This document shows, piece after piece, positions 1 to 64,000 of a stretch of 64,000 bases of DNA. The first letter of the stretch is position 1; every line of letters starts with the position of its first letter. Both the position numbers and the translations under genes were made by a program. The notes beneath the pieces were generated by a model. It was not told the DNA's origin, did no database searches, and saw nothing but the letters and a program-made list of their open reading frames with translations. This DNA is from a virus, in IMG/VR virus record IMGVR_UViG_3300025151_000020, positions 29,311 through 93,310 of that record; one strand, written 5' to 3'.

Positions 1-3000
1 TTGGTATAGTGATGGCAGGAACAGAGGTATAGCCACTACCTCCACTTGTAATAGTAACCGCAGTTAGGCTTCTCGTAGTGGCATGACCTGTATTGATGGT
101 AGCAGTTACCGTAGCGTTACCGCTTGCAACAGTTACTGATGGAACACTCGTATATCCATCGCCATCATTAGTTATTACCGCATATGCAAGACTACCATTG
201 TTAGTCAATATGATATCGTTATTGGCATTTGTTTGATCTTGACTTGAGTTCATTGTAATTGGATTGCCGTTAGTCTGTTGAAGGAGTTGAAAGGTGGGGC
301 TATCCTCGGATGTGTAACCGACTCCTTGTGTTACAGTACCATAACTTGTAATGAATCCATTGGAATCGGTAGTGGCATTCACTCCCGATAGAGTAGTGGT
401 AGGATTTACAGTTACATCTCCTGGTACGGTAGTCCAATTAAATGTGGCATTAACGGCATTGGTTCTTACTTGTGCAGGAGTATCCATAGTGGCATTCTTT
501 GAGCGATAAGCAACTCCTGTGGCGGCATCGCTATTGTTGTGAGATGCCTGTGGTGAGGCTATGGTTAGTGCTATCGTATCCCCTGATCCTGTGCCGTAGT
601 TGTTGTTAGTTCCCCCTATCGTAAGTGCAGACAATGGTTTTCCATCTGCGGAGAGAGTGTATGTTCCTGTTGCATTACCTGCAATCGTTACCGTATATGA
701 TGCAGTTGTTGTTCCTGTATATTGTTGAGCACCACCACTTACACTCGCACTTGCTACACTTGTGGTTGTGGTGTATGTACCGGAGAATCCTGTACCTCCT
801 CCGCCTCCTGAAAAGCCCAATGTGCCACTTGGATATGTATATCCCGTTCCTGCATTAGATATTGAAAGAGCAGATACGGCAGCTCCTCCATCTCCTTTAT
901 CATCCTTTGAATCAGGACTCCATGTTGGCAAGGTGTATGGATTGGATATGGTTTGAGAATCTGCACTACTTGGATCAAGCGTCATGTTCTCCGTTGTAAA
1001 TCTAGTATTGACTGACCAGGAAGGCAATACGGGGAAGTGTTGCCCTACAATCAGATCGCTATGTAACGATGCCGCTTTGGTTGATAGGACTGAATATTGA
1101 ATGCTCTTATTGTCTATTCTTTCACTTTCTGTTTCAATAACGAATCCTAATCTTGGCTCGGTTCTCGCCTGGACTTGCCTATGATCACTTATCTCGGACA
1201 GAGGAATGGGAGTAAGACTGTTGATTGTGGCATTTGAATGAGTTGCTAATCCCCAACCTGTGGTGGGATAATGAACATAAGATGTGTTTGAGTGATCTAT
1301 TGCAGATGCGTTTGTATGAAGGGCATTTCCTCTAAGGTGATGGAATCCGCCACTCACTCCAAACTGTGTGGAACTAACGGCAGAGGGTGAATTGGATTGA
1401 CTATATGTGTTTGACCCTGTATATTGAACCAAATCAACAAACGGGTCTGAACCCTTATTCATAGGTACGGCTTTCAACGGTAGATTGGAGTTTGTGTTAT
1501 TTGGGTCTAATTTAGATTCCCAATTACCTGCGGGCAAAGCAGTAGGATCAACAAGACCTGCTGATTCCATTCCAAGTGTCAAACCGAATCCAATAGGTTG
1601 CTCTGATGCGAGTGGTTTTGAGTTGCTTCTTCGAACAACGCTTGTGAAAGGAGTGGCCTCTGCCGTATGTGCAGTTAGGATTGCTCCGATTGGCATTGTC
1701 CTCTCAACACCATTGTAGTCTGAGGGGAATACCCATGAATCGCCATATGTTGTGGCATTGGGTAGTTTATTCATGGAGTCGTGGATACCGCCATCAAATC
1801 GGCCTTTCCCATATATTGGTTGATTAGCAGATTGATTCTCATTTGGATCACCTGCGAGCATATCCAAAGCATCAGAACTTGTTCTAAAGCCCCATGCTCT
1901 AACGGGCAACCTTCTGCTCAAATCATATGCGACCATACTATCTAATATGGACACATATTTTGTGAAGGACACGCCATCTGTATCGGTATCATAAGATATG
2001 GTCACTCCTGTTCTTTCTGGATTCAACCCATCGCCTATACCTTCTCCTCTAGTATGTCGTATATTCTCAAACTCTTTTGGTAATCGGAGAGTACCATGTG
2101 CCTCTCTCACAGTAGTATGACCCATAAGAACAGAGTTGGCAGACTTGAGTCCGACTATATTCCCATGCCCTCCCGCATTCAATCCGTTGTATCCATAGTT
2201 CTGTAACCATTGTGTGACATATATTCTTTCAAAGGGTAATGCATTCTCTGCTTGTGCAGTAGTGGTTGGGTTAGAGTGATTGCGTAGGTACAATCCTCTA
2301 GTGGGTGGGTAGTTTAGTGATCTCGGACCACCTGCTTCTCTGTATCGGAAGGTCATGTAGTGTTCTCGACTCGTTCCGAGGATGGCAGGATGGCTATACT
2401 CAGCCAACCAATGACATAGGAATGCGTCTGGAACGCACCCTGTACCTGTGTTGGCCTTGTCTAGTAGTGCAAAGTCACCGTTTGTAGCCGTTATACCACC
2501 ACTACCTCCTGGTGTAAGGGCAGCTAGATTGAGATATTCGGGGTCGTGGCACAAGAGAGGAGGCACAGTAGCCAATTCAGTACCAGAACGGGGTACTGCG
2601 ACCCCTTCTTCAAGTCCAATCATGAAGTAAGCAGACGATCCAACATCAATTACAGGGGCGATTGGGCGACCTCCTGAGAGTGAATAGTCGCCAATCATAA
2701 ATCCATTCGTTATGATTTCAGAACTCGTGTTATATCGGCTTCCCCCACTCAAAGCATTGGCAAAAGTGAGCCTAGTTGCACCCGAATTAGTGCTAGTTGT
2801 ACGGCTTGGAGATGCCCTTCTGACGAGATGACCTGCTCCTATCGTTGCAGTTTGTTCCTGTCCAGGGGCTACGAGGTAGTCAATGTCCGTTCTCGGAGTC
2901 ACACCAGAATAAACTGCTTTCACATCTGGTAGCCTAAATCCGCTTAATTCACTCATTGGGATACCGTCTGAGGAAAATGAGCCATTTGCTCGATATCCAC

Positions 3001-5188
3001 TTTCATCTTTGACTTCTAATGTGTCCAATTCAAAGACAGTTGAAGAATTAGTGGATCTAGCAGAACCAAAGCCATGATGCTTGTGTTCTGTTTCTGCCTC
3101 AAACAACAAAGAATAGGAAGAACCGTGAGAACGGTGCAATTGTCGCCTCATAGAGGCAGGAGTACCCCTCTGGGTCATAGGAGTCACGAAAGAGTGTCCT
3201 TGCCTTGCAAAGCGTATTCTATGGTGTGGAAACGGGTATCCTGTGGATGTGCCGTTGTTAGTTTGAGTAAGCACAGAACCTCGCTCTGCGTGGTCAGTAA
3301 TTCTGTGAGCTGCAAATAAGCGTGTTGTACCGCTTGGAACTGCACCAGCAGTAGTGTGGGGGGTTAGACCCTGTTTCGTGGCCATATCGGGATGCAGAAG
3401 CCTCTGTACATGGAAAATTAACATCCTGTCGTGAGTATCAAACTGAGATGCACCTCCTGACGCTTCTGCAACGCCTGGTTTGCGAGGATCAGGAGCAGTT
3501 AGCCCTCCCAACCCCCAAGTCATGTTTGAGTAGGCTTGAATGCGGTCATGGCTACTTCTAACAAATACCTCTCCAGGTATCTCTGATGGATCAGGAAGTT
3601 GAATCTGCATATTTGGAGTCAATCTTCCATCCGTTGTGGATGGTCCTGTAATCTCTTCTCCCGTTGTTGGATCTATTCGGGTATTCTGTATTGAGTAGTC
3701 TTTGATTACAACTCCCAATGGCGATTTACCGAAAAGAGTCAGCCTGTTACCCTGGTCGTCTGTTGTGATAATATCTTCAAACACTTTTTCTTCATTACTG
3801 ATTTGAAGTCCTGTGACTCTTGTTGAGTTAATCGTCTTTGATGAGAATATGGGGCGAGGCACATTTACACTATCATCTCCATCAATTCCAGCAGTTTCAA
3901 AATTGCCAACATATGTGATGTTAGTCAAATTGTCACGAGAATCGGAGAGCATATTATTGGAATTGCTTGTTGCCGTTGCCCTATATCCGTTACTTAGGTG
4001 GAACATATCTCCCGATGTGGCAGGAAAGTCAGTACCATATTCCATTTCTGCTAATTTTATGTTGCTTGATCCCGTAGTATCTGAATCAACTTTGGTAATA
4101 TGGGCAAGCGATGGTTTTGTCACCGCATAATCGGGTGGAGGTATCTCTGGAAGGTTGCAAGAATTGAGTCCTTCTATACTAAAACGAACATAACCATGAC
4201 CGGAACTGTGAGCCACCGCAGTTGAACCTCTTGAGTCGTAATTAGGAGCAGGGATACCCATGTTGCCTCCATCCATCGGTTTTGCAGTTAGATACCAAGT
4301 AGGTACTGATGCTCCTAAGCCTTGAATTACAGGTCCTGCATTTGCCGCCGCCCAATATCCACCTGCTGAGTTAGGTGTTGTAGCCTCCCATGTGAGAACA
4401 ACGGTATGTTTTGCAGGTTCAGCAGGAATAGTAACCGTTGCAGTTGAAGCATTCAATTCTTCGGGATAAGAACCTGTATTCACTTGACTTATTTGAGATT
4501 CTAGCGTTCCTCCACTTATTGTGAAATCAACAAAGGACTCAGAAGTAACGGGTAGTCCATTCAATCTTTTTGGGCCGTATCTAAATGTGTTAATGGCGGT
4601 GTATGATAAGGAAAGACCTGTGTGATCCCCATCCGTGTAAGATATTGTTCCTGACTGAGGTAAATCAGAAGGGTATCCATTTTTGAAAGTACCATTCAAC
4701 GCAACCCTCAGAGTTTGAGCTGCCTTTGCCAAAGTAGCCGTTCCCGTGTATTCCGGCCTTCCCGACATCCTAACATACCTTGCTCGAAGATAACGAGTCT
4801 TGCTATGCTCTCCGATTTGCTTGACCCTTCTGCTATTTATTTTGGCCGCTATGAGTCTAGTCGCTTCCTCTGTTCCTAGATTGTAGGTCTTGCTATTGGT
4901 ATCATCTGTTGCGGCTTGTTTGAGATCCACTATGATGACGTTCTTAGCCTCAGACGGAGCAGATGCGGTTGCTAATGGTGTTCTTATGATTACAGTCAAA
5001 CCCTGCCCCCATTGGTCGCCTGTGTTCGTTCCATACTCCCAATCGGTTACGGCATCACCGTATTCAGTATCGGGGTATGTGATGTGCATAGCAAAGAATC
5101 CACTTGCAGGATAACCTACCGTGCTTGATGCGTCTTCACCCATTGGAACTACCTTAGCAGGGTATATCTGCTTCGTATAACGAGTCAT
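1..5188 (-). CDS. Giant tail-tip/baseplate-like structural protein, 3' end outside the window (>1700 aa)
   Basis: Not in the ORF track, presumably because no stop falls in the window. ATG at 5188 overlaps the upstream TAA (TAATG) and reads MTRYTKQIYPAKVVPMGEDASSTVGYPASGFFAMH. The same frame at the left edge reads VITNDGDGYTSVPSVTV and VTITSGGSGYTSVPAITIP, repeats typical of T4-like baseplate and tail proteins. Confidence 0.8.
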   Translation of the reverse strand, partial: MTRYTKQIYPAKVVPMGEDASSTVGYPASGFFAMHITYPDTEYGDAVTDWEYGTNTGDQWGQGLTVIIRTPLATASAPSEAKNVIIVDLKQAATDDTNSKTYNLGTEEATRLIAAKINSRRVKQIGEHSKTRYLRARYVRMSGRPEYTGTATLAKAAQTLRVALNGTFKNGYPSDLPQSGTISYTDGDHTGLSLSYTAINTFRYGPKRLNGLPVTSESFVDFTISGGTLESQISQVNTGSYPEELNASTATVTIPAEPAKHTVVLTWEATTPNSAGGYWAAANAGPVIQGLGASVPTWYLTAKPMDGGNMGIPAPNYDSRGSTAVAHSSGHGYVRFSIEGLNSCNLPEIPPPDYAVTKPSLAHITKVDSDTTGSSNIKLAEMEYGTDFPATSGDMFHLSNGYRATATSNSNNMLSDSRDNLTNITYVGNFETAGIDGDDSVNVPRPIFSSKTINSTRVTGLQISNEEKVFEDIITTDDQGNRLTLFGKSPLGVVIKDYSIQNTRIDPTTGEEITGPSTTDGRLTPNMQIQLPDPSEIPGEVFVRSSHDRIQAYSNMTWGLGGLTAPDPRKPGVAEASGGASQFDTHDRMLIFHVQRLLHPDMATKQGLTPHTTAGAVPSGTTRLFAAHRITDHAERGSVLTQTNNGTSTGYPFPHHRIRFARQGHSFVTPMTQRGTPASMRRQLHRSHGSSYSLLFEAETEHKHHGFGSARSTNSSTVFELDTLEVKDESGYRANGSFSSDGIPMSELSGFRLPDVKAVYSGVTPRTDIDYLVAPGQEQTATIGAGHLVRRASPSRTTSTNSGATRLTFANALSGGSRYNTSSEIITNGFMIGDYSLSGGRPIAPVIDVGSSAYFMIGLEEGVAVPRSGTELATVPPLLCHDPEYLNLAALTPGGSGGITATNGDFALLDKANTGTGCVPDAFLCHWLAEYSHPAILGTSREHYMTFRYREAGGPRSLNYPPTRGLYLRNHSNPTTTAQAENALPFERIYVTQWLQNYGYNGLNAGGHGNIVGLKSANSVLMGHTTVREAHGTLRLPKEFENIRHTRGEGIGDGLNPERTGVTISYDTDTDGVSFTKYVSILDSMVAYDLSRRLPVRAWGFRTSSDALDMLAGDPNENQSANQPIYGKGRFDGGIHDSMNKLPNATTYGDSWVFPSDYNGVERTMPIGAILTAHTAEATPFTSVVRRSNSKPLASEQPIGFGLTLGMESAGLVDPTALPAGNWESKLDPNNTNSNLPLKAVPMNKGSDPFVDLVQYTGSNTYSQSNSPSAVSSTQFGVSGGFHHLRGNALHTNASAIDHSNTSYVHYPTTGWGLATHSNATINSLTPIPLSEISDHRQVQARTEPRLGFVIETESERIDNKSIQYSVLSTKAASLHSDLIVGQHFPVLPSWSVNTRFTTENMTLDPSSADSQTISNPYTLPTWSPDSKDDKGDGGAAVSALSISNAGTGYTYPSGTLGFSGGGGGTGFSGTYTTTTSVASASVSGGAQQYTGTTTASYTVTIAGNATGTYTLSADGKPLSALTIGGTNNNYGTGSGDTIALTIASPQASHNNSDAATGVAYRSKNATMDTPAQVRTNAVNATFNWTTVPGDVTVNPTTTLSGVNATTDSNGFITSYGTVTQGVGYTSEDSPTFQLLQQTNGNPITMNSSQDQTNANNDIILTNNGSLAYAVITNDGDGYTSVPSVTVASGNATVTATINTGHATTRSLTAVTITSGGSGYTSVPAITIP

Positions 5189-8100
5189 TACCACACCGCC
5201 CTCGCTGCAAACATCTCTTGGACATCTGCCAAACTGAATACATAATCAAAGACTCCAATCTCACCCATCGTCATGTTCCATGCCCAAATCTGGTCATTGT
5301 TCGTGTTAGTTGTGGTGTATGCAGTTGCTCCATCCGTGCAACCACAGGCCATGTTGTATGTTGAGCCATTGATTGTATAGATTGACATCGGACCGTTGGT
5401 GGCCGTTGGTGCTTGGTCAATAGCACCTGCCGCAGATAAGCCAATGAAACACATACCTGTCTGTGTTAGATCTCCGAGATACTTAGGCAGTTTCCCCTGG
5501 ATTGGTGTGCCTGTGCCACCTACTAATGTATTTACTGACGATGATGTGAATGTGTGAGTGGTGTCTATCTTCTGCGTACTGCCTACATAGAACTCTTCAC
5601 CACTAAGTCTGAAAGTCACATTCGTTCCTGATTTAGACATCGTGAGGTTATGCCATTTGCCCCTATGGATTCTAACTCCGTCTGCTTGAGCTGCATTTGT
5701 CACCGACCTTATGTTTGAGCCATCATGGAAAAGGAAGAAGAAGCAAGCCTGTTGGTAATTATTTCCTGTACCATCTCCCGTCACCGAGTTTTGCCCTGCT
5801 AGGTACAATCCCCAATACCTTCCGGCGGCATCACGACCTGTGATCAACGGACCGGATGCCGCTTCCACATTCGCATTGCCAAAGTTAGAACCAAAGTTCG
5901 GTTTGAACCAGACGCTTATTGTGTAATCTCCTGTGCAATCAAAATCTCCCATCGGCCCGTACTCTTTATTCACGGCAGAGCCTGTCCAATAGTGGGTTGC
6001 CACAGTTTGCAAACCATGAAAGTCAAGCCCTTTAGATGTAGTATCAACTGAGTAAGCAGGACCATTCTGCACATCCATTGTTGCGTGAGCACCTGTTTTT
6101 ATTGATGCCACCTCAACACCTGCATCAACTGCCGCTAATCCACTTACACCCGTCAAAGTGTGAGGACTACCGCCTGTACTCTTTCCTGTGTATGTGAAGA
6201 AATCTCCACCTGCAATTGCATTGTTCGTGCCACTTGATTCAAAGTCAGTAGCATCAACAACATTGAGTGTGCTTCCACTTGAGTAATTACTTTGCACAGT
6301 CGTTGCGGCCTTCCCTCTTGATACTCTTAGAGGAGAGGCATAAATCGCTTCCGTCAGATCCTGTCCTTGATTGTATGATGCGTTGGCATAACCAACCTCC
6401 TGATCCAATCTAGCATACAGAAGACATCTTTTGAGAGAATTGCCTTCCTCCTTCAAACGATGATGTATTCCTTGCAATGTATCCTCATTGATGGTGTCGT
6501 TGTTCGTTATATCTGTGAAGTCCAATACCGCAGAAGCCGTGCTTACCTCATGTAGGTTTTGAAAGCCGGAGAACCCTGTTGGCCCTTTGGAATAGTGATG
6601 AAGGAAATCATCGCTATAATCATTTGATGTTCCATCGCTTATGTCAAAGGTGACTCCTGTGTGTCCTCCTCCAAAATACACAATGCCCTCCTCTTCTGTG
6701 CCAGGATATAACAATTCAACTTCTATTCCGTCTATTGCGTTACCATCCGAATCATAGAACAACTCAATGAAATCAGTAAGACTACCATATGGCACTATAC
6801 TCCTAATCATAAAAGCATTAGTCACTACATCTGACGATAAGGTAGTTCTCTGTTGGTCTATTCCTTGAAACGATGCTAATGCACCCTTGACTCTAAGCAC
6901 ACCCTGCATCAATGGACCAGGAGTCTTTGTAATACGCTTGAGGTAATCAGTTGCCGTGATGCTAACTGCAAGGTGATTTATGTCTGTATCACTTGAGGGG
7001 TTAAATGCTGACAGGGTAGGAGATGTCATATCTGGAGCAGTTGCACTTGCACCAAGCAATGTTTCTGCGGTAGGGCTTGATACTGTCGTAACCGTAAATG
7101 ATCCGCCTAGTCCGTTATAAGACCTCAAATTATTAGCAGAATCAAGGGTACTGCCCGCAACAGCTCCTTTGAATGTACTAATTGGAACAAATGTTTCTCC
7201 GTCTGCACCGATTGGCATAGGAGCTGCGAATGAGTTGGTCTGATACAACCTACTGTTAGTGGTTATAGGAGCACCGTATCCTACTACCTGTGCGGGCTTG
7301 TAGGCATATGGTGTTCTATTGCTAAGTCTAACATTGAAATTACGCCCCGATGCACCAGGGATTGTGCTATGGATCACTATTGAGATTCCCGATTCACCAT
7401 CTCTGCTTTCAGTAGCAGTTCCTACGAATGCTCGGACATAACCCATGTGCGTTCCTGTATTCGTGTCAGTTGCAGATACAGGGAATATCGCAGGAGGGTC
7501 AAAGGCACTACCTCCTGTACTATTCTTCGCTTGAGGATGACCAGCCATGTTGATTCTCCTTATGACCTCCTCTACACAGACATTGAAATCAGAGGTGGTA
7601 TTTGCTATTGAGTTGAAATCAATATCCAACGGCCTAACATATTCTAGTGCAGAACCATCGGATTTCTTTCCCTTCAATGAAAGATAACTTGTCTGACAGA
7701 GTATGGGATGCAAGGATTGCCTGTCATTTGCCGACTCGTGTGCCGATTGTACATCCCACTCAAAAGCCTCCATGTTCGGTCCGTCTAGGATTAGTATTCT
7801 CGCACTATTATTCGGATCTGCATGAACTGCATCTGCATTCAATCCTATGATAGCCTTTACAGACTCCCCCAATGCTTCGGCTACAAGTATTCGATCTGAT
7901 AGTCCTAAAGGCGTTTCACCCGAAATTATTCCTGGTATATCCACTACTGACAATATGATCGGAGAAGAGTCATTGGCAACGGTAGTATTGGTATCCACCA
8001 CTATGAATCCGCCAAGCGTTACAGTCATACCTGCATCTATGTTTCCTAGATTGCTACTTTCATTGCTTGATGTATCAAGTGGATTCCAGGTTTCAGAAGT

Positions 8101-11100
8101 TGTGATGGTCAGAGAAGTTCCGTTGTTGTATGCGGCTTTGGCGACAATACCATATCCACTATTCAAGACACCTTCTCCTATTGTGACATAGAAGTTGGTA
8201 GCACAATTGGCTTGAAGCCCTCTTTCTCCTGTGCTATTCAAGAATGCAGAGGCATCATCCACATTCAATGTACCACTACTGTACGAAGTGACTACTGCTT
8301 GAACGGATGGTCTTTGACACCTTATGAGTGTCCTAGACGCAGCTAGCCAATCATACAGTTGGTCTGTAACCTCAAGGGATGCTATGGGGCTATGTTGCCC
8401 CCAATCAACCGCAAACCTAGATTCGTTCTCTCTCATCTCTGGTCGGTTTATCGCCATTGTACAATCAATACTCATCTTGAATGATTTGTCTGATGGTATT
8501 GGCGTTCTCGCATCGTTATCAGAAGCCAACAAACTATCCACATCATAGAACATAGAAGGGAATAATGGCAATTCAGTCAAGGCTCTAGTGGATGCGTAGT
8601 AAGTTGAAGTCTGCTTATCATTACGGACAGACGCATTTCCTGATCCTACAATCTTGTCCTTCCAACCAGGCATGAAAGGATGCTCCGCAAAGACGGGTTG
8701 GATATCCACTCCTCCTTGACCCAAGCCTCCCAAAGTCATTGTAACTGTGGGAGTTCCAAGATCGCCAATCTCTTTCACAGGTGTTCCTTGACCTAAATTA
8801 AAATCCCTTGTAGAGCGATGGTCTATGATATCCATCAAAAGAGAACGGCCTTTGATAGATACCTTTGATTCATCTTCACCGCCTAATTGAGGAGTTATCT
8901 CTTCGACCCTGCCTCTCATCAATACTTTCTCAACAGTTGCTTGGAGAACATCAAGAGGGGAGTTTGAAGAATGCGACACATCATCAAGCATAGCAAAACT
9001 TGTTCTCTTTGCTGGATGAACTAAAACGAAGTTGGCATTCCCCGTCAGCTCATTGTCAATGACATCCATAAATGAAAGATTGGATCGTCTAAATGATGAG
9101 GGAGTAACTTTGTCATCAGTATGCGTCTTCCTATTACTGCCACCCCCTCCTACTATGTGCATGATGTGGTAATCAGAGTTGCTTGTATCATCAGGAGTGT
9201 TTGTGCTTGGTATCGCCTTTGGTATGGAATATCCTCCTATTCCTGTGCCTAAACCATATACTGTGTCCTCAATATTGATGAAGGGAGAAGGAGTGATGTC
9301 ACCTGTTGGATTGGATGACAGGGTGTGTGATGCAGGTTTATCGTTGAAACTGCTTGTAGGAAGGCTCACAAGACCTCCAGGTGCAGTTACTGTGAGAGTT
9401 ATAGCAGAGGCATCTGTCTGATTGCCCGAATAAGGCCGTCTAAGCCAATCTGAGAGTGTTCGGCCACCAAAGACGGCACTACCACAAGGAACGGTCTTAG
9501 ACACGACTAGATAGGCCGCATTTCCCGTAGCATGATCAGGTTGGAACTTAGTGCTAACATCTGCCGTTGCTAGGCTTGTACCTGCGACCACTTCTCCTGT
9601 CAAGTCTATCGCATTGTAATGAACTTGAACCTGCCTCGGACCACCTGCACTAATCAATACAGAAGGGGAGTCAATTATGGCAATTCTGCTAGTGTCTTCG
9701 GGAGTTAGGTGTCTAATGTAATTATCATTTGTTGGCGAGCCATTTACGAAATCAGCAGTATGGTCTGTATCCAAACCTTTCAACATGAATGGTTTTACAT
9801 TGCTAACTGCAATAGCGACTATCTCATCCCTTGTTGAGGCATACACATTCTGACTGAGTGAATTGTCATAGAAACCAACGCCCGCCTCAGTCACTATTCG
9901 ATTGAATACGTTTGAGCTACTACTGCCCGAATCAGTTGCACCGATTGTTGATGCTTTGTTGATTACCTTTGATATCTCTCCATGAAATACCGATTCTGTG
10001 ACTTTTACTCTTTCATTCTCTGTGATAAGAGTATGGATATTTACATCCTCATTAACATAATCAAAGGTGTTTGCGATCCCCTGCACCGTTTGTTTTACCA
10101 CTTGTTCATCGGGTATGGGTAGCATTTTCAAAAAGAAATCTCCTTCAATCAAGTTGTATGCAGTTACCGCCCCCATGCCACCGTATGTTTCGCTTGGAGC
10201 ATACAATGTGTCAGCATCCGTTGAATCTGTGCTACGACTTTTGGTTGAGAAAAAGAATGCATCATTTGAAAATCCAGAACTGTCTTCAAATCTTTGACCC
10301 TGTGTATAATGTGCTAGAGTGAATGTATCTCTCTTTCTCTTTCTTTGTCCTGTGACTGAATCAGAAACTTCTTTGTTGCCTGGATCAATGAATAAGTCTG
10401 CCCTTCCAATTGTAAAATAAACAGGGGTGTTGTCTGTATGTGCAAATATATGTCCTTGTGTCGTTGGCAGATTATCCACCGTTCCATTTGCCGCATCGTT
10501 AGCCAAATGTACAGATGTACAATTTAGACGACTATTAGCAAAATCAATTCCGGTTATTCTAATTCGTTCTATACGATTGATAGATGGATTAAGGGTTGAT
10601 GTGCTTGAAGTGGAGAGTACAGAATTATCTGAAAACCTCACATTCTGCGAATCTGGGGGCGTTATAACGCCTGTGGAGGGGCTTGTTCCTGCTTGATTGA
10701 TTACCGCATTAAGCACCGTTGATTTCACACTTGAGAAATACGCTTGGTCTGTTAAGTCAAGAGTTGAAGAATACCAGGATTGGTCTTTCACCTCTTCCAA
10801 AGGTATGCCTTGAGTCAGAGATGCTAGTTTCTCTAAAGCAGAATACCTGTCAGTAACTCCCCCTGGATTTGCAGGGTAATCTCTAATCTTGAAGTGAGTG
10901 GTGCTGAAACTATGCCCTATTGCCACCATAGGTATATCCAACAATCCATCAAGTCTGTCCGTTCCATCTCTGCCTTGATTGGTAGCTCCTGATCTTGCAT
11001 GGTCAAAGAAATACACTTCGGGAATATCATAATCATCGTCAAATCTCCACAAGCCAAAGGTGTTCTGCATCTTCGTCAAGGGTTCTATTTTTGGATCAAC

Positions 11101-11751
11101 AATTCCTTGAGTGATACGAATGCTCTCAATAGCACCTCGAAACTCTCCTCCTCTCCCTCCAATAAATATGTCAGATGATGATTCTTGCAGTAATCCTCCT
11201 TCCCCTCCAAGATTGAGTTCGGCTACTATATCTCCATTGATGAAACACTTAATTTCAGATTGAGTGTATTGTGCAGTTACTAGAACTAATCCTTGTTGCC
11301 CGAATGTCAAATCTTGAGGGCGATGGGCATTTGATGAAGATGAATAGACTCCCGAATTGCTTACAGTATGAACAGGAGCATTGAATGAGGTGGATAGAGT
11401 ATAGGGTCTATCGGCAGTATATACTTCAAACAGTAGTTTGCCATTAGCGAAAGGTTCTCCATACTTCAATCTAAACGATCCTGGTTTCTCAACAATCACT
11501 CCTCCATAATCAGGAACAATATATGCATCTATTGTGAAAGAGCCTCTGAGTGCGTTCAATGGATTTGATTGTGAATCAATATGTTTTCTTCCAACTTTAG
11601 TTGCATGGCTCTTTGTTGATTTGACTGTTCCTGAGAATTGCTTTGGTCTAAGGTCTATTCCCGATTCTCTATTTCTCCCCGTAGGAACAACCAACCCATC
11701 GGTGAAACCGTTTAGACGAAGTGCTTTGCCATGAAATCTTACAATGCCCAT
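5188..11751 (-). CDS. Large tail-tip protein with N- and C-terminal LamG/concanavalin-A-like domains (2187 aa)
   Basis: N-terminal FTIDAYI...CFINGD...IFIGG...FRGAIESIRI...GLWRFDD and C-terminal YTISVWFKP...KWHNLTM...MGEIGVFDYVFS fit LamG-like folds. Lies downstream of the tape measure and Dit-like genes. Confidence 0.7.
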   Translation of the reverse strand: MGIVRFHGKALRLNGFTDGLVVPTGRNRESGIDLRPKQFSGTVKSTKSHATKVGRKHIDSQSNPLNALRGSFTIDAYIVPDYGGVIVEKPGSFRLKYGEPFANGKLLFEVYTADRPYTLSTSFNAPVHTVSNSGVYSSSSNAHRPQDLTFGQQGLVLVTAQYTQSEIKCFINGDIVAELNLGGEGGLLQESSSDIFIGGRGGEFRGAIESIRITQGIVDPKIEPLTKMQNTFGLWRFDDDYDIPEVYFFDHARSGATNQGRDGTDRLDGLLDIPMVAIGHSFSTTHFKIRDYPANPGGVTDRYSALEKLASLTQGIPLEEVKDQSWYSSTLDLTDQAYFSSVKSTVLNAVINQAGTSPSTGVITPPDSQNVRFSDNSVLSTSSTSTLNPSINRIERIRITGIDFANSRLNCTSVHLANDAANGTVDNLPTTQGHIFAHTDNTPVYFTIGRADLFIDPGNKEVSDSVTGQRKRKRDTFTLAHYTQGQRFEDSSGFSNDAFFFSTKSRSTDSTDADTLYAPSETYGGMGAVTAYNLIEGDFFLKMLPIPDEQVVKQTVQGIANTFDYVNEDVNIHTLITENERVKVTESVFHGEISKVINKASTIGATDSGSSSSNVFNRIVTEAGVGFYDNSLSQNVYASTRDEIVAIAVSNVKPFMLKGLDTDHTADFVNGSPTNDNYIRHLTPEDTSRIAIIDSPSVLISAGGPRQVQVHYNAIDLTGEVVAGTSLATADVSTKFQPDHATGNAAYLVVSKTVPCGSAVFGGRTLSDWLRRPYSGNQTDASAITLTVTAPGGLVSLPTSSFNDKPASHTLSSNPTGDITPSPFINIEDTVYGLGTGIGGYSIPKAIPSTNTPDDTSNSDYHIMHIVGGGGSNRKTHTDDKVTPSSFRRSNLSFMDVIDNELTGNANFVLVHPAKRTSFAMLDDVSHSSNSPLDVLQATVEKVLMRGRVEEITPQLGGEDESKVSIKGRSLLMDIIDHRSTRDFNLGQGTPVKEIGDLGTPTVTMTLGGLGQGGVDIQPVFAEHPFMPGWKDKIVGSGNASVRNDKQTSTYYASTRALTELPLFPSMFYDVDSLLASDNDARTPIPSDKSFKMSIDCTMAINRPEMRENESRFAVDWGQHSPIASLEVTDQLYDWLAASRTLIRCQRPSVQAVVTSYSSGTLNVDDASAFLNSTGERGLQANCATNFYVTIGEGVLNSGYGIVAKAAYNNGTSLTITTSETWNPLDTSSNESSNLGNIDAGMTVTLGGFIVVDTNTTVANDSSPIILSVVDIPGIISGETPLGLSDRILVAEALGESVKAIIGLNADAVHADPNNSARILILDGPNMEAFEWDVQSAHESANDRQSLHPILCQTSYLSLKGKKSDGSALEYVRPLDIDFNSIANTTSDFNVCVEEVIRRINMAGHPQAKNSTGGSAFDPPAIFPVSATDTNTGTHMGYVRAFVGTATESRDGESGISIVIHSTIPGASGRNFNVRLSNRTPYAYKPAQVVGYGAPITTNSRLYQTNSFAAPMPIGADGETFVPISTFKGAVAGSTLDSANNLRSYNGLGGSFTVTTVSSPTAETLLGASATAPDMTSPTLSAFNPSSDTDINHLAVSITATDYLKRITKTPGPLMQGVLRVKGALASFQGIDQQRTTLSSDVVTNAFMIRSIVPYGSLTDFIELFYDSDGNAIDGIEVELLYPGTEEEGIVYFGGGHTGVTFDISDGTSNDYSDDFLHHYSKGPTGFSGFQNLHEVSTASAVLDFTDITNNDTINEDTLQGIHHRLKEEGNSLKRCLLYARLDQEVGYANASYNQGQDLTEAIYASPLRVSRGKAATTVQSNYSSGSTLNVVDATDFESSGTNNAIAGGDFFTYTGKSTGGSPHTLTGVSGLAAVDAGVEVASIKTGAHATMDVQNGPAYSVDTTSKGLDFHGLQTVATHYWTGSAVNKEYGPMGDFDCTGDYTISVWFKPNFGSNFGNANVEAASGPLITGRDAAGRYWGLYLAGQNSVTGDGTGNNYQQACFFFLFHDGSNIRSVTNAAQADGVRIHRGKWHNLTMSKSGTNVTFRLSGEEFYVGSTQKIDTTHTFTSSSVNTLVGGTGTPIQGKLPKYLGDLTQTGMCFIGLSAAGAIDQAPTATNGPMSIYTINGSTYNMACGCTDGATAYTTTNTNNDQIWAWNMTMGEIGVFDYVFSLADVQEMFAARAVW

Positions 11752-11752
11752 A

Positions 11753-12982
11753 TCATATACCCACCAATTGCTCCACCGCAGTAAAGGTCATCTCATATGA
11801 CCAAAAGCCATCACCTGCACTATATGATGGGCTAAACATTGTCAGAACAACAGGTATTGCGACACCTTGTTCCAGGTATGGATTTGGCCTAATGGTTTCA
11901 TTATTTACTACTATTGTTGGATCGAAAGACTTTGTATTTTGATCGGAGGAGAAGTCTGTTCCTATTCCTGATGGTATGAGATATTGCCTCAATACCTTGT
12001 TGCCATCTGTGGATGAGGCCAATGACTCATATGGAACACGAAGCCCTACGATATACTTCTTGACGACATTTGCATTATCCACTCTAAGGAATCTTGAGGC
12101 ATCTAAGGAAGCAACCCCTTCTGGTATATCCACAACTGAACCGCCTAATGCATTTGGCGAAATCAATGCCCCTCCTGCACTCATATTTGATAGATTCAAC
12201 AAATCCTGTACCTTATCTTCCATAGTCAGTTGAGTAGCTGCAACTCCTCCTACTGCATTTGTCACAAGGAATTGCTTTGTCCAATCCTGTCCTGCATTAT
12301 CTTTTGATACGGTTACTGTGTGGTTGCCCGCAGAACCTACGGTCTTGTTTGTAATAGTGATTTTCTCTCCGTTGAATCCTGATCCACTCTGAGAATCTTG
12401 AGAGAGGGTTTCAAGTTGGCCGGATGATTGGGATGTGGTGAATATGTCTGAGAAGTTAGTAGTAGTTGTATCCACTTTGACTTGAGCACTTCCTAATGCA
12501 GTTGCTATTGTGTCGGAAAGGCTATCGCTACTTGTGGTTGAAGATATATTCACCACGATGATACTGTTCGTTGCAACTGTGGATGAACCGCTACCATTCT
12601 TCAACTGTATTGTAATGTCTTCTCCTAATCCTGCGTTGATTTGACCAATGCTCTTGAAGTTAATTTCAACTCCGTCTAATTCAGTTTTGACAGTATTCCA
12701 ACTACTAAACAATTCATACCAAGTTGCTTCTAATGATTGGCTACCGTTGATTGATGTGTCAATGGTGAATGCTGAACCAACACCTGGAGTCTGTTGGTCA
12801 TCGTCTGTAAATATGCCTTGAAGAGTTATGCCAATCTGTGTTTGATTGAGATCAAGTGCAACACGAGTATTGAGTATTGGAAGGGGATAAGCAGTAATTA
12901 TCCTGGTCAAATCAAATGTTATACTGTCTGCATCTAATTCCATGATGCTACTATCTCTTCGAATGAGTTGTATTCTTGGCAT
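11753..12982 (-). CDS. Distal tail (Dit-like)/baseplate hub protein with an inserted domain
   Basis: Immediately after the tape measure gene; beta-rich termini (ITLQGIF; WSYEMTF) flank a Ser/Thr-rich insertion. Confidence 0.5.
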   Translation of the reverse strand: MPRIQLIRRDSSIMELDADSITFDLTRIITAYPLPILNTRVALDLNQTQIGITLQGIFTDDDQQTPGVGSAFTIDTSINGSQSLEATWYELFSSWNTVKTELDGVEINFKSIGQINAGLGEDITIQLKNGSGSSTVATNSIIVVNISSTTSSDSLSDTIATALGSAQVKVDTTTTNFSDIFTTSQSSGQLETLSQDSQSGSGFNGEKITITNKTVGSAGNHTVTVSKDNAGQDWTKQFLVTNAVGGVAATQLTMEDKVQDLLNLSNMSAGGALISPNALGGSVVDIPEGVASLDASRFLRVDNANVVKKYIVGLRVPYESLASSTDGNKVLRQYLIPSGIGTDFSSDQNTKSFDPTIVVNNETIRPNPYLEQGVAIPVVLTMFSPSYSAGDGFWSYEMTFTAVEQLVGI

Positions 12983-14589
12983 CAGATTCCTCTCCCATAT
13001 CCACCTGATCTTGACCGTGATTTGAATACACGCTGAACTTCTTTGCTAACCGCCTTTGCAATATCTTGAGGATTGCCATTCGCACCACTAACTGTGATAT
13101 TGACTGTGTTTTCATTTAGGGTGTTATCGTTGGTTATGTTTGTAGTGCCTCCACCACCCATTCCTTCTCCTTGTATTGCAACAGGTATGCTCCTGCCATC
13201 GGGGAGTGGCACTACTGCCTCAGTACCGTGTAATATGGCAGGAAAACCACTTGATGGTCCTGATACTACTCCTCCCTTTGAGAAGCCGAGAGCACCACCA
13301 ATAGATCCTCCAATAGAACCTACGAAATCAGATACGCCTCCTATTACATCTCCAAAGTCAGGAATCATGTCAAATATTTCTTGTACGGTATCAAGAAAGC
13401 CTTCAAAGATACCTACTATTCCATCAATCGCCCATTGAATTGCATCCCCTGCTCCGTCTAACATAGTAGAGAAAGCATCGCCAACTGCCTCAATTGGAGG
13501 TGTTATGAACTCAAATATTGCATCTTTAATGCCTATCATTTTATTTATTATCCAATCAACTTTGTTGCCCGCTACTTCGGCCAATGCGTCAAATGGATTC
13601 TCTGCCGTGAATATGTAAAGGAGATCGTTTAGGAATGTATTTATCCAGGAAAGAAGTCCTGTAAAGATACTAAAGATGCCTGTTATAACCCACTCTATTA
13701 AGCCTAAGAATGTCATGAAAGCACCTCCTGCACCCGCATCTCCTAAAGCCCCGCCAATCTCCACCGCAAGCCAAACGACTAACTCAATCAATTTGCCGAA
13801 TATGACACCTGCTACTTCAAACAACAGACCGAGAGTTTCTATGAATAGCACTATGAAATCAACTATTCCACTATCAACTAAGAAACTTCCAAACCTGTTG
13901 AATGCAGAGGTTAGACCGGATGTCACACTACCTCCTGTTATACCTAAATCTTCAAACGCCTTTTGGAATGAACCAAATATTGCACTTATACCTGCCCAGA
14001 TGCCCATAAATACCGCAAGCAATGCATGGAAAACTCCGTGATCGTACATTGCTTCAACCACACTCAACCATGTTGATATCCACCAAGTAATTATTTCCAC
14101 CATCAAAGTGACTACTGATACGAAGAATGTTCCAAACTCGGTAAGAACCGACTTCGCCATTTCAATAGCTGGTCCGAAATCAAAAGCCATTATCTGTTGA
14201 ATGACTCCTATGAGGATGTCTTTCAAACCGCTTAAAGCGGATATCAATTCGCCTGTACCACCACCTGCCGAACCAACAGATGAAGTGAGATATGCAAAGA
14301 CGGATATTACTGTGAATAATATTCCAATCATCCCTAGAAAGGACATTCTTATGCCATCAACTGTCTTCTCCATAATTCCTAAAGGAACTAACAGACCCTT
14401 CATCGGAGCGAGAACTGCTCCAATTCCTGTTTTTAGTTTGAGCCATAGATTGTAAAACGGGCCAAGAAGTTTATTGAAGATTACAACTTTAGTATAGGAT
14501 TTTGTCATGGCTTTGCCAAAGTCTTTGTCCAAAGCCATACCTGCGGCAGAAACTTGTTTTGTCCAATCCGCTAAGTTTGTATCAGCCAT
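12982..14589 (-). CDS. Tail tape measure protein
   Basis: Hydrophobic amphipathic repeats with periodic aromatics; C-terminal FSKGGVV...AILHGTEAVVPL motif; follows the chaperone pair. Confidence 0.85.
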   Translation of the reverse strand: MADTNLADWTKQVSAAGMALDKDFGKAMTKSYTKVVIFNKLLGPFYNLWLKLKTGIGAVLAPMKGLLVPLGIMEKTVDGIRMSFLGMIGILFTVISVFAYLTSSVGSAGGGTGELISALSGLKDILIGVIQQIMAFDFGPAIEMAKSVLTEFGTFFVSVVTLMVEIITWWISTWLSVVEAMYDHGVFHALLAVFMGIWAGISAIFGSFQKAFEDLGITGGSVTSGLTSAFNRFGSFLVDSGIVDFIVLFIETLGLLFEVAGVIFGKLIELVVWLAVEIGGALGDAGAGGAFMTFLGLIEWVITGIFSIFTGLLSWINTFLNDLLYIFTAENPFDALAEVAGNKVDWIINKMIGIKDAIFEFITPPIEAVGDAFSTMLDGAGDAIQWAIDGIVGIFEGFLDTVQEIFDMIPDFGDVIGGVSDFVGSIGGSIGGALGFSKGGVVSGPSSGFPAILHGTEAVVPLPDGRSIPVAIQGEGMGGGGTTNITNDNTLNENTVNITVSGANGNPQDIAKAVSKEVQRVFKSRSRSGGYGRGI

Positions 14590-14953
14590 CCTGCTCCCTC
14601 AATTTCTGGTTCATCAGATCGAAACTATCTTGTAGGGTGGCACTATCACTTGTTGTCCGTATATGCCTCCCTTTATTTTGATTTCCTTGAGCGTTATAAC
14701 GAGATCTTTGTTTTTCAAGCCGTTTTGACTCCTCTGCTTGCTTTTCTTGATGTGCCCGAACAAAGTTATACAGAAAATATACACGCTCAGGTGGTTGGTC
14801 ATCCCAAGAGTGTGGAGGGCAATTAAAATGACTACCCAATACATAGGTTATAGCCTGGTAAGAGAGCATGATGCTCTGTTTAGGAGTGAAGTGACCTACC
14901 CTGCCATCTGAATTGAGAAACCTTCGGAGTTCAGGGTAGGTTATTCCAAAGGG
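14582..14953 (-). CDS. Tail assembly chaperone GT, C-terminal part (-1 frameshift extension of 14941..15309)
   Basis: The -1 frame is open from the slippery site (PFGITYPELRRFLNSDGRVGHFTPKQSI) into ORF 14582..14869 (MLSYQAI...CPPHSWDDQP). Confidence 0.8.
   Translation of the reverse strand, partial: PFGITYPELRRFLNSDGRVGHFTPKQSIMLSYQAITYVLGSHFNCPPHSWDDQPPERVYFLYNFVRAHQEKQAEESKRLEKQRSRYNAQGNQNKGRHIRTTSDSATLQDSFDLMNQKLREQDG
14894..14953 (-). promoter_or_regulatory. -1 programmed ribosomal frameshift signal (slippery heptamer plus hairpin)
   Basis: Heptamer C CCU UUG at 14953-14947, then a 10-bp stem ACCUACCCUG/CAGGGUAGGU (14941-14932 with 14903-14894) starting 5 nt downstream. Confidence 0.8.
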
Positions 14954-15309
14954 GCTTGCTCACCGCCAGCGAATGCTTCCATCAAAGATTCAAGTGATGG
15001 CAATACCTTGATTAGTTCCTTGCCCACTTCAGGACTTAATTTTAGAATGTCTTTCTTGGATATTGCAGGATCGGTTTTCTCTATGCAATTTGTAAGAACA
15101 TACGAATAGTATCCTCCAAAATCAATTGAAGGAGCAGGTTCGCCATCAACCATTTGGAAATCAACAAACCTGGATATCGCTTCTTGTTGCTGAATCCAAG
15201 TGAGTGGTTTTACGAAAACCACTAGAACGCCTTTTTCTGTTTCAACCTCGTGCCTAACCGAACTTGATACGGTTAGAAAATCATTCGCCTTCAACGCCAT
15301 CTGTTTCAT
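14941..15309 (-). CDS. Tail assembly chaperone G
   Basis: 122 aa between the tail tube and tape measure genes; ends in the slippery site. Confidence 0.8.
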   Translation of the reverse strand: MKQMALKANDFLTVSSSVRHEVETEKGVLVVFVKPLTWIQQQEAISRFVDFQMVDGEPAPSIDFGGYYSYVLTNCIEKTDPAISKKDILKLSPEVGKELIKVLPSLESLMEAFAGGEQAPLE

Positions 15310-15688
15310 CTCCTTCTGTTAGAGGCGTTTCGTCTGTGGCACTTGCCTCTGTTGCGGTATCTGCTTCAACTAGGGTTTCAACCTGGTCTGAGCTAGTTGT
15401 GGAATTGGTGGCATCCCATGCCCTCAATCTATCGATCAACTGTTGTTTGTTTCCATAGATTGGCTCTCCCGCCTGTTGTAATAAGACCTTTAATTCGGTG
15501 ACAGACATCTCTTCGTAACCATCTGTATAGACAATTTCTTCTTCTTCCTGTACTAATGGCGTGTAAGCACCTTCAACTGCTATTTCACTTGAAGATAGCC
15601 CTGGTCCATCAGTTATCTCATCGCCATTGATTGTCCAATCAATCCTTGCTCTTGTGCCATTGACCGAAACGAATCCCGTTAGCCTCAT
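15281..15688 (-). CDS. SAP/HeH-domain protein
   Basis: MSVTELKVLLQQAGEPIYGNKQQLIDRL is a SAP-motif signature; acidic C-terminal tail. Confidence 0.7.
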   Translation of the reverse strand: MRLTGFVSVNGTRARIDWTINGDEITDGPGLSSSEIAVEGAYTPLVQEEEEIVYTDGYEEMSVTELKVLLQQAGEPIYGNKQQLIDRLRAWDATNSTTSSDQVETLVEADTATEASATDETPLTEGDETDGVEGE

Positions 15689-15727
15689 TATAACTCCCTC
15701 ATGTTCAATGGTTATTCAAGCATTCCC

Positions 15728-17899
15728 TCATAATATGAAATATGGATTGTTTTCTGTCACCTTCATGTGGCGAACCACCAACTCAACATCAGCGAATATT
15801 GGCCCCTTGTCTGATGGTATCTGATGATCCGCTTTTGTGATGGTGTAATCCTCCAAAGTTATAGTAGCGGTTTGCCGAGTAGTTGCACTACCTGCTTTGG
15901 TCATTGTGAATGTAATGTCGTTTGTGTTCTGGTGATGCCTTCGAGTTCTGACTTCATCCCATAGTCTATCATCCTCAACTAAAGCCTTGAATGAGAATGT
16001 GTATTCCCTCACTCCTTCTGTGATATCCAATGGAGTCTGCGTTGCTCCGTGTTGAACCTGATCTGTATCGGATGTTGCACCTTCAAAGCCTCTAATGTAC
16101 CATCTAGCCGTGTTAGTGTTTGCTAGTCCTAGACTAAACTCTGTTGCTCTAAGCACAGGTCTTCCAAATATCTGTATGCTTATATCTTGGAATAGATATG
16201 GTTTTTCACCATCAACCGCTATACCGCTAACCTTTCTGTTCGCTGCGGTGTTTGCAGTATTGTCAAACATTCGGTGCGGGGAGAACATATCGCCTGTATC
16301 AGTATAGTGTCTTGCAGCTTGATACTCACAACTAATCTTCAATTCTCCCTCAGTATCTGCTGATATATTTGCAGATCCAACCTTGCAACCGCTATACAAT
16401 CTAAGCAGTTGTTCTCCACCAGGAGTAGTATCGCTATTCCTAAACGATTGCTCAACGGTGAAAGAGGGTACAACATTGTGTCCGAAGAGTGTATGTGTGA
16501 CTCCATTTTGAAGTTCTTTTGTTGATGCTACAATGTTTGGACTACCTTTTGATGCATCAGATGTGTATCTCAATCTATCAACACCACAAGAAGCAACTGC
16601 GTGAGCAAAGGTAAATGGTTCTTCAACATGAACATGATCTCCACCAACTGCAATTACTCTCCTGATCTCATGCTTGAATATTGTGGGTGGCGTTCCATCT
16701 TGACCTGGAATCTGGTGTGTGTCTTTGTCAATAATCTGAATGTAATCTCCCACCGTGAACATTGCACGGACTGTCGCCCCCACATCCACTCTTGTATCTC
16801 CAATGGATACTGCACCTGCAAGTGGTGGCATGAGAACAACACACTTGTTAGAAGCAAGAGCCAATGTAGCTGCACCAGAATCAATGTCTGCTATGCCTTG
16901 AACATCATTGGAAGATATTGATGCGTATGATGCGTATTTCGTAGTGCCACTATCATTCACTTTGAGGACACCTGCGGCAGTTCCGCTTGTAACTTTGAAG
17001 ACGGCTTTTGAAGTCAGAGTAACATCATCGCTACTTGTTGATGCTACCTTAGCACCAATCATGAAGTTAGTTCCTGTTGTAGTTGAGAGGCTATCTAAGC
17101 CCGTAAGAACAGTTCCTGATGATGCTATTGCAGTATAATCGCCCGCAGTTCCAGAAGCCGATTGTAATTCTGCTCTACCCGTTACGGTTGCATCATCGCC
17201 TAAATTGAATAATTTCTCAGAAATAGTGTTACTCCCGCTTGCTAGGGTGGCTAGAGAACCGTTGCTCTTTGCGGTATGACCTCCTAATGCGTACTTCAAC
17301 CACCTCATACTGTGAGCATTTACCTCTATTGAACCCCCTTCTAAGGTTTCACGCCCACTTGTAATTACATTGACATCCCTGCCCATGCCAATAACGTGTT
17401 GTTGCCTAACATCAATTGATGGCTCAGGCAGAGCAAACTCGTTTAGTAATCCTAGAAATTGATCGGTTCGTACTTTTTGACTGTTGGTTGCATCACTCAT
17501 AGATGAATCAAAAGTGGGGCAACGGTATGCCTCTATCACTAAACTATCTGATGAACCTGCCGCTTGGCTTGCAGATGTAGCCAAAGCGGGTTGAACGGTA
17601 ATTGTTCCAGCAGTTGTGTCATTTGCCGTTATGTAGTATGTTCTTCTAGTTGAAGCGTAATCATCAGAAGCGAAATTAGTGCCTCCTGTAATCTTAACAA
17701 CACAACCGACCAATATATTATCAGGGATTTCAACATCAGTTCCTGATCCTGTGTGCCAATAAGCTCCTGTTCCTACTGTAATTAGACTCGTACTATTGGT
17801 GCTTGAAGTGAGTGTCCAGGTAGCACCATCACACCGTAGCCCTGTTTCTTTACCGAATGATACTTCGGCCAAATCTCCTTTGTATAGTGCATTCGCCAT
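15728..17899 (-). CDS. Major tail tube protein with inserted decoration domains (723 aa)
   Basis: Tube-like core segments (VSFGKETG; GRETLEGGSIEV...WLKYALGG; PSFTVEQ...YSGCKVGSANIS...GELKISCEY; GVREYTFSFK) are interrupted by Ser/Thr/Gly-rich inserts. Confidence 0.8.
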   Translation of the reverse strand: MANALYKGDLAEVSFGKETGLRCDGATWTLTSSTNSTSLITVGTGAYWHTGSGTDVEIPDNILVGCVVKITGGTNFASDDYASTRRTYYITANDTTAGTITVQPALATSASQAAGSSDSLVIEAYRCPTFDSSMSDATNSQKVRTDQFLGLLNEFALPEPSIDVRQQHVIGMGRDVNVITSGRETLEGGSIEVNAHSMRWLKYALGGHTAKSNGSLATLASGSNTISEKLFNLGDDATVTGRAELQSASGTAGDYTAIASSGTVLTGLDSLSTTTGTNFMIGAKVASTSSDDVTLTSKAVFKVTSGTAAGVLKVNDSGTTKYASYASISSNDVQGIADIDSGAATLALASNKCVVLMPPLAGAVSIGDTRVDVGATVRAMFTVGDYIQIIDKDTHQIPGQDGTPPTIFKHEIRRVIAVGGDHVHVEEPFTFAHAVASCGVDRLRYTSDASKGSPNIVASTKELQNGVTHTLFGHNVVPSFTVEQSFRNSDTTPGGEQLLRLYSGCKVGSANISADTEGELKISCEYQAARHYTDTGDMFSPHRMFDNTANTAANRKVSGIAVDGEKPYLFQDISIQIFGRPVLRATEFSLGLANTNTARWYIRGFEGATSDTDQVQHGATQTPLDITEGVREYTFSFKALVEDDRLWDEVRTRRHHQNTNDITFTMTKAGSATTRQTATITLEDYTITKADHQIPSDKGPIFADVELVVRHMKVTENNPYFIL

Positions 17900-17943
17900 G
17901 TTCTATCAAAGGTCGCTAAACGGTCAATGCTATTTAGCAACTA

Positions 17944-18225
17944 TCACTCAGAATCCGTATCTGCGTCTTTTGACTTAGTTTTGGACTTGGTTTCCTCTTT
18001 AGGAGGCGTTATAATGGCTTGAGATTGCCTTTGTGCCCTTATTTTCTGAGCCTCTGCAACTTCTGCTAGATCTCTTGAAAGTTGAGCAGTTCTCTGATTG
18101 ATGTAATTAACGATGTCTTGAGTGCAAGCCTGGTGTAGCCTGAATAAAACCAATCGATCTGCTGATTGTTCTTGTAAGGCTAGTAGTGCTTGTTCTGGGG
18201 TAAGAGTCACTTCTTCGGAGGTCAT
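17944..18225 (-). CDS. Small coiled-coil protein (possible fibre assembly chaperone)
   Basis: 93 aa, helical, Gln/Leu-rich; downstream of the fibre cassette. Confidence 0.4.
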   Translation of the reverse strand: MTSEEVTLTPEQALLALQEQSADRLVLFRLHQACTQDIVNYINQRTAQLSRDLAEVAEAQKIRAQRQSQAIITPPKEETKSKTKSKDADTDSE

Positions 18226-18275
18226 TATGCTTCCTCAGATGTATCTGGTTCATAAAGTTGTCAATTCTGTTAGGT

Positions 18276-18845
18276 TTATTCTGTCCAATTCCAACCACCT
18301 ATATCTGTTACGATAGATCCATATTTTTCCTGTATTAGATTCTTGTAGGCTTCAATTCCTATTATGTTTCCATCCTCATCGTAATCTGTTGTGAGCCATG
18401 TGTCAAACCACCCCACATCCCAAGTTCTATCGGGAGTCCAGGTGTGAATATCAGCATGGACAATTGTAAATCTGTCATCCTTAGCACAGTTATCCCATAC
18501 CAAATCTATGACATCTTGCTCACTTTCAACTACTGTTACGCTAGTCACATCGTCTGACTCAAGCAATGGAATGTGGATCACACCTAAACCAAGACCTGCA
18601 ATTAGGATATCACCGGACATACGAGGCATGAGCCATTGATGTTCAACATACTCTTGTTCCGTGTCCTGCATGATATTAAGCCATGATTCACCAAACTTTC
18701 TATACAGTACAGTATAATCCCCCTCTGCTATGTTTCTATAATTGACATAGTTTAACCAAGATGGTTCTCCGGTGGTAGCGGTGCATCGCTCAACCTTGTA
18801 GTCGCCACTCTCCCCATCAGGTATCCCTGTCACTTCCCATCTCAT
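18276..18845 (-). CDS. Class I SAM-dependent methyltransferase (spermidine-synthase-like fold)
   Basis: Motif I ILIAGLGLG, motif II VTVVE, IVHADI, WDVGWFDTW. Confidence 0.75.
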   Translation of the reverse strand: MRWEVTGIPDGESGDYKVERCTATTGEPSWLNYVNYRNIAEGDYTVLYRKFGESWLNIMQDTEQEYVEHQWLMPRMSGDILIAGLGLGVIHIPLLESDDVTSVTVVESEQDVIDLVWDNCAKDDRFTIVHADIHTWTPDRTWDVGWFDTWLTTDYDEDGNIIGIEAYKNLIQEKYGSIVTDIGGWNWTE

Positions 18846-19438
18846 GGTATCAATATCCTCGGTGTTACTGTTGGAGATGACGAAGTAGTGCCATTAGAAT
18901 TGGAAGCCTCACAATTTACATCCCAACTGAATCCATCGCCAGAAGCAGAAAGTAATAGATATCCTCTTCCGCCCGAATTGTGTGTTATTTTCACCTCAAT
19001 TCCAATGTCATTAGAAGTACAGTCTTGGTTAGTTGAACCCGAACCGCTTTTGGCAACGCTAGATACTGCACCAAAGGTGTCTTGCACTTCCTGCACATTG
19101 CCTAAGCCCCATGAGAAGGATGTTGCTGATGTCGCTCTGCAATATCCATAGGTTTCGAATGTAAGGGTCCCGCTATTGAGGTTCACCGCATTAGAGTAAT
19201 TAATGCCATAAATCAACTCAATATCTCCTGTGCCACTACTGAATGTATTACCTGCATTTGCAGGTATTACTCCTGATCCCGATGTACAATCAACTATCAC
19301 GGCATCGTCAAAGTTGCCACTAGATGTAGTAGCCACGCTAACATTGGATGGTGCAGAACTACCACCACCACCGCCACCGCCACCACTACCTGCTTGTCCT
19401 TGTTGTGCGACTGTTCCTAAAACGGCTGGCATTGGCAT
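18842..19438 (-). CDS. Putative fibre-tip adhesin
   Basis: Short hydrophobic N-terminus (MPMPAVLGTVAQ), poly-Gly linker and a beta-rich domain; directly follows the fibre gene. Confidence 0.5.
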   Translation of the reverse strand: MPMPAVLGTVAQQGQAGSGGGGGGGGSSAPSNVSVATTSSGNFDDAVIVDCTSGSGVIPANAGNTFSSGTGDIELIYGINYSNAVNLNSGTLTFETYGYCRATSATSFSWGLGNVQEVQDTFGAVSSVAKSGSGSTNQDCTSNDIGIEVKITHNSGGRGYLLLSASGDGFSWDVNCEASNSNGTTSSSPTVTPRILIP

Positions 19439-19442
19439 AAAA

Positions 19443-22400
19443 TCACCCTAATACTATCCACTCGCTACTATCAACTGCAATGAAGGTCTTCGCTTCGTAT
19501 CTTGTAGTGATTGTTTGGTTGCTAGTTGAACCATTCATTGTATCCGATCCGTTTGCTGAGATAGTCACAGTTCCTGTTGTGTTGCTAATGATGACATACT
19601 GTTCGCCTCTGTTTGGAGAAGCAGGTAGGGTAAATGTCATTGCACTTGTTGCTACTAAATACAATCCGGCATAGTCGTCATAGTCTAATGTTTGGTTGCT
19701 TGAGAATGTTCGCATCTGCCCTGCCTTTGCCGCAACACCCGCAGCAGGAGTGTCACCATGAGCGAACTTATTGACACCTACTGACAGAATCTCTCTTTGA
19801 CTATCATTGACCATAATCCTGAATCGCATCTCTCCATCTGCATTGCCACTTGTTTGATCACGAATTGTCATTATGATATTTCCATAATCTCTGTAATCGT
19901 GTATCGCTTCTACACTACCTACATCCAACATACTTGAGTCTGCACCTGTAAATCTGATATTTCCAATATCGTCATCATCAGAAACGTCACCTTGATCAAT
20001 GTATCTGATAAGATGCATTATTGGTCCTCTTGCAGTTGTAGTATCATCGTTAGTGAATACGAAATGCCCTAACCCCTTCGTCTTGAATGACAACCCAACG
20101 TCTGTTTCATCCCCTGTTGCCTCAAGTCCTGGTCCGGTTATGCGACCTGCTGAAGTTGTGTTGTTTGAGTTATGGACTACATCTGTTCCAAACAGAGTAC
20201 CAGCAGTAGTATCAGAGATACCATTCCATATCTTGATGTACGAGTTTGCACTTGTTGTCTTACCAAACAGTAGTTGCTCGTTGCTAGAATCATCAAGAAT
20301 ACCATGATTATCATCAATTATGATGTTTTGACTGTTAGTATCCAAGTTTCCTCCGATTGTGACTCCTGCATTGAAAGTGGCAGCTCCCGCTTCTGAACCA
20401 TCTAAAATGAGGGCATTGACATTGGAGTTGTTGTCCTTGACCATGAAATACATATCTGCATCATTTACAACTGCTTTAATCTTGAAATGACCGCTATCAT
20501 GTGCAAGGTTTGCATAAGTCGTTCCAGCATCTTTGAGTCTTATATCTGCACCATCAGCATCAAGAGATATATCTCCCGAAGAATCTATTGTGAAGTTACC
20601 GACAACGAGTGTGTCAAGGCTCGATATAGTCAAATCCCCACTTGAGTATGTGACATCCGATAGATCGTTGAGTGCAGAAGCACCACCACCACCTGCATTT
20701 GCATCCACATATGCCTTGATGGATTGCTGAGTTGCTAGAGCAGTATCGGAGTCAGAAGCCATGTTATCCTCATCTAGGATTGTGGTGACTCTACTGTTAG
20801 CACCGCCTAATCTGACACCGCTATCGCTTATGTCCAAGCGTGATGAACCGCCCGTTTCGAATGTCTGTGTATCTGTGCCGAATGCTATTGAGTTGTTCGT
20901 ATCGTTCGAATGCCTAATCTCACCAGGGATTGTTAGATTGCCACTAAATATTGCCTCACCTGCATTAGATGCGTCAAATCGCAAGAAGTCAGTAGTGACA
21001 CCACCATCAATCCCTCTGAGATAGAGGTCTTTGTCGTCAGTTGTGTTCTGCAAGACAATATCGCCCGAAGATATCATTGCGATACGGAAGTATTCTGTTC
21101 CTGCCGATTTGAATCTCCAGGTGGGGCTACCTGCATCAAAGGATATGTCGCCTGATCCATCAATGGTGAAATTGCCTGTAACATCAATCTCTGGTGTGGA
21201 ATCTAAGTTGAATTGGAATCTCGTAGTTCCATCGTCTTTGAAGTATATCTGATCTCCGGCGGCATCAAATGTGAGATCACCAGACGAATCTATTGTGAAG
21301 CCACCGACAACGAGCGTGTCTAAACTGCTAATTGTTAGATCACCACTTGAATAAGTCACATCGGATAAGTCGCCAAGAGCAGAAGCACCACCTGCATTGT
21401 TATCCACATAATCCTTGACGGCGGCAGAAGTAGGCAAAGTGGTGTCGTTGTCATTTGAACCGATGCCTTCTGATTCTGTGACTACTGCTGATGCAGCTAA
21501 GTCTGATACTGTTAGGTCTGCAATATCGCTTGTGTATGCAAGAGTAGAGGCAGTTCCCCAATCCGTATCATCTTGGTCTGCTCGGTAGTGATAGATTCTC
21601 TTTGTACTGTTCTTAGCGAATGCCAATAAGTTTGCATCTCCACCTGTATGTCCTGTGAATGTGTCCAATACCAAAACATCAACATAATCAGATGCGTTAG
21701 TAGTAGAGCCATCTTCCAAACCTGTCTTTGTTGAGAATCTTCCTGATATTTCTCTAAGCGTATTTGCCAAGTCTTCAGGAGCAAAATCCCTATCATCATC
21801 TGTTTTCAAGTATGGAGCGTGTATAGTTCTGAAGTCTAAGTCAAACGGATCTGCGTCTGATCCAGGGGAAATATCGGAGTAGTTGATGTCTATACTCGTA
21901 TCTCCACTAAGGAACTTGATTTCTTCCGAGTTGGAGATAGATACTTCTGTTCCATCATCATCCTCAATTACGAAGGTCATGCCCGTAGTATATCCGTATG
22001 ATAGAATCTTATCCTCAATAGCGGCAGAAGTCATTATCGATGTGTCATCGTTAGAGAAGGATTCGCTACTCAATTGAATACTACCTGCGGCTATTTCAGA
22101 TACAGTCAAACCGCCTACATTGAGGGTATCTCCGCTAAGACTAATCCCTGTTCCAGCAACTAAATTGGTATCGTCACTAATATCTATTTCACCGAGCGTA
22201 ATCGCTTGGTTTGATATGCTAAGGTAATCGTGACTAGAAGTAACCAATGTTACATCCGTTGAGTTATCCGTACCTGCCGCATCAACACCGAGATTGCTTC
22301 TTGCAGTTGCTGCATTGGCCAAGTCGGACAAATTGCTAGACTTGGCTAGTTTAGTGCCTATGCTAGTAGTAATTGTTGTTGAGAATGAGGCATCATCACC

Positions 22401-25400
22401 TAATGCGGCTGCCAATTCATTCAATGTGTTCAAAGCCGCAGGTGCGGAATCAACAATTCCTGCAACTTCCGCATCCACATATGCCTTGATTGACTGTTGC
22501 GATGCAGCAGCGGTGGCACTATTGGAACTCATATCATCTTGATCTAACAGAGTCAATTGTGTGTTGGTATCCGTTGAAGCAATGGTTACTGCTCCTCCTG
22601 ATTCAGTTATTGTTATGTTACTACCTGCGGTAAATGCAAGAGTTTCGCTTGATCCTAATGTGTTGCCTCCCGCAGTTACTGTTCTGAATGTGTTAGTATC
22701 GGTTTGATTTTCCCAAGTTACTGTTCCACTACCATTTGTTCTCAATACTTGATTTGCTGAACCGTCTGCGGTTGGGAATGTAAATGCGTCATTAAATGTA
22801 ACTGCACCTGTTTCCAAAACTTTGAATATCTGAGTATGACTACCTGCATGACTTGTTTTTCCATTTTTGGTTATAGCAAAGAAAGTATTATCGCTATTGT
22901 TATTGTTAGAATCTAATTGCATATAGATTTCTTCGGGTGCTTTAATTAGAATAGAATAGTTTTCCTCAAACATACCTAAGTCTTGTCTATCTCTAAATTG
23001 ATAGCCGTCATAGGGTGGTGTGTTGTCATTAGCCCCACTTACGCCAGGAATATTTAGCCCGCCTGTGAATGTTGCTATATTGTCGCTTTGCGTTCCTATG
23101 GTAAAATTACCACCTAAGTCAGCGTTAAGAGCAGTTTTAACATCAGCAGTAGTTGTAGTGTTAGTATCGGTAGCAGCGAGTGTCAAAGTTCCTGCGGCAT
23201 CATCATAAGTCTTAGTGATGTTAGACCCTGCCGTAATTACTCCTGCTACAAAGTCTTCAACCTGCTCTTGTGATAATTGTGTATTGGTGTCTGTTGAGGC
23301 AATAGTAACTGCTCCACCTGATTCTGATATGCTGACATTGCTTCCTGCCGTGAAAGCAAGAGTTTCACCTGATCCAAGAGTATTGCCACCAGCAGTTACG
23401 GTTCTAAATGTGTTAGTATCGGTTGATGCAAATGTAATCGTGTCATTACTTGCATTCGTTGTAATGGTAACATTTGACCCCTCGGCAAAGGTTAGCGTGT
23501 CTGCGGCGGCATCGGCTACAACATCAGATTGACCGCTAACTGAAATAGTCTTGAATGCCTCTCCTGCCCCACCCGATGCAGTAGTGTCAATGGAATCCTG
23601 CAAGTTATCAAGAGTCATGTACTTCCAGGAGGAAGCAGACTCATCCCAAAGCAGAATCTTATCATCAGTAGCATCCGTGCTTTCATTCAACTCAGACAAG
23701 TTTGCAGGGTCGTCTAACTTGAGGCCACTTGCCTCTTGAGCCAAACCATTACCTGCCGCAACGCTGAAAGTGGTAGAGGATAGGGCTATACCACTACCTG
23801 CTGAATACTCGGTGTTAGTATCGGTTGATGCAATAGTCACCGCACCGCCACTTTCTGTAATGGTGACATTACTACCTGCCGTAAATGCGAGAGTTTCACC
23901 ACTTGCTAATGTATTTCCGCCAGCAGTAACCGATCTAACGGCAGTAATGTATGAACCGAGATCACTAATTTGTGACTCCGTAATTGATAGTGCTGCTTGA
24001 TGCTGAGTTACGCTTCCCTCAGATATTCTTCCATTGGCAAAAGTTCCGCTTGTAATCTTCGAAGTTGCCAAAGAGGGTATGTCTGATGCAGATAAACCAC
24101 CGTCTAGTATGTTTATCTCCGCTAATGATGCAGTTATACCTAGATTCGTAAGGGCGTTTCCTTGTTGTGTTGAGTTCAATCCCTGGTTGCTAACATCAAC
24201 TCTCAACCTGTTGCCCAATGATGTTGCGGTTGTTGTTGAGAATGACGCATCATCTCCAAGAGCTGCAGCGAGTTCGTTTAGAGTATTCAATGCACCAGGA
24301 GCAGAATCAACAAGACCCGATACTTCTGCATCAACATATGCTTTGATGGATTGCTGAGAGGCGGCCGCAGTAGCACTATTGGAAGCAAAGTTGTCCTCAT
24401 CAAGAAGAGATAATTGTGTATTAGTGTCGGTGGATGCAATAGTTACTGCACCTCCACTCTCCGTTATCGTCACATTAGATCCCGCAGTAAAGGCAAGAGT
24501 TTCAGTTGAAGCAAGAGTGTTGCCACCTGCGGTTATGGTTCTAGGAGTCATGTCATCCACTACCAAATCAATAGTGCCGTCACCATCCTCATAGGTAGCA
24601 GATATTCTCGTTTCGGTATTTCCAGAGAACATTCCGCCTACTATGTCTTGAACCTGTTCGGTGGAGAGTTGTGTGTTAGTGTCGGTGGAAGCAATGGTAA
24701 CGGTATCGCTAGATGCATTAGTCGTAAGTGTCACATTAGAACCCGCTGCAAATGTTAGCGTATCGGTTGTTCCATCTGCAACTACATCGCTTTGCCCAGA
24801 TACTGATACGGTGCTGAAAGCGTTCTGATTGTTCTCTCCACCTGCACCTGCGGCAATCCAGGTAAATCCACCACTAGCCGAGTCGTAACTCAAAATGTAG
24901 TTATCAACAGGGGAGTTCGTTGCATTGAGGTGCGATTCATCAACTGCACCGTCTTTCAATTCAGAACTATCAACTGCATTTGCATCAATCTGTCCTGCGG
25001 CAACTGAGTCAAGAGTAGCCAATGCACCAAGAGCCGTGCCGTTCAATGTGATAGCATCTGCTTCCACCGTACCATCAAAGTAAGCATTCTTGAATTGTAG
25101 CGATGCCGTTCCAAGATCTATGTCGTTATTCGTCACGGGTTGTATTGCACCATTGGCGAAATCAACCTGGTCCTCACCATCAACAACGACTCGTAATACA
25201 TCAGCACTACTTACTTGTGAGAATCGCAAGCCTATATCGGTATTACCATGAAATGAGTAGGCAGGGAAGGTGTTTGAACCGCTACCAACTCGTACTATTT
25301 CTCCTACTTTCAAAATCTCATTAGCCGAATCAAAGGTAAAATTAGCATCGCCCGCTATGTTCGTGCTATTGCCAAACGCTACTTGTGTATCGGCTATGCT

Positions 25401-28400
25401 TCCTCCAATACCTCCCGCAGCTCCTGTGATAGTTACTGCACCTCCGCTTTCTGTAATCGTGATATTACTACCTGCGGTGAATGCAAGCGTTTCACCGTTG
25501 GCTAATGTATTGCCACCTGCGGTGACTGTTCTAGGTGCAGTAATGTACGATCCAAGATCACTAATTTGTGATTCTGTTATGGAAAGGGCGGCTTGGTGTT
25601 GAGTTACGCTTCCTTGAGATATTCTAGCATTGGCGAATGTACCAGATGTGATTTTGCTCGTTCCTAAACTAGGTATGTCGGATGCGGATAATCCGCCATC
25701 AAGAATATTGATTTCTGCTAAGGATGCAGTAATACCCAAGTTGGTCAGACCTTGTGCTTGTTGTGTGCTATTGAGGGATTGATTGTCATCAATTCTCAAT
25801 CTGTTGCCCAAAGAGGTAGCAGTTGTTGTTGAGAAACTAGCATCATCGTTCAGAGCCGCAGCCAACTCATTCAGAGTATCTAGGGCGGCAGGAGCAGAAT
25901 CAACTATGGATGCGGTTTTACTGTCTATGTATGCCTTGATTGATTGTTGTGTTGCTAAGTTAGTGGCCGAGTTAGAGGCCATGTTGTCTTCATCCAATAC
26001 AGGAACAACGAAGTCTATGTTGCCATCAGTATCATCATAACTTACAGAAATGAATGTTTCAGTACCATCAAGCATACCTCCAACGAAATCCTCCACTTGC
26101 TCTTGTGTTAGTTGAGTGTTAGTATCGGTAGAAGCAAGCGTTAGTGTTCCTGCCGCATCATCGTAAGTAGCGGTAACATTTGTACCACCTACAATAAGAC
26201 CATTGACATAATCTTCAACTTGTTCTTGAGTTAGTTGGGTATTAGTATCGGTTGATACGAAGTTCAACTTGCCTCCTGTATCATCATAGGTTACTGCAAT
26301 GTTGGTTTCTGTTCCTCCATCCACCATCGCCCCTACTATGTCTTGGACTTGTTCAGTTGTTAGTTGCGTATCTGTATTGGTAGTAAATGTCAGATTGCTT
26401 TGCAGGTAACTCTGCAACACAGATGTATCCATTCTTTTGAGATTGCCACCATCATTTATGACGAACTCATCTGTTGATGCAAGCCCGCTTGTTAGAGCCG
26501 TTTGCCCTGTGATATCTCCTATTACAAAGTTAGATGCTCCTGAAGTAGCAAAGTTTTGAGCTGCAATGTAATCAAATACGGCATTACCCGTTACCAAATC
26601 GCCTTCGCCATCAGCAACACCACCCGAACCATCGGTAGCAACGCCCTTTACTGCCGCAGCCCCTAATCCCAAGTTTGTTCGAGCAGTTCCTGCATTGGCT
26701 AGATCTGAAAGATTGCTTGCCTTTGCAAGTTTAGTTCCTATGCTTGTGGTAATGGTTGTTGAGAAACTAGCATCATCTCCTAATGCTTCCGCTAACTCAT
26801 TCAATGTATTCAATGTACCAGGGGCTGAATCCACCAACCCTGCAACTTCTGCATCCACATATGCTTTGATGGATTGTTGGCTTGCCGCAGCAGTAGCACT
26901 ATTTGATGACATATCATCCTGATCGAGCAGGGTCAATTGCGTGTTAGTATCTGTTGAAACAAAGTCTAGTTTTCCATTGGTGTCATCATATGTAACTGCA
27001 ATATTTGTTTCAGTATTACCGGAAACCATCGCTCCGATTATGTCCTGGACTTGTTCAGTTGTTAGTTGAGTATTCGTATCCGTTGAGGCAAGAGTTAGAG
27101 TACCTGCGGCATCATCATATGTCTTCGTTATGTTACTGCCCGCTACTACTAAACTAGCCACGATATCTTCTATTTCTTCTTGCGTCTTCCCGCTAGATGA
27201 AATTGTCACCGCACCTCCCGATTCAGAGATAGTGACATTTGTTCCTGCGGTAAAGGCAAGAGTTTCGCTATTTGCTAGGGTGTTGCCTCCTGCGGTAATT
27301 GTTCTAGGAGCAGTAATGTATGAACCAAGATCGCTAATTTGTGATTCAGTTATTGACAATGATGCTTGATGTTGTGTGATATTTGATGCAGCAATCCGTG
27401 CATCTGCAAAAGTACCAGATGTTATCTTTGAAGTTGCTAGGTTGGGTATGTCTGATGCACTTAGGTTCGCACTAATTGTATCTCCCGATAATGCAAGTCC
27501 TGATCCTACGGATAGATTAGTATCGTCACTAATGTCTATTGTACCCAATGTGATTGCTTGGCCGGATATTGAGAGGTAATCGTGGCTAGTGGTGACGAGA
27601 GTGACATCGGTTGAGTTGTCAGTTCCTGCTGCATCTACTCCTAGATTGCTTCTTGCAGTTGCGGCATTTGCCAAATCGGATAGGTTACTTGCCTTTGCAA
27701 GTTTAGTTCCAATGTTAGTAGCAATGGTCGTGGAAAACGAAGCATCATCGTTTATTGCTGCAGCTAATTCATTCAAAGTGTCTAACGCACCAGGGGCAGA
27801 ATCAACTAATGCAGAAACCTCTGAATCAACATAGGCTTTGACGGATTGTTGTGATGCTGCATGAGTAGCGGAATTAGATGCCATGTCGTCTTCATCTTTC
27901 AGATCAAGATTCAATGTAGCCGCACCGCTTGTTGCCCCACCGGATAGCCCTGTTCCTGCTACTACTGATGTGATATCTCCTGTGTTTGTAGTGTAGCCAT
28001 ACGAGAGTATCTTATCCTCAATTGCTGCCGATGTCATCAGAGATGTATCGTTATTTGCAAACGATTCACTACTGATTTGCAAACTGTCTGCTGCTAATTC
28101 AGATACTGTAATCCCGCTAACATTCAATGTAACCGTTCCACTTGCACCTCCTCCTGACAATCCTGTTCCTGCGGTAACTCCTGTGATATCGCCCGTATCA
28201 GTTGTGTATCCATAAGAAAGAATCTTGTCTTCAATTGCGGCTGAAGTCATCAAGGAAGTATCATTGTCAGTAAATGATTCTGCACTCGTTTGAATACTGC
28301 TACCTGCAAACTCAGAGATGGTTAAACCACCTACATTCAGAGTAACTGCACCTTCTGTTGCACTTCCTGTTATCCCCGTTCCGGCAGTTATGCTTGAAAC

Positions 28401-29081
28401 TAAACCAGAAATACCCGATAGTGATCCTCCTGTGATGCTAACATTGTCTGATGCTTGAGTGGCCATAGTGCCTAAACCAAGCGATGCTCTTGCCGTTGCT
28501 CCACTCTCAGATACCCATGTGCCTCCATCTCCGACAATAAATGCACTATCAGAGGGAGTAAGATTGGCCAAAGCCGTCAAATCACCATCAAGTGTTTGAT
28601 ATACATTAGAGCCAACAACTGAACCATCTGCCGGATTTACAACAGGGTCGTCTGCTCCTGCTACCAAACTGAATGTAATTACCTCAACCTGGATGGTGTA
28701 TCTGAATAGTTTCTTAGAGCGATCTGAAAGGTCGGTCCTAGTCTTGTAAATCAAACGGTCAAAGTTGTTGTTGTCACCTTTTCTGAATGCCTGTACAATC
28801 CTTCTAACCTCATTACGCATCTCAGACAGTCTTTCTCGACTCTGTACTGTTCTGCAATCTATGGTGATATTGACGTGTTCATTAACGAAATCATAGACAA
28901 GTTCTGGTTGAGCCTCGTTGTGTGCCGTTTCAAATATACGGATAACATCGGTATCAAGTAGTCTGACTCTTTTTGCATCCCCCTTATCCACATCTGCAAT
29001 ATCCTCTATGGATGGTGCAGGTGGCTTAGACCAATTTGTTGCGAGAATATCCCGTAATGCACCTATTGCATCTTTAGCCAT
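19443..29081 (-). CDS. Giant fibre protein (3212 aa) with an N-terminal tail-terminator/neck-like domain
   Basis: The first ~140 aa form a compact alpha/beta domain (ITIDCRT...RLSEMRNEVRRIV...FRYTIQVEV) at the syntenic tail-completion position. The rest is built from fibre repeats such as VDSAPxALxTLNELAAALxDDASFSTT. Confidence 0.75.
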   Translation of the reverse strand: MAKDAIGALRDILATNWSKPPAPSIEDIADVDKGDAKRVRLLDTDVIRIFETAHNEAQPELVYDFVNEHVNITIDCRTVQSRERLSEMRNEVRRIVQAFRKGDNNNFDRLIYKTRTDLSDRSKKLFRYTIQVEVITFSLVAGADDPVVNPADGSVVGSNVYQTLDGDLTALANLTPSDSAFIVGDGGTWVSESGATARASLGLGTMATQASDNVSITGGSLSGISGLVSSITAGTGITGSATEGAVTLNVGGLTISEFAGSSIQTSAESFTDNDTSLMTSAAIEDKILSYGYTTDTGDITGVTAGTGLSGGGASGTVTLNVSGITVSELAADSLQISSESFANNDTSLMTSAAIEDKILSYGYTTNTGDITSVVAGTGLSGGATSGAATLNLDLKDEDDMASNSATHAASQQSVKAYVDSEVSALVDSAPGALDTLNELAAAINDDASFSTTIATNIGTKLAKASNLSDLANAATARSNLGVDAAGTDNSTDVTLVTTSHDYLSISGQAITLGTIDISDDTNLSVGSGLALSGDTISANLSASDIPNLATSKITSGTFADARIAASNITQHQASLSITESQISDLGSYITAPRTITAGGNTLANSETLAFTAGTNVTISESGGAVTISSSGKTQEEIEDIVASLVVAGSNITKTYDDAAGTLTLASTDTNTQLTTEQVQDIIGAMVSGNTETNIAVTYDDTNGKLDFVSTDTNTQLTLLDQDDMSSNSATAAASQQSIKAYVDAEVAGLVDSAPGTLNTLNELAEALGDDASFSTTITTSIGTKLAKASNLSDLANAGTARTNLGLGAAAVKGVATDGSGGVADGEGDLVTGNAVFDYIAAQNFATSGASNFVIGDITGQTALTSGLASTDEFVINDGGNLKRMDTSVLQSYLQSNLTFTTNTDTQLTTEQVQDIVGAMVDGGTETNIAVTYDDTGGKLNFVSTDTNTQLTQEQVEDYVNGLIVGGTNVTATYDDAAGTLTLASTDTNTQLTQEQVEDFVGGMLDGTETFISVSYDDTDGNIDFVVPVLDEDNMASNSATNLATQQSIKAYIDSKTASIVDSAPAALDTLNELAAALNDDASFSTTTATSLGNRLRIDDNQSLNSTQQAQGLTNLGITASLAEINILDGGLSASDIPSLGTSKITSGTFANARISQGSVTQHQAALSITESQISDLGSYITAPRTVTAGGNTLANGETLAFTAGSNITITESGGAVTITGAAGGIGGSIADTQVAFGNSTNIAGDANFTFDSANEILKVGEIVRVGSGSNTFPAYSFHGNTDIGLRFSQVSSADVLRVVVDGEDQVDFANGAIQPVTNNDIDLGTASLQFKNAYFDGTVEADAITLNGTALGALATLDSVAAGQIDANAVDSSELKDGAVDESHLNATNSPVDNYILSYDSASGGFTWIAAGAGGENNQNAFSTVSVSGQSDVVADGTTDTLTFAAGSNVTLTTNASSDTVTIASTDTNTQLSTEQVQDIVGGMFSGNTETRISATYEDGDGTIDLVVDDMTPRTITAGGNTLASTETLAFTAGSNVTITESGGAVTIASTDTNTQLSLLDEDNFASNSATAAASQQSIKAYVDAEVSGLVDSAPGALNTLNELAAALGDDASFSTTTATSLGNRLRVDVSNQGLNSTQQGNALTNLGITASLAEINILDGGLSASDIPSLATSKITSGTFANGRISEGSVTQHQAALSITESQISDLGSYITAVRSVTAGGNTLASGETLAFTAGSNVTITESGGAVTIASTDTNTEYSAGSGIALSSTTFSVAAGNGLAQEASGLKLDDPANLSELNESTDATDDKILLWDESASSWKYMTLDNLQDSIDTTASGGAGEAFKTISVSGQSDVVADAAADTLTFAEGSNVTITTNASNDTITFASTDTNTFRTVTAGGNTLGSGETLAFTAGSNVSISESGGAVTIASTDTNTQLSQEQVEDFVAGVITAGSNITKTYDDAAGTLTLAATDTNTTTTADVKTALNADLGGNFTIGTQSDNIATFTGGLNIPGVSGANDNTPPYDGYQFRDRQDLGMFEENYSILIKAPEEIYMQLDSNNNNSDNTFFAITKNGKTSHAGSHTQIFKVLETGAVTFNDAFTFPTADGSANQVLRTNGSGTVTWENQTDTNTFRTVTAGGNTLGSSETLAFTAGSNITITESGGAVTIASTDTNTQLTLLDQDDMSSNSATAAASQQSIKAYVDAEVAGIVDSAPAALNTLNELAAALGDDASFSTTITTSIGTKLAKSSNLSDLANAATARSNLGVDAAGTDNSTDVTLVTSSHDYLSISNQAITLGEIDISDDTNLVAGTGISLSGDTLNVGGLTVSEIAAGSIQLSSESFSNDDTSIMTSAAIEDKILSYGYTTGMTFVIEDDDGTEVSISNSEEIKFLSGDTSIDINYSDISPGSDADPFDLDFRTIHAPYLKTDDDRDFAPEDLANTLREISGRFSTKTGLEDGSTTNASDYVDVLVLDTFTGHTGGDANLLAFAKNSTKRIYHYRADQDDTDWGTASTLAYTSDIADLTVSDLAASAVVTESEGIGSNDNDTTLPTSAAVKDYVDNNAGGASALGDLSDVTYSSGDLTISSLDTLVVGGFTIDSSGDLTFDAAGDQIYFKDDGTTRFQFNLDSTPEIDVTGNFTIDGSGDISFDAGSPTWRFKSAGTEYFRIAMISSGDIVLQNTTDDKDLYLRGIDGGVTTDFLRFDASNAGEAIFSGNLTIPGEIRHSNDTNNSIAFGTDTQTFETGGSSRLDISDSGVRLGGANSRVTTILDEDNMASDSDTALATQQSIKAYVDANAGGGGASALNDLSDVTYSSGDLTISSLDTLVVGNFTIDSSGDISLDADGADIRLKDAGTTYANLAHDSGHFKIKAVVNDADMYFMVKDNNSNVNALILDGSEAGAATFNAGVTIGGNLDTNSQNIIIDDNHGILDDSSNEQLLFGKTTSANSYIKIWNGISDTTAGTLFGTDVVHNSNNTTSAGRITGPGLEATGDETDVGLSFKTKGLGHFVFTNDDTTTARGPIMHLIRYIDQGDVSDDDDIGNIRFTGADSSMLDVGSVEAIHDYRDYGNIIMTIRDQTSGNADGEMRFRIMVNDSQREILSVGVNKFAHGDTPAAGVAAKAGQMRTFSSNQTLDYDDYAGLYLVATSAMTFTLPASPNRGEQYVIISNTTGTVTISANGSDTMNGSTSNQTITTRYEAKTFIAVDSSEWIVLG
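20550..28400 (-). repeat. Interspersed modular coding repeats within the fibre gene
   Basis: Five copies of DSAPxxLxTLNELA, about six of RTxTAGGNTLxxxETLAFTAG, three of MTSAAIEDKILSYGYTT and many QEQVxDxV...YDD units; similarity is visible at DNA level. Confidence 0.9.
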
Positions 29082-29340
29082 TCATCAACACCTCCGAAAA
29101 ATTGTCTTTTGCGGCCTTCAAAGCCACCCTGAAGGCATTATTTTCAATTTGTTTCATTACATTTGCTTCTATTTCTTCATCTGTGAAGCCAAGTCCATCT
29201 GCGGTAGCCATTTGCCTTTCTTGGGATAAGAGCATCTTATACATGGCTGGCTCGTTTTGCTCAACGGCCTTCAAAGCCCTTGACACTTGCCTCTCTGCGT
29301 CTTGCAGGGATTTCAAATACTTCACTAAATCTGAAACCAC
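29074..29340 (-). CDS. Hypothetical neck-region protein
   Basis: 88 aa, tightly packed between the adaptor and terminator-fibre genes. Confidence 0.55.
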   Translation of the reverse strand: MVSDLVKYLKSLQDAERQVSRALKAVEQNEPAMYKMLLSQERQMATADGLGFTDEEIEANVMKQIENNAFRVALKAAKDNFSEVLMNG

Positions 29341-29343
29341 AGC

Positions 29344-30939
29344 TCAACCACCCATACCTGCGACTATTATTCCTTCTTGGTATGGGATCAGGATTCTCTT
29401 TACTTCTTCTTCTAACTTTTGAATCTTAGAAGGGAGATCCACATTCTGCGTACCTTCTGGAAACATAGCAGTATAATCGTCAGTCATCATGATGTCCAAA
29501 GCAACTAACTTGGTACAAGCATCTTCTATTGCCTTGTCAAGATATCTTTCGCCATAAATATAGCATATCTTGAGGCTATGATTCTCAAAGAATGGATATT
29601 GATTGTTGAACATGATTGCACCATTGTCTTCCATTGACCACCAATCCTTTTGCCTTTGTTCATCGGTAGCATCACTATCAAACCTGGTTTGATATACTTC
29701 GGTGCTTGCAGATATGTTTGCTACGAAATCAGATGTCAAATCATCTGCAACCGTTATTGTGTTGCCACTTCTAGTGCATCTTGCCACTCGGATGGTAGTT
29801 CCTGTACCGTAGTAGTATAGACCATTTCCTTGAACAAACGCAGAGGCATCATCCAACACAAAACTACTGCCATTTACTGATGAAACTGTGGCATTTATTG
29901 TATTTGATAATCCAAATGTGAATGTACTGAGATTAGTAACTGCTATTGTTGTATCCTCTCCTTCATCGGTTGATCTCATACTACTGATTAGTACAACCCC
30001 ATCGCCCTCATCGCTATTAGCGGTAGCCAAGAACTCATGACTAACATTGAGGGCTTTGCTATCTTCAGTCATAGTTCCTATCTGAATAGCAGTTTTTCCT
30101 GTTGCATCGTCTTCATTGATTAGATTGCCAATTTGACTTGCAATAGTTTTGACTCCGAAATCCTTTGCCCATGTGGTAGCAGTAGTTCCACTTGTCAAAG
30201 TTGCAGTATGTCCTATGTTTGGACATAGGAATATTTTGTCTGTATTGTTGAATAGATGAGGATCACTAACAGTTAGTTCCACACGGGATGAGGCTAACTC
30301 ACGATAGTGATCCCCCTGCCATACACCCATTCGCAATATCCTTTGGATTGAACGGTTTCTAAGATATACTGCTCCAACATAATCAGTATAGTATCTTCTT
30401 CGGTATGGCTTGAATGTAGTAAAGTTTTGATATTCATCGGTGACAAGTCTTGGCCTCCATGCCATTCTAGTAATCTTGTCAATGTAATCCTGCCTTCTTT
30501 GGATTAGTAATTCAACTTGTGATTTGCTTATCCCTCTCTGCGAGGAGTTGGAAAGTATGGAACTAGGTTGAACATACGCACTATTGGATTTGGTATATGC
30601 CGTTCCAGGGTCAGTAGCTTTGAGGACAACACCTCCACTTGATCCTAACGATGCAACTCCTGTGAGAGTCAATGTACTGCCCAATGCATCCACATCATCA
30701 TAGACAGTAACCGAATCTCCACTTGCGAATCCCCATCTTCTGTAATCAGCTCCTGCTATTGGTATCTTGATTATAGTGACACCACTTTCAGTTGCCGTGC
30801 TAGTATCAGCAATGAGTTCTGTTGGTTTAGCATCGGGTAGTTGTAGGTAAGATTCAACCTTTGCAACAGTAGTATATACTAATTCGGAAGGATACAGAGG
30901 TTGGTCGGGTCTATGCCCTGGTGTGAATACTCGTGGCAT
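29344..30939 (-). CDS. Head-tail adaptor/connector protein with inserted domains
   Basis: YTTVAKVESYLQL...VELLIQRRQDYIDKIT at the N-side and LKICYIYGE...AIEDACTKLVALDI at the C-side resemble the split HK97 gp6/SPP1 gp15 adaptor pattern. Confidence 0.7.
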   Translation of the reverse strand: MPRVFTPGHRPDQPLYPSELVYTTVAKVESYLQLPDAKPTELIADTSTATESGVTIIKIPIAGADYRRWGFASGDSVTVYDDVDALGSTLTLTGVASLGSSGGVVLKATDPGTAYTKSNSAYVQPSSILSNSSQRGISKSQVELLIQRRQDYIDKITRMAWRPRLVTDEYQNFTTFKPYRRRYYTDYVGAVYLRNRSIQRILRMGVWQGDHYRELASSRVELTVSDPHLFNNTDKIFLCPNIGHTATLTSGTTATTWAKDFGVKTIASQIGNLINEDDATGKTAIQIGTMTEDSKALNVSHEFLATANSDEGDGVVLISSMRSTDEGEDTTIAVTNLSTFTFGLSNTINATVSSVNGSSFVLDDASAFVQGNGLYYYGTGTTIRVARCTRSGNTITVADDLTSDFVANISASTEVYQTRFDSDATDEQRQKDWWSMEDNGAIMFNNQYPFFENHSLKICYIYGERYLDKAIEDACTKLVALDIMMTDDYTAMFPEGTQNVDLPSKIQKLEEEVKRILIPYQEGIIVAGMGG

Positions 30940-30954
30940 TGCTATTCATCCTCC

Positions 30955-31257
30955 CTATCTCCCTAAATTGTAATCCATATCACACCCGCATCCCGCACAA
31001 CTTGGTGTCCAACAGAAATGGAGCAGACCGCACTCTTTGCATCGTGTGCCTGATCCAATGTTTTGAATGTCATATCTTTCTCTACCTCGAATCTTCACAC
31101 GGATAGTTTCGGCTTTGGCCAGGTTCTCCTTACTAAACGGAGAATCGTCTGTTTTTATTGACCCTTCGTTTGTAGCAATCTCTGCCATCCGTGTTTTACG
31201 GCGGCGTTCTATCGCATGGGCTTCTTCAAAGCAAATCTCGTCAAGTTCTAAGGCCAC
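30955..31257 (-). CDS. Zinc-ribbon protein
   Basis: CKECG...CAGCG at the C-terminus. Confidence 0.6.
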   Translation of the reverse strand: MALELDEICFEEAHAIERRRKTRMAEIATNEGSIKTDDSPFSKENLAKAETIRVKIRGRERYDIQNIGSGTRCKECGLLHFCWTPSCAGCGCDMDYNLGR

Positions 31258-31272
31258 ACGGCAAGCCCCCTA

Positions 31273-31584
31273 TCAGGCTCGCCCACCTGTAACTGTGACA
31301 TATGTTACGGTTGAAGAAAGGTTAGTTGCATTTGCGACCTCATCTAATGCCGCACTATCCGCTCCTGCTTCATACGCCAAAACCTTCTTGTTGGATCTAT
31401 CGTATTGGAATACATATCCTCCACTTACTTCAATCCCAACGGTTTCTATGTTTGATACATATGTCGTCAAGTCAAGTGCTTCTCCACCCGTTGGATACGA
31501 GCTATCAAATGTGATCTTCAGAGCAACAGTCAAGCGGTTGCCTGTTACGTTTGTTCTTCCCAATTGCTCTACTGTCAATGCCAT
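31273..31584 (-). CDS. Putative capsid decoration/cement protein
   Basis: Small beta-rich protein (ITFDSSYPTGGEALDL) in the head module, with its own promoter motif. Confidence 0.5.
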   Translation of the reverse strand: MALTVEQLGRTNVTGNRLTVALKITFDSSYPTGGEALDLTTYVSNIETVGIEVSGGYVFQYDRSNKKVLAYEAGADSAALDEVANATNLSSTVTYVTVTGGRA

Positions 31585-31624
31585 ACTGAACTCCCCTTTG
31601 GTTCAATCCTATTTAACTACTATT

Positions 31625-32152
31625 TTACTCATGAAGTATGACTATGCGGGCAGTTCCGCCCGAAAAAGTGCCATTAGAGGTCGCTAGGGTGAATCTTACC
31701 CTCCCACAGACCAATCCGTTCCATGCAGCGGGTTCGTCAATTGTTACGCCACCGACAGTAGCACTCGCAGGTGCGGTTACTGTGAAATGAAGACCACTCG
31801 TATTACCCCCATCTGCATTCATGTTCCCACCTTCTGATGTTTGGAAATTGTAAGGAACAGTTACTGCGGTCCTAACATCAAAGTTTGCAAGGGTGTCGCA
31901 GTAAGGATACTCAACTCCTTCGCTATCTTCAACATCCATAGTAATCTTCAATGAACCTGTTGTACCTGCATTTGCATTGCAAGTTAGCCTGGAACAATCT
32001 AATACGAGTCTTCCTATCTTGCCATTAAGATCCAAAGTTCCACTCAATGAGTTGGTGCTATCAGCAGTTAGAGTTAGCACTCTGCGGTTTGCACGAACAC
32101 GGCTCGCATATCGGCCTGATCCATCGTCAATGTCTGCGAATGAATCAGTCAA
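31625..32152 (-). CDS. Putative virion structural protein (beta-rich)
   Basis: 175 aa in the post-MCP cluster. Confidence 0.45.
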   Translation of the reverse strand: MTDSFADIDDGSGRYASRVRANRRVLTLTADSTNSLSGTLDLNGKIGRLVLDCSRLTCNANAGTTGSLKITMDVEDSEGVEYPYCDTLANFDVRTAVTVPYNFQTSEGGNMNADGGNTSGLHFTVTAPASATVGGVTIDEPAAWNGLVCGRVRFTLATSNGTFSGGTARIVILHE

Positions 32153-32628
32153 GCACTAGCCCCCGTGATGTACTCACGGGCTAGGTCAGTCATGGATGCT
32201 TTGGTTGATCTGTTATTCACAGGCAATCCTTTCTCTGAACACCATGCCATCATTTGTGCCCGTGTTAATTGACTATCGAATCCGGCTGCAGCTAAGAGAA
32301 TATCCACATCAACTTCCTGGTCAGTTACGGCAGGAGTTGGTTCGGGTTCTTCTTCAACCACAGGTTCGGGTTCGGGTTCTGGTTCAACTACAACAGGTTC
32401 AGGCTCAGGAGTTATTGCTTTGAGCATCTTCTCTGCTTGGACATCATCGCTTCCGATAACTTTCCAGGCAGTTCCTCCATTCTCGATCAGGGGTATGATT
32501 TTGTTACGGATTATGTCTTGTGGAACGTCATCCCTAACCATGCCTCTTGAGAACCCAAGAACCTGGTGTCTGCCTACTGTGATCTCACAGTAAGGTCTTG
32601 CCCCAATGTATTGAAGGCTAAGAGCCAC
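32149..32628 (-). CDS. Protein with a PE-rich linker and a C-terminal HeH/Rho-N-like domain
   Basis: EPEPEPEP linker followed by LTRAQMMAWCSEKGLPVNNRSTKASM. Confidence 0.55.
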   Translation of the reverse strand: MALSLQYIGARPYCEITVGRHQVLGFSRGMVRDDVPQDIIRNKIIPLIENGGTAWKVIGSDDVQAEKMLKAITPEPEPVVVEPEPEPEPVVEEEPEPTPAVTDQEVDVDILLAAAGFDSQLTRAQMMAWCSEKGLPVNNRSTKASMTDLAREYITGASA

Positions 32629-32641
32629 TTAAGCCACCGCC

Positions 32642-33019
32642 TCACCGATACAAGAATGTAATCCTAACCGTGTCGCCATCCTGACCAGCAGATGCTGGTG
32701 TCAGTTTTAGCAGGGTGTTGGTGGATACATTACCTGCAACCGTGAAAGCATTCCCGCCCGCAGTTGTTATGTTGTGTGCGGATAGAATACCGATCAATGC
32801 TGATCCTGTCACGGCATTTGATTCTAGGGCTAAGTCGTATGCGAAAGCTGCATCTCCATCTGTCACTACAACATCAACAGTTGCCATGCTGATTGTTCCT
32901 GTAACCGAATTGCTTCCCACAGGGCTTTGTAGCCATGATGTGTCCGACTCTCCAACACCACCCCATAGGCGGGAGTTGAAGACTACTGTTCCGTTTCCTG
33001 TTAGATTTGTGTTTGCCAT
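32642..33019 (-). CDS. Putative minor capsid/decoration protein
   Basis: Immediately after the MCP; purine-rich RBS (AAGGTGA); beta-rich. Confidence 0.5.
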   Translation of the reverse strand: MANTNLTGNGTVVFNSRLWGGVGESDTSWLQSPVGSNSVTGTISMATVDVVVTDGDAAFAYDLALESNAVTGSALIGILSAHNITTAGGNAFTVAGNVSTNTLLKLTPASAGQDGDTVRITFLYR

Positions 33020-33062
33020 ATCTTTGTCACCTTACCTTTTTTCTCCATTATTCTCCGTGCAT

Positions 33063-34220
33063 CTAAGCAGCGATATCCCTCACTTTCCCGTGTGCTCGGT
33101 AGAATAGTTGCCATAGTTCGCCCATTGTGTGGAACATACCCATCTGTCCTAGCCTGTTGATACCGAATGGATCTCCGGTTTCGATACCAGACTCGTGGTA
33201 TAGGGTTGGTTTTGCGGTGCAGAAGTAAATGTAATCGGAGTCTATGAAGTACATTCTTGATAGTTCTCCTGAATCTGCCTTAACATCCTTAGATGGAATG
33301 AGAGGTACGCCATTGTATGTTGCGACAACGAATCCGGCTTCCATACCTGGAACACCCTTAACGCCATTCACACCAGGAACAACTCTCTTCATCTCTGTAA
33401 ATCTCTGTTGTGGTTGCAATAGTTGCTGAACCTTCTCAAGAGTATCGTAGCCTGTTAGGATTACCTTTGGCTGACCTCCCTTCTCCCATACGCTTCTGAA
33501 CATTCCGTCAATGACATTCAGACTGAGAGCACGAGCTGCCCCTGCCGAACCTGCATCAACATTAGCATCATACCATTGTTGTGCTGACCCAACACTTCTT
33601 GTGATGTTGTACTGATTGTGATCTGCTGCTGCTGATACGAAATCAGTTGCAGTTTCAACGAAGGAAGAAGATAGACACCTGTCAAGGGATTCGAAATCAT
33701 TCCCTGCGGTAGTATCAACATCTTCTAAGAGCATGACGTTGATGTGCTCTGCGTGGTGCTTTGCCATCTCCATCTTCATTACTGCCCTTGCATCTCCAAG
33801 ACCGTCATCTTTGTCGGCTAGGAACATTGCAGTTTCGCTGAGATCAAATGTGTGAGCCACAGTCTTTGGCTTTGTGCTGACCTCTGCGAAAGTAGGCTTG
33901 GTAGTTTCTGGTAGAGTTCCGTTCTCAGGAAGACCGCCACCCTTTGTCCTGTCCGGCTTATCGGTGACGACTCTCCAACCACTCTTCTCCCAGGGTTTCT
34001 TTGGCAGAATTGAGAAGGCGTTGAACTCCTGGTTGAGTTGCGACCACACCTTTCGGCCAAATATTGCCTGATAAGTTCCGGTTGTACTGCTAACCAAAGG
34101 CGAATCGGCCTTTAGCAAGTCAGTTCCAGAGTATGCCCATGCGTTAGCACCAGCACCTGCACCGTAGTACAGTCTTTCCATGTCTTCAATTGTTCTAATG
34201 TATCCTTTTGATCCACTCAT
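33063..34220 (-). CDS. Major capsid protein (HK97 fold)
   Basis: 385 aa after the protease; E-loop-like GGGLPENGTLPETTKPTFAEVSTKPKTVAH, P-domain-like PKVILTG and ATYNGVPLIPS; archaeal-virus-type MCP. Confidence 0.9.
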   Translation of the reverse strand: MSGSKGYIRTIEDMERLYYGAGAGANAWAYSGTDLLKADSPLVSSTTGTYQAIFGRKVWSQLNQEFNAFSILPKKPWEKSGWRVVTDKPDRTKGGGLPENGTLPETTKPTFAEVSTKPKTVAHTFDLSETAMFLADKDDGLGDARAVMKMEMAKHHAEHINVMLLEDVDTTAGNDFESLDRCLSSSFVETATDFVSAAADHNQYNITRSVGSAQQWYDANVDAGSAGAARALSLNVIDGMFRSVWEKGGQPKVILTGYDTLEKVQQLLQPQQRFTEMKRVVPGVNGVKGVPGMEAGFVVATYNGVPLIPSKDVKADSGELSRMYFIDSDYIYFCTAKPTLYHESGIETGDPFGINRLGQMGMFHTMGELWQLFYRAHGKVRDIAA

Positions 34221-34257
34221 TTTTTCACTTCCTTTATCTCCATGTCACCCAAGACGA

Positions 34258-35625
34258 TTACTCGCCTGTTAGTGCCCTCCTTGCTAGTTGCTCGGTAGCC
34301 CTCCAGGACTCAAGGTCGCTGCCCATAGCTGCGAACTCTTCATTGGTTGGTACACGAATATCTGTTGTTGGAACTGCGGATGCAGATTTCTGAATCTCTG
34401 TGTTCTCAGAGCGTAGTCCTGCAATCTCTGCTTGTAGTGCAGCGATTTGGCCACCGAAATCATTAGCCTTGTTAATCTCAAGAGCCTTAGCGGTTTCTGC
34501 CTCGTAGCGGGCTTCCCACTCTGCCTTTACGAGAGCCTTCATGCCTTCCTCATCTCTAAGGGATGCGTATGCTCTGTATCCACGCTCTAGTCCTTCAGGA
34601 GTAATCGATCCAGGGGATTTGATGACATTTTTGTTGCCGGATGGCTCGTTGTATGCCATGTTGCCAACTCCTGGTTGCTTGATAACATACTTGTTACCGC
34701 CAGGTGCAGCTAGTGCAGGGTATGTGACTTCCGTTGCATCTTCTCCTGCACCGATCTCGTCACCCATTCCTCTGTGAGAGTATCCACCCTGTCCATCTAC
34801 ACCGACCATGTAAGCCTTCTCAAGACCGAAGTGAGTTCGTAGTCCATCCAAATCCACACCTGCTTCGTGTGCGAACTTCTCAAGAGTATCTATGTATTGT
34901 AGAGCATCAGAGGTGGATTTCTCCATCTCTTTGTCTTCATTGTACATTTTCTCATCATCGGCTTTCATATCGCCTTTCATGTCGCCTTTCTCGTCTTTCT
35001 TATCAATAGCTTTCAGTATTCCGCTTAGGCTATCTCTTATCTCTTCCAATGCTTCGCTGTTGGTCATTTTTGTCACTTCCGTTTCATCCATTTTGAGGAT
35101 TGTATATCCCGCCTCTGGGTTGATGCCCTTCTTACAAAGGGTAATTTCATGCAACTCAAGGTCGGTAATCTCACGGTGGTTGCCATGCTCAGGGGTGTGT
35201 TTGCTTACCCTGAACAATGCTTGTCCACCTATTGAAAAGGCACGAAGATCTCCATCTCGTACCTGCTTTTGCACTTCTCGTGCCTTCTGTATGTCACTTC
35301 TTATTTTACATACAACAAAGAGGCCGTGATCATCCACTTCGGATTTCCACAATCGGCCTTGTGAATCTGAGTAGGAATCAACTACTTCTCCTACCTGGAT
35401 ACCGCTATGTGCTAACTGAACATTTCGGTATGCTTTGTTTTCCATGAACTTGCCAAACGCTTTCTTTAGTGCGGCAGTTGGGATTCTATCTCCTTGCTTA
35501 TCCACCATATCCACGCTTGCATATCCTGCAACATAGAGATCACTACCTATGTCTTCTTTGATTAGGAAATCTGAGCCAAAGGCTGACCATCCTATCGAAG
35601 GTTGTAGCATCTCTGCGTTTGCCAT
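34258..35625 (-). CDS. Prohead (maturation) protease fused to a scaffold domain
   Basis: VAGYASVDMVDKQGD...VQLAH...AFSIGG...LHEITLCKKGINPEA (His/Ser residues of HK97-type proteases) followed by a coiled-coil C-terminal half. Start set at ATG 35625 from promoter spacing. Confidence 0.9.
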   Translation of the reverse strand: MANAEMLQPSIGWSAFGSDFLIKEDIGSDLYVAGYASVDMVDKQGDRIPTAALKKAFGKFMENKAYRNVQLAHSGIQVGEVVDSYSDSQGRLWKSEVDDHGLFVVCKIRSDIQKAREVQKQVRDGDLRAFSIGGQALFRVSKHTPEHGNHREITDLELHEITLCKKGINPEAGYTILKMDETEVTKMTNSEALEEIRDSLSGILKAIDKKDEKGDMKGDMKADDEKMYNEDKEMEKSTSDALQYIDTLEKFAHEAGVDLDGLRTHFGLEKAYMVGVDGQGGYSHRGMGDEIGAGEDATEVTYPALAAPGGNKYVIKQPGVGNMAYNEPSGNKNVIKSPGSITPEGLERGYRAYASLRDEEGMKALVKAEWEARYEAETAKALEINKANDFGGQIAALQAEIAGLRSENTEIQKSASAVPTTDIRVPTNEEFAAMGSDLESWRATEQLARRALTGE

Positions 35626-35644
35626 TGTCCTATACAACATTCAA

Positions 35645-35680
35645 CAATAGTATATGAATGACAACATGACAGGGCTGACA
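35645..35680 (-). promoter_or_regulatory. Promoter of the protease-MCP operon with an upstream triple TGACA array
   Basis: TCATATACTATTG at 35657-35645; TGACA on the + strand at 35659, 35667 and 35676. Confidence 0.55.
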
Positions 35681-35684
35681 GGAT

Positions 35685-38600
35685 TTAGAGAGCGTCATCA
35701 TGACGAAGGGCTGGCAGTACATCGTTTTCCTCTTCTTCGTGATTTTTATCTTTCTTGGGGAAGCGTACAACCGCCCTACCATCTTGAATGTCCAATGTAG
35801 CCTCTCCATTCTCAGTATCAAAAATCATACTCATTGGTCTGAATCCACCGCTTGGATCGGGTTCAATGTTCTTTCTTTTTGGATTGCCAAAGGTAGTATT
35901 CTCTTCATCAGTAATTTCAGTAGGTCCTGTTGGTGCGGTGATATCTGCTTGCATACCAGACCATGCCCCTCCATCTGAGGATGCTTGATTCATTCGAGGA
36001 AACGCAAACTTCTCTGCTATATCATCGTCAATTGCCTCATTGAGTGTCCATTTTCCATCATCTGTTCGCTCAATGCCATATTCTTCTGCATACTTGTCAA
36101 GAAGTTTTTCAGTCATGCCATCCACACTAGCAATTAGTTCCTTACTATTCATTGACACTTCTTTGTTCATGATTACCTTTCTAGCCCTACGCATGATGCT
36201 AGTTATGCTATCCTCATCGTTTCTTTCTTCTGTTGTATTTACTTCTGGTGCTTTATCCAACGATTTTCTAAAGATTGGTCTTTTACGGTAAGAAGGTATA
36301 GCCTGATCGGGTAATCCAATGTACTGTGCAGCTACCGGACTCCATATCTCAAATTGAGTTTCTGCCTGTTTAACCAAATGAGGAAGCCCCTCATAACCTG
36401 CAACATAAACTCCCTTTTCATCAGAGTCTAGTTTTACGATGACGGGATTGTATATGCCAGGATATTCCAACACTATGTTTGAGTTTCTTGTACTCATTTC
36501 GGGGAGAGGGGGCAATGGTATATTCTTGCTGATGGTGTCTTGAGGGTACAATATCCATTTCGGATGAACTTCTTTACCTTTGATGAATGTGGATTTTGAA
36601 TCTCTGATAAGCAAATCAGTCCTATCTAAGTTAGCGATTGCCTTTGCCAAACCATCCATATCTGCATTTACGCATGAATTAGGAGCAGGGAACTCAACAT
36701 GATCGGTTGTAGTGTATAGAGTCCTCAATGCATCAACCCTATCTGAAAGCGGTTCTTGACTCATATCAACATCTTTGTGCAGTAGCAAATCAACAACTGT
36801 AAGCACCTTGCCTTTGATGTATCCATCAAACACAACATCTCCAGGTACGGTATCCTTGAGTGACTTCTTTACTTCTCCTGGAAGACTCAATGGCTCAACA
36901 CTCTTGCCTTTCTTCTTGACTAACACTCTCTTGCCTTTGGGTTTTTTCTGCACAATCCAATCACCGCTAAATCCTTTGAGTGTGTCCATGTGATCCAAAT
37001 CTCTTATCACATGGGCAGGTTCAATCATGCTTTCAAAAACACCCGTTGGTTCGTAATCTTCTGATTTGTGCAAATAAGATGTCATGTGTCTGAATCCTTG
37101 CCTATTGCTAGAAAGTGCGTTTATCTCTCTGTTCTTTGGAAGGATTTGCTTGTTTGCAAAACTTGGGTCTATTGCACTAACTAATCCTGCATGAGGAGTT
37201 CTCTGTAAGATATTGAATGGAGTTTCTTTGTTATCGAAAACTATACTGTTATTTGCATCATCCCATTTGTAAGTCAGAGTAGCGGGCATTTCATGACCCC
37301 ATGCATCTGTATTGCCCGAATTGAATAAAGGAGCAATTACAGATTCCGATTTTGGAGATACAGGACCAAAGCCACCAATCTTAGATGTTATACGACCAGA
37401 TGTTGCATCGGGGATCATATATTCATTTTGAATTACATTCTCTCCTCTCATCAATAAGTGATTTGCCGCAGATGCAAGTTGCCCGATATTGCCTCTTGCA
37501 ATTGTGTTAGCATTTACATCTCCATTCACAGGAGTAAATATCTCTGGTCCGAATTGTTGGATTGCCTGTCCTGCCAACATGGACATTGCCGTTTTCATTG
37601 CATCGTCACTATGATTGGCATGGCGATTGTGCAAATCATAGTATGTACGATTAGAATTAGGGTGTTGTTCTCGCAATCTACCCACCTTTGGATTGCCCAA
37701 TTCTGTAACCTTCATCAAATCGTCACCGAACCTACTCATGAGTAATGCTTCAGTAGGAATTACCATTCTTGCAGTTGCTTCATTGATTTCCGATGGATGC
37801 AGGTGATTGTGCATAGAAGCGTGTGTCCAATTGGATCTCCTTCTTTCATAATCCATATCTCCTGTTGAAAGCGAAGATAATGCAGATGCAAGATGTGGTG
37901 CGTCATTGTTTGCTTTGGGGAAGTGAGAACCTGCTAACATATGAGGTCCGTCTATCTGTACTCCATCCAACAAGAAGTCAGATAGCCATCCGTTGTTGAA
38001 AACATTCGGATATGTTTGATTCATTATGGATTTCAATGAGTTAGAGCTACGACCAACACCTCCATGAAATTGGTATGGTTTCCACCAATGATAGTTATGA
38101 CCAGGCTCATCATTGAGATATGGGCTGATAAGTTGAGCATTTGGCATATCCATAGGTGCAGAAACAGTAGGTCCTGATCTATCACTTGGCCTTTGCCACC
38201 ATGCAGACAACGGAGTGAATCTATCTCTCCAATTCCTTAGATATCTATCCCATCTAACTCCTGTCTTTTCTTGAAACTTGTTTAGAAGCGTTTTTGCTTC
38301 GGGGCTATCGTATGCAGGAGTGGTGCTTAATTCCTGTAATATGTTATAGAATCTTTCAGCCTCTCCTTCACTATGCCATTCTAATCCAAACAAAAAGGGA
38401 AGCAAACCAAATTGATTAGCGAGATATTCTCTTTTCTTTGATTCCCAATCTTCATCTGCCCCATAATCTCTGTTTAGGTCTTTGTTGTACAAATCAAGCA
38501 TAGATGTCTTTGGATCTCCGTATAGCATTGCATCTTCCTTTGAAAGACGCATCGCCCTCTCTCCATCCTTATGTGTTTGAGCGTAATTCTTGACATAATC

Positions 38601-38990
38601 AAATAAGTGATCAACATAATGAGGATCACCATGAGCTGCATTGTGAAGCAATGGGCAACAGTTTGAGTTCATGCCGAATGGATGATGTTCTCCAAAGTCG
38701 TTATCTTCATTTGCCATAGGCCAATCTTTCAAAGCAGATGTGGAAATCTTAGTGTGACCTGCTAGATATGATTGATAGTCATCTGGTATGACCATCTTGG
38801 AAGGAGGTAAAGCAGATCCTAAATCACGCATTGAATAAATGGGCGGGCTTGCATTCATGGCCATAACTGCCATATCTTCCTTTGCAAGTACATTACCATC
38901 TAATGATTCAATGTACTCATCTATTGGAGGCTCTAGCCCCATGATTGAAGATAAGACCACATCAGTTCTCAATTTGACATAATCAACCAT
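35685..38990 (-). CDS. Large head-module protein containing a degenerate ATP-dependent ligase (nucleotidyltransferase) domain
   Basis: WIVQKKPKGKRVLV (motif I), VFDGYI (III), VVDLL (IIIa), PLSDRVDAL, LLIRD (IV), KWILY (V). Start set at ATG 38990 after GAGGTG. Confidence 0.65.
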   Translation of the reverse strand: MVDYVKLRTDVVLSSIMGLEPPIDEYIESLDGNVLAKEDMAVMAMNASPPIYSMRDLGSALPPSKMVIPDDYQSYLAGHTKISTSALKDWPMANEDNDFGEHHPFGMNSNCCPLLHNAAHGDPHYVDHLFDYVKNYAQTHKDGERAMRLSKEDAMLYGDPKTSMLDLYNKDLNRDYGADEDWESKKREYLANQFGLLPFLFGLEWHSEGEAERFYNILQELSTTPAYDSPEAKTLLNKFQEKTGVRWDRYLRNWRDRFTPLSAWWQRPSDRSGPTVSAPMDMPNAQLISPYLNDEPGHNYHWWKPYQFHGGVGRSSNSLKSIMNQTYPNVFNNGWLSDFLLDGVQIDGPHMLAGSHFPKANNDAPHLASALSSLSTGDMDYERRRSNWTHASMHNHLHPSEINEATARMVIPTEALLMSRFGDDLMKVTELGNPKVGRLREQHPNSNRTYYDLHNRHANHSDDAMKTAMSMLAGQAIQQFGPEIFTPVNGDVNANTIARGNIGQLASAANHLLMRGENVIQNEYMIPDATSGRITSKIGGFGPVSPKSESVIAPLFNSGNTDAWGHEMPATLTYKWDDANNSIVFDNKETPFNILQRTPHAGLVSAIDPSFANKQILPKNREINALSSNRQGFRHMTSYLHKSEDYEPTGVFESMIEPAHVIRDLDHMDTLKGFSGDWIVQKKPKGKRVLVKKKGKSVEPLSLPGEVKKSLKDTVPGDVVFDGYIKGKVLTVVDLLLHKDVDMSQEPLSDRVDALRTLYTTTDHVEFPAPNSCVNADMDGLAKAIANLDRTDLLIRDSKSTFIKGKEVHPKWILYPQDTISKNIPLPPLPEMSTRNSNIVLEYPGIYNPVIVKLDSDEKGVYVAGYEGLPHLVKQAETQFEIWSPVAAQYIGLPDQAIPSYRKRPIFRKSLDKAPEVNTTEERNDEDSITSIMRRARKVIMNKEVSMNSKELIASVDGMTEKLLDKYAEEYGIERTDDGKWTLNEAIDDDIAEKFAFPRMNQASSDGGAWSGMQADITAPTGPTEITDEENTTFGNPKRKNIEPDPSGGFRPMSMIFDTENGEATLDIQDGRAVVRFPKKDKNHEEEENDVLPALRHDDAL

Positions 38991-39000
38991 ACTTCCCACC

Positions 39001-39654
39001 TCATAGGCGGGAATAGATATTTTCAATTAGCCCCGCAATTTCACTAACTACGCCTTGTTGCCCAACGGTTGCTTCTTTCTTTATCGTGGCTAATGCTTCC
39101 TCAACCTTGTCACGATACATAGAACCGCCTGTTCCTCCATCGTTTAGTTTCAGATGTAGCCCTGATCCATCAAGGCCATATCCTGTCTTTGCGAAAGCGG
39201 GCATCTTGTATTTCTCACTCACAATAGATTTCTTTGGCCCGTCTTCCATGTATGGTATAACCTGGTTGTAGTTTGGTCCATGAGCAGGTATTTCTGTACT
39301 TCCTGATATTTCCACATATCGAGGTTTGACATTCTCAACATTAGGTTCTTGGACATACTTCTTGAGTTCCTTCTTGCCTTTCTTCTGCCTAAGAGCATCT
39401 TTCATAGGTTCTTCCTTGTTACCATCGCCATCAAAGTCTAGGTAATCCGGCTTGGATGCTTTCTTCATTCGATCTTTACGCCCAGGACCCGTAGGATTAG
39501 GGTCTTTGTAACATTCATCGCAAACACCTTTTTCTGAGGATTTACAACCCATGCACTCAGTATTTTTCTCAATACCAAGTTGCTTCTCAATATCTCTTAC
39601 GATACTCAGTAGTTTGCCTTCTGGTGTGTCTTCCATAGGATCAACGAATCTCAT
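39001..39654 (-). CDS. Putative internal head/scaffold protein with a DxDxDG motif
   Basis: KPDYLDFDGDGNKEEPMKDAL and CxxC...CxxC; ATGA coupling at 39651-39654. Confidence 0.5.
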   Translation of the reverse strand: MRFVDPMEDTPEGKLLSIVRDIEKQLGIEKNTECMGCKSSEKGVCDECYKDPNPTGPGRKDRMKKASKPDYLDFDGDGNKEEPMKDALRQKKGKKELKKYVQEPNVENVKPRYVEISGSTEIPAHGPNYNQVIPYMEDGPKKSIVSEKYKMPAFAKTGYGLDGSGLHLKLNDGGTGGSMYRDKVEEALATIKKEATVGQQGVVSEIAGLIENIYSRL

Positions 39655-39980
39655 CTTCTCATCTCCCTCTCTGCATCTTGCCATTCACGAAGTTCCTCAT
39701 GCCTGGATTGACTCTTTGCAATTAGACTACCACTACCTGTGAATGGTCCGCTAAATGATTGCTCATCTCCTCCGTTTCTATTCAATGGGTCAAAGGTTTC
39801 TTCTGCATGAGGTGTAACATACCTCTGCCAACCGTGAGCCTTCATCATCTCGGTTGGGTCTTCAACTGCATTTCTCAATTCTGCATTTTCCATCTTTACG
39901 ATTTCCAACTCTTCTTTGAGAGCCTTTGCTTCTTCAATAGCTGCCTTTGCTATATCCATAGCATCTTCTTTCTCTGCCAT
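39651..39980 (-). CDS. Coiled-coil head-module protein
   Basis: 109 aa, heptad pattern, LIAKS site. Confidence 0.55.
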   Translation of the reverse strand: MAEKEDAMDIAKAAIEEAKALKEELEIVKMENAELRNAVEDPTEMMKAHGWQRYVTPHAEETFDPLNRNGGDEQSFSGPFTGSGSLIAKSQSRHEELREWQDAEREMRR

Positions 39981-40477
39981 TACATTCCCCCTCCTGTCAT
40001 GGCGGCCAAGTTTCCATTGGTTTGGTCGTTAGCCATCTGCGTTGGGTCATGAACGCTGAGAGCCTTATGCTTCTCTCTCAACGCTCTAATTATTGTTTTG
40101 AGTTCTCCCACCTTTGCCCTAACTTGCAGAAAGTCGCTATCCAACTCGTTTGAGTAATTCATGTCTATATTAGCACCAGCGTATGTACTTGCGATTCTTT
40201 CACCCTGGCCAATCATATCAAGAAGTGAATTGCATCCTTGCTCATCCATCTGAGTCCATATCTCTCCAAGAGCAGAAACATTTCCTGCTCCCATCATATG
40301 TTGAGGAGCACCATTAGGACCAGGTACATTTTGAACACCTGCTTCCATCATGCCCATTGGATCTGCTTCTTGTTTTGCAAATGACTTGTAAAGCATATTG
40401 CTTTGCCTTTTTGTGGCTTGGCGTAATCGCAATGCAGAAAGTCGGTCTTGTATTGAACCGTCTGATTTCCATGCCAT
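39980..40477 (-). CDS. Hypothetical head-module protein
   Basis: Probable start MAWKSDG after GAGGG; LYKS site. Confidence 0.5.
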   Translation of the reverse strand: MAWKSDGSIQDRLSALRLRQATKRQSNMLYKSFAKQEADPMGMMEAGVQNVPGPNGAPQHMMGAGNVSALGEIWTQMDEQGCNSLLDMIGQGERIASTYAGANIDMNYSNELDSDFLQVRAKVGELKTIIRALREKHKALSVHDPTQMANDQTNGNLAAMTGGGM

Positions 40478-40487
40478 ACAATTTCCC

Positions 40488-40850
40488 TCAATATACCTCG
40501 TGTGGCCTGAACACTTTGTCGGTTCTGCCCGCACGGACTACACCGAGAGCAATAGCACCGTCATTCGGACTTAGGTCGCCTTCGGTGTTGTCGAACTTTC
40601 TGATAACCCCTACTTGAGTTGGATCATGTCTTACATTATTGGAAAGAGCCTTTACAAGACTGTCATGAAGGCTCAAATCCTCTTTCAAACTACTAAGAGC
40701 ATTTGTTGCATTATTGAGGTGTTTTTCAATATCTTCCCTGTTATTGTGATCAATTGCCTTTAGCATTGCTTCCATTGAAGCCAATGCTCTGCGAGCCATT
40801 GGGTCCATCTTTTTCAGTCCAAATAATTCGCCTTCGCTCATCTCGCTCAC
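40488..40850 (-). CDS. Hypothetical helical head-module protein
   Basis: About 120 aa; preceded by the promoter motif. Confidence 0.55.
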   Translation of the reverse strand: MSEMSEGELFGLKKMDPMARRALASMEAMLKAIDHNNREDIEKHLNNATNALSSLKEDLSLHDSLVKALSNNVRHDPTQVGVIRKFDNTEGDLSPNDGAIALGVVRAGRTDKVFRPHEVY

Positions 40851-40886
40851 CAACTTCTAATCTTACCATCGTTAATGATTGTTATC

Positions 40887-41351
40887 CTATCGTTGCCCCT
40901 TCGCACCTGCGTTTCTAAGTTTCGCATTTACATTGGATTCTGCCTGTGTTTCTTTGAAATCTGTTGAGTTTCCTCGTGTTGAAGATGATGCATGAGCTCC
41001 ATCAACTCTTTTAATATTCACAGGAGATTTGCCGCCTGATCTCTTTGTGCTAATCTTTCTTTGACTTCTACCTAAAGTTTTCAATGAAGGCAATTCTGTA
41101 TTTCTTGTCATAGCCTCTGATTCCTTGATTGGCATTTGACCGTAATCCTTGCCATCTTCTTTGACCATATGCCAAACCATGTCAAATGATTTCTTCAAAT
41201 CATCTGGGTGTTTGCCTTCCTTTTTGAGATCCTTGTAACATTGACACATAGGCTCTTTAGCGGAGCATTTCATAATTCCTTTTTTCATACAAGCACAAGG
41301 ATTGCTCTCTGTTGCTCCACAACAACAACTTTTTCTTTTCAACTCAGCCAT
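40887..41351 (-). CDS. Cys-rich basic protein carrying the FDxxWxxVK tag
   Basis: CCCG...CAC...C...CQC; SFDMVWHMVKE. Confidence 0.55.
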   Translation of the reverse strand: MAELKRKSCCCGATESNPCACMKKGIMKCSAKEPMCQCYKDLKKEGKHPDDLKKSFDMVWHMVKEDGKDYGQMPIKESEAMTRNTELPSLKTLGRSQRKISTKRSGGKSPVNIKRVDGAHASSSTRGNSTDFKETQAESNVNAKLRNAGAKGQR

Positions 41352-41977
41352 CAGCAATTCCACCTTTTCAGAGCTGCACCCTTTGGAGTTAGTTTGCCAC
41401 CTTTACTTGTTGGTCCTTTCACTCCACCCATACGAGCACAGAAGGACTTGCGTCTTTTCGCTTTCTTACTTCCAGGTTTCAATTTAGATGGTTTTGTGGT
41501 AACAGGAGGTTTGAGGTTTGCACCTTCCTCACGCTTGAACTTGGCACGACCCTTTGCATTCAAACCGCCTTTACGACTATGTTTGTTTGGATTATAACCA
41601 TGAAACGGCTTGTCTTTCTTCTTGCCTTTGATTAGCATGGCCTTTACAAGAACATTGCAAGTAGGACAATCACATGATTTTACCATTGTTGGCTTTCCTC
41701 CTACTCCTTGTGGTTTGCTTCTCTTTCTCTTTGTAGCGGCCTTCTTTTCCTTAGCACTCATTGATCCTGCCGTTTTTGGTGTTTTCTCGCTGACCTTCTT
41801 TGAAGGGCGGCATTTCGGATAGCCTCTTTTCGATTTGTCAGCATCATCCCTACCGCATGGCGGGTGTTTGCCATCCTTGTCTTTGCGTGAAACATCAACC
41901 CATTTTTCTTTGAACCAATCTCTGAGGTCTTTTTCCTCTTTGAGGAGTTTAGAGAAAGGAAGTGCCTCGGCATTCAT
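41351..41977 (-). CDS. Highly basic two-module protein (putative DNA-condensing internal protein)
   Basis: LRDWFKEKWVDV...CGR...YPKCRP and KGGLNAKGRA...RRKSFCARM...ALKRWNC, modules I recall from marine phage hypothetical proteins; ATGA coupling. Confidence 0.6.
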   Translation of the reverse strand: MNAEALPFSKLLKEEKDLRDWFKEKWVDVSRKDKDGKHPPCGRDDADKSKRGYPKCRPSKKVSEKTPKTAGSMSAKEKKAATKRKRSKPQGVGGKPTMVKSCDCPTCNVLVKAMLIKGKKKDKPFHGYNPNKHSRKGGLNAKGRAKFKREEGANLKPPVTTKPSKLKPGSKKAKRRKSFCARMGGVKGPTSKGGKLTPKGAALKRWNC

Positions 41978-42180
41978 TTCTTCCCCTTCTTTTTCCAACC
42001 GCCACCTGCTTTCTTGTATTCCTTAGCCGCCCATGCGTTTGCATATGCAGAAGGATACACATCAAACTTGGACTTAGCCCTAGATTTCATTTTTGACCAT
42101 AGACCAGGGTTAGTGGGTGCATTATCGCCCTTTTCTTCACCCTTTACTATTGACCAGCCTACTTCGAAAGCGTCTGCCAT
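41974..42180 (-). CDS. Small basic protein with an N-terminal tag
   Basis: MADAFEVGWSIVK followed by PTNPGLWS...KFDVYPSAYANAWAAKEYKKAGGGW, a common marine-virus module. Confidence 0.65.
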   Translation of the reverse strand: MADAFEVGWSIVKGEEKGDNAPTNPGLWSKMKSRAKSKFDVYPSAYANAWAAKEYKKAGGGWKKKGKK

Positions 42181-42213
42181 GAAGGACAATGAAAGTTCAA
42201 TCGTTTATCTGAT

Positions 42214-43698
42214 TTACTGCGGAGGAGGAGGAGGTTGTTCTCCTCCCTGTTGAGCTGCAGCCGCCTGTTGCTCTGCGGCAACTTCCTGTGGATCAGGTTC
42301 TTGATAGTCAAACTCAAGGAACTTATCATCAATTTGATCTCTCAATTGTGCTTTGTATCCTGCTTGCTTCATCTGCATCATGTTACGGATAGCCATCTCA
42401 TCTCTGCGGAATCGCATGATTTCATCTTCTTCCTCGTGTGGGTTGAGTGTAATTGTCCATTCATCCACGCCAAATGCTTCTAGCAATAATGGGAATAGTT
42501 GCCTGTTGTATATTGATTGAGCATATGCCAAAGCCCTGTTTGTAACAACAATCTGCATACCTTCGTTGTTTAACCCACCACCAGATACATCATTCATGAA
42601 TACATTTGATACACCATAGTATGCAGATATGCGTTGTCTAATGTCATCTTTGATAGGTATGTATTGCAGTTCCTCCAAAGTATCCATCATACGAACATAC
42701 TCAAGACCGCCCCTGCCTGATTCAGTTTCAACGCCAATCGTTGGAACATAATTTGGATCACGCTCAAGATGTTCTTGGATATTACGAGCAGTTCTCTCAA
42801 CAGTTTCCATGTTAGATGATTTAATCACCATGACACCACGAGGCATTCTCCTCTTCTGATATGCAGAATAAACATAGTTATCCATAGCAATGAGCGTATT
42901 TACCTGCCTCCACATAGTAGCAACAGGACTACGACCATACAGTTTGGATGGCGACCATTTGCTGATGTGTATGACTTCTCCCTCAGTATATACCTGGCCA
43001 TTCCCAACACCTGCTAAGTTGATGTAATGAATAGGAACAACAGGCATACCAGACACAGGACATACTGCATCGGGGTCGCTTGTTCTGAATGAACGGTCAA
43101 TCAAACTCGTATATTGTGATCCTCCTCTTATCCCCCTCTTGTCAGACAATATCCTCATGAATATGGGGTCTGCCCTGGATACTTCTCTTATTCTGAAGAA
43201 CATAGGTTGCTTAGTAGCGGGGTCAATGAAATACTCCTTTGTCAGAACAAGATATGCATCATCAACAATATTGAGATCCATTTCTATCTCTCTAAGAACT
43301 TCAATGAAGTTTTGTGTCATCCTGTTGCCACCCTTTAGAACCGCATCGGCATACTCGATCTGCGATTTGTCGGCTTTGCGTACCTCTCCTCCGCATTCCT
43401 TGCAAGCATCAACTTCTTGGTGATACTCACTTTCACACTCTCTGCATTTGCATACAAACTTGGATTTCCATTCCCATCCCTTTCTGAATGTTTCAACGCA
43501 TAAATGATTGAGGATGGATCTTAGAACCATGCACTCATATGCCGCAGCGTATAATGCAGGTATGGTAATTCCTTGCAATAAAGGCGGTTCTTGGACACCA
43601 TCGGTAAATAGGGGCATGGATGGAATAGGAGTATTATGCCTCTCCATATCCATGCCAATAGCTGCAAACATTCTTTCCATTTTTTTGCTATCAACCAA
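42214..43698 (-). CDS. Portal protein with a Zn-finger insertion
   Basis: EVIHISKWSPSKLYGRSP, MPRGVMVI and RISAYYGVS are HK97-type portal motifs; CRECE...CKECG insert. Confidence 0.9.
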   Translation of the reverse strand: MVDSKKMERMFAAIGMDMERHNTPIPSMPLFTDGVQEPPLLQGITIPALYAAAYECMVLRSILNHLCVETFRKGWEWKSKFVCKCRECESEYHQEVDACKECGGEVRKADKSQIEYADAVLKGGNRMTQNFIEVLREIEMDLNIVDDAYLVLTKEYFIDPATKQPMFFRIREVSRADPIFMRILSDKRGIRGGSQYTSLIDRSFRTSDPDAVCPVSGMPVVPIHYINLAGVGNGQVYTEGEVIHISKWSPSKLYGRSPVATMWRQVNTLIAMDNYVYSAYQKRRMPRGVMVIKSSNMETVERTARNIQEHLERDPNYVPTIGVETESGRGGLEYVRMMDTLEELQYIPIKDDIRQRISAYYGVSNVFMNDVSGGGLNNEGMQIVVTNRALAYAQSIYNRQLFPLLLEAFGVDEWTITLNPHEEEDEIMRFRRDEMAIRNMMQMKQAGYKAQLRDQIDDKFLEFDYQEPDPQEVAAEQQAAAAQQGGEQPPPPPQ

Positions 43699-45067
43699 GT
43701 GTCATCACCTCCTCTTTCATCTTGTCGAAGTCATCCACACTTATTTTGTGTTTCCTTAGCAATTTTGACCTTTCGGACATATCTAACGATTCATATGCCA
43801 TTACCATGAGTGTAGGTTTATCGCCTCTCATAGCCTTCAACATAGTCAATGCCGAGGGGAATGTATCTTTTGATTTACCGTTGAAATGAGGTTCTGCTAA
43901 CTCAAGTGCTTTCATTACAGTATCTTCGCCTTGCATAACCAATCCGATACCTCTTGCTTCCACACCAGGTAAGCCCATCTTCTGTAAGGCACTTGCATAC
44001 CAGGGTGCAGTTGGTGCTTTGAAACTAATTTCCAATCTTGGGTATAATCTTGAGTCAAACTTGAATCTGCCACCGTTTTCAATCAAACCTGCCAAGAATC
44101 TGTCTGCGTCTTTGAGAACTATATCTCCCCTTCTAATGTCGTAAAACAATCCCCTTCCTTGAGATTTGCTCAATTGACCTATTGCAATTATATCAAACAA
44201 GAAACCATGAGATTTGATTAAAGAAGATATTTCAGCAGGGCTTGCTTGTACTCCATATGTCTTCAATGTCTGAGCGTTCAATGCCCCTCTATCCAATAAG
44301 ACCTGTCTGCAATTCTTCAAAATTGCTCTTTCACGGTGCGACATTCGCTCAGACTTGTCAATGGTCATCCTCCAAATCCTTTCTGCATCCTTTCTGCCAT
44401 CTTCAGTAGGATCACTAACCCATGTCTTCACAAATCTTCTAAATGGCAAATCCAAACGATTCTTGTTGTTATTCAAAGAGTCAAAATCAAGATCCGTCAG
44501 AGGTAAAGACTCATACAAATTAGGATTGACACCCGTAAATTGAGCAAGAATTGATTGCTTTTCTAACTTAAGCAATGGTTGTATTGCATCAAGAACCTTG
44601 TTTTCTCTAGCCTTGACCAATATCTCTGTTACCTCTCTTCCTGTCATTCCAAAGTTTTCTGGAAACCAATTCTTCATTTTAGCAAGAGGCACAGGAGGAG
44701 GTGCTTCCGAGTCAAGTTCAGTTCCAGGTTGGTCTGTGGGAGGAGTGCTATTGTCATTCTTCATTCCCGTAATCTCAGTACCCTCTCCTTCTTGAGTGGA
44801 GGGTTGGTCTTTTACCGCTTGTTCTTGTTCTGCATTTTTCTTCTCTGCTTCTGCTAATTCTGTTTCGGCCTGTGCTACTTCTTTCTGTTTGGCTTGTAGT
44901 TTATTCTTGATAGCATCAACACCCATTGATGCCGCAGCTCCGATTGCCTTTTTACCCGCAGGAGATGAAGCAATTGCTCCGGCTGCACGAAAAACGGCAG
45001 GTGCAATCTTCTCAACAGAATCAGTCAAATCATTTACCCCATGTACGGGTTCGAGGTATTTACGCAT
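43691..45067 (-). CDS. Multidomain protein with a C-terminal LAGLIDADG-like domain
   Basis: RFLAGLIENGGRF...PRLEISFK; low-complexity coiled N-terminus. Confidence 0.5.
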   Translation of the reverse strand: MRKYLEPVHGVNDLTDSVEKIAPAVFRAAGAIASSPAGKKAIGAAASMGVDAIKNKLQAKQKEVAQAETELAEAEKKNAEQEQAVKDQPSTQEGEGTEITGMKNDNSTPPTDQPGTELDSEAPPPVPLAKMKNWFPENFGMTGREVTEILVKARENKVLDAIQPLLKLEKQSILAQFTGVNPNLYESLPLTDLDFDSLNNNKNRLDLPFRRFVKTWVSDPTEDGRKDAERIWRMTIDKSERMSHRERAILKNCRQVLLDRGALNAQTLKTYGVQASPAEISSLIKSHGFLFDIIAIGQLSKSQGRGLFYDIRRGDIVLKDADRFLAGLIENGGRFKFDSRLYPRLEISFKAPTAPWYASALQKMGLPGVEARGIGLVMQGEDTVMKALELAEPHFNGKSKDTFPSALTMLKAMRGDKPTLMVMAYESLDMSERSKLLRKHKISVDDFDKMKEEVMTLG

Positions 45068-46478
45068 CCGCCCACCCCAACCTGTTACGCCACATCTCAC
45101 CGTCTAGGATAATTATGTTTTCCCGATATTCCTTAGTCGCTTGTACCGAAAGTGCAAGGGCAATCACCATGTCGTCATGTGATCCAAGACTTTCCATCCT
45201 ACCATTATCAAGCATGGTGAACATGGATAATTCATTCAACAAGGTATTCATATGCCTCTTTGTTGCACCTTCATCTTTGTAAGGTACGGCTAGATGTTTT
45301 CTTTCAAAGTGCAATTGCAATGTATGAATCAATGCCTCCTTTTTCATACGACTCATATTGAATGGTTTGATAGGCAGATCGCCAATCTCTTGAAGGACTT
45401 GATTGAAAGCCATAGCAAAATTGTTAGTTTCTAATTCAATTATAACGGGGTTGAACCTAGCATTCAATTCTATTATCTTGTCAATCTGTTGATTGAAATC
45501 CATGTTTTTCTCGTGATGAACATGGACTATCCTCTTGTGCCTATTCTCATCCATGCCAATTACCATCATACAAGTGTAATCCGCACTTCTGTTTGCACTT
45601 ATTGCAGGGTCCCAACCAATGTAGTAGTTCAATTCCTCAGTTGGATCAGGATAGTAAGATAATGCAAGAGAATCATCTTTTACTCCTTCAAGCATTTCTT
45701 CTGGGAATAAACTCGCTTCACTTGCTATTGGCTTACATAGGTACTCACGAGTAAATGCAATAGATGTCATTTCACCCCTTCTAGTATTCAATGCCTCAAG
45801 ATTCCACCTCTCCGGCCACAATGGTTCGCCTGTTGCTTCATTGATTGCAGGATATTCTTTCACACAATACCCGTCTAATCCTTTCAATTCAGAATATAGA
45901 TCGGTATATGAGAACGGTGTTCCGACTACACACATTTGAGCCGTGTGGTGGAGAACGGGCAAAAGAGCAGTATAGAACCATGTAGATATGGATTTCAATT
46001 GAGTATCTGCTTCACTTGACAATATGTCATCCAGAACTACTATATCTGGGTGAGCACCACGAACCGCCTTTCCTATGGACATAGCTCGTATTGATGATTT
46101 ATTTGTCATCTTGAATAATTGCTTTGCCCAACCTCTCTTTGGCTTAAGATGTGCAAGTGCAGGAGTTGTCATAATCAATTCATCCATCTTTGCCATATGG
46201 TCTATGGATTGGTGCTGACTGTGGCTAAAGAACAAAACTTCCGTACCAGGATTATATGCCATCTTCCATAGAAGATATACTCTAAAGAACACGGATTTGC
46301 CGTGATCTCTGCTTGCTATGACGCATACTTTGTTGTGTTTCTCTGCATTCTCATACCACTCTTTATGAAAATGTGCTAATTGAAATTGACATATGTCCTC
46401 AAAGAAGAAACGGAAATCTCTCCTTCCCATTTCCCAATCAACTTTGCTCGTTAATTCGAGCATTGCGTCATTAGTCAC
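45060..46478 (-). CDS. terL: Terminase large subunit
   Basis: Walker A ASRDHGKS, Walker B IVVLDD, coupling motif VGTP, RNase H-like IGWDPA...DYT...HDDMVIALAL. Confidence 0.95.
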   Translation of the reverse strand: MTNDAMLELTSKVDWEMGRRDFRFFFEDICQFQLAHFHKEWYENAEKHNKVCVIASRDHGKSVFFRVYLLWKMAYNPGTEVLFFSHSQHQSIDHMAKMDELIMTTPALAHLKPKRGWAKQLFKMTNKSSIRAMSIGKAVRGAHPDIVVLDDILSSEADTQLKSISTWFYTALLPVLHHTAQMCVVGTPFSYTDLYSELKGLDGYCVKEYPAINEATGEPLWPERWNLEALNTRRGEMTSIAFTREYLCKPIASEASLFPEEMLEGVKDDSLALSYYPDPTEELNYYIGWDPAISANRSADYTCMMVIGMDENRHKRIVHVHHEKNMDFNQQIDKIIELNARFNPVIIELETNNFAMAFNQVLQEIGDLPIKPFNMSRMKKEALIHTLQLHFERKHLAVPYKDEGATKRHMNTLLNELSMFTMLDNGRMESLGSHDDMVIALALSVQATKEYRENIIILDGEMWRNRLGWADA

Positions 46479-47763
46479 TCTTCCACCCCGATGGTAACAA
46501 ACTCATGTCGTCACCACCTGGAGCATTCTTTGCGAACAAAGAAGCAGGTAGTAATGACAAGTCATCTCCTTCAACTACATCAAAACCAAGATCCGGCTTG
46601 CTTTCTTCTTGTGGTGGCTGGCTTTTGATGATTGGTGACATAGGCTCACTTACATTACGCCTTACCTTTACGGTTTCAAGATAGTTGGGATTGTGGAATG
46701 GGTTTGCAAACGGATCTTTGAGAACAAATTGCTTTCCAAATATATCGTCATACCTTTCTGCGGCAGAGGGAAAGTGATCCTCTAAATCTCCCATGCTATT
46801 GTAAAGGTGTACTCTTGCGGTTTCATCCCCCTCTTCGGCCAAATCCAACAATTCTGTTATCAAACTTGAATCAGTCATAGGAGTGATGTTTGGCAAATCA
46901 TAAATGTCCTTTGGTATTTCTTCTATTTCAATATCTTCATCATTAGGTTCTGCTTCTTTGGGTAGTGTAGGGAGTTCTCCCCCTGTTTGCTCTAGTAAAG
47001 CCGCCAAAGCCTGTTGGTAGGTTTTATTTTCTTTCATGGCTCTATGTACTGCCCTATCCATTTCTTTAGTGCCTCCTCTTTCAAAATCTTTAGGGCCAAG
47101 CACAGAAACTCCAAACGCATCTCTATACAAATTAACAAAGTGACCTGGAACTATGTTCTCATCATAAAGTTCCCCTGTTAATTGCTTGATTCGTGCCTTT
47201 GGTTTTCGGTTTCTTGCAAACCCCGCAATCGCATCCTGGTTTGCTTGAACCGCATCGCTCTTAGGAGCAGGAATCTCTACCTTCTCTTTCTGGGGTTTCT
47301 TTGTTGCCGTTGCCTTAGCCTTAGCCTTTGGTTTAGGTTCTGGTTTAACCTCATTCTTTTTTTTTGGCGGTTTGGATACTAGATCGGTTGCTGATGCTTC
47401 TCTTACGGCATCAGCATCGGGTTCGGGAATAGTTGCCTTCATTCGTTCTTCCTCCTGTTCGGGTGTTTCTTCGGTTTGAGGAGGGTCTTCTGGTGGCGGA
47501 GAATCATCGGAAGTTGAGGTTGCAGCTTGTTCCTCCGATGATTCAGATGATTCTTCTTCTTGTACAGGAGCAGGAGGCGTTGTTGGCATTGGCCTACCAT
47601 ATTTCAGTTGAAAAGTTAGATTCTCTCCTCTCATCCTATCCGCTGCTCTCTCAGCAGCGATTCTCTGTTGGCGGTTTCTTGCCCAATCTCTTATGATTCC
47701 CTTGAACAGGTCATCATCGTCTATTGCTTCCCATGCCGTGTCAAACGAATCATCTGAAGGCAT
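46471..47763 (-). CDS. Putative internal virion protein (acidic/Pro-rich)
   Basis: Start MPSDDSFDTAW after GGAGG; paired DD[LM]SLLP motifs at the C-terminus. Confidence 0.55.
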   Translation of the reverse strand: MPSDDSFDTAWEAIDDDDLFKGIIRDWARNRQQRIAAERAADRMRGENLTFQLKYGRPMPTTPPAPVQEEESSESSEEQAATSTSDDSPPPEDPPQTEETPEQEEERMKATIPEPDADAVREASATDLVSKPPKKKNEVKPEPKPKAKAKATATKKPQKEKVEIPAPKSDAVQANQDAIAGFARNRKPKARIKQLTGELYDENIVPGHFVNLYRDAFGVSVLGPKDFERGGTKEMDRAVHRAMKENKTYQQALAALLEQTGGELPTLPKEAEPNDEDIEIEEIPKDIYDLPNITPMTDSSLITELLDLAEEGDETARVHLYNSMGDLEDHFPSAAERYDDIFGKQFVLKDPFANPFHNPNYLETVKVRRNVSEPMSPIIKSQPPQEESKPDLGFDVVEGDDLSLLPASLFAKNAPGGDDMSLLPSGWKSD

Positions 47764-49378
47764 TTCGAATTGCCTCCGTTGTGTGCTTATCTCGGAATAC
47801 CACTCTCTGCTTTTGCAAATCCCAATAGTCTGCAATCGGATCATCAAACGATGCCGTAAAGTCACCTGCCGCCATTGACCTCAATCTGTTTTGACCCTGC
47901 CTTCTTTGGGATGCGTTATACGCTCCTCTTGCAAGACCCGAAAGACCAAATGTTGCTACATTTGAAAGTAAGCCTGTTCCTATTCCTCCTTTAGTTCGTG
48001 CTTGTTGGCTTGCTTGATCGACTAATCGCTCTTGAGCATAAGTTGCTCCGTCTTGCTGACTAGCAGAACCCGTTGAAGCAGTTGATGGAGCAGACCCTGT
48101 TGCTTGTGCCGTCTGATTTCTTGTATCTGTTCCGGCTCTTGATCTCTCCTGCGTTCTTTCGGGTAAAGCGGCATTCTCTCCTGTTGTTGCGGGTAATGCC
48201 GTGTTAGTAGCTGCTCTTTGTTCGGGAGTCTGATAACCCATCTGCTCTGCAAATGCAGGTGGCAATCTTCCATACCTTTCTTGAAGGCGAGCGTTATTCA
48301 CATTTTGTCTAATCTGCTTCTGACCTTCCCTGTCCATAGCAGGTGCTCCTTCACCACCATATACTCGTTGATTCCTTGCCTCTATTGCATTCATAGCACC
48401 TTGACCGGATACTGCTCCTCTAAGTGCCGCCGCACCTTGACCGACTAAATTGCCCATGCCAGGCATAATCAAACCAGATGCATCTCTGCCTGATCTATCT
48501 GAACCATACATCGCAGTTCCTGCGGCAGAAGAAACTCCTCTTCCTACTGCGGATGCTCCACGACCTGTTGCACGACCTGCCGCCATTGCACCACGACCTG
48601 CGGCTCTAGCACCTGTGCCAATCGCTTGACCTGCGGCACGAGCTGCACCTCCTAGTGATGAGAATGCATTACGAGCCATTCCAGGTGTAGCGGAAGCAAC
48701 GGCAGAAGCACCCTGCCCTATCTTCTCGGCAGCACCCCTCATTCCTGCACCAACTGCACCTGCGGCAGAAGATGCTCCTCTGCCAACTGCACCTGCGGCA
48801 GAAGATCCTGCTCTGCTCATTGCACCTGCGGCATCTTGTGCTACATTGCCAAGAGATGAGAAAGCATTCTGAACCATGCCTGGTTGCCCTGCACTATGCC
48901 TGTTTGCCTCTGAAACAGGTGATCCTTCTCTATTGGTCAAACGACTCAATCTCTGATCAAACTCGTCACCAGGAGTACCCACAAGTGATTCTTTTGCACG
49001 AGAAGCACCTTGACCTATCTTCTCAGCCGCACCTCTCATTCCCGCACTAACCGAACCTACGGCAGAACCTGCTGATTCTTTTGCACGACCTGCTATATTT
49101 TTAGCGGCATCCATCATGCCTCCGCCTTCTCTTGGATTGGTAGCATCTGCTCTGAATCCTTCGCCCGCAAAGAAATTACTTATGCGTGGTGCAAACTCAT
49201 GGTCGCCCGTTTCTGGATTAACATATTTCTGATGTCTTTTGTATCCGGCATTTTTCATTTCATCATAGCCTTCTTCTCCTGGTAATTTTCTATAACCTGG
49301 ATTGCGAATGATTTTCTTTTCAAGACTCCATGATTGAACCGCTTTTCGGATTTCATCGTCATGTGCAAAACTAAGCAT
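47750..49378 (-). CDS. Gly/Ala-rich repeat protein (putative ejection/pilot protein)
   Basis: Amphipathic repeats GASSAAGAVGxG and GMRGAAEKIGQGAS; hydrophobic GIGTGLLSNVATFGLSGLA near the C-terminus. Confidence 0.5.
   Translation of the reverse strand: MLSFAHDDEIRKAVQSWSLEKKIIRNPGYRKLPGEEGYDEMKNAGYKRHQKYVNPETGDHEFAPRISNFFAGEGFRADATNPREGGGMMDAAKNIAGRAKESAGSAVGSVSAGMRGAAEKIGQGASRAKESLVGTPGDEFDQRLSRLTNREGSPVSEANRHSAGQPGMVQNAFSSLGNVAQDAAGAMSRAGSSAAGAVGRGASSAAGAVGAGMRGAAEKIGQGASAVASATPGMARNAFSSLGGAARAAGQAIGTGARAAGRGAMAAGRATGRGASAVGRGVSSAAGTAMYGSDRSGRDASGLIMPGMGNLVGQGAAALRGAVSGQGAMNAIEARNQRVYGGEGAPAMDREGQKQIRQNVNNARLQERYGRLPPAFAEQMGYQTPEQRAATNTALPATTGENAALPERTQERSRAGTDTRNQTAQATGSAPSTASTGSASQQDGATYAQERLVDQASQQARTKGGIGTGLLSNVATFGLSGLARGAYNASQRRQGQNRLRSMAAGDFTASFDDPIADYWDLQKQRVVFRDKHTTEAIRNAFR
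48480..49100 (-). repeat. Imperfect tandem coding repeats
   Basis: Recurrent gcacctgcggcagaaga and gcacgacctgc units on the + strand. Confidence 0.75.
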
Positions 49379-51194
49379 ATAGAGCCACCTTCACCATCTG
49401 CACATTCTCATGAGGAACATTGAACGCCTTTGCGATCTGTCGCCAATCTCCTCTTGTATGGAATATAGATACAACATCTGTTGTTCCCATCTGAACCTTG
49501 CTTGAAAGCAAAGCAACATCAATTGGAGAATCAACAGACAATTTACCTAAGTGAGTTGTGTCGTCTATGGTGGCTTTTGCTAATGCCAACTGAACTTCTT
49601 CTATGTATTCTTCAAAGTCATTTCTATATGTTTCAGAACGCAGTATAATGTCATCAACAGACATCTTTCCTAACAACCCTGCCAACCTTGACAATAAACC
49701 TCGCCCCTGCCCTGAAACATCACTCGATTGAGCCATTGGTATATCGCTATTCCCCTGCGTTATACGGAACATAGGTGGAACATACGATGGTCCGGTAGGT
49801 GGCGGAGTAACGGCATTGGGGCTTGGATTCGGCCTTTCTGGTAGTGGTTGTCTTGGAATACTGCTTGGTGGCTCACGAATAGTGGGATCAGGTTCTTCTC
49901 CCGTTATAGTGGCTTCTTCTTGAGGCACTTCAACTGAAGGACCGCCATACCATGAGGGTGGTCTTCCTCCTGTTTCTTTCATGTGAGCATCGTATAAACC
50001 GTTGAGTTTTCGTTGTCTAGCACTTCTTCCTCTAATTTTACCTGCATATGCATCATCAAATATGCGTTGGACTACTTCTTCATCAAGTTCATGAGCATCA
50101 GCAATTGCTCTGACCATGCTCTTATTCCCTTTGTATGACCCCTTGCCGAGATTCTTAATCCAATTTGCATCTCTAAGTTCTGGATGTATGATGTCTTCTG
50201 AAACTCTATTTTCAACCGCACTCGGTAAAACTTGTGAAGGGTCTTCCTCTTGTTCGGGAGGCATGAGATCCCCACTTCTTATCTCAGCAGCTTGTTGTGC
50301 CTTTCTTCCAATTCTACCATGTGTTGAATCAAAATTATGATGACCATGATGTGTTCCGTGATATACTAACTTGTCATTCATGAAGTTCTGCTTGACATAT
50401 TCATATGCTTGCTCAGGATTCATGCCTTGTGATGTGGCTTGTGCTTGCAAGTCTTTTACTAATCTTCCAAGATTATCCCTCATCGGCCTGTCGTTGATTG
50501 TAATTACATTGCGATGAACATACTGTGCAGGTATGATATATCTATTCCTGCTATCCTTTCTCCCCGTTTTTCGATTATATTGATGGCCAATAAATCCTAA
50601 ATCCTTTGCGGCTTCTTCATACCATCTTGCATATCCCTCTGTGTTGCCATTATGACCACTAATGATATGAGTAACTAATTTTCCATTTTGAGTATGGAAT
50701 GGATTGAAAGAACCGTCTTTATTTTTCTGGGCTTGAACTAAAGCCGCATTCTCCGACTTATGACTTGCGTTGATTGACCATTTAGCAGGGTCTGCACCTG
50801 TTTTGTCAAAAGGTAAAGGAACGGCAGAAATGCCTCTTTGCTGATTTAGAACATTCTGCCTTTCAGCAGCTTGATTCAACATCGGCCTTCCAATCCTCAA
50901 ACCTTCTTGTAACGCTAACTCGTAAGCAGGATCTTCTGGTCCTGCATGGTATGCTTTTGCATAATAGTCTAACAACTGACCTGTTCGTATTGCCATCTCC
51001 ATAGCATCTGCATCATATGGATTGAGTAGCATTTCTTCTATATCTTCTAAATTATGATGAAGGTTCGGGGTAATCAACCCCATAGCCTCAGAGTTGATTT
51101 CACCTTCATGCCCCATAACGGCACTTATGAATTGGTCTATATCTGAAACCACATAGGATTTGGAGATATAGAAATCATCAAAGTTCCATCCCAA
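49371..51194 (-). CDS. Hypothetical protein (putative internal virion protein)
   Basis: 607 aa, Pro-rich linker, N-terminal FDDFYISKS. Confidence 0.55.
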   Translation of the reverse strand: MGWNFDDFYISKSYVVSDIDQFISAVMGHEGEINSEAMGLITPNLHHNLEDIEEMLLNPYDADAMEMAIRTGQLLDYYAKAYHAGPEDPAYELALQEGLRIGRPMLNQAAERQNVLNQQRGISAVPLPFDKTGADPAKWSINASHKSENAALVQAQKNKDGSFNPFHTQNGKLVTHIISGHNGNTEGYARWYEEAAKDLGFIGHQYNRKTGRKDSRNRYIIPAQYVHRNVITINDRPMRDNLGRLVKDLQAQATSQGMNPEQAYEYVKQNFMNDKLVYHGTHHGHHNFDSTHGRIGRKAQQAAEIRSGDLMPPEQEEDPSQVLPSAVENRVSEDIIHPELRDANWIKNLGKGSYKGNKSMVRAIADAHELDEEVVQRIFDDAYAGKIRGRSARQRKLNGLYDAHMKETGGRPPSWYGGPSVEVPQEEATITGEEPDPTIREPPSSIPRQPLPERPNPSPNAVTPPPTGPSYVPPMFRITQGNSDIPMAQSSDVSGQGRGLLSRLAGLLGKMSVDDIILRSETYRNDFEEYIEEVQLALAKATIDDTTHLGKLSVDSPIDVALLSSKVQMGTTDVVSIFHTRGDWRQIAKAFNVPHENVQMVKVALYA

Positions 51195-51200
51195 TGAAAA

Positions 51201-52556
51201 TCACCTACCATGCCCAACAACACCCGCTTCAACCAATACGGATGTATCGCCAAAGCGGTATGCGGCCTGATCTTCAATCCTCCCTGGTCCGTCTTCGTAA
51301 TGCTTTGAACTTGGATCTGATGACCTTTCTGGGCTTGCTTGCCCTCCCCTCTTTGCATTATCTCCTAGTTCAGGAGTGGCTTTTGTTAGTTTATTCAACT
51401 GCCTCAATATAGCCTCAACTTTCTTTTTGAGATGTAATATCTCGGTTCGGGATAATGCCGTTTTCTTTGATATGGAATCATCTGAACGCCTAATGTAATC
51501 TTCTGTTCCTAACGGGTCGCCATATCCTGGTTGAACCTTGATTGCATTTTTAGGGTTAGTTCCAAGTTGTGGAGATGACGGCATTTTTGTTCCTCTGCCC
51601 GAATCAACGGGATTTCCTAGAACAACTCCTCTAGTTCCTGTTTGGCTGATACCTGTTCCGCCTGTTCCATAATGATGAGTAAATTGTCGTGGTTGTGATC
51701 CTCTCGCCCTATACATTCTATTCTGAGCCTTCTTTCTTTCCCATGCTACGGGATCACGAAGCCTCAAAGGAATGGTTCTATCTCTTGTTGAACCAAGATT
51801 TCTCAATGGAAGACTTCTCGCATTGGGTGCGAATGATTGTCTTCGAGAATAAAGGTTGAGTTGCCTCTTAGCCCTACCCGCTTCCCTCTTGCTTTGCGAC
51901 TTCGGTTGCCTTCCGCCTGTGGCTTTGATTCTTCCACCGACTTTCCTGCCTCTTCTTCCTCTCCCTTTTCGTCTTCGTTTGGCTTTGGACTTTCTTCTTT
52001 CTTCGTCACTATCTTCATCCTCCTCGTATTTTCTTCCTTTGTATTTTCTTTTACCTTTGCTAATTGACCATGCATCCTCAAATGATTCGTCACTTGACAA
52101 AGTAATTGCTCTAGTGCCTCCTCGTGAAGGATGGCCGTATGTCACATTTGGCGTTGTGCTTCTAACTGTTCCTCTGTTTGCACCTGCTGACAATGACAAA
52201 CCATTAGCCCCAAGATCCACGCCAAGACCTGTTTCAAGCAATTCGTTCTCCTGCTCCATCATAGGACTCCTCTCCATTGCCTCATCCATTTCTTCGGGTT
52301 TGACGCTAATGTGTTGCAGACCAGGCATGAGTTCTCTCAATGCCTTGTCCTTACGCTTCTGAGGATTGGTTTGATCTCTGCTTTCACCATCTTCTGGTGT
52401 GGTTCTCGTGTGATGTGCAAGCCCCTCTGCATTTTCATTTGGATTGACATCAAGATCACCATAATTGCCCATTTCACGGGGTTTATGCCCGCCCATGAAC
52501 TCGGCTACTCTTGGTTTCCAACCTTGATATGAGTCACGAGGATTGCCCATTGTCAC
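51201..52556 (-). CDS. Arg/Lys-rich protein (protamine-like middle) with an internal tag
   Basis: SFEDAWSISKG directly precedes KAKRRRKGRGRRGRK. Confidence 0.55.
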   Translation of the reverse strand: MTMGNPRDSYQGWKPRVAEFMGGHKPREMGNYGDLDVNPNENAEGLAHHTRTTPEDGESRDQTNPQKRKDKALRELMPGLQHISVKPEEMDEAMERSPMMEQENELLETGLGVDLGANGLSLSAGANRGTVRSTTPNVTYGHPSRGGTRAITLSSDESFEDAWSISKGKRKYKGRKYEEDEDSDEERRKSKAKRRRKGRGRRGRKVGGRIKATGGRQPKSQSKREAGRAKRQLNLYSRRQSFAPNARSLPLRNLGSTRDRTIPLRLRDPVAWERKKAQNRMYRARGSQPRQFTHHYGTGGTGISQTGTRGVVLGNPVDSGRGTKMPSSPQLGTNPKNAIKVQPGYGDPLGTEDYIRRSDDSISKKTALSRTEILHLKKKVEAILRQLNKLTKATPELGDNAKRGGQASPERSSDPSSKHYEDGPGRIEDQAAYRFGDTSVLVEAGVVGHGR

Positions 52557-53047
52557 TTGTGAATCGCCCCCTCATCGTATGGAGGATAGGTAGAACCTCC
52601 ATATTTATTTTGATTATTCACTCTAATGGCGTGAACGGATTTGAAGCCCGCTTGGATTCTTATTGGCAAATTAAGATACCACTTTGCGAGAATCTTTGTT
52701 TGAGCATATGACTTGGATAATGCCATGAATGCTTGCTTGAGATGCCTTATTGTTTTCAAAACTTCAAGATACTGAATATCATCTGTTAGATCAGGACATT
52801 CTTCTTCGGCAGTTAGATAGCTGATGATTGCAAAGCGACACTCCATTATTGCCATATACACAGAAGTCGCTATCTCATCTGCATTATCTATCTCAAAGCC
52901 TTCCATTGACTCTAACCATGCTTTTACTACGAAATCAAGACCATCCAGGCAACGAATCAATTCATCCTCACAGATAGGCCAACCATCTTCATGGAGTATA
53001 TCTTCATACTCCGTGCCTTTCAACATCAAATCCCACAATGATTTCAT
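52553..53047 (-). CDS. Hypothetical helical protein
   Basis: ATGA coupling at 53044-53047; starts MKSLWDLMLKG. Confidence 0.55.
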   Translation of the reverse strand: MKSLWDLMLKGTEYEDILHEDGWPICEDELIRCLDGLDFVVKAWLESMEGFEIDNADEIATSVYMAIMECRFAIISYLTAEEECPDLTDDIQYLEVLKTIRHLKQAFMALSKSYAQTKILAKWYLNLPIRIQAGFKSVHAIRVNNQNKYGGSTYPPYDEGAIHK

Positions 53048-53757
53048 CCTTCCAACACTCCTGCTTCTGCCAAAGCGTTGCGAAGTACACGCCATTCATC
53101 AGGTGATTTTTCTGCAAAATGGGCTTGTATCACGGTAATCACATTCACAGATTGGCTCTTGTCTAAGGATTCCATTGTTTCCGACCATTTGGCAAGATCG
53201 TTCAGCGTTTCCCTAACCTCACGGTGCAACTGAACTGCAAGGCTTATGTCCTTTGGGGAGATAATGTCTGGTGTTTCAATGAATTGTGACTCTAACCTGT
53301 CTATCTGCATACCAAAAATCTGATCCAAACGATTCATGTTTGTCTGAATCCTTTGCAATGCAGCTCTAGTATCGCCAATTACAGTAGGCATCATTTCCAA
53401 TGTTGCTTGCTTCTGTACGAGAGGAGCAGTATGTGTATCCAAGTGATGACTGATAATTGAAGCATCAACTCCTAATTCATATGAAAAATCATCAATGGAT
53501 GCTCTACCATCCATGATTGCAGATTCAATCTCGGCTCTTTCGGGGTGTGTGCATATCGCACAGTCATGATTGCTATTGTTGTAGTATTCATCACCAGAAT
53601 GTCTTTTCATATGTCTATGACTTGTACCACTTGCCCATCCTTGTTCTCTGTCAATTGCCTCTGGTGTAGTAATGCCTGTGCGTATCTGATGTTCAAACTC
53701 ATCACGCTCTGGATGGTTACAGAAGGGGCAATTCTTGCGTGTCTTCCGACCAGGCAT
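53044..53757 (-). CDS. Probable terminase small subunit
   Basis: Two CxxCxHPER Zn-HTH repeats followed by a coiled oligomerisation region; upstream of terL in the same orientation. Confidence 0.6.
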   Translation of the reverse strand: MPGRKTRKNCPFCNHPERDEFEHQIRTGITTPEAIDREQGWASGTSHRHMKRHSGDEYYNNSNHDCAICTHPERAEIESAIMDGRASIDDFSYELGVDASIISHHLDTHTAPLVQKQATLEMMPTVIGDTRAALQRIQTNMNRLDQIFGMQIDRLESQFIETPDIISPKDISLAVQLHREVRETLNDLAKWSETMESLDKSQSVNVITVIQAHFAEKSPDEWRVLRNALAEAGVLEG

Positions 53758-53780
53758 GATAGTGCATCGTCATACCATCA

Positions 53781-54206
53781 TTATTGGGTCTTTTCATGCT
53801 TCTTCATGTGGATGCCACAATATCCATCCTTTGATTCAGACGAGATACGCCTTTTGCACCTTGATCCAGAAGCAACTGTCGCCTTGCATAATTTATGCTC
53901 AGGAGGGTTTCGATAACACTCAACACATAGACCTGTTCCATACTTTGACTTCTTCTTCAAAGGCTTGCCACAGTCCTGGCATTGTTTGACTTTTCTTCGC
54001 TTGATGAGTGCCTTCGCATCCTCAATATTTACCTCGCCATCTTGGTTGATGTCCATGATGGAATCTGCCGCATCATGCAATGCCGTAAAATCCTGATCTT
54101 GTATTGGATTGTTATACGCAACATACATCATGGGTTGGGAGGTAAATCCTCCGCCCCTACTAATTCTAGGGGCACTACCGAAAGGAAGCGTACTGTCTTC
54201 CTGCAA
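53781..54206 (-). CDS. Double Zn-finger protein with an EF-hand/dockerin-like loop
   Basis: DINQDGEVNIED; CQDC...CVEC; CKA...RCKR...YCGIH. True start may be the Met at ~54131. Confidence 0.55.
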   Translation of the reverse strand: MQEDSTLPFGSAPRISRGGGFTSQPMMYVAYNNPIQDQDFTALHDAADSIMDINQDGEVNIEDAKALIKRRKVKQCQDCGKPLKKKSKYGTGLCVECYRNPPEHKLCKATVASGSRCKRRISSESKDGYCGIHMKKHEKTQ

Positions 54207-54444
54207 TTAAGAAAGTTGCAAAGAGAAGAAGAAGTGCCATCATAGATTCCATAGGTTGCATCTCTGGTCCCTTGAATGCTAGAATTACTATGTCCATCAA
54301 CATGAATGATATGATAAATATCATAGTTGCACTTTCAACGAGTATTTTCTTTGGGCTAAACATAGCCAAAGTTGTAGTCATTGGATTTATGCCAAGATTG
54401 TTTTCATAATCGTCATACTGTCCTGTTCTTTCCATAACAATCAC
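54175..54444 (-). CDS. Small membrane protein (2 TM)
   Basis: Two hydrophobic stretches: ATMIFIISFMLMDIVILAF and MMALLLLFATFLIAG. Confidence 0.65.
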   Translation of the reverse strand: MIVMERTGQYDDYENNLGINPMTTTLAMFSPKKILVESATMIFIISFMLMDIVILAFKGPEMQPMESMMALLLLFATFLIAGRQYASFR

Positions 54445-55061
54445 ACCAACGCTGCTGCTCCCATTGCACCCATACTTGGCATTCCTTGTTGTTGCATATG
54501 AGTTCCAACTAACCCTCCAAGCAAACTACCAAAGAATCCAGGTTGATTTTGACCAGATAATAGAGGGTTGTGAGCTGCAAGTAACATCTGTATCTGTTGC
54601 TGATTCATTTGAGTCTGTTGCATACAAGCAGATTGGAGGCTCTGCAAAGTCAATCTTAGATTCTCAGATGACATTGAAACTAACCCTGTGGGCAAAGAAT
54701 TAGCGTCAATTGTCAATTTTCCATCTGCATCTGGGGTAAATGTTACAGTTGTAAAGAAGTCTTTGAGTGAAAGTGTAATCACTTCTCCGATTAAATCTAA
54801 CAACACTCCCATTTGATTAGATTGTATGAAAGCCGCAATTGGGTCTTGATACTGTAACAATCTCGCAGTTGCTTGTATTGGATCATTAGCCATTTGTTGC
54901 ATTAGCGGATTCTGTTGCATCATCTGCATCTGCATCGGGTCCATTCCACCTCCCATCATCCCATTTTGCATTCCATATCCCATACCCGACATTCCTGCAC
55001 CCATGCTTGGTGCTCCGAATTGTTGAGTAGGTGCTTCACTACTTCTTGAAAACCAGCCCAT
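54441..55061 (-). CDS. Met/Gln/Gly-rich protein with an amphipathic C-terminus
   Basis: MGWF start, MQMMQQNPLMQQMANDP, GFFGSLLGGLVG; GGAGG RBS. Confidence 0.6.
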   Translation of the reverse strand: MGWFSRSSEAPTQQFGAPSMGAGMSGMGYGMQNGMMGGGMDPMQMQMMQQNPLMQQMANDPIQATARLLQYQDPIAAFIQSNQMGVLLDLIGEVITLSLKDFFTTVTFTPDADGKLTIDANSLPTGLVSMSSENLRLTLQSLQSACMQQTQMNQQQIQMLLAAHNPLLSGQNQPGFFGSLLGGLVGTHMQQQGMPSMGAMGAAALV

Positions 55062-55074
55062 TTTTATTCCTCCA

Positions 55075-56034
55075 TTAACTTCCCGCTACCTGTTGTTGTG
55101 TGGGAATCGTATTAGCAGTTGCTTGTGGTGTTTGCGGTGCTCCACCACGACTATCGGGTATAAACTGCGGCACTCCTATCATGCCATTTTGTTTCATTGC
55201 ATCTTGTATTTGCAATGCCCGCAAATCAAAAGTTACGGTTACTAAGTCTGCAACGCCACTTATTGGATTTGGGTGTTGAACCATTGTGATCCCCTTTTGA
55301 TGTTGGACATCTTGTTGAATCATTTTGAAAAACGGTTCGTACTTTAGTAGAGATTCTGTTGTGGATCGATTCTTCTGTTTCGTTGAGCCTCCGGTCAATG
55401 CAGACATACCAGGCACTTTGAGAAACTTAGTTCCCAAACTCGCAGGTCTTGATAACCCATCACTTTCAAGCATTTCCTCCTGTGTCAATTTCTTTAGAGT
55501 GTGATATATGTGTAAGTGAGCAGGGCAAAGCGTACTGTTCAATTGATCGCCAATATCTCCATATGTCCTTGCATGGGGTTTGCGAGGTTGTCCTGTATCT
55601 TCATCAAACCAATATATGTCTGCTAATGATAATCTGGTATCTTCATCAATAATATGGGCATAGGCATTATCAGAACCTTCTATGAATCTGCGGATATCTG
55701 CACCACAACAAGCACATTCATGAGCTGCATTGTAACGATATATGCTAAATATTCCAAACCAATATCTTGGGGGTTTCAATGCCTTACGAAGCATTTTGAT
55801 ATTCTTTTTTCTAGCCTTCCTCGGATTCTTTGCATTGGTATGCAATTTGATTTCAACAGTAGGAACAAAACTCTCATCATCACCTGGAAGGTTTTGTCCT
55901 GTGCTTGCCATCTCAGCCCTTTGTTGTGACTTCAACATAGGATATGCAATGCCCGTATTTTTTGATAATTGCATCAATTCCTCATCGCTAAGTCCGGCTA
56001 AACGAATGCCTTGATTCCACAGTCCGAGATTCAT
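55075..56034 (-). CDS. Hypothetical Zn-binding protein
   Basis: ECACCG...LCPAH; preceded by the 23-bp repeat. Confidence 0.6.
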   Translation of the reverse strand: MNLGLWNQGIRLAGLSDEELMQLSKNTGIAYPMLKSQQRAEMASTGQNLPGDDESFVPTVEIKLHTNAKNPRKARKKNIKMLRKALKPPRYWFGIFSIYRYNAAHECACCGADIRRFIEGSDNAYAHIIDEDTRLSLADIYWFDEDTGQPRKPHARTYGDIGDQLNSTLCPAHLHIYHTLKKLTQEEMLESDGLSRPASLGTKFLKVPGMSALTGGSTKQKNRSTTESLLKYEPFFKMIQQDVQHQKGITMVQHPNPISGVADLVTVTFDLRALQIQDAMKQNGMIGVPQFIPDSRGGAPQTPQATANTIPTQQQVAGS

Positions 56035-56043
56035 CTTCGTGTA

Positions 56044-56066
56044 AATGTCAGTCGTGTCAGGTTAAT
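56044..56066 (-). promoter_or_regulatory. 23-bp promoter/operator, copy 2
   Basis: ATTAACCTGACACGACTGACATT, identical to 57675-57697; ends 9 nt before ATG 56034. Confidence 0.8.
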
Positions 56067-56082
56067 TAGGCTAATCCATTTA

Positions 56083-56814
56083 TCATAGAGATTCAATCAT
56101 TTTTATCATGACCTTTTCTATATTCAATCCATGTTGTGCAGATATGGCTTCAACTTCGGCATGAATGCCCGCTTTTCTCAATCTTCTAAGTTCATTTCTA
56201 AAGGGATAAACAATCGGATGTTCTCTCTGCAAACCGTGATCCCACAAATATTGAGATTGAGGACTCCACCAAAGATCCATTTTGTTAATTAGAAAACAAA
56301 CCATATCTGGTCTATACCCCTTTCTTGCATTTTTCCTAGCCTTCTTGCTAAGTGTTTTGCATCTGTCATGGCCTGTGATGTTGTCAATCAGATATTTCAA
56401 AGAAGCAACTGATTCTCTCGTATGTTGGGGATATTTGATTATCCTATCATCAATCATGAAGAATATTATGTGCGGTTTTCGAATGAATATATCCTCTGCC
56501 CATAAACTCCAAAATTGAGATTGGCCACCAATATCCACACTAGAAACGGGATGTCTTTCTTTCTTCCATTTGATTTGATGGCGATGGGCAGTTGGTAACT
56601 CATATTTTCCATTCATTTGCCTGTGTGATGTTCTAAACTCTAATGGAATCGGTTCTATGTCACCAGGAACTGTAAGATATTGGTCAAGAGTCGTCTTTCC
56701 GGTCATCGTTGGACCGTAAATGCCTATTCTATGTGGCTTCAAAGTACGATACACTTTTTTGATCGCATTGAAAGATGCCAATATGACGTGACCTGCTAAT
56801 AACGTGGAACTCAC
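56083..56814 (-). CDS. Small Ras-superfamily GTPase, Arf/Sar1-like
   Basis: G1 GPTMTGKT, G2 Thr (FRT), G3 DIGGQ followed by xxxxxLW, G4 NKMD, G5 SAQ; N-terminal amphipathic helix. Confidence 0.85.
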   Translation of the reverse strand: MSSTLLAGHVILASFNAIKKVYRTLKPHRIGIYGPTMTGKTTLDQYLTVPGDIEPIPLEFRTSHRQMNGKYELPTAHRHQIKWKKERHPVSSVDIGGQSQFWSLWAEDIFIRKPHIIFFMIDDRIIKYPQHTRESVASLKYLIDNITGHDRCKTLSKKARKNARKGYRPDMVCFLINKMDLWWSPQSQYLWDHGLQREHPIVYPFRNELRRLRKAGIHAEVEAISAQHGLNIEKVMIKMIESL

Positions 56815-56821
56815 GGGAAGA

Positions 56822-57049
56822 TCACTCCCTGTTCGTTATCCACTCCCAAACTTCCACAGGTCGCATTTCCCCAAAGTTGTCTAACAGAAATAAAGTGAAA
56901 AATGTTAGAGCAATTCCTCCGAACAACGCCACTACGGTTCGCACCCATCCAGCCAGCCGTTCCATCCTTCGTTCATAGGCATTTTCAGCAAGGATCTGTG
57001 ACATTGCTTCTGTTTGCCTTTCCTGTTTGGTGCTAAACGGCCACACCAA
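56822..57049 (-). CDS. Small single-pass membrane protein
   Basis: TM segment VVALFGGIALTFFTLFLL. Confidence 0.65.
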   Translation of the reverse strand: MVWPFSTKQERQTEAMSQILAENAYERRMERLAGWVRTVVALFGGIALTFFTLFLLDNFGEMRPVEVWEWITNRE

Positions 57050-57060
57050 CTCTTCCCCCC

Positions 57061-57534
57061 TTATTGCTTGTCATCTTCGTTACTACCATCATTGGGGATT
57101 CCAAATAATTGTTGTCCTGTGGATTGAGTGAATTGATTGCCCCATTCAGCTCGCATTTGTTCCTTCTGAAACCTCCTGGACTGTAATTGCATCTGTTGCC
57201 TAAACCACTTGTCATATCGTGCTTCTTGCGAAAACTCTGCTCGCATGGCTAGACTATCTCTAATCCCACCAACTTGGAACAGAACCATTGCCAAGCAAAG
57301 GAATCCGAAAGCAATTAGCCCATACTGTAATCCCATCTCTCCAGGAGATGCGTTGGGGAGATACCAATCAAGATGCGATATACAAACCGCAGTTCCTGTT
57401 AGTAGTGATTGCCATAGCAACATGGCTATCAGATTTACATCAATTCTTTGGCTATCGTTTATTCCAAAGGGAGGAGCTGCTATTCCTCTCATTGGTGTTC
57501 CTGGCTTAGGGGGTTGCATTACCATCTTAATCAT
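57061..57534 (-). CDS. Membrane protein (2 TM plus coiled tail)
   Basis: LIAMLLWQSLLTGTAVCI and YGLIAFGFLCLAMVLF; Gln-rich helical C-terminus. Confidence 0.65.
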   Translation of the reverse strand: MIKMVMQPPKPGTPMRGIAAPPFGINDSQRIDVNLIAMLLWQSLLTGTAVCISHLDWYLPNASPGEMGLQYGLIAFGFLCLAMVLFQVGGIRDSLAMRAEFSQEARYDKWFRQQMQLQSRRFQKEQMRAEWGNQFTQSTGQQLFGIPNDGSNEDDKQ

Positions 57535-57668
57535 CCTTCATTTTCTAATGCACGAAATCCTTTTTCGATCAACATATTACAAAATGCTGACTTGGATGCA
57601 AGTCCTCTTTTTGCTTCTAACAAATGATAGAGGTCTTCCCTCAGAATTACAGATACGTGCTTTCCCAT
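57531..57668 (-). CDS. Ribbon-helix-helix (CopG/Arc-like) transcription regulator, 45 aa
   Basis: Not in the ORF track. Hand translation MGKHVSVILREDLYHLLEAKRGLASKSAFCNMLIEKGFRALENEG: alternating beta strand, helix A, SKS turn, helix B. ATGA-coupled to the next gene. Confidence 0.8.
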   Translation of the reverse strand: MGKHVSVILREDLYHLLEAKRGLASKSAFCNMLIEKGFRALENEG

Positions 57669-57674
57669 TGCAAG

Positions 57675-57697
57675 AATGTCAGTCGTGTCAGGTTAAT
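57675..57697 (-). promoter_or_regulatory. 23-bp promoter/operator, copy 1
   Basis: ATTAACCTGACACGACTGACATT, ending 6 nt before the RHH start codon; contains TGACA-N4-TGACA. Confidence 0.8.
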
Positions 57698-57714
57698 GAG
57701 TGTTCGGAGTAAAA

Positions 57715-58977
57715 TCACGGAAGAAACGCAGATAAATCGGGTTCTCCTTCTAACGGACTCATTAGACTTAGACGCTTCTCTTCCAATTGTTGTTGCACCC
57801 ACCATTGTTGTGCCATTGCCAAGTTCTTTTGTTCTTCATCTAAACTGTGATGAAAAGTCTTTGATCCATGACCTGTGTAATCTATCGCCTTTACATTAGG
57901 GTCCCAACAAGCATCGCAATTGTGCGTTTCACACCTGTTTTGTTCTCCTGTCTTACCTGCGGCAGGGCAAGCCCATACTGCTCCGTGATCATACCTATGA
58001 CTCGCATTGACTGAACTGCCCGTGATATTAGGATGTGATGCCATGAGTCTTTTCATTTGTTCCGAATGATGCACAGGAGCGTGTTGTTTGTGCTGAGAAA
58101 CCCTTATTGTGAGATTGGGAGGAATCTGCCCCCCTGCCTGTATAAACTCTCTCAGATGTTCATGCTCTCTTGTTGATAGCCAAAACTTCTTGTCAGGGTG
58201 TGCTCTTGCAACATCTGAATGGATTGCGAAGTGATGAGGGCTTTGCATATCTCCCGAAGCATTCAATCTAATTCTATCATGTCCTGCTTCCCCTATCTGC
58301 CAAGAAAGAGCTGCGGCATACATCTGGGGATTTGCTAAACCTAGAAGATTCCTAGTTTGATGTGCTTGAACGCTATCTGATTTCAGATGCATGACATTAT
58401 CAACATAGCAACCATCGCAAACCGTATCCTGATCGCTCTCTCTAAGTTTTGACCCCATGTTGCACCCCCAAGTAGGCAAATCTTCACTTGGACCCCACAT
58501 TTTATCCATATTACTCATACCATGCGTATCTTTGGTAGTGTGTCCTTTGATGTCATTGTCTTTGATAAACTTGCCAATAGCACGAGATGAATGTGCTCTG
58601 CTTGCAGGTATTGAACCTGTTTGATTTCTCCATATGTGTTCCATCATGTGAGTGCCGTCATCTGCTCTAAGATTGACACCTCCTTGTATTGGATAGTTGG
58701 ACAAACCCTCTCTGACTTGCTCTAATGCCTTAACATGAACCGGATCTATCTCTTTTCTCCTGATCCTTGTCAATGACCCTTCGCCCTGGAAGTTTTCCTC
58801 GCCTCTTGCAGCCGCCCAAAATTGACTACCTGTATTCAATTGGTTTCGTATCTCTTCAATACTTTTGGTGATTACATCCTGTATTGGCTCTTGATGTAGC
58901 GGATCTCTGCACACTTGGCAGTACAGATGAGAGTTATCATCATGGAGGAGTGCATTGTGAGGTATAGCTACCGCCAT
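57715..58977 (-). CDS. GP88-family (radical-SAM-like, Cys-rich) phage protein with an N-terminal extension
   Basis: LPTWGC...VCDGCY, RIRLNASGD, FWLSTRE, PPNLTIRVS, CPA...C...CDACWD. Confidence 0.65.
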   Translation of the reverse strand: MAVAIPHNALLHDDNSHLYCQVCRDPLHQEPIQDVITKSIEEIRNQLNTGSQFWAAARGEENFQGEGSLTRIRRKEIDPVHVKALEQVREGLSNYPIQGGVNLRADDGTHMMEHIWRNQTGSIPASRAHSSRAIGKFIKDNDIKGHTTKDTHGMSNMDKMWGPSEDLPTWGCNMGSKLRESDQDTVCDGCYVDNVMHLKSDSVQAHQTRNLLGLANPQMYAAALSWQIGEAGHDRIRLNASGDMQSPHHFAIHSDVARAHPDKKFWLSTREHEHLREFIQAGGQIPPNLTIRVSQHKQHAPVHHSEQMKRLMASHPNITGSSVNASHRYDHGAVWACPAAGKTGEQNRCETHNCDACWDPNVKAIDYTGHGSKTFHHSLDEEQKNLAMAQQWWVQQQLEEKRLSLMSPLEGEPDLSAFLP

Positions 58978-59009
58978 ATGTTCGCCCTAGAATTACCATT
59001 CATCAAAAC

Positions 59010-59106
59010 TGTTGTGATGTGCAGAGGAGGTGGAACAAGGAGATGAAAAATCCGAATAGTAAGAAACGCATCAAGTGCCACCAGAGCGTTTAGTACCTCC
59101 CCTGCG
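59010..59106 (-). ncRNA. Candidate structured small RNA
   Basis: ORF-free gap on the coding strand behind a consensus promoter; terminal stem GCAGGGGAGGU/ACCUCCUCUGC and internal stem AAACGC/GCGUUU. Confidence 0.5.
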
Positions 59107-59137
59107 AAATGAAGTAAAACGGACAATTGTTAATGAA

Positions 59138-59545
59138 TTATCCCGCAGTTATTATTCCATTGCAAGTGCTACAAACCGTGTATGAGTATGGGCCTTCTTC
59201 ATCCTCATCCTCTATGAGCAAAGCCCCATCCTTCCAATCTTGTATCTGTTGAGGACTAGCGGGTACTTGATTTCCAAACCTGTCATGTGCCATCCCATTG
59301 TATTCAGGGCAACTGCACCAATCATCCTCTGAATCCTTCTGTGCTATCAAATCCTCAGAAGTCGTTTGGCCTGTTCCATTACAGGAAGGACAAGTGACGA
59401 AATTGACGTTGATTGGGTTTCCTTGAGGATCATTCTCAGTAACTTGAACCTGGCCTCTGCCTTCGCATTGTGGGCATGAGTGCATACCGCCCTCTGTGTA
59501 TCTGACTTCTTTGACTATGTTCCAAGCCTTGTCAAAAGAAGTCAT
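59138..59545 (-). CDS. DnaJ-type Zn-finger protein with an N-terminal tag
   Basis: CPQCEGRG...CPSCNGTG; MTSFDKAWNIVK. Confidence 0.65.
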   Translation of the reverse strand: MTSFDKAWNIVKEVRYTEGGMHSCPQCEGRGQVQVTENDPQGNPINVNFVTCPSCNGTGQTTSEDLIAQKDSEDDWCSCPEYNGMAHDRFGNQVPASPQQIQDWKDGALLIEDEDEEGPYSYTVCSTCNGIITAG

Positions 59546-59550
59546 CCTAA

Positions 59551-60072
59551 TCACTCAGTTATATGGACTTCTTCTCCACAAGCAAAACATTTGACTCCTG
59601 CTTCATTACTAAATCTAAATGGGCTGAAAGATGTCTGATTGCTTGAGTATTCTTGATTTTCTTCTCCGCAAAACGGACACATCCAAGTGTATTCTCCATC
59701 GGGATGGTCTTCAGGCACTTCACGGTGTCTTACCTTAACGGGTCTTTCTTGTTTAACAATGGGGTCTGGGTGACATCTGCAACTCGCCCAGGGCGATCTT
59801 TCTCCTTCTGTTCTAACCTTGACTTGCTCACCACAATCGGGGCATTTGGGTAATGGCACATCGCCATGATCAACGGCTCTATCTAACTGAGAGAAAAAAT
59901 CGTCTTTTTTTGCGAAATCCCATGCCTTTTCAAAAGGATCAGGATCTCCACGATTTGCTTTTAATCTATCACCACAACATTTGCCCGCAGCTTCCCCCGA
60001 ACCACAAGCACAAGGAGAACAAGTACAACTTTTAGGGCTACATTCAGGGCAATCTCTAGCCATCTCAATCAC
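59551..60072 (-). CDS. Multi-Zn-finger protein with a SEC-C-like motif
   Basis: PCACGSGEAAGKCCG, CPDCG, CPFCG...CFACG; PFEKAWDFAK. Confidence 0.6.
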   Translation of the reverse strand: MIEMARDCPECSPKSCTCSPCACGSGEAAGKCCGDRLKANRGDPDPFEKAWDFAKKDDFFSQLDRAVDHGDVPLPKCPDCGEQVKVRTEGERSPWASCRCHPDPIVKQERPVKVRHREVPEDHPDGEYTWMCPFCGEENQEYSSNQTSFSPFRFSNEAGVKCFACGEEVHITE

Positions 60073-60265
60073 CCGTCATAGGCAACTCTTGAATCTGGTC
60101 CATAGCTCTTTCAAGTTCTGCCCTAATAGATGGTTCAATAAAACTTGATTGCATATCCATCGCCAATGTTTCCATAATAACATTGTACGCTGACATTGGC
60201 ATCCTAAGAGTAACCATGCCTTCCTCTTTAACAACATCAAAAGCCCTGTCAAACGTGTCCGTCAT
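60065..60265 (-). CDS. Small protein with an N-terminal tag
   Basis: MTDTFDRAFDVVK; ATG 17 nt after the promoter motif. Confidence 0.6.
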   Translation of the reverse strand: MTDTFDRAFDVVKEEGMVTLRMPMSAYNVIMETLAMDMQSSFIEPSIRAELERAMDQIQELPMTGD

Positions 60266-60292
60266 GGTAATGGCCAAATAGCCCATTGTTGA

Positions 60293-60391
60293 TTAACACT
60301 CTTGTTCTGTCAAGCAAGTGCAACCATCATGGTCTATACCATCCCAACCACAATAACAGACTTCATGCGGCTCAACCTTTGGGTATGTCAT
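60293..60391 (-). CDS. 32-aa Cys-rich microprotein
   Basis: MTYPKVEPHEVCYCGWDGIDHDGCTCLTEQEC; fills the gap and follows a promoter motif at 15 nt. Confidence 0.45.
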   Translation of the reverse strand: MTYPKVEPHEVCYCGWDGIDHDGCTCLTEQEC

Positions 60392-60429
60392 GAGATCTCT
60401 GACCTTCCATTGGTTAATTAGATCTTACA

Positions 60430-62274
60430 TCAATCACGCTGACCAAATGCGGTCTGCCGATAGAATCCTCTCATTGGCAGCTCGGAGTCCGGCCAAGTCT
60501 GCATTTCATTGACTTTCTCTTGACTCATGCCTGGTATGTTGGCCATTCCTACAACTTCCATGACTTCTCTTCCTTTACCCTGTATCCCTTTTTCTGTACG
60601 AGGAAGAACTTGATATCCGGTCAAACCGCCTGTATCCCATAGATGTCTTGGCATACGGGCAGAATTGAATGCAATTGTTGGAACTCCTGCATCAACTATG
60701 GGGCGAATAGCAGACATCAGCCTATGTGTGAATCCTCCAGGTTCTCCCTTATCACTTGCAATCAATTTATGTTCTCCAGGTTCTTGATAGTAAGGAGGGT
60801 CAGAAAGGAGGAATGATTTGTATTCAGGGTCTGCATAAGGGGCAACCGCTTCTAAGAACGGAACATGATCTCCCTCATGGAAGTGGTATTCCTTATCTCT
60901 CATCTCTCTTGACCAGGGTTCGTAACTGTATGGCACATCCACATCTCTGCCTCTTTTATCCACTCTTTGAGGTATGTATGGCAAAGTCGTATTGAGCGAT
61001 AATGATTTCGAACCCCCTCCTGCATGAATCAAATCCAACAATTCTTGTGATCTGCCATATGCATTAGGATATTTTGTTCGTACAAGTTCTTTCTGTTGCT
61101 TTGACGGACCACGAGGAGCGATATTCAATGAGTGCGTTGCTTCATCCCCTATGCGGAAATGCCCCCCAATCATCTGAGGCAACAGTATTCCCGTCAAACG
61201 AGCCATCTCTGCTGATTTATCGGGATTGGTTCGCCACTTGCCCTCATTCATCAATTCATTCATTTTCCTTCGCAACTCAAAGAATCTAAGATTAGATGCA
61301 TACATTTGGTCTGAGTCTAAACCCGCACCTCCTGTAATGTCATGAAAATCTCTAACCTCCTGTGCAGTAACGGAAGGCAAGTCAATTATCGGAGAACCTG
61401 GCATCAATCCAGGGAGTGTTCTCGGATCACCAACTCGGTATGTGTATTCTTCAGAGGGCTTCCACTCCAATAAATTGGGATTATCTCTAACATTCCTAAA
61501 GAAGTTCGGAATGAATCTGTTGTAATCGTTGCCTATGTACGCAACATGAGGTCTAACTGCAAACACACCGCCTCCACCACCGATATTCGGCTCAATCATC
61601 TCTTCTGATCCTGTTCTACCAAAAGCATCAGTCAGAAACTTCTGGTAATGCCGTTTTGACTTGTTGCCCGAAAGCCCTGGAATCAAAGAGGGCATTGAGT
61701 CGCCTGACTCAAATCTCTCCCACGCTTGCTTAATGCCTGGTTGGAACTTGGTTACTGCCCATGAATCCTCAAACACATCGTTGGAGGTCGTCATCAAGTC
61801 ACCCCCACCCATAGACACGGGTTCTCCCTCTCTTTCTATGGCAGCTCTTGCACGATTGTCCTCGCATTCATCCCATGCAGCAAGACATTGACGGGCAAAG
61901 TTTCGTTCAGACGCTGCCCATTCCATATCTCCAAAATCCCTATACAATGCCACATCTCCATTTTGATACCCGTAATAGTTCAAAACGCCTTTCAATTCTT
62001 CACAAGACATATTCAAATGACTTTCATACACTTCTTGTTCTCTCATTGAATCTCCCTCCGAGTCATCAAACTGTCGAAGCAGGGCTATTACTCCGTCAGC
62101 GTACATTTGCCTAATATTCTGACAACAAACATCTCCCTCTTCAAGTGGGGGTTCAAGACTTGTATCCGGCATGGCCACTTCTTCTTGTTGTTGTTGTTGA
62201 ACAGTTCTTGCCATCTCCGCCCTTTGCTCATCAAACTTAGCAACGCCCCAAGCCTGATCGAAAGCATCCGCCAT
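60430..62274 (-). CDS. Dam-like (D12 class) DNA adenine methyltransferase with a doubly tagged N-terminal extension
   Basis: GNKS (motif X), IEPNIGGGG (I), GNDYN (II), LLSDPPYY (IV), IAFNS. Confidence 0.65.
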   Translation of the reverse strand: MADAFDQAWGVAKFDEQRAEMARTVQQQQQEEVAMPDTSLEPPLEEGDVCCQNIRQMYADGVIALLRQFDDSEGDSMREQEVYESHLNMSCEELKGVLNYYGYQNGDVALYRDFGDMEWAASERNFARQCLAAWDECEDNRARAAIEREGEPVSMGGGDLMTTSNDVFEDSWAVTKFQPGIKQAWERFESGDSMPSLIPGLSGNKSKRHYQKFLTDAFGRTGSEEMIEPNIGGGGGVFAVRPHVAYIGNDYNRFIPNFFRNVRDNPNLLEWKPSEEYTYRVGDPRTLPGLMPGSPIIDLPSVTAQEVRDFHDITGGAGLDSDQMYASNLRFFELRRKMNELMNEGKWRTNPDKSAEMARLTGILLPQMIGGHFRIGDEATHSLNIAPRGPSKQQKELVRTKYPNAYGRSQELLDLIHAGGGSKSLSLNTTLPYIPQRVDKRGRDVDVPYSYEPWSREMRDKEYHFHEGDHVPFLEAVAPYADPEYKSFLLSDPPYYQEPGEHKLIASDKGEPGGFTHRLMSAIRPIVDAGVPTIAFNSARMPRHLWDTGGLTGYQVLPRTEKGIQGKGREVMEVVGMANIPGMSQEKVNEMQTWPDSELPMRGFYRQTAFGQRD

Positions 62275-62276
62275 TG

Positions 62277-63185
62277 TCAAACAGAAATCTGCAATGCTTC
62301 TTTTGCTTTCCTAATGTGACTATTGACAAAAGATATGGCTGAATCAAGGCGTTCTCTATCCACATTAGATCTCAGTCCTCTCTTTTCTGCCCAATCAACC
62401 AAATCCTCAGTCGCTAAATTGCCATGTGAGCCTTCAACAAACGGACACCCCCCTAAACCAGACAAAGATGAGTCAAACTCTCTAACGCCCATGTCGTAAG
62501 CTGCATCCAATTTACTATGCATAGAGCATATGTCATCTCCATGATGTAAATGCAAGGCAATCTTAGAGGATATACCGATATTTCTAGTCAATTGAATAAG
62601 TGACTTAATTGATTCTGGTGTTGCTCTACCTGCCGTGTCAGATAGGACAATGGTATTTCCAAACCCCTCTGCCCACTCTAATGACTGAATTAAGTCGTTT
62701 TGGCTGATGTTTCCACTCATAGGACAACCAAACACGCAACTCAGATACACTCGAACATCTGATTTTGAAATATTTGACAAGGAATCCTTGTACTTCGCAT
62801 AGACACCATATGTTGTGTCATTATGGTTGTTGTTGTTGAATCCCTCACTTGGCGACATGAATATGTTGATTTTCTCTGCCCCTATGCTTCTCGCTCTTTT
62901 CAATCCCTTCTTATTCGGCACAAGAACACCAAACTCGCAATTCTTATGCTTCTTGGCCGAATGAGTGAATATTTCAGATGAATCAGCCATATTTGGAACT
63001 AATTTGGGATGTACAAACGAGCCGACCTCTATTCGCCTCAACCCTGCATCAACCAAATGGTCAATCAATGCTAACTTCACCGATGTTGAGATTTGACGAT
63101 CCAGGTTCTGCAAACCATCTCTCGGACTCACCTCATAGATTTCAAGATCCGTCAGATTAGCATTCCTATCTTTTTGAATACCCAT
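62277..63185 (-). CDS. hmgL: Hydroxymethylglutaryl-CoA lyase
   Basis: EVSPRDGLQN, IEVGSFVHPKLVPNMAD, LSDTAG, LHLH, GLGGCPF...GNLATEDLV. Confidence 0.9.
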   Translation of the reverse strand: MGIQKDRNANLTDLEIYEVSPRDGLQNLDRQISTSVKLALIDHLVDAGLRRIEVGSFVHPKLVPNMADSSEIFTHSAKKHKNCEFGVLVPNKKGLKRARSIGAEKINIFMSPSEGFNNNNHNDTTYGVYAKYKDSLSNISKSDVRVYLSCVFGCPMSGNISQNDLIQSLEWAEGFGNTIVLSDTAGRATPESIKSLIQLTRNIGISSKIALHLHHGDDICSMHSKLDAAYDMGVREFDSSLSGLGGCPFVEGSHGNLATEDLVDWAEKRGLRSNVDRERLDSAISFVNSHIRKAKEALQISV

Positions 63186-63304
63186 GTTAGAAATCTTCCA
63201 TATTCCAAATCACCAAAATCATCGCTCATACGTCTTCTAGTCCTTCTAACATCTCATCTATGCATCTGACAAACATTTTGCAGGTAGAGTAGGATCTGCT
63301 CATT

Positions 63305-63598
63305 TCAAAACCCTCTTTCCATCTTGTTTGGCTTCTTCATCTCACGAATCTGTTGAGCTGCAAACCGAATCTTCTGTGTGCTATGTAATGACCAAAACGA
63401 ATCCTTTGGAACTTTGAACTCCTTCTCTATGAGTTGGCACAATTCGTACCGTGATGAAGTCTGTAAATCCTCATCTATTGACAATCCGAGGACTTCTCTG
63501 ACTTCTTCTTTGGAGTATTCAACACGCCTGTCCAACCAAACATAAGCATAGCCCATTAAGGACATCAACTTACGAGCGAACCACCGGAACAACCCCAT
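63305..63598 (-). CDS. Hypothetical protein
   Basis: Start MGLFRWF chosen from promoter spacing (17 nt). Confidence 0.55.
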   Translation of the reverse strand: MGLFRWFARKLMSLMGYAYVWLDRRVEYSKEEVREVLGLSIDEDLQTSSRYELCQLIEKEFKVPKDSFWSLHSTQKIRFAAQQIREMKKPNKMERGF

Positions 63599-63631
63599 GT
63601 GGTGTAAAAAGGAAACCATTGTTTATCTTTG

Positions 63632-64000
63632 TTATGTTTCACCATAACCATATATGCCACCATAGATATCATCAATCCTACCTGAGAACAATAAATCAAG
63701 CAAGCGATCCGTTCTTGAAGTTCCTTTGTGCTTTGTCGGTTCGCCACTCATATCAGTAAGAACAGGAGCAGATTCTTCATCTCCTATGTGCCAAACTGTC
63801 TTGTAAGGGTATTCGTAGCCAAACCTTTCAAGTATATCTCTATTTAATTGGGCTACTTTTGGGTCAATCCCCAAGCCATCACTAGGAACTTTGCGTGTAA
63901 ATCGATTGAAGACGGGAGGATTCATTTCAGAGGAGGCTACTTCATTGTGACGGACATAATCGTAACCCGCATTCCGCATCATCTCATTAAATCGTCTTTG
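63632..64000 (-). CDS. Hypothetical protein, probably 5'-truncated
   Basis: The frame stays open to the window edge (QRRFNEMMRNAGYDYV...). Confidence 0.5.
   Translation of the reverse strand, partial: QRRFNEMMRNAGYDYVRHNEVASSEMNPPVFNRFTRKVPSDGLGIDPKVAQLNRDILERFGYEYPYKTVWHIGDEESAPVLTDMSGEPTKHKGTSRTDRLLDLLFSGRIDDIYGGIYGYGET

Follow-up and report, generated by a model that had tools for sequence, protein, structure and literature searches.

A short, portable peptide tag on unrelated structural-arm proteins of a magrovirus-like virus: a putative capsid address

The internal proteins of T-even phages are a diverse set whose only common feature is the capsid-targeting sequence, and their loci are polymorphic (PMC3012670). 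In T4, this sequence (carried by IPI-IPIII and Alt) is a short N-terminal peptide that is removed by the head protease gp21, an S77-type enzyme cutting after Glu. The head protease of HK97, gp4, belongs to family S78 and cuts the capsid protein gp5 after Lys103, the scaffold domain of gp5 being 102 residues long (PMC12749128). In the gp5 sequence, Lys103-Ser104 was found at this known scaffold/capsid junction. Duda, Oh and Hendrix reportedly found in 2013 that the C-terminal part of gp4 acts as a signal for capsid targeting and is able to bring a foreign protein along. Encapsulin cargo-loading peptides are short conserved peptides on unrelated cargo; they bind the inner face of an HK97-fold shell, are mostly C-terminal, rich in Gly, Ser and Leu and uncleaved, and belong to a nanocompartment of the cell that has one or a few cargoes. 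Phage P1 carries the Dar antirestriction enzymes, among them the methyltransferase-helicase DarB, within its head; once injected, they protect the DNA. We know of no short tag common to the Dar proteins. The P1 virion proteome has been listed (PMC9024508).

In the present study a window of 64 kb (64,000 nucleotides) within a contig of 93,310 bp was analysed. Judged from its genes, the contig belongs to an uncultured, magrovirus-like head-tail virus of the ocean with an archaeal host; magroviruses rank with the most abundant viruses of archaea in surface ocean waters. The following genes of its head module were recognized.

33063-34220, (-) strand: major capsid protein of the HK97 fold family, with 33% identity to the capsid protein of halovirus HVTV-1
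34258-35640, (-) strand: Peptidase_S78 head maturation protease of HK97 type, with a scaffold-like half fused to it C-terminally (Pfam, BLAST)
42214-43698, (-) strand: portal protein (Pfam Phage_portal, E = 6e-11)
45060-46478, (-) strand: terminase large subunit (Pfam Terminase_6C), with 80 related marine IMG/VR loci

The S78 domain of the protease-scaffold (residues ~37-180) matched the Pfam family at E = 1.9e-9 and HK97 gp4 in BLAST at E = 2e-4, and the two viruses thus have this protease family in common. They differ in the scaffold, for which HK97 uses the N-terminal domain of gp5 and the present virus has a scaffold-like half fused to the protease; HK97 differs further in having no set of tagged cargo proteins. 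The scaffold linker is variable except for two conserved N-[KR]-x-V-I-K islands, which by their sequence are candidate cleavage sites, and the capsid protein has a conserved L-L-K/A-D at residues ~35-39 (slash, candidate cut), the HVTV-1 counterpart being SK/AD. The sites in both proteins are weak evidence, because hydrophobic-hydrophobic-Lys is common as a tripeptide. The C-terminal tail of the protease-scaffold does not match the tag; its resemblance goes no further than a loose [ILV]-[DE]-x-W. Genes of the structural arm abut or overlap, with few intergenic regions. A 1101-aa protein encoded upstream of the protease was considered as a homologue of the HVTV-1 'zeta toxin', which has the same position, and was rejected as no homology was found.

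The tag has the consensus (M)-[TS]-[AD]-x-F-[DE]-x-A-W-x-[VIL]-[VAL]-K and is ~12 residues long. A regular-expression search of all six frames for the strict pattern F-[DE]-x-[AGSV]-[WF]-x3-K recovered, on the coding (-) strand of the window, all eight peptides reported in the preliminary description, each where it had been placed (F codons at 62262, 61773, 60253, 59934, 59536, 52082, 42168 and 41186).

62236-62262, (-) strand: FDQAWGVAK, N-terminal (M-A-D-A-F...), in a 616-aa two-tag methyltransferase protein (gene 60430-62274)
61747-61773, (-) strand: FEDSWAVTK, internal, second tag of the same protein, with D168, F170, E171, W174 and K178 invariant
60227-60253, (-) strand: FDRAFDVVK (M-T-D-T-F...), in a small acidic protein of ~66 aa with tagged homologues in relatives (gene 60065-60265, or to 60286 with an upstream ATG)
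59908-59934, (-) strand: FEKAWDFAK, internal, between the Cys-rich N-terminal part and the zinc-ribbon domains of a 173-aa protein (gene 59551-60072)
59510-59536, (-) strand: FDKAWNIVK (M-T-S-F...), the top-scoring tag, in a 135-aa protein (gene 59138-59545) with DnaJ-type CxxCxGxG zinc fingers (Pfam match below the gathering score)
52056-52082, (-) strand: FEDAWSISK, internal at residue ~160, followed by an extremely basic Lys/Arg-rich stretch, in a 451-aa protein (gene 51201-52556)
42142-42168, (-) strand: FEVGWSIVK (M-A-D-A-F...), in a 68-aa basic protein with tagged orthologues in relatives (gene 41974-42180, directly after the portal gene)
41160-41186, (-) strand: FDMVWHMVK, after a Cys-rich extension, in a 158-aa basic protein (gene 40887-41363)

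The one strict match on the (+) strand of the window, at 5714, is due to chance. On the coding strand of the whole contig there are ten strict tags in nine otherwise unrelated proteins, the two outside the window lying 2.6 and 4.9 kb before its start, and in six of the ten the start Met precedes the tag by 1-3 residues. When each protein was shuffled separately, a proteome contained on average 0.115 matches and at most 1 (200 shuffles; the gene calls used retain 9 of the 10 matches). Against these shuffled controls, ten tags were observed where ~0.1 were expected. With a PSSM built from 290 carriers, true tags scored 16.8-29.5, apart from everything else. The acidic residue at position 2 and the terminal Lys are invariant. 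F, A/W and two aliphatic residues, spaced i, i+4 and i+7, come to lie on one face of a helix, and with low confidence the tag may be a short amphipathic helix; AlphaFold single-chain models of the two-tag methyltransferase and the M-P-V-Y-H-G-T family were poor (pLDDT 37 and 47). The residue following the Lys is Ala in 32 of 142 families (p = 8.5e-10), Met being enriched there also, and in some carriers the tag stops exactly at the apparent original start Met (e.g., K-M-P-V-Y-H-G-T).

Both tags of the methyltransferase protein are invariant, with a variable module between the islands. In the first, A6, F7, A10, W11 and K15 form an invariant island among 12 homologues down to 45% identity; the second directly precedes a Dam-like (D12 class) N6-adenine DNA methyltransferase domain, PF02086 being precomputed on homologues P0010, P0011, P0013 and P0014. 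The Dar enzymes of P1 are a functional analogue for this protein, differing in their hierarchical loading through partner proteins. In the 68-aa protein, tag and linker come before position 1 of the DUF5872 profile, and the relatives' version of the 158-aa protein begins directly with the tag. The homologue of the 451-aa protein in genome G125 has the variant V-E-D-V-W-H-L-L-K in the corresponding region. The early observation that unrelated proteins have the tag N-terminally or immediately ahead of a domain was borne out, the tag being a portable element at the peptide level. Small basic carriers of the 'internal protein' type are present, but most carriers are acidic.

Four further peptides had been listed as variants.

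47719-47748, (-) strand: S-F-D-T-A-W-E-A-I, degenerate tag with no Lys (PSSM 12.9), near the N-terminus of a 464-aa protein (gene 46471-47865, just upstream of the terminase)
51159-51194, (-) strand: M-G-W-N-F-D-D-F-Y-I-S-K, N-terminus of a 607-aa core protein (orthologues F-D-x-D-x-F-x-I-x-K)
53018-53047, (-) strand: M-K-S-L-W-D-L-M-L-K, N-terminus of a ~164-aa protein (orthologues x-L-M-L-K-D, the Trp varying among them)
47810-47833, (-) strand: A-D-Y-W-D-L-Q-K, 19 residues from the C-terminus of a 542-aa low-complexity protein (many orthologues [YF]-W-x-L-Q-K)

Only SFDTAWEAI proved genuine, as a degenerate tag, and 15 tagged homologues of its carrier have the strict form P-x-x-D-x-F-D-x-A-W-x-x-[SA]-K. 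The other three are non-tags by PSSM, each being a K-ending motif conserved in its own orthologues, and the NFDDFYISK N-terminus is possibly a distant variant of the tag.

The tag occurs throughout the lineage. Five near-complete genomes of relatives have 7-16 tags each (0 with the reversed pattern as a control), and in 968 kb of related loci the coding strand has 112 tags, against 2 for the opposite strand. Clustered on the sequence after the tag, the 290 distinct carriers fall into ~142 unrelated families; 81% have the tag N-terminally, directly after the start Met, and of 280 carriers only 34 are matched by a homologue in the present genome. Different known domains follow the tag (D12 methyltransferase, DUF5872, GP88, zinc ribbons), which together with the post-tag clustering rules out a single paralogous family. 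Besides GP88-family proteins, the relatives' carriers probably include ADP-ribosyltransferase-like and ParB-like enzymes, readings that serve as leads only. Tagged genes form arrays of up to 14 genes in 11 kb, which are hypervariable between relatives. Some carriers have doubled tags, and one occupies the small-terminase position. In the magrovirus papers searched, the tag was nowhere mentioned.

Tagged genes are confined to one arm of the genome. Across four genomes, 0 of 189 genes of the replication arm were tagged vs. 44 of 252 of the structural arm (p = 6.5e-12). The expected enrichment among late genes was thus found, with tags in the late/structural arm and none in replication genes or identified tail genes. 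Tags flank the terminase and portal genes; the main arrays open the structural arm, adjoining the replication arm, a position that could mean early expression and not co-expression with the head proteins. A membrane-like segment was found in 0 of 290 carriers, while 36 of the 208 ORFs without a tag in this arm have one, which, together with the invariant acidic position 2, speaks against a secretion or membrane-targeting signal.

Outside the viruses the motif is near chance. In 120 genomes of Poseidoniales, the host group, there were 37 matches (~0.3 per genome), several of them in wrong frames or from one conserved gene, and a search for M-T-A-F-[DE]-K-A-W in 185,579 species genomes returned chance singles and one viral contig, in a Poseidoniales single-cell genome. 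This 106-kb contig has 16 tags, vs. 1 in the other 1.1 Mb of that genome. Mimicry of a host short linear motif (e.g., a PCNA-binding box) was rejected, as host proteomes contain the motif only at such near-chance counts. In HVTV-1, neither a pattern search nor an unbiased 4-of-9 pattern enrichment found the same or an analogous tag. Since HVTV-1 has the same capsid/protease module, this module does not need the tag, and since the halovirus relatives are without it, the tag may have arisen within the magrovirus lineage, a view held jointly with the wider reading of the virion given at the end and, like it, put slightly below even.

In short, the tag exists, is selected at the peptide level, is portable, is specific to the virus and its structural arm, and occurs on soluble proteins only. 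On the best of the explanations considered, and by analogy with T4, it would load its carriers into the head and mark a cut by the head protease; for this proposal, destination, cut and injection included, we consider the chances evenly balanced. The helix would find its docking site inside the procapsid, be it on the scaffold half of the protease-scaffold or on the capsid protein (inner face or N-terminal segment), and assembly of the shell would then enclose the tagged proteins. The S78 protease would cut after the invariant Lys, the next residue being preferably Ala, Gly, Ser, acidic or Met, and so free the cargo within the head. Among this cargo would be the Dam-like DNA methyltransferase, the zinc-finger proteins and the very basic proteins, and in relatives also the probable enzymes and GP88-family proteins named above. 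Delivered to the next cell along with the DNA, it would serve as a fast-evolving kit for take-over or counter-defence. T4-like targeting with a cut after Lys had been proposed from the outset, and it fits the S78 protease, the invariant Lys, the Ala after it, LLK/AD and the hypervariable arrays, a fit which is circumstantial. Counting against the proposal, a simple cargo model requires neither the carrier in the small-terminase position nor the two-tag proteins.

The resemblance to the T4 system is one of arrangement. In both, a short peptide, N-terminal in T4, is the sole similarity among diverse, fast-changing proteins; the genes lie together, in hyperplastic loci whose content varies from one close relative to another; a head protease is encoded, whose cut would on the magrovirus side remove the tag; and the cargo plausibly consists of enzymes, such as Alt-like ADP-ribosyltransferases, and basic proteins. 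However, there is no sequence similarity between the two, the magrovirus virus is archaeal, many of its tags are internal or doubled, and its repertoire is far larger, with 7-16 tags per genome and >140 families in the sample. Descent from the T4 tag or gp21 was rejected, as the match of the protease is to Peptidase_S78 and not to the T4 type, and the last residue of the tag is Lys where T4 has Glu. The magrovirus tag would therefore work like the T4 system without belonging to it by descent, packaging and cleavage being putative. No sequence resemblance was seen to the encapsulin peptides, whose binding to the inside of the shell has a magrovirus equivalent only as a proposal.

Other explanations have to be weighed against a capsid address. 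The tag could be a docking helix for a non-capsid hub, viral or host, being neither packaged nor cut and bringing enzymes together in a factory for replication or assembly, or on a host target such as chromatin, RNA polymerase or the ribosome. The F/W/aliphatic face with its i, i+4, i+7 spacing, read from the sequence, is typical of short helical docking motifs, the enzyme and zinc-finger carriers could work in the infected cell, the arrays at the start of the arm lie beside the replication arm, and two tags per protein would give higher avidity for a multivalent hub. However, none of the 189 replication-arm proteins is tagged, the tags cluster around terminase and portal, and host proteomes do not use the motif, which hence mimics no common host motif. 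A hub would also leave unexplained the invariant terminal Lys, the Ala or Met after it and the tags ending at an apparent original Met, and we consider it unlikely, while giving it more weight than the explanations that follow. Less probable still is a stability or processing signal (degron, chaperone or protease site) that times the life of potentially toxic effectors without packaging. It would suit the N-terminal position in 81% of carriers and the likely toxic carriers (ADP-ribosyltransferase-like proteins and ParB-like nucleases, leads only), and the conserved Lys might accept a ubiquitin-like modifier (SAMP) or be a point of cleavage; against it, internal tags are conserved as well as N-terminal ones, harmless-looking small basic proteins by the portal and conserved head-module neighbours are also tagged, and the arm yielded no further protease or adaptor dedicated to such a role.

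A nucleic-acid feature at gene starts, or a relic of common descent with no peptide function, is very improbable and largely refuted. Compared with the genome, the tag favours certain codons (GAC over GAT, GCT over GCA, TTT over TTC), and duplication and cassette exchange are likely in the tandem arrays. However, every conserved position (F, D/E, A and K) makes use of all synonymous codons, and amino acids are freely exchanged at the variable ones, so that selection acts on the peptide and a DNA-level element is ruled out. Similarly, internal copies lie far from any start codon, and the ~142 families have no similarity beyond the tag, with different known domains after it.

If the capsid address is accepted, a simple, readable peptide code would bring between a tenth and a fifth of the late-arm genes of magroviruses, as proteins, into the capsid, the virion being a protein-delivery vehicle, and the delivered arsenal would be hypervariable, including methyltransferases, ADP-ribosyltransferase-like, ParB-like and zinc-finger proteins. 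We hold this joint reading tentatively, at a little under even probability. If true, it would give archaeal viruses their first example of a capsid-targeting system, with a repertoire far above that of T4, and the 12-residue tag would be a practical tool for loading foreign proteins into an HK97-fold shell. Moreover, sequence alone would suffice to list what the virions of this uncultured and globally abundant group carry as cargo and which effectors they likely inject, and the 'dark' part of magrovirus genomes would be opened to functional guesses, such as take-over and counter-defence.

The strict motif F-[DE]-x-[AGSV]-[WF]-x-x-x-K, first proposed as a shared peptide tag in the preliminary description, had eight matches in the window at the places reported there, all in coding frames of the minus strand, and the plus strand of the window held one chance match. 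The whole contig contained 10 strict matches, six of them with a start Met one to three residues ahead, versus 0.115 matches per proteome in shuffled proteins, and the tag also emerged de novo when enriched 4-of-9 patterns were sought without bias. With a position-specific scoring matrix (PSSM) built from 290 tag-bearing proteins (carriers), the tags of the contig scored 16.8-29.5, clear of background. The PSSM added one degenerate copy, which lacks the Lys and lies at the N-terminal end of the protein encoded immediately upstream of the terminase; homologues of this protein in relatives have the strict motif. This copy was among four variants listed previously, and the other three are not tags according to the PSSM, yet each is a K-ending motif conserved among its own orthologues. 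Separately, in the head module, a coiled-coil protein of 109 aa (39651-39980, minus strand) begins M-A-E-K-E-D-A-M-D-I-A-K-A, a tag-like shape without aromatic residues, which scored 9.1, i.e., at noise level.

The record is a single contig of 93,310 bp, and the window covers its rightmost 64 kb. Replication genes occupy genome bases 1-24.1 kb on the plus strand (the replication arm), and the remainder, with the window wholly included, forms one densely packed minus-strand structural arm, which also encodes giant tail or fibre proteins.

Main features of the structural arm in the window
45060-46478, minus strand: terminase large subunit
42214-43698, minus strand: portal
34258-35640, minus strand: Peptidase_S78 (HK97-type) head protease with a fused scaffold-like half
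33063-34220, minus strand: major capsid protein

The major capsid protein is 32-33% identical to its counterparts in haloviruses HVTV-1, HCTV-1, and HCTV-5, and the founding magrovirus paper stated the same capsid relationship for magroviruses (PMC5434244). The terminase is common to 80 marine IMG/VR contigs (74-99% identity), and a complete-size, magrovirus-like contig of 106 kb with 16 tags (L204, the same as G001:C2) lies inside the Poseidoniales single-cell genome AG-422-I20, providing a direct virus-host link. Taken together, these data identify the virus as magrovirus-like, with Marine Group II archaea as hosts. An HMGL-like gene (HMG-CoA lyase / isopropylmalate synthase family; 62277-63185, minus strand; Pfam E = 5e-32) that looks like an auxiliary metabolic gene is located immediately upstream of the tagged array, close to where the structural arm begins. 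Upstream of the protease, a 1101-1113-aa protein (35685-39026, minus strand) without a Pfam match or similarity to the positionally equivalent 'zeta toxin' gene of HVTV-1 has a stretch K-x-K-G...V-F-D-G-Y-I-K-G at residues ~690-740, whose sequence recalls nucleotidyltransferase (ligase or capping) motifs.

Enrichment of the tag in late genes and its absence from replication and tail genes had been predicted, and in four gene-called genomes 44/252 genes of the structural arm were tagged versus 0/189 of the replication arm (p = 6.5e-12). Identified tail proteins were never tagged, nor were the portal, protease, capsid protein, and terminase. The main arrays lie at the beginning of the structural arm; other tags flank the terminase and portal or come after the fibre genes. 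No carrier had a membrane-like segment, versus 17% of untagged ORFs in the same arm. Related loci gave 112 matches on the coding strand versus 2 on the other, and each of five relatives (91-100% complete) carried 7-16 tag patterns, confined to a single strand; a control with the pattern reversed had zero matches. An IMG/VR scan for M-x-x-F-[DE]-x-A-W-x3-K found at least 48 loci carrying more than one tag, the densest array among the matches listed being 14 in 11 kb. The motif is not in use by host genomes: AG-422-I20 had a single match in its remaining 1.1 Mb versus the 16 on its viral contig, and 120 other Poseidoniales genomes had ~0.3 matches per genome, near chance. HVTV-1 had neither a tag match, even at one mismatch, nor a comparable enriched pattern. 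The origin of the tag is within the magrovirus lineage.

As stated in the preliminary description, the carriers in the window are otherwise unrelated.

Tagged proteins in the window
60430-62274, minus strand: 616-aa protein with tag, variable Cys-containing helical module, second tag, and Dam-like D12 methyltransferase, in that order
After the portal, minus strand: 68-aa basic protein, tag ahead of a DUF5872 profile
Minus strand: two zinc-ribbon proteins
Minus strand: small acidic protein
Minus strand: basic 158-aa protein
Minus strand: 451-aa protein, internal tag followed by a Lys/Arg-rich stretch

In the 616-aa protein, on homologues of which PF02086 is recorded, both tags are invariant islands among 12 homologues with identity down to 45%. 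The module between them (residues 50-145) is variable overall with conserved Cys (C-C, C, C), and a helical bundle was predicted for it; no other part of the protein was modelled with even some confidence (pLDDT 65-81 for the module). The DUF5872 profile is divided between two overlapping ORFs (41351-42189, minus strand), with positions 1-42 in the 68-aa protein and 47-110 in the next basic protein (208/215 aa), which has a C-terminal DUF6321 domain; the split could be explained by separate genes, by a frameshift, or by programmed recoding. In relatives, GP88-family proteins are tagged too, and one tagged family begins K-M-P-V-Y-H-G-T, with ADP-ribosyltransferase-fold enzymes as best leads (Atlas scores 0.88-0.90; Tpt1 H-G-T motif E = 0.22). 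For the largest carrier family, the leads are ParB/sulfiredoxin. Both readings are leads only because the structure models were poor.

The 290 distinct carriers (median length 150 aa; tag N-terminal in 81%, most commonly as M-T-A-F) fell into ~142 families once the tag was removed, and simple common descent is in practice ruled out. Only 34/280 carriers had a homologue in this genome, indicating rapid turnover of the carrier repertoire. A nucleic-acid element is likewise excluded for practical purposes, since all synonymous codons occur at the conserved F, D/E, A, and K, and conservation therefore acts on the peptide. Codons within the tag were skewed relative to genome usage (GAC 37 vs GAT 21; GCT 53/95 Ala; TTT 81 vs TTC 24; tags of G000 and L001-L080), possibly because cassettes spread recently, because tags recombine with one another, or because mRNA 5' ends are constrained. 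The tag is thus a lineage-wide, portable, peptide-level element.

With F-x3-W-x2-[VIL] spacing, the aromatic and the aliphatic residues share a single face of a putative 2.5-turn helix, in many cases preceded by a Ser/Thr/Asp cap, and the acidic second residue and strict Trp point to a specific protein pocket, not a membrane. The tag boundary is sharp at the invariant Lys. The following residue was Ala in 32/142 families (p = 8.5e-10) and Met in 12/142 (p = 0.004); in the latter, it looks as if the tag had been put directly ahead of an original start codon. The virus protease belongs to the S78 family, whose HK97 member cuts off a scaffold domain of 102 residues (PMC12749128). The HK97 junction has Lys103 immediately ahead of mature Ser104. 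The capsid protein has a conserved L-L-K|A-D, with S-K|A-D at the matching place in HVTV-1, and two conserved N-[KR]-x-V-I-K-x-[PG] islands (residues ~300-340 of the protease-scaffold protein, 34258-35640, minus strand), kept in 5/6 relatives, lie in the otherwise variable linker from the protease domain to the coiled-coil scaffold half. In this genome, the tail of the protease-scaffold protein showed only a loose [ILV]-[DE]-x-W resemblance to the tag, not a match.

The tag could instead dock its carriers on a hub other than the capsid or act as a shared stability signal, but each of these explanations accounts less well than capsid loading for the sharp K boundary and the association with the head module. 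No mention of such a motif was found in the magrovirus literature searched. Previous work on T-even phages described diverse internal proteins with only a capsid-targeting sequence in common (PMC3012670), resembling the present case in that one short sequence is common to otherwise diverse proteins. Based on this precedent together with the sharp Lys end, the S78 protease, L-L-K|A-D, and the V-I-K islands, the best reading of the tag is a putative capsid-loading signal doubling as a candidate protease site, which would load the carriers into the capsid and would also serve the protease as a site for cleavage.

Follow-up and report, generated by a model that had tools for sequence, protein, structure and literature searches.

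The locus described here raises the question of why a tailed virus of archaea encodes a small GTPase of apparent Arf affinity in the midst of membrane-protein genes, and what such a switch might do for the virus. The 93-kb genome is that of a tailed virus (magrovirus) of the Poseidoniales, the marine group II archaea that are abundant in the sea, and the link to this host is a 106-kb contig, carrying the cassette, that lies inside a Poseidoniales single-cell genome. We refer to the 64,000-nucleotide stretch of the record that was analysed as the window. The tightly coupled gene run of the original prediction is confirmed by the ORF list: all eight ORFs are present on the minus strand between 53781 and 57697, with short gaps or overlaps. 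They are given below in gene order together with two copies of an upstream element.

57675..57697, minus strand: first copy of the upstream element; a 23-nt exact repeat that stops 6 nt short of the RHH start
57531..57668, minus strand: probable ribbon-helix-helix (RHH) DNA-binding protein, 45 aa; first gene of unit 1
57061..57534, minus strand: 2-TM membrane protein, 157 aa; TM segments 35-53 and 73-91
56822..57049, minus strand: single-TM protein, 75 aa
56083..56814, minus strand: divergent Arf/ArvA-like small GTPase, 243 aa, by motifs, profile, fold and N-terminus
56044..56066, minus strand: second copy of the upstream element; identical over 23 nt and stopping 9 nt short of the Cys/His gene start
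55075..56034, minus strand: Cys/His (probable zinc) protein, 319 aa; conserved Cys/His motifs and a basic helix
54441..55061, minus strand: Met/Gln/Gly-rich protein, 206 aa; MGWF N-terminus and conserved central domain
54175..54444, minus strand: 2-TM protein of holin-like size, 89 aa; TM segments 39-57 and 64-82
53781..54206, minus strand: zinc-finger protein, 141 aa; DUF5763-like

A cassette shared by four virus lineages

The core of the cassette encodes a TM protein, a small TM protein, the GTPase, a CxxC..CxxH zinc protein and an MG[WL]F Gln/Gly-rich protein, and is found in four virus lineages represented by 55, 145, 375 and 4 IMG/VR loci. In all four, genes for two membrane proteins, one polytopic and the other small and single-pass, lie upstream of the GTPase gene, and those for the CxxC..CxxH and MG[WL]F proteins lie downstream of it. 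Gene order is kept in lineage 1 (53-55 of 55 loci) and in lineage 2. In the window the cassette heads a block that runs to the terminase, portal, protease and capsid genes; in lineage 3 it directly follows the major capsid gene region and precedes the gene for a phrog_17057 protein; and in lineage 4 a thermosome-like gene precedes it. Because the cassette recurs in differing genomic surroundings, the case for a functional unit is better than collinearity would provide, and the conservation of the neighbourhood in related viruses goes well past simple collinearity. The core of the gene list first proposed is thus retained (53-55 of 55 loci), but the final zinc-finger gene, present at only 18-21 of 55-56 related loci, is accessory and lies outside the conserved core. 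We also note that genes of DNA-binding type (RHH, HTH and zinc finger) lie around the cassette, and that its location among structural genes is equally compatible with a role in assembly.

The GTPase has 105 close homologues on contigs of up to 108 kb, with none in 200 other Poseidoniales genomes, and the zinc protein has no homologue in 150; on these searches the cassette is virus-specific. No description of it was found in the literature searched, within which it is previously undescribed.

By Kyte-Doolittle windows the three membrane proteins have two, one and two TM segments, and no other cassette protein has any. The gene for the 157-aa protein overlaps the RHH stop by 4 nt and is present at 54/55 loci; its product has a charged, helical C-terminal tail and very many invariant residues within and around the TM segments, and a protein of the same topology fills its position in lineages 2-4. 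The 75-aa protein (55/55 loci) has an invariant N-terminal cytoplasmic segment, WPF..ERQ..ILAEN.Y.R..ER, and a small TM protein of 72-79 aa takes its place in lineages 3 and 4. The 89-aa gene, whose start overlaps the preceding stop by 4 nt, was seen only in lineages 1 (54/55 loci) and 2 (66/80), and not in lineage 3. Candidate metal ligands of the 319-aa protein are C107, C110, C170 and H173 (plus H178). It is present at 55/55 loci, at 80/80 in lineage 2 and in lineage 4 (E 4e-24), and its motifs are collinear with those of the lineage 3 protein at an hhalign E of 6e-4 and a probability of 28%. It has no relative in Pfam, PHROG, PDB or Atlas, and its AF2 model is poor (pLDDT 51). The 206-aa protein (55/55 loci) has a C-terminal, glycine-zipper-like GFFG..L.G...G segment and is homologous to a 237-aa MGLF protein of lineage 3 (hhalign 91.9%, E 7e-7, 104 columns). 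The accessory 141-aa protein combines an EF-hand/dockerin-like Ca loop with C-terminal Cys-rich fingers, and its match to DUF5763 (E 1.6e-5) is below the cut-off.

Two units with a common upstream element

The eight genes had been proposed to form a single self-regulated operon, and the sequence ahead of them points instead to two units, each headed by an identical 23-nt element. The first contains the RHH, 2-TM, 1-TM and GTPase genes, and the second the genes for the zinc protein, the Met/Gln-rich protein and the second 2-TM protein, with the zinc-finger gene where present. Within the element an AT-rich TTAA box comes first and a pair of CTGACA half-sites, spaced by 9 nt, comes after it; the repeat is exact over 23 nt and matches at 25 of 26 positions over 26 nt. 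Only two copies occur in the window and in the entire 93-kb record, where shuffling predicts none. The exact duplication is confined to this genome, and relatives have only a degenerate tandem half-site, found at both positions. Of 45 distinct related loci, 36 have the tandem half-site upstream of the Cys/His gene (background, 0.007 per 55 nt), a count made with a regular expression derived from the very sequences counted. Since the element stands ahead of both the RHH and zinc-protein genes, and the half-site at both places in relatives, we consider the two units to be co-regulated, and the regulatory part of the original prediction fits the RHH-like gene and the duplicated element. The RHH-like gene is present at 53/55 related loci with a conserved strand-helix-G-x-SKS-helix pattern, although the family matches Pfam RHH_5 weakly (2/22 members, E 0.054) and has no sequence match in PDB.

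The GTPase and its relatives

Judged by its sequence, the 243-aa protein is a true small GTPase, encoded by the virus and conserved, with its nucleotide-binding core intact. Every motif string quoted for it beforehand is present: GPTMTGKT (34-41), DIGGQ (94-98), IIFFMID (116-122) and INKMDL (176-181), with W105 eleven residues past D94. In a 30-sequence alignment with identities down to 22%, G34, G39, K40, D94, G97, N177 and K178 do not vary, and conservation is at least 90% at D180 and W105. All five G motifs had been claimed; G1, G3 and G4 are invariant across the family, whereas G2 (T62) and G5 (SAQ, 225-227) are assigned by position. The catalytic Gln after DxxG is replaced in some family members by D, H, A, E or F. 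An N-terminal amphipathic helix had also been described, and there is indeed a strongly amphipathic basic stretch (residues 16-26, 11-mer moment 0.85, reached by 0/200 shuffles), but it is not a simple helix, as a hydrophobic 12-16-mer precedes it. The hydrophobic N-terminus is kept in all lineages, and the strong amphipathicity in that of the window.

Among solved structures, the predicted fold and the profile matches place this protein nearest the Arf family. The profile finds GerdArfR1 (E 5.4e-10) and Arl8A (3e-7) in PDB ahead of Rab33B (3.8e-5) and KRas (5e-4), and the leading fold matches are Arl1, Arl8b, Arl3, a RagA-like protein, SRbeta and Sar1, with no Ras, Rab or Rho among the top 50 structural matches by Z, so that the proposed Arf-branch affinity is borne out. 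Membership in Arf proper is not established, because the Pfam Arf score is 12.3 bits against a cut-off of 22.3 and PF00025 also rings in 12/14 ordinary control genomes. Arf is the most frequent weak match in the family (20/33 members). The protein falls below every Pfam GTPase gathering score; as a single sequence it matches MMR_HSR1 best (E 0.006), a family of ribosome-associated GTPases, and the closest non-viral Atlas clusters are bacterial proteins with Arf domains. The AF2 model has a small-GTPase fold, but the N-terminal half, including both switches, has pLDDT <50, which places an Arf-type switch mechanism outside what the model supports.

We compared the protein with Asgard ArfR1 (GerdArfR1, PDB 8OUN/8OUM; bioRxiv 10.1101/2024.02.28.582541) and with eukaryotic Arl8, Arl1, Arl3, Arf1 and Sar1. 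It shares with them DxGGQ with a Trp at +11, NKxD and the absence of a Cys for C-terminal lipidation, and its helix before the P-loop aligns with that of ArfR1. However, it exceeds them by about 60 residues, with an extended interswitch and two inserts, one (Lys/Arg-rich) ahead of G4 and one between G4 and G5; it lacks the Trp before the G3 Asp, has SAQ at G5 and a variable catalytic Gln, and its cassette contains no ArfGAP or Sec7-type partner. The sequence signal to SRbeta and Rag is weaker than that to ArfR1 and Arl8, and there is no roadblock/longin partner domain, C-terminal Rag dimerisation domain or SRalpha-like partner as in SRbeta, Rag and Gtr1.

The view that such GTPases are characteristic of eukaryotes and Asgard archaea is outdated, as ArvA, an Arf-like vesiculating GTPase, is widespread in Euryarchaeota and DPANN (PMC10927574). 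It belongs to the ArvA-ArvB-ArvC (OapABC) operon of Haloferax volcanii, has an N-terminal amphipathic helix, and drives and is required for vesicle formation (PMC10927574). In five of five Arv-bearing euryarchaeal genomes ArvA is the best genome-wide match to the viral GTPase (E 1.6e-5 to 1.2e-3; runners-up 0.003-0.03), and hhalign aligns the two at full length (98.1% probability, E 1.1e-13, 165 columns). Both have about 210-240 aa, a helix at the N-terminus that binds membranes (predicted in the virus) and a near-identical P-loop context, RIGIYGP..GKTTL, and in both clusters a zinc-binding protein follows. The viral cassette nevertheless lacks homologues of ArvB (OapB/DUF2073) and ArvC (DUF2072), and contains instead a Gln/Gly-rich protein and two or three proteins integral to the membrane; switch II is DxGGQ...W rather than DTPG, and the N-terminus is much more hydrophobic. 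The cassette is also virus-encoded, in a host order without Arv genes in the genomes searched: OapB (ArvB) is found in 0/201 Poseidoniales genomes compared with 95/201 in the phylum. In sequence and predicted fold, then, the GTPase is Arf/ArvA-like and very divergent.

A candidate membrane switch and its alternatives

We favor a membrane-bound GTP switch as the best reading of the cassette, and give a probability of about one half to the proposal that it is a virus-specific late-gene unit that acts on the host membrane from its cytoplasmic side, perhaps in virion release. A role in lysis, egress or vesiculation is offered as a hypothesis only, drawn from analogy and gene content. The RHH protein would bind the tandem CTGACA half-sites and so time both units; GTP loading would bare the N-terminal helix of the GTPase, as in Arf, Sar1 and ArvA, and the helix would enter the membrane, where the two TM proteins would recruit or hold the GTPase. 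The zinc and Gln/Gly-rich proteins would be regulator and effector or coat, and the assembled machine would bend, vesiculate or permeabilise the membrane late in infection. Its likeliest purpose would be release of virions from a host that is not known to have a murein wall and that, in the genomes searched, has no ArvABC of its own. No partner of the GTPase in the cassette resembles a known GAP, GEF, coat protein, holin, ArvB or ArvC.

The cassette resembles the holin cassettes of lambda (S-R-Rz) and P2 (Y-K-lysABC) in its small 1-2-TM proteins, charged C-terminal tails and tight late-region cluster, and in its position at the head of the packaging genes or, in lineage 3, between head and later structural genes. 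However, no cassette member matches a holin, endolysin or spanin family in Pfam or PHROG, we know of no GTPase in any phage lysis cassette, and since murein is not known from the host, holin-endolysin logic is not directly transferable.

Several other explanations are plausible to differing degrees. The cassette could serve to build virions rather than to breach a membrane, whether as a membrane-anchored platform, as a chaperone or checkpoint that GTP would time in head, tail or packaging steps, or through TM proteins that act as virion-borne ejection or pilot proteins. Its co-orientation with the structural genes, its place at the head of the terminase-capsid block and its lineage 3 location between the major capsid gene (plus three small genes) and the phrog_17057 gene, whose product adjoins head genes in the window too, are consistent with this. 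Yet phage lysis cassettes, including those of lambda and P2, likewise lie within late or structural regions, so that position does not discriminate; the cassette shifts as a unit with no constant structural neighbour, no member matches a structural PHROG or Pfam family, and to our knowledge tailed-virus assembly needs no membrane-bound Arf-like GTPase. We regard this as unlikely, and take a similar view of a module that supplies ArvA-like vesiculation to a host without it, for vesicle shedding (decoys, receptor removal or spread of viral DNA or RNA), a replication compartment or superinfection exclusion, with lysis not its purpose. The demonstrated vesicle-forming function of ArvA, which is the nearest cellular relative in euryarchaeal genomes, the lack of ArvB in 201 Poseidoniales genomes and the zinc-binding protein after the GTPase, as with arvC, argue for such a module. 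Against it, no neighbour is homologous to ArvB or ArvC, the cassette lies in the late region with structural genes and not among early or host-takeover genes, and on one HMM scale ArvA scores 18-32 bits, no nearer than Arl8 (33) and below Asgard ArfR1 (42).

Less probable still is a GTPase with no membrane role, a regulatory or nucleic-acid-directed switch in translation, replication or transcription timing whose linkage to membrane proteins merely reflects strongly collinear genomes. The MMR_HSR1 match, the Lys/Arg-rich insert and the nearby DNA-binding-type genes are compatible with it, but ArvA, a membrane vesiculation factor, is also annotated as MMR_HSR1 in Pfam, and it is membrane-traffic GTPases, rather than Era, Der or Obg, that lead the fold and profile matches. 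Moreover, the five core genes remain linked in all four lineages though their surroundings change, and the hydrophobic N-terminus of the GTPase is conserved in all of them.

No egress machinery is known for tailed archaeal viruses (PMC10791045). If the membrane-switch reading is true, the cassette may be a way in which magroviruses reshape or breach the host membrane.

The cassette and its genomic setting

The original prediction had placed eight co-directional genes on the minus strand at 53781-57697, and all of them are found. In order of transcription they encode a probable ribbon-helix-helix (RHH) protein of 45 residues, a 157-residue protein, a 75-residue protein, the small GTPase (243 residues), a putative zinc-binding protein (319 residues), a Met/Gln-rich (MQ) protein (206 residues), an 89-residue protein and a 141-residue zinc-finger protein. 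Hydropathy gives, as had been claimed, two, one and two transmembrane (TM) segments for the 157-, 75- and 89-residue proteins; it gives none for the rest, and the successive junctions are a 4-nt overlap, gaps of 11, 7, 48 and 13 nt, and overlaps of 4 and 32 nt. The two 2-TM proteins (157 and 89 residues) are holin-like in size and topology but match no Pfam or PHROG holin family, and no lytic enzyme is seen between 51 and 63 kb in the window.

The record is 93,310 bp long (the window being bases 29311-93310) and 88% complete by CheckV, and nearly all of the long ORFs of the window are on the minus strand. Downstream of the cassette in the direction of transcription are:

33063-34220, HK97-type major capsid protein
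34258-35640, prohead protease
42214-43698, portal
45060-46478, large terminase (Terminase_6C)

The upstream side carries a GP88-family gene, small zinc-finger genes and an HMGL-like gene. The first of these (57715-58977, minus strand), directly upstream of the RHH gene, encodes a 420-residue protein (Pfam GP88, E 2.3e-17; weakly DUF5131) that only 32 of the 55 related loci share, with low identity. Two small zinc proteins on this side (59138-60072, minus strand) are not conserved, each being present in 1 of 55 related loci; one has a DnaJ-type CXXCXGXG repeat (E 9.6e-7) and the other an NZF-like finger (Vps36-NZF-N, E 9.3e-5), both below cut-off. The HMGL-like gene (62277-63185, minus strand; pyruvate carboxyltransferase-type, Pfam E 5.1e-32) is a possible auxiliary metabolic gene. 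At the other end, a 237-residue protein adjoining the cassette (53044-53757, minus strand) combines two CxxC...H..H zinc motifs with an ArsR-type helix-turn-helix (HTH; PF01022, E 6.4e-5) and is kept in 54 of 55 loci of the window's own lineage and 79 of 80 of lineage 2 (see below). It may act as a late regulator or bind DNA in the manner of a small terminase. We also note a 451-residue protein (51201-52556, minus strand; in 53 of 55 loci, without a family match) with a long central stretch extremely rich in Lys and Arg, and a single ORF of 3,212 residues downstream of the head genes (19443-29081, minus strand).

We infer that the element is a magrovirus-type tailed virus of marine group II archaea, because a 106-kb contig of the single-cell genome 'uncultured Candidatus Poseidoniales archaeon AG-422-I20' carries the same cassette, with a GTPase 77% identical, and the relatives lie on viral contigs of 90-110 kb. 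In the surface ocean, few viruses are as abundant as the magroviruses, and the archaea that they infect cannot be grown in culture. A magrovirus GTPase (49% identity) is also encoded on NZQM01000063.1 (8,227 bp, 'MAG: Parvibaculum sp.'), which we do not take as a sign of a bacterial host, this 8-kb contig in an alphaproteobacterial bin being most likely a binning error.

The original prediction turned in part on whether the neighbourhood is kept in related viruses, and a core of five genes is kept in four lineages: a TM protein, a small TM protein, the GTPase, the zinc protein with its CxxC..CxxH motifs, and a Gln/Gly-rich protein with an MG[WL]F motif (the MQ protein of the window). In lineage 1, that of the window, the order from the RHH gene to the second 2-TM gene is held in 53-55 of 55 IMG/VR loci, as are the next gene (the HTH/zinc protein) and two further genes, although by itself this order could be mere overall collinearity. 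The 141-residue zinc-finger gene, present in only 18 of these 55 loci, is not a core member. Lineage 2 (145 loci, GTPase identity about 37%) retains the zinc protein (80 of 80), the MQ protein and the 89- and 157-residue TM proteins. In lineage 3 (375 loci) the major capsid gene, followed by three small genes, directly precedes the cassette, and a phrog_17057 protein comes next after it; the cassette comprises a 2-TM protein (150-165 residues), a small TM protein (~74 residues), the GTPase (223 residues, identity about 34%), a 226-residue protein and a 237-residue MGLF protein. The last of these is the homologue of the MQ protein (hhalign 91.9%, E 7e-7), and the 226-residue protein has a basic helix, a CxxC and a CxxH collinear with those of the window zinc protein, with an hhalign E of 6e-4 at a probability of only 28%. 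In lineage 4 these five genes follow a thermosome-like gene, and the zinc protein matches at E 4e-24; at one such locus (L249:2250-3785) the thermosome/group II chaperonin-like gene (511 residues) is two genes upstream of the first cassette TM-protein gene. Scans for the most distant relatives (P0163, P0132 and P0112) gave no loci. Because the order of the core is constant while its surroundings differ, there is good evidence that the five genes would act as a functional unit. The partners of the GTPase are without known relatives; for the zinc protein, neither profile comparison with the PDB nor an Atlas look-up gives anything above chance, and its AF2 model (pLDDT 51) is too poor for a structure search.

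The GTPase and its distant relatives

The motifs by which the protein had been recognized as a GTPase are in place, and it has the small G-domain fold (Ras superfamily, TRAFAC). Across 30 sequences reaching down to 22% identity, G34, G39, K40, D94, G97, N177 and K178 never vary and at least 90% keep D180, and 37 positions are invariant among 33 close relatives. T62, the candidate G2 threonine, is invariant in lineage 1, and SAQ 225-227, the candidate G5 motif, is conserved; in alignments the G2 threonine of ArfR1 and of ArvA falls one to four residues from T62, in a region where pLDDT is below 50. As the invariance of the motifs is far beyond chance, it shows a nucleotide-binding protein held under selection. 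That the GTPase and its cassette are real is close to certain.

Switch II consists of DIGGQ at 94-98 and, eleven residues beyond the Asp, W105 (conserved in at least 90%), and it lines up with DLGGQ...W in GerdArfR1 and DIGGQ...W in Arl8A; the catalytic Gln of DxGGQ varies, being replaced in some family members. The AF2 model has a mean pLDDT of 70, with a good C-terminal half, residues 1-96 poor and both switch regions effectively unmodelled, and the interswitch, as judged from an alignment gap in a region with pLDDT below 50, is about 13-17 residues longer than that of ArfR1. A helix is predicted at residues 3-24, before the P-loop, and aligns with the N-terminal helix of GerdArfR1. The claim that this helix is amphipathic holds in lineage 1, where the 11-mer moment of 0.57-1.06 is attained by 0-10 of 200 shuffles, but does not extend to the other lineages, in which the segment is hydrophobic instead.

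Affinity to Arf, ArvA and other GTPases was judged by the rank order of profile and fold matches. The Pfam matches of the window protein alone are all below cut-offs (MMR_HSR1, E 0.006; Arf, 0.12; Roc, 0.21), with 12.3 bits against PF00025 (Arf) compared to a gathering cut-off of 22.3. Weak Arf matches are the commonest among the relatives (20 of 33, best E 1.4e-4), followed by Roc, Ras, MMR_HSR1 and Gtr1_RagA, and only two very distant relatives, at 25.5 and 26.8 bits, pass the PF00025 cut-off. Alone, such matches mean little, because PF00025 also fires in 12 of 14 ordinary control genomes. We also note that at E 0.001 it fires in none of 121 Poseidoniales genomes, which is odd, since these archaea should encode ordinary translation- or ribosome-associated GTPases, and may reflect the first-look filter of the search. 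The family profile gives a clearer ranking against PDB sequences. Its top match, in an alignment starting in the N-terminal helix, is the Asgard Arf-related GTPase GerdArfR1 (8OUN; bioRxiv 10.1101/2024.02.28.582541) at E 5.4e-10 and 42 bits, ahead of Arl8A/B and Arl10 (about 3e-7 to 1e-6), Rab33B (3.8e-5), and then Arf1, Arl5, Arl1, Sar1 and KRas (about 2e-4 to 1e-3). The original placement in the Arf/Arl/Sar1 branch gains some support from the switch II signature and from the GerdArfR1 and Arl8 matches, but none from Pfam, where the protein stays below the Arf cut-off.

A profile search with A2 of a 5.8-billion protein set returned family members only, the 66 phmmer matches among 1.84 billion representatives are all family or fragments thereof, and tblastn found no match in GenBank phage records. 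A protein-language search gives viral clusters as nearest, then bacterial clusters with an Arf domain in 17-67% of members; the sole NCBIfam match is the generic small_GTP model, and some members are already labelled 'GTPase SAR1 family protein' in the JGI automatic annotation. A recent host origin is disfavoured by the lack of a homologue in 200 other Poseidoniales genomes, where we find merely P-loop-length matches in unrelated long proteins, and the zinc protein has no match in 150 other such genomes; these are samples of incomplete genomes, and the negatives hold for the genomes searched.

An archaeal parallel is ArvA (OapA), a small Arf-like GTPase that bears an amphipathic helix at its N-terminus and that Haloferax volcanii requires to form extracellular vesicles; arvB (OapB, DUF2073) and arvC (a zinc ribbon, DUF2072) accompany its gene, and ArvA occurs widely across Euryarchaeota and DPANN (PMC10927574). 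We collected 23 ArvA genes from genomes of the host's phylum via their OapB neighbours. In five of five Arv-bearing genomes the best genome-wide match of the viral profile is ArvA (E 1.6e-5 to 1.2e-3; next 0.003-0.03), and hhalign pairs the two at 98.1% probability (E 1.1e-13) in an alignment of 165 columns that begins in the N-terminal helix and reaches the C-terminus. On a common HMM scale, plain scores for ArvA are modest at 18-32 bits, similar to Arl8 (33) and under GerdArfR1 (42), and for this reason the viral GTPase and ArvA are distant homologues rather than orthologues. Switch II of the viral protein is of Arf type whereas its P-loop context is ArvA-like, and the viral protein, ArvA and the Arf proteins are mutually distant relatives. 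The neighbours are not ArvB or ArvC orthologues, as hhalign gives only 0.1-21% probability for every one of them, and no cassette protein has a Pfam match to ArvB (PF09846) or ArvC (DUF2072) at E up to 1. OapB itself is found in 0 of 201 Poseidoniales genomes, again a sample of incomplete genomes, compared to 95 of 201 across the phylum.

A repeated upstream element and the RHH protein

An exact 23-nt sequence occurs in two copies only in the 93-kb record, one of which stops 6 nt short of the RHH start and the other 9 nt short of the zinc-protein start. Both contain an AT-rich TTAA box and, after it, a pair of CTGACA half-sites spaced 9 nt apart. Lying about 28-30 nt ahead of the start codon, the box would be suitably placed for an archaeal TATA box with a near-leaderless transcript. 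The exact duplication is not a family-wide feature, relatives having only a degenerate tandem TGWYA-N4-TGRCA. This is found upstream of the zinc gene in 36 of 45 distinct loci, of the RHH gene in 27 and of both in 23, against a background of 0.007 per 55 nt, an enrichment somewhat inflated because the pattern was derived from the same sequences. Two further matches outside the cassette, at 35667-35680 (plus strand) and 49680-49693 (minus strand), are probably meaningless, about 2.3 being expected by chance in the window. The 45-residue protein has a conserved HVSV strand, an RG turn, and SKS then a second helix, in the pattern of a ribbon-helix-helix repressor. The database signal is faint, with Pfam RHH_5 hits for just 2 of 22 members (E 0.054) and no PDB sequence match for any. 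That it may regulate its own expression is a reasonable inference.

A possible role at the host membrane

The intact GTPase core, the Arf- and ArvA-like relatives, an N-terminus that is hydrophobic in every lineage (and strongly amphipathic in that of the window) and the obligate linkage to integral membrane proteins, together with late-region placement and virus specificity, are the bases for a proposed role at the membrane. The two upstream TM proteins would recruit the GTPase, whose N-terminal helix would insert into the membrane in a GTP-dependent manner, and the zinc and Gln/Gly-rich proteins would serve as regulator and effector, such that late in infection the membrane is deformed or ruptured. 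We consider it somewhat probable that the GTPase works at a membrane. That virion release is the purpose of the cassette is a good deal more doubtful, and the complete proposal, in which this cassette would supply the egress machine that has been missing for a major group of tailed archaeal viruses and would bring about a GTP-timed bending and rupture of, or budding through, the marine group II membrane, has in our estimate a probability of about 0.25.

Phage lysis cassettes are situated at the head of the late genes, as in lambda, or between head and tail genes, as in P2, and the positions of the cassette in the window and in lineage 3 resemble these. As an argument for lysis this is weak, however, because the same positions suit a role in assembly equally. 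Should assembly or regulation prove to be the role instead, the cassette would still represent a new and universally conserved magrovirus function.

The players in the exit of tailed archaeal viruses from the cell were called 'completely uncharacterized' by a 2024 review (PMC10791045), and the core cassette with its Arf/ArvA-like GTPase is a concrete, clonable egress candidate. We found no paper in the literature searched that ties magroviruses, or any archaeal virus, to a small GTPase of their own. New here are the quantitative ArvA test and the finding of no Arv genes in the searched Poseidoniales. Also new are the different location of the cassette in lineages 3 and 4, the upstream element that is duplicated here and has a degenerate counterpart across the family, and the conserved CxxC..CxxH candidate ligands of the zinc protein. 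If release is the role, the lysis principle would be distinct from both holin-endolysin systems and virus-associated pyramids. An action of the cassette on membranes would make it the first membrane-traffic-type GTPase system belonging to a prokaryotic virus; it would then provide this function to a host order without detected Arv genes and widen the account, begun with ArvA and the Asgard Arf proteins, of membrane-deforming small GTPases outside the eukaryotes.
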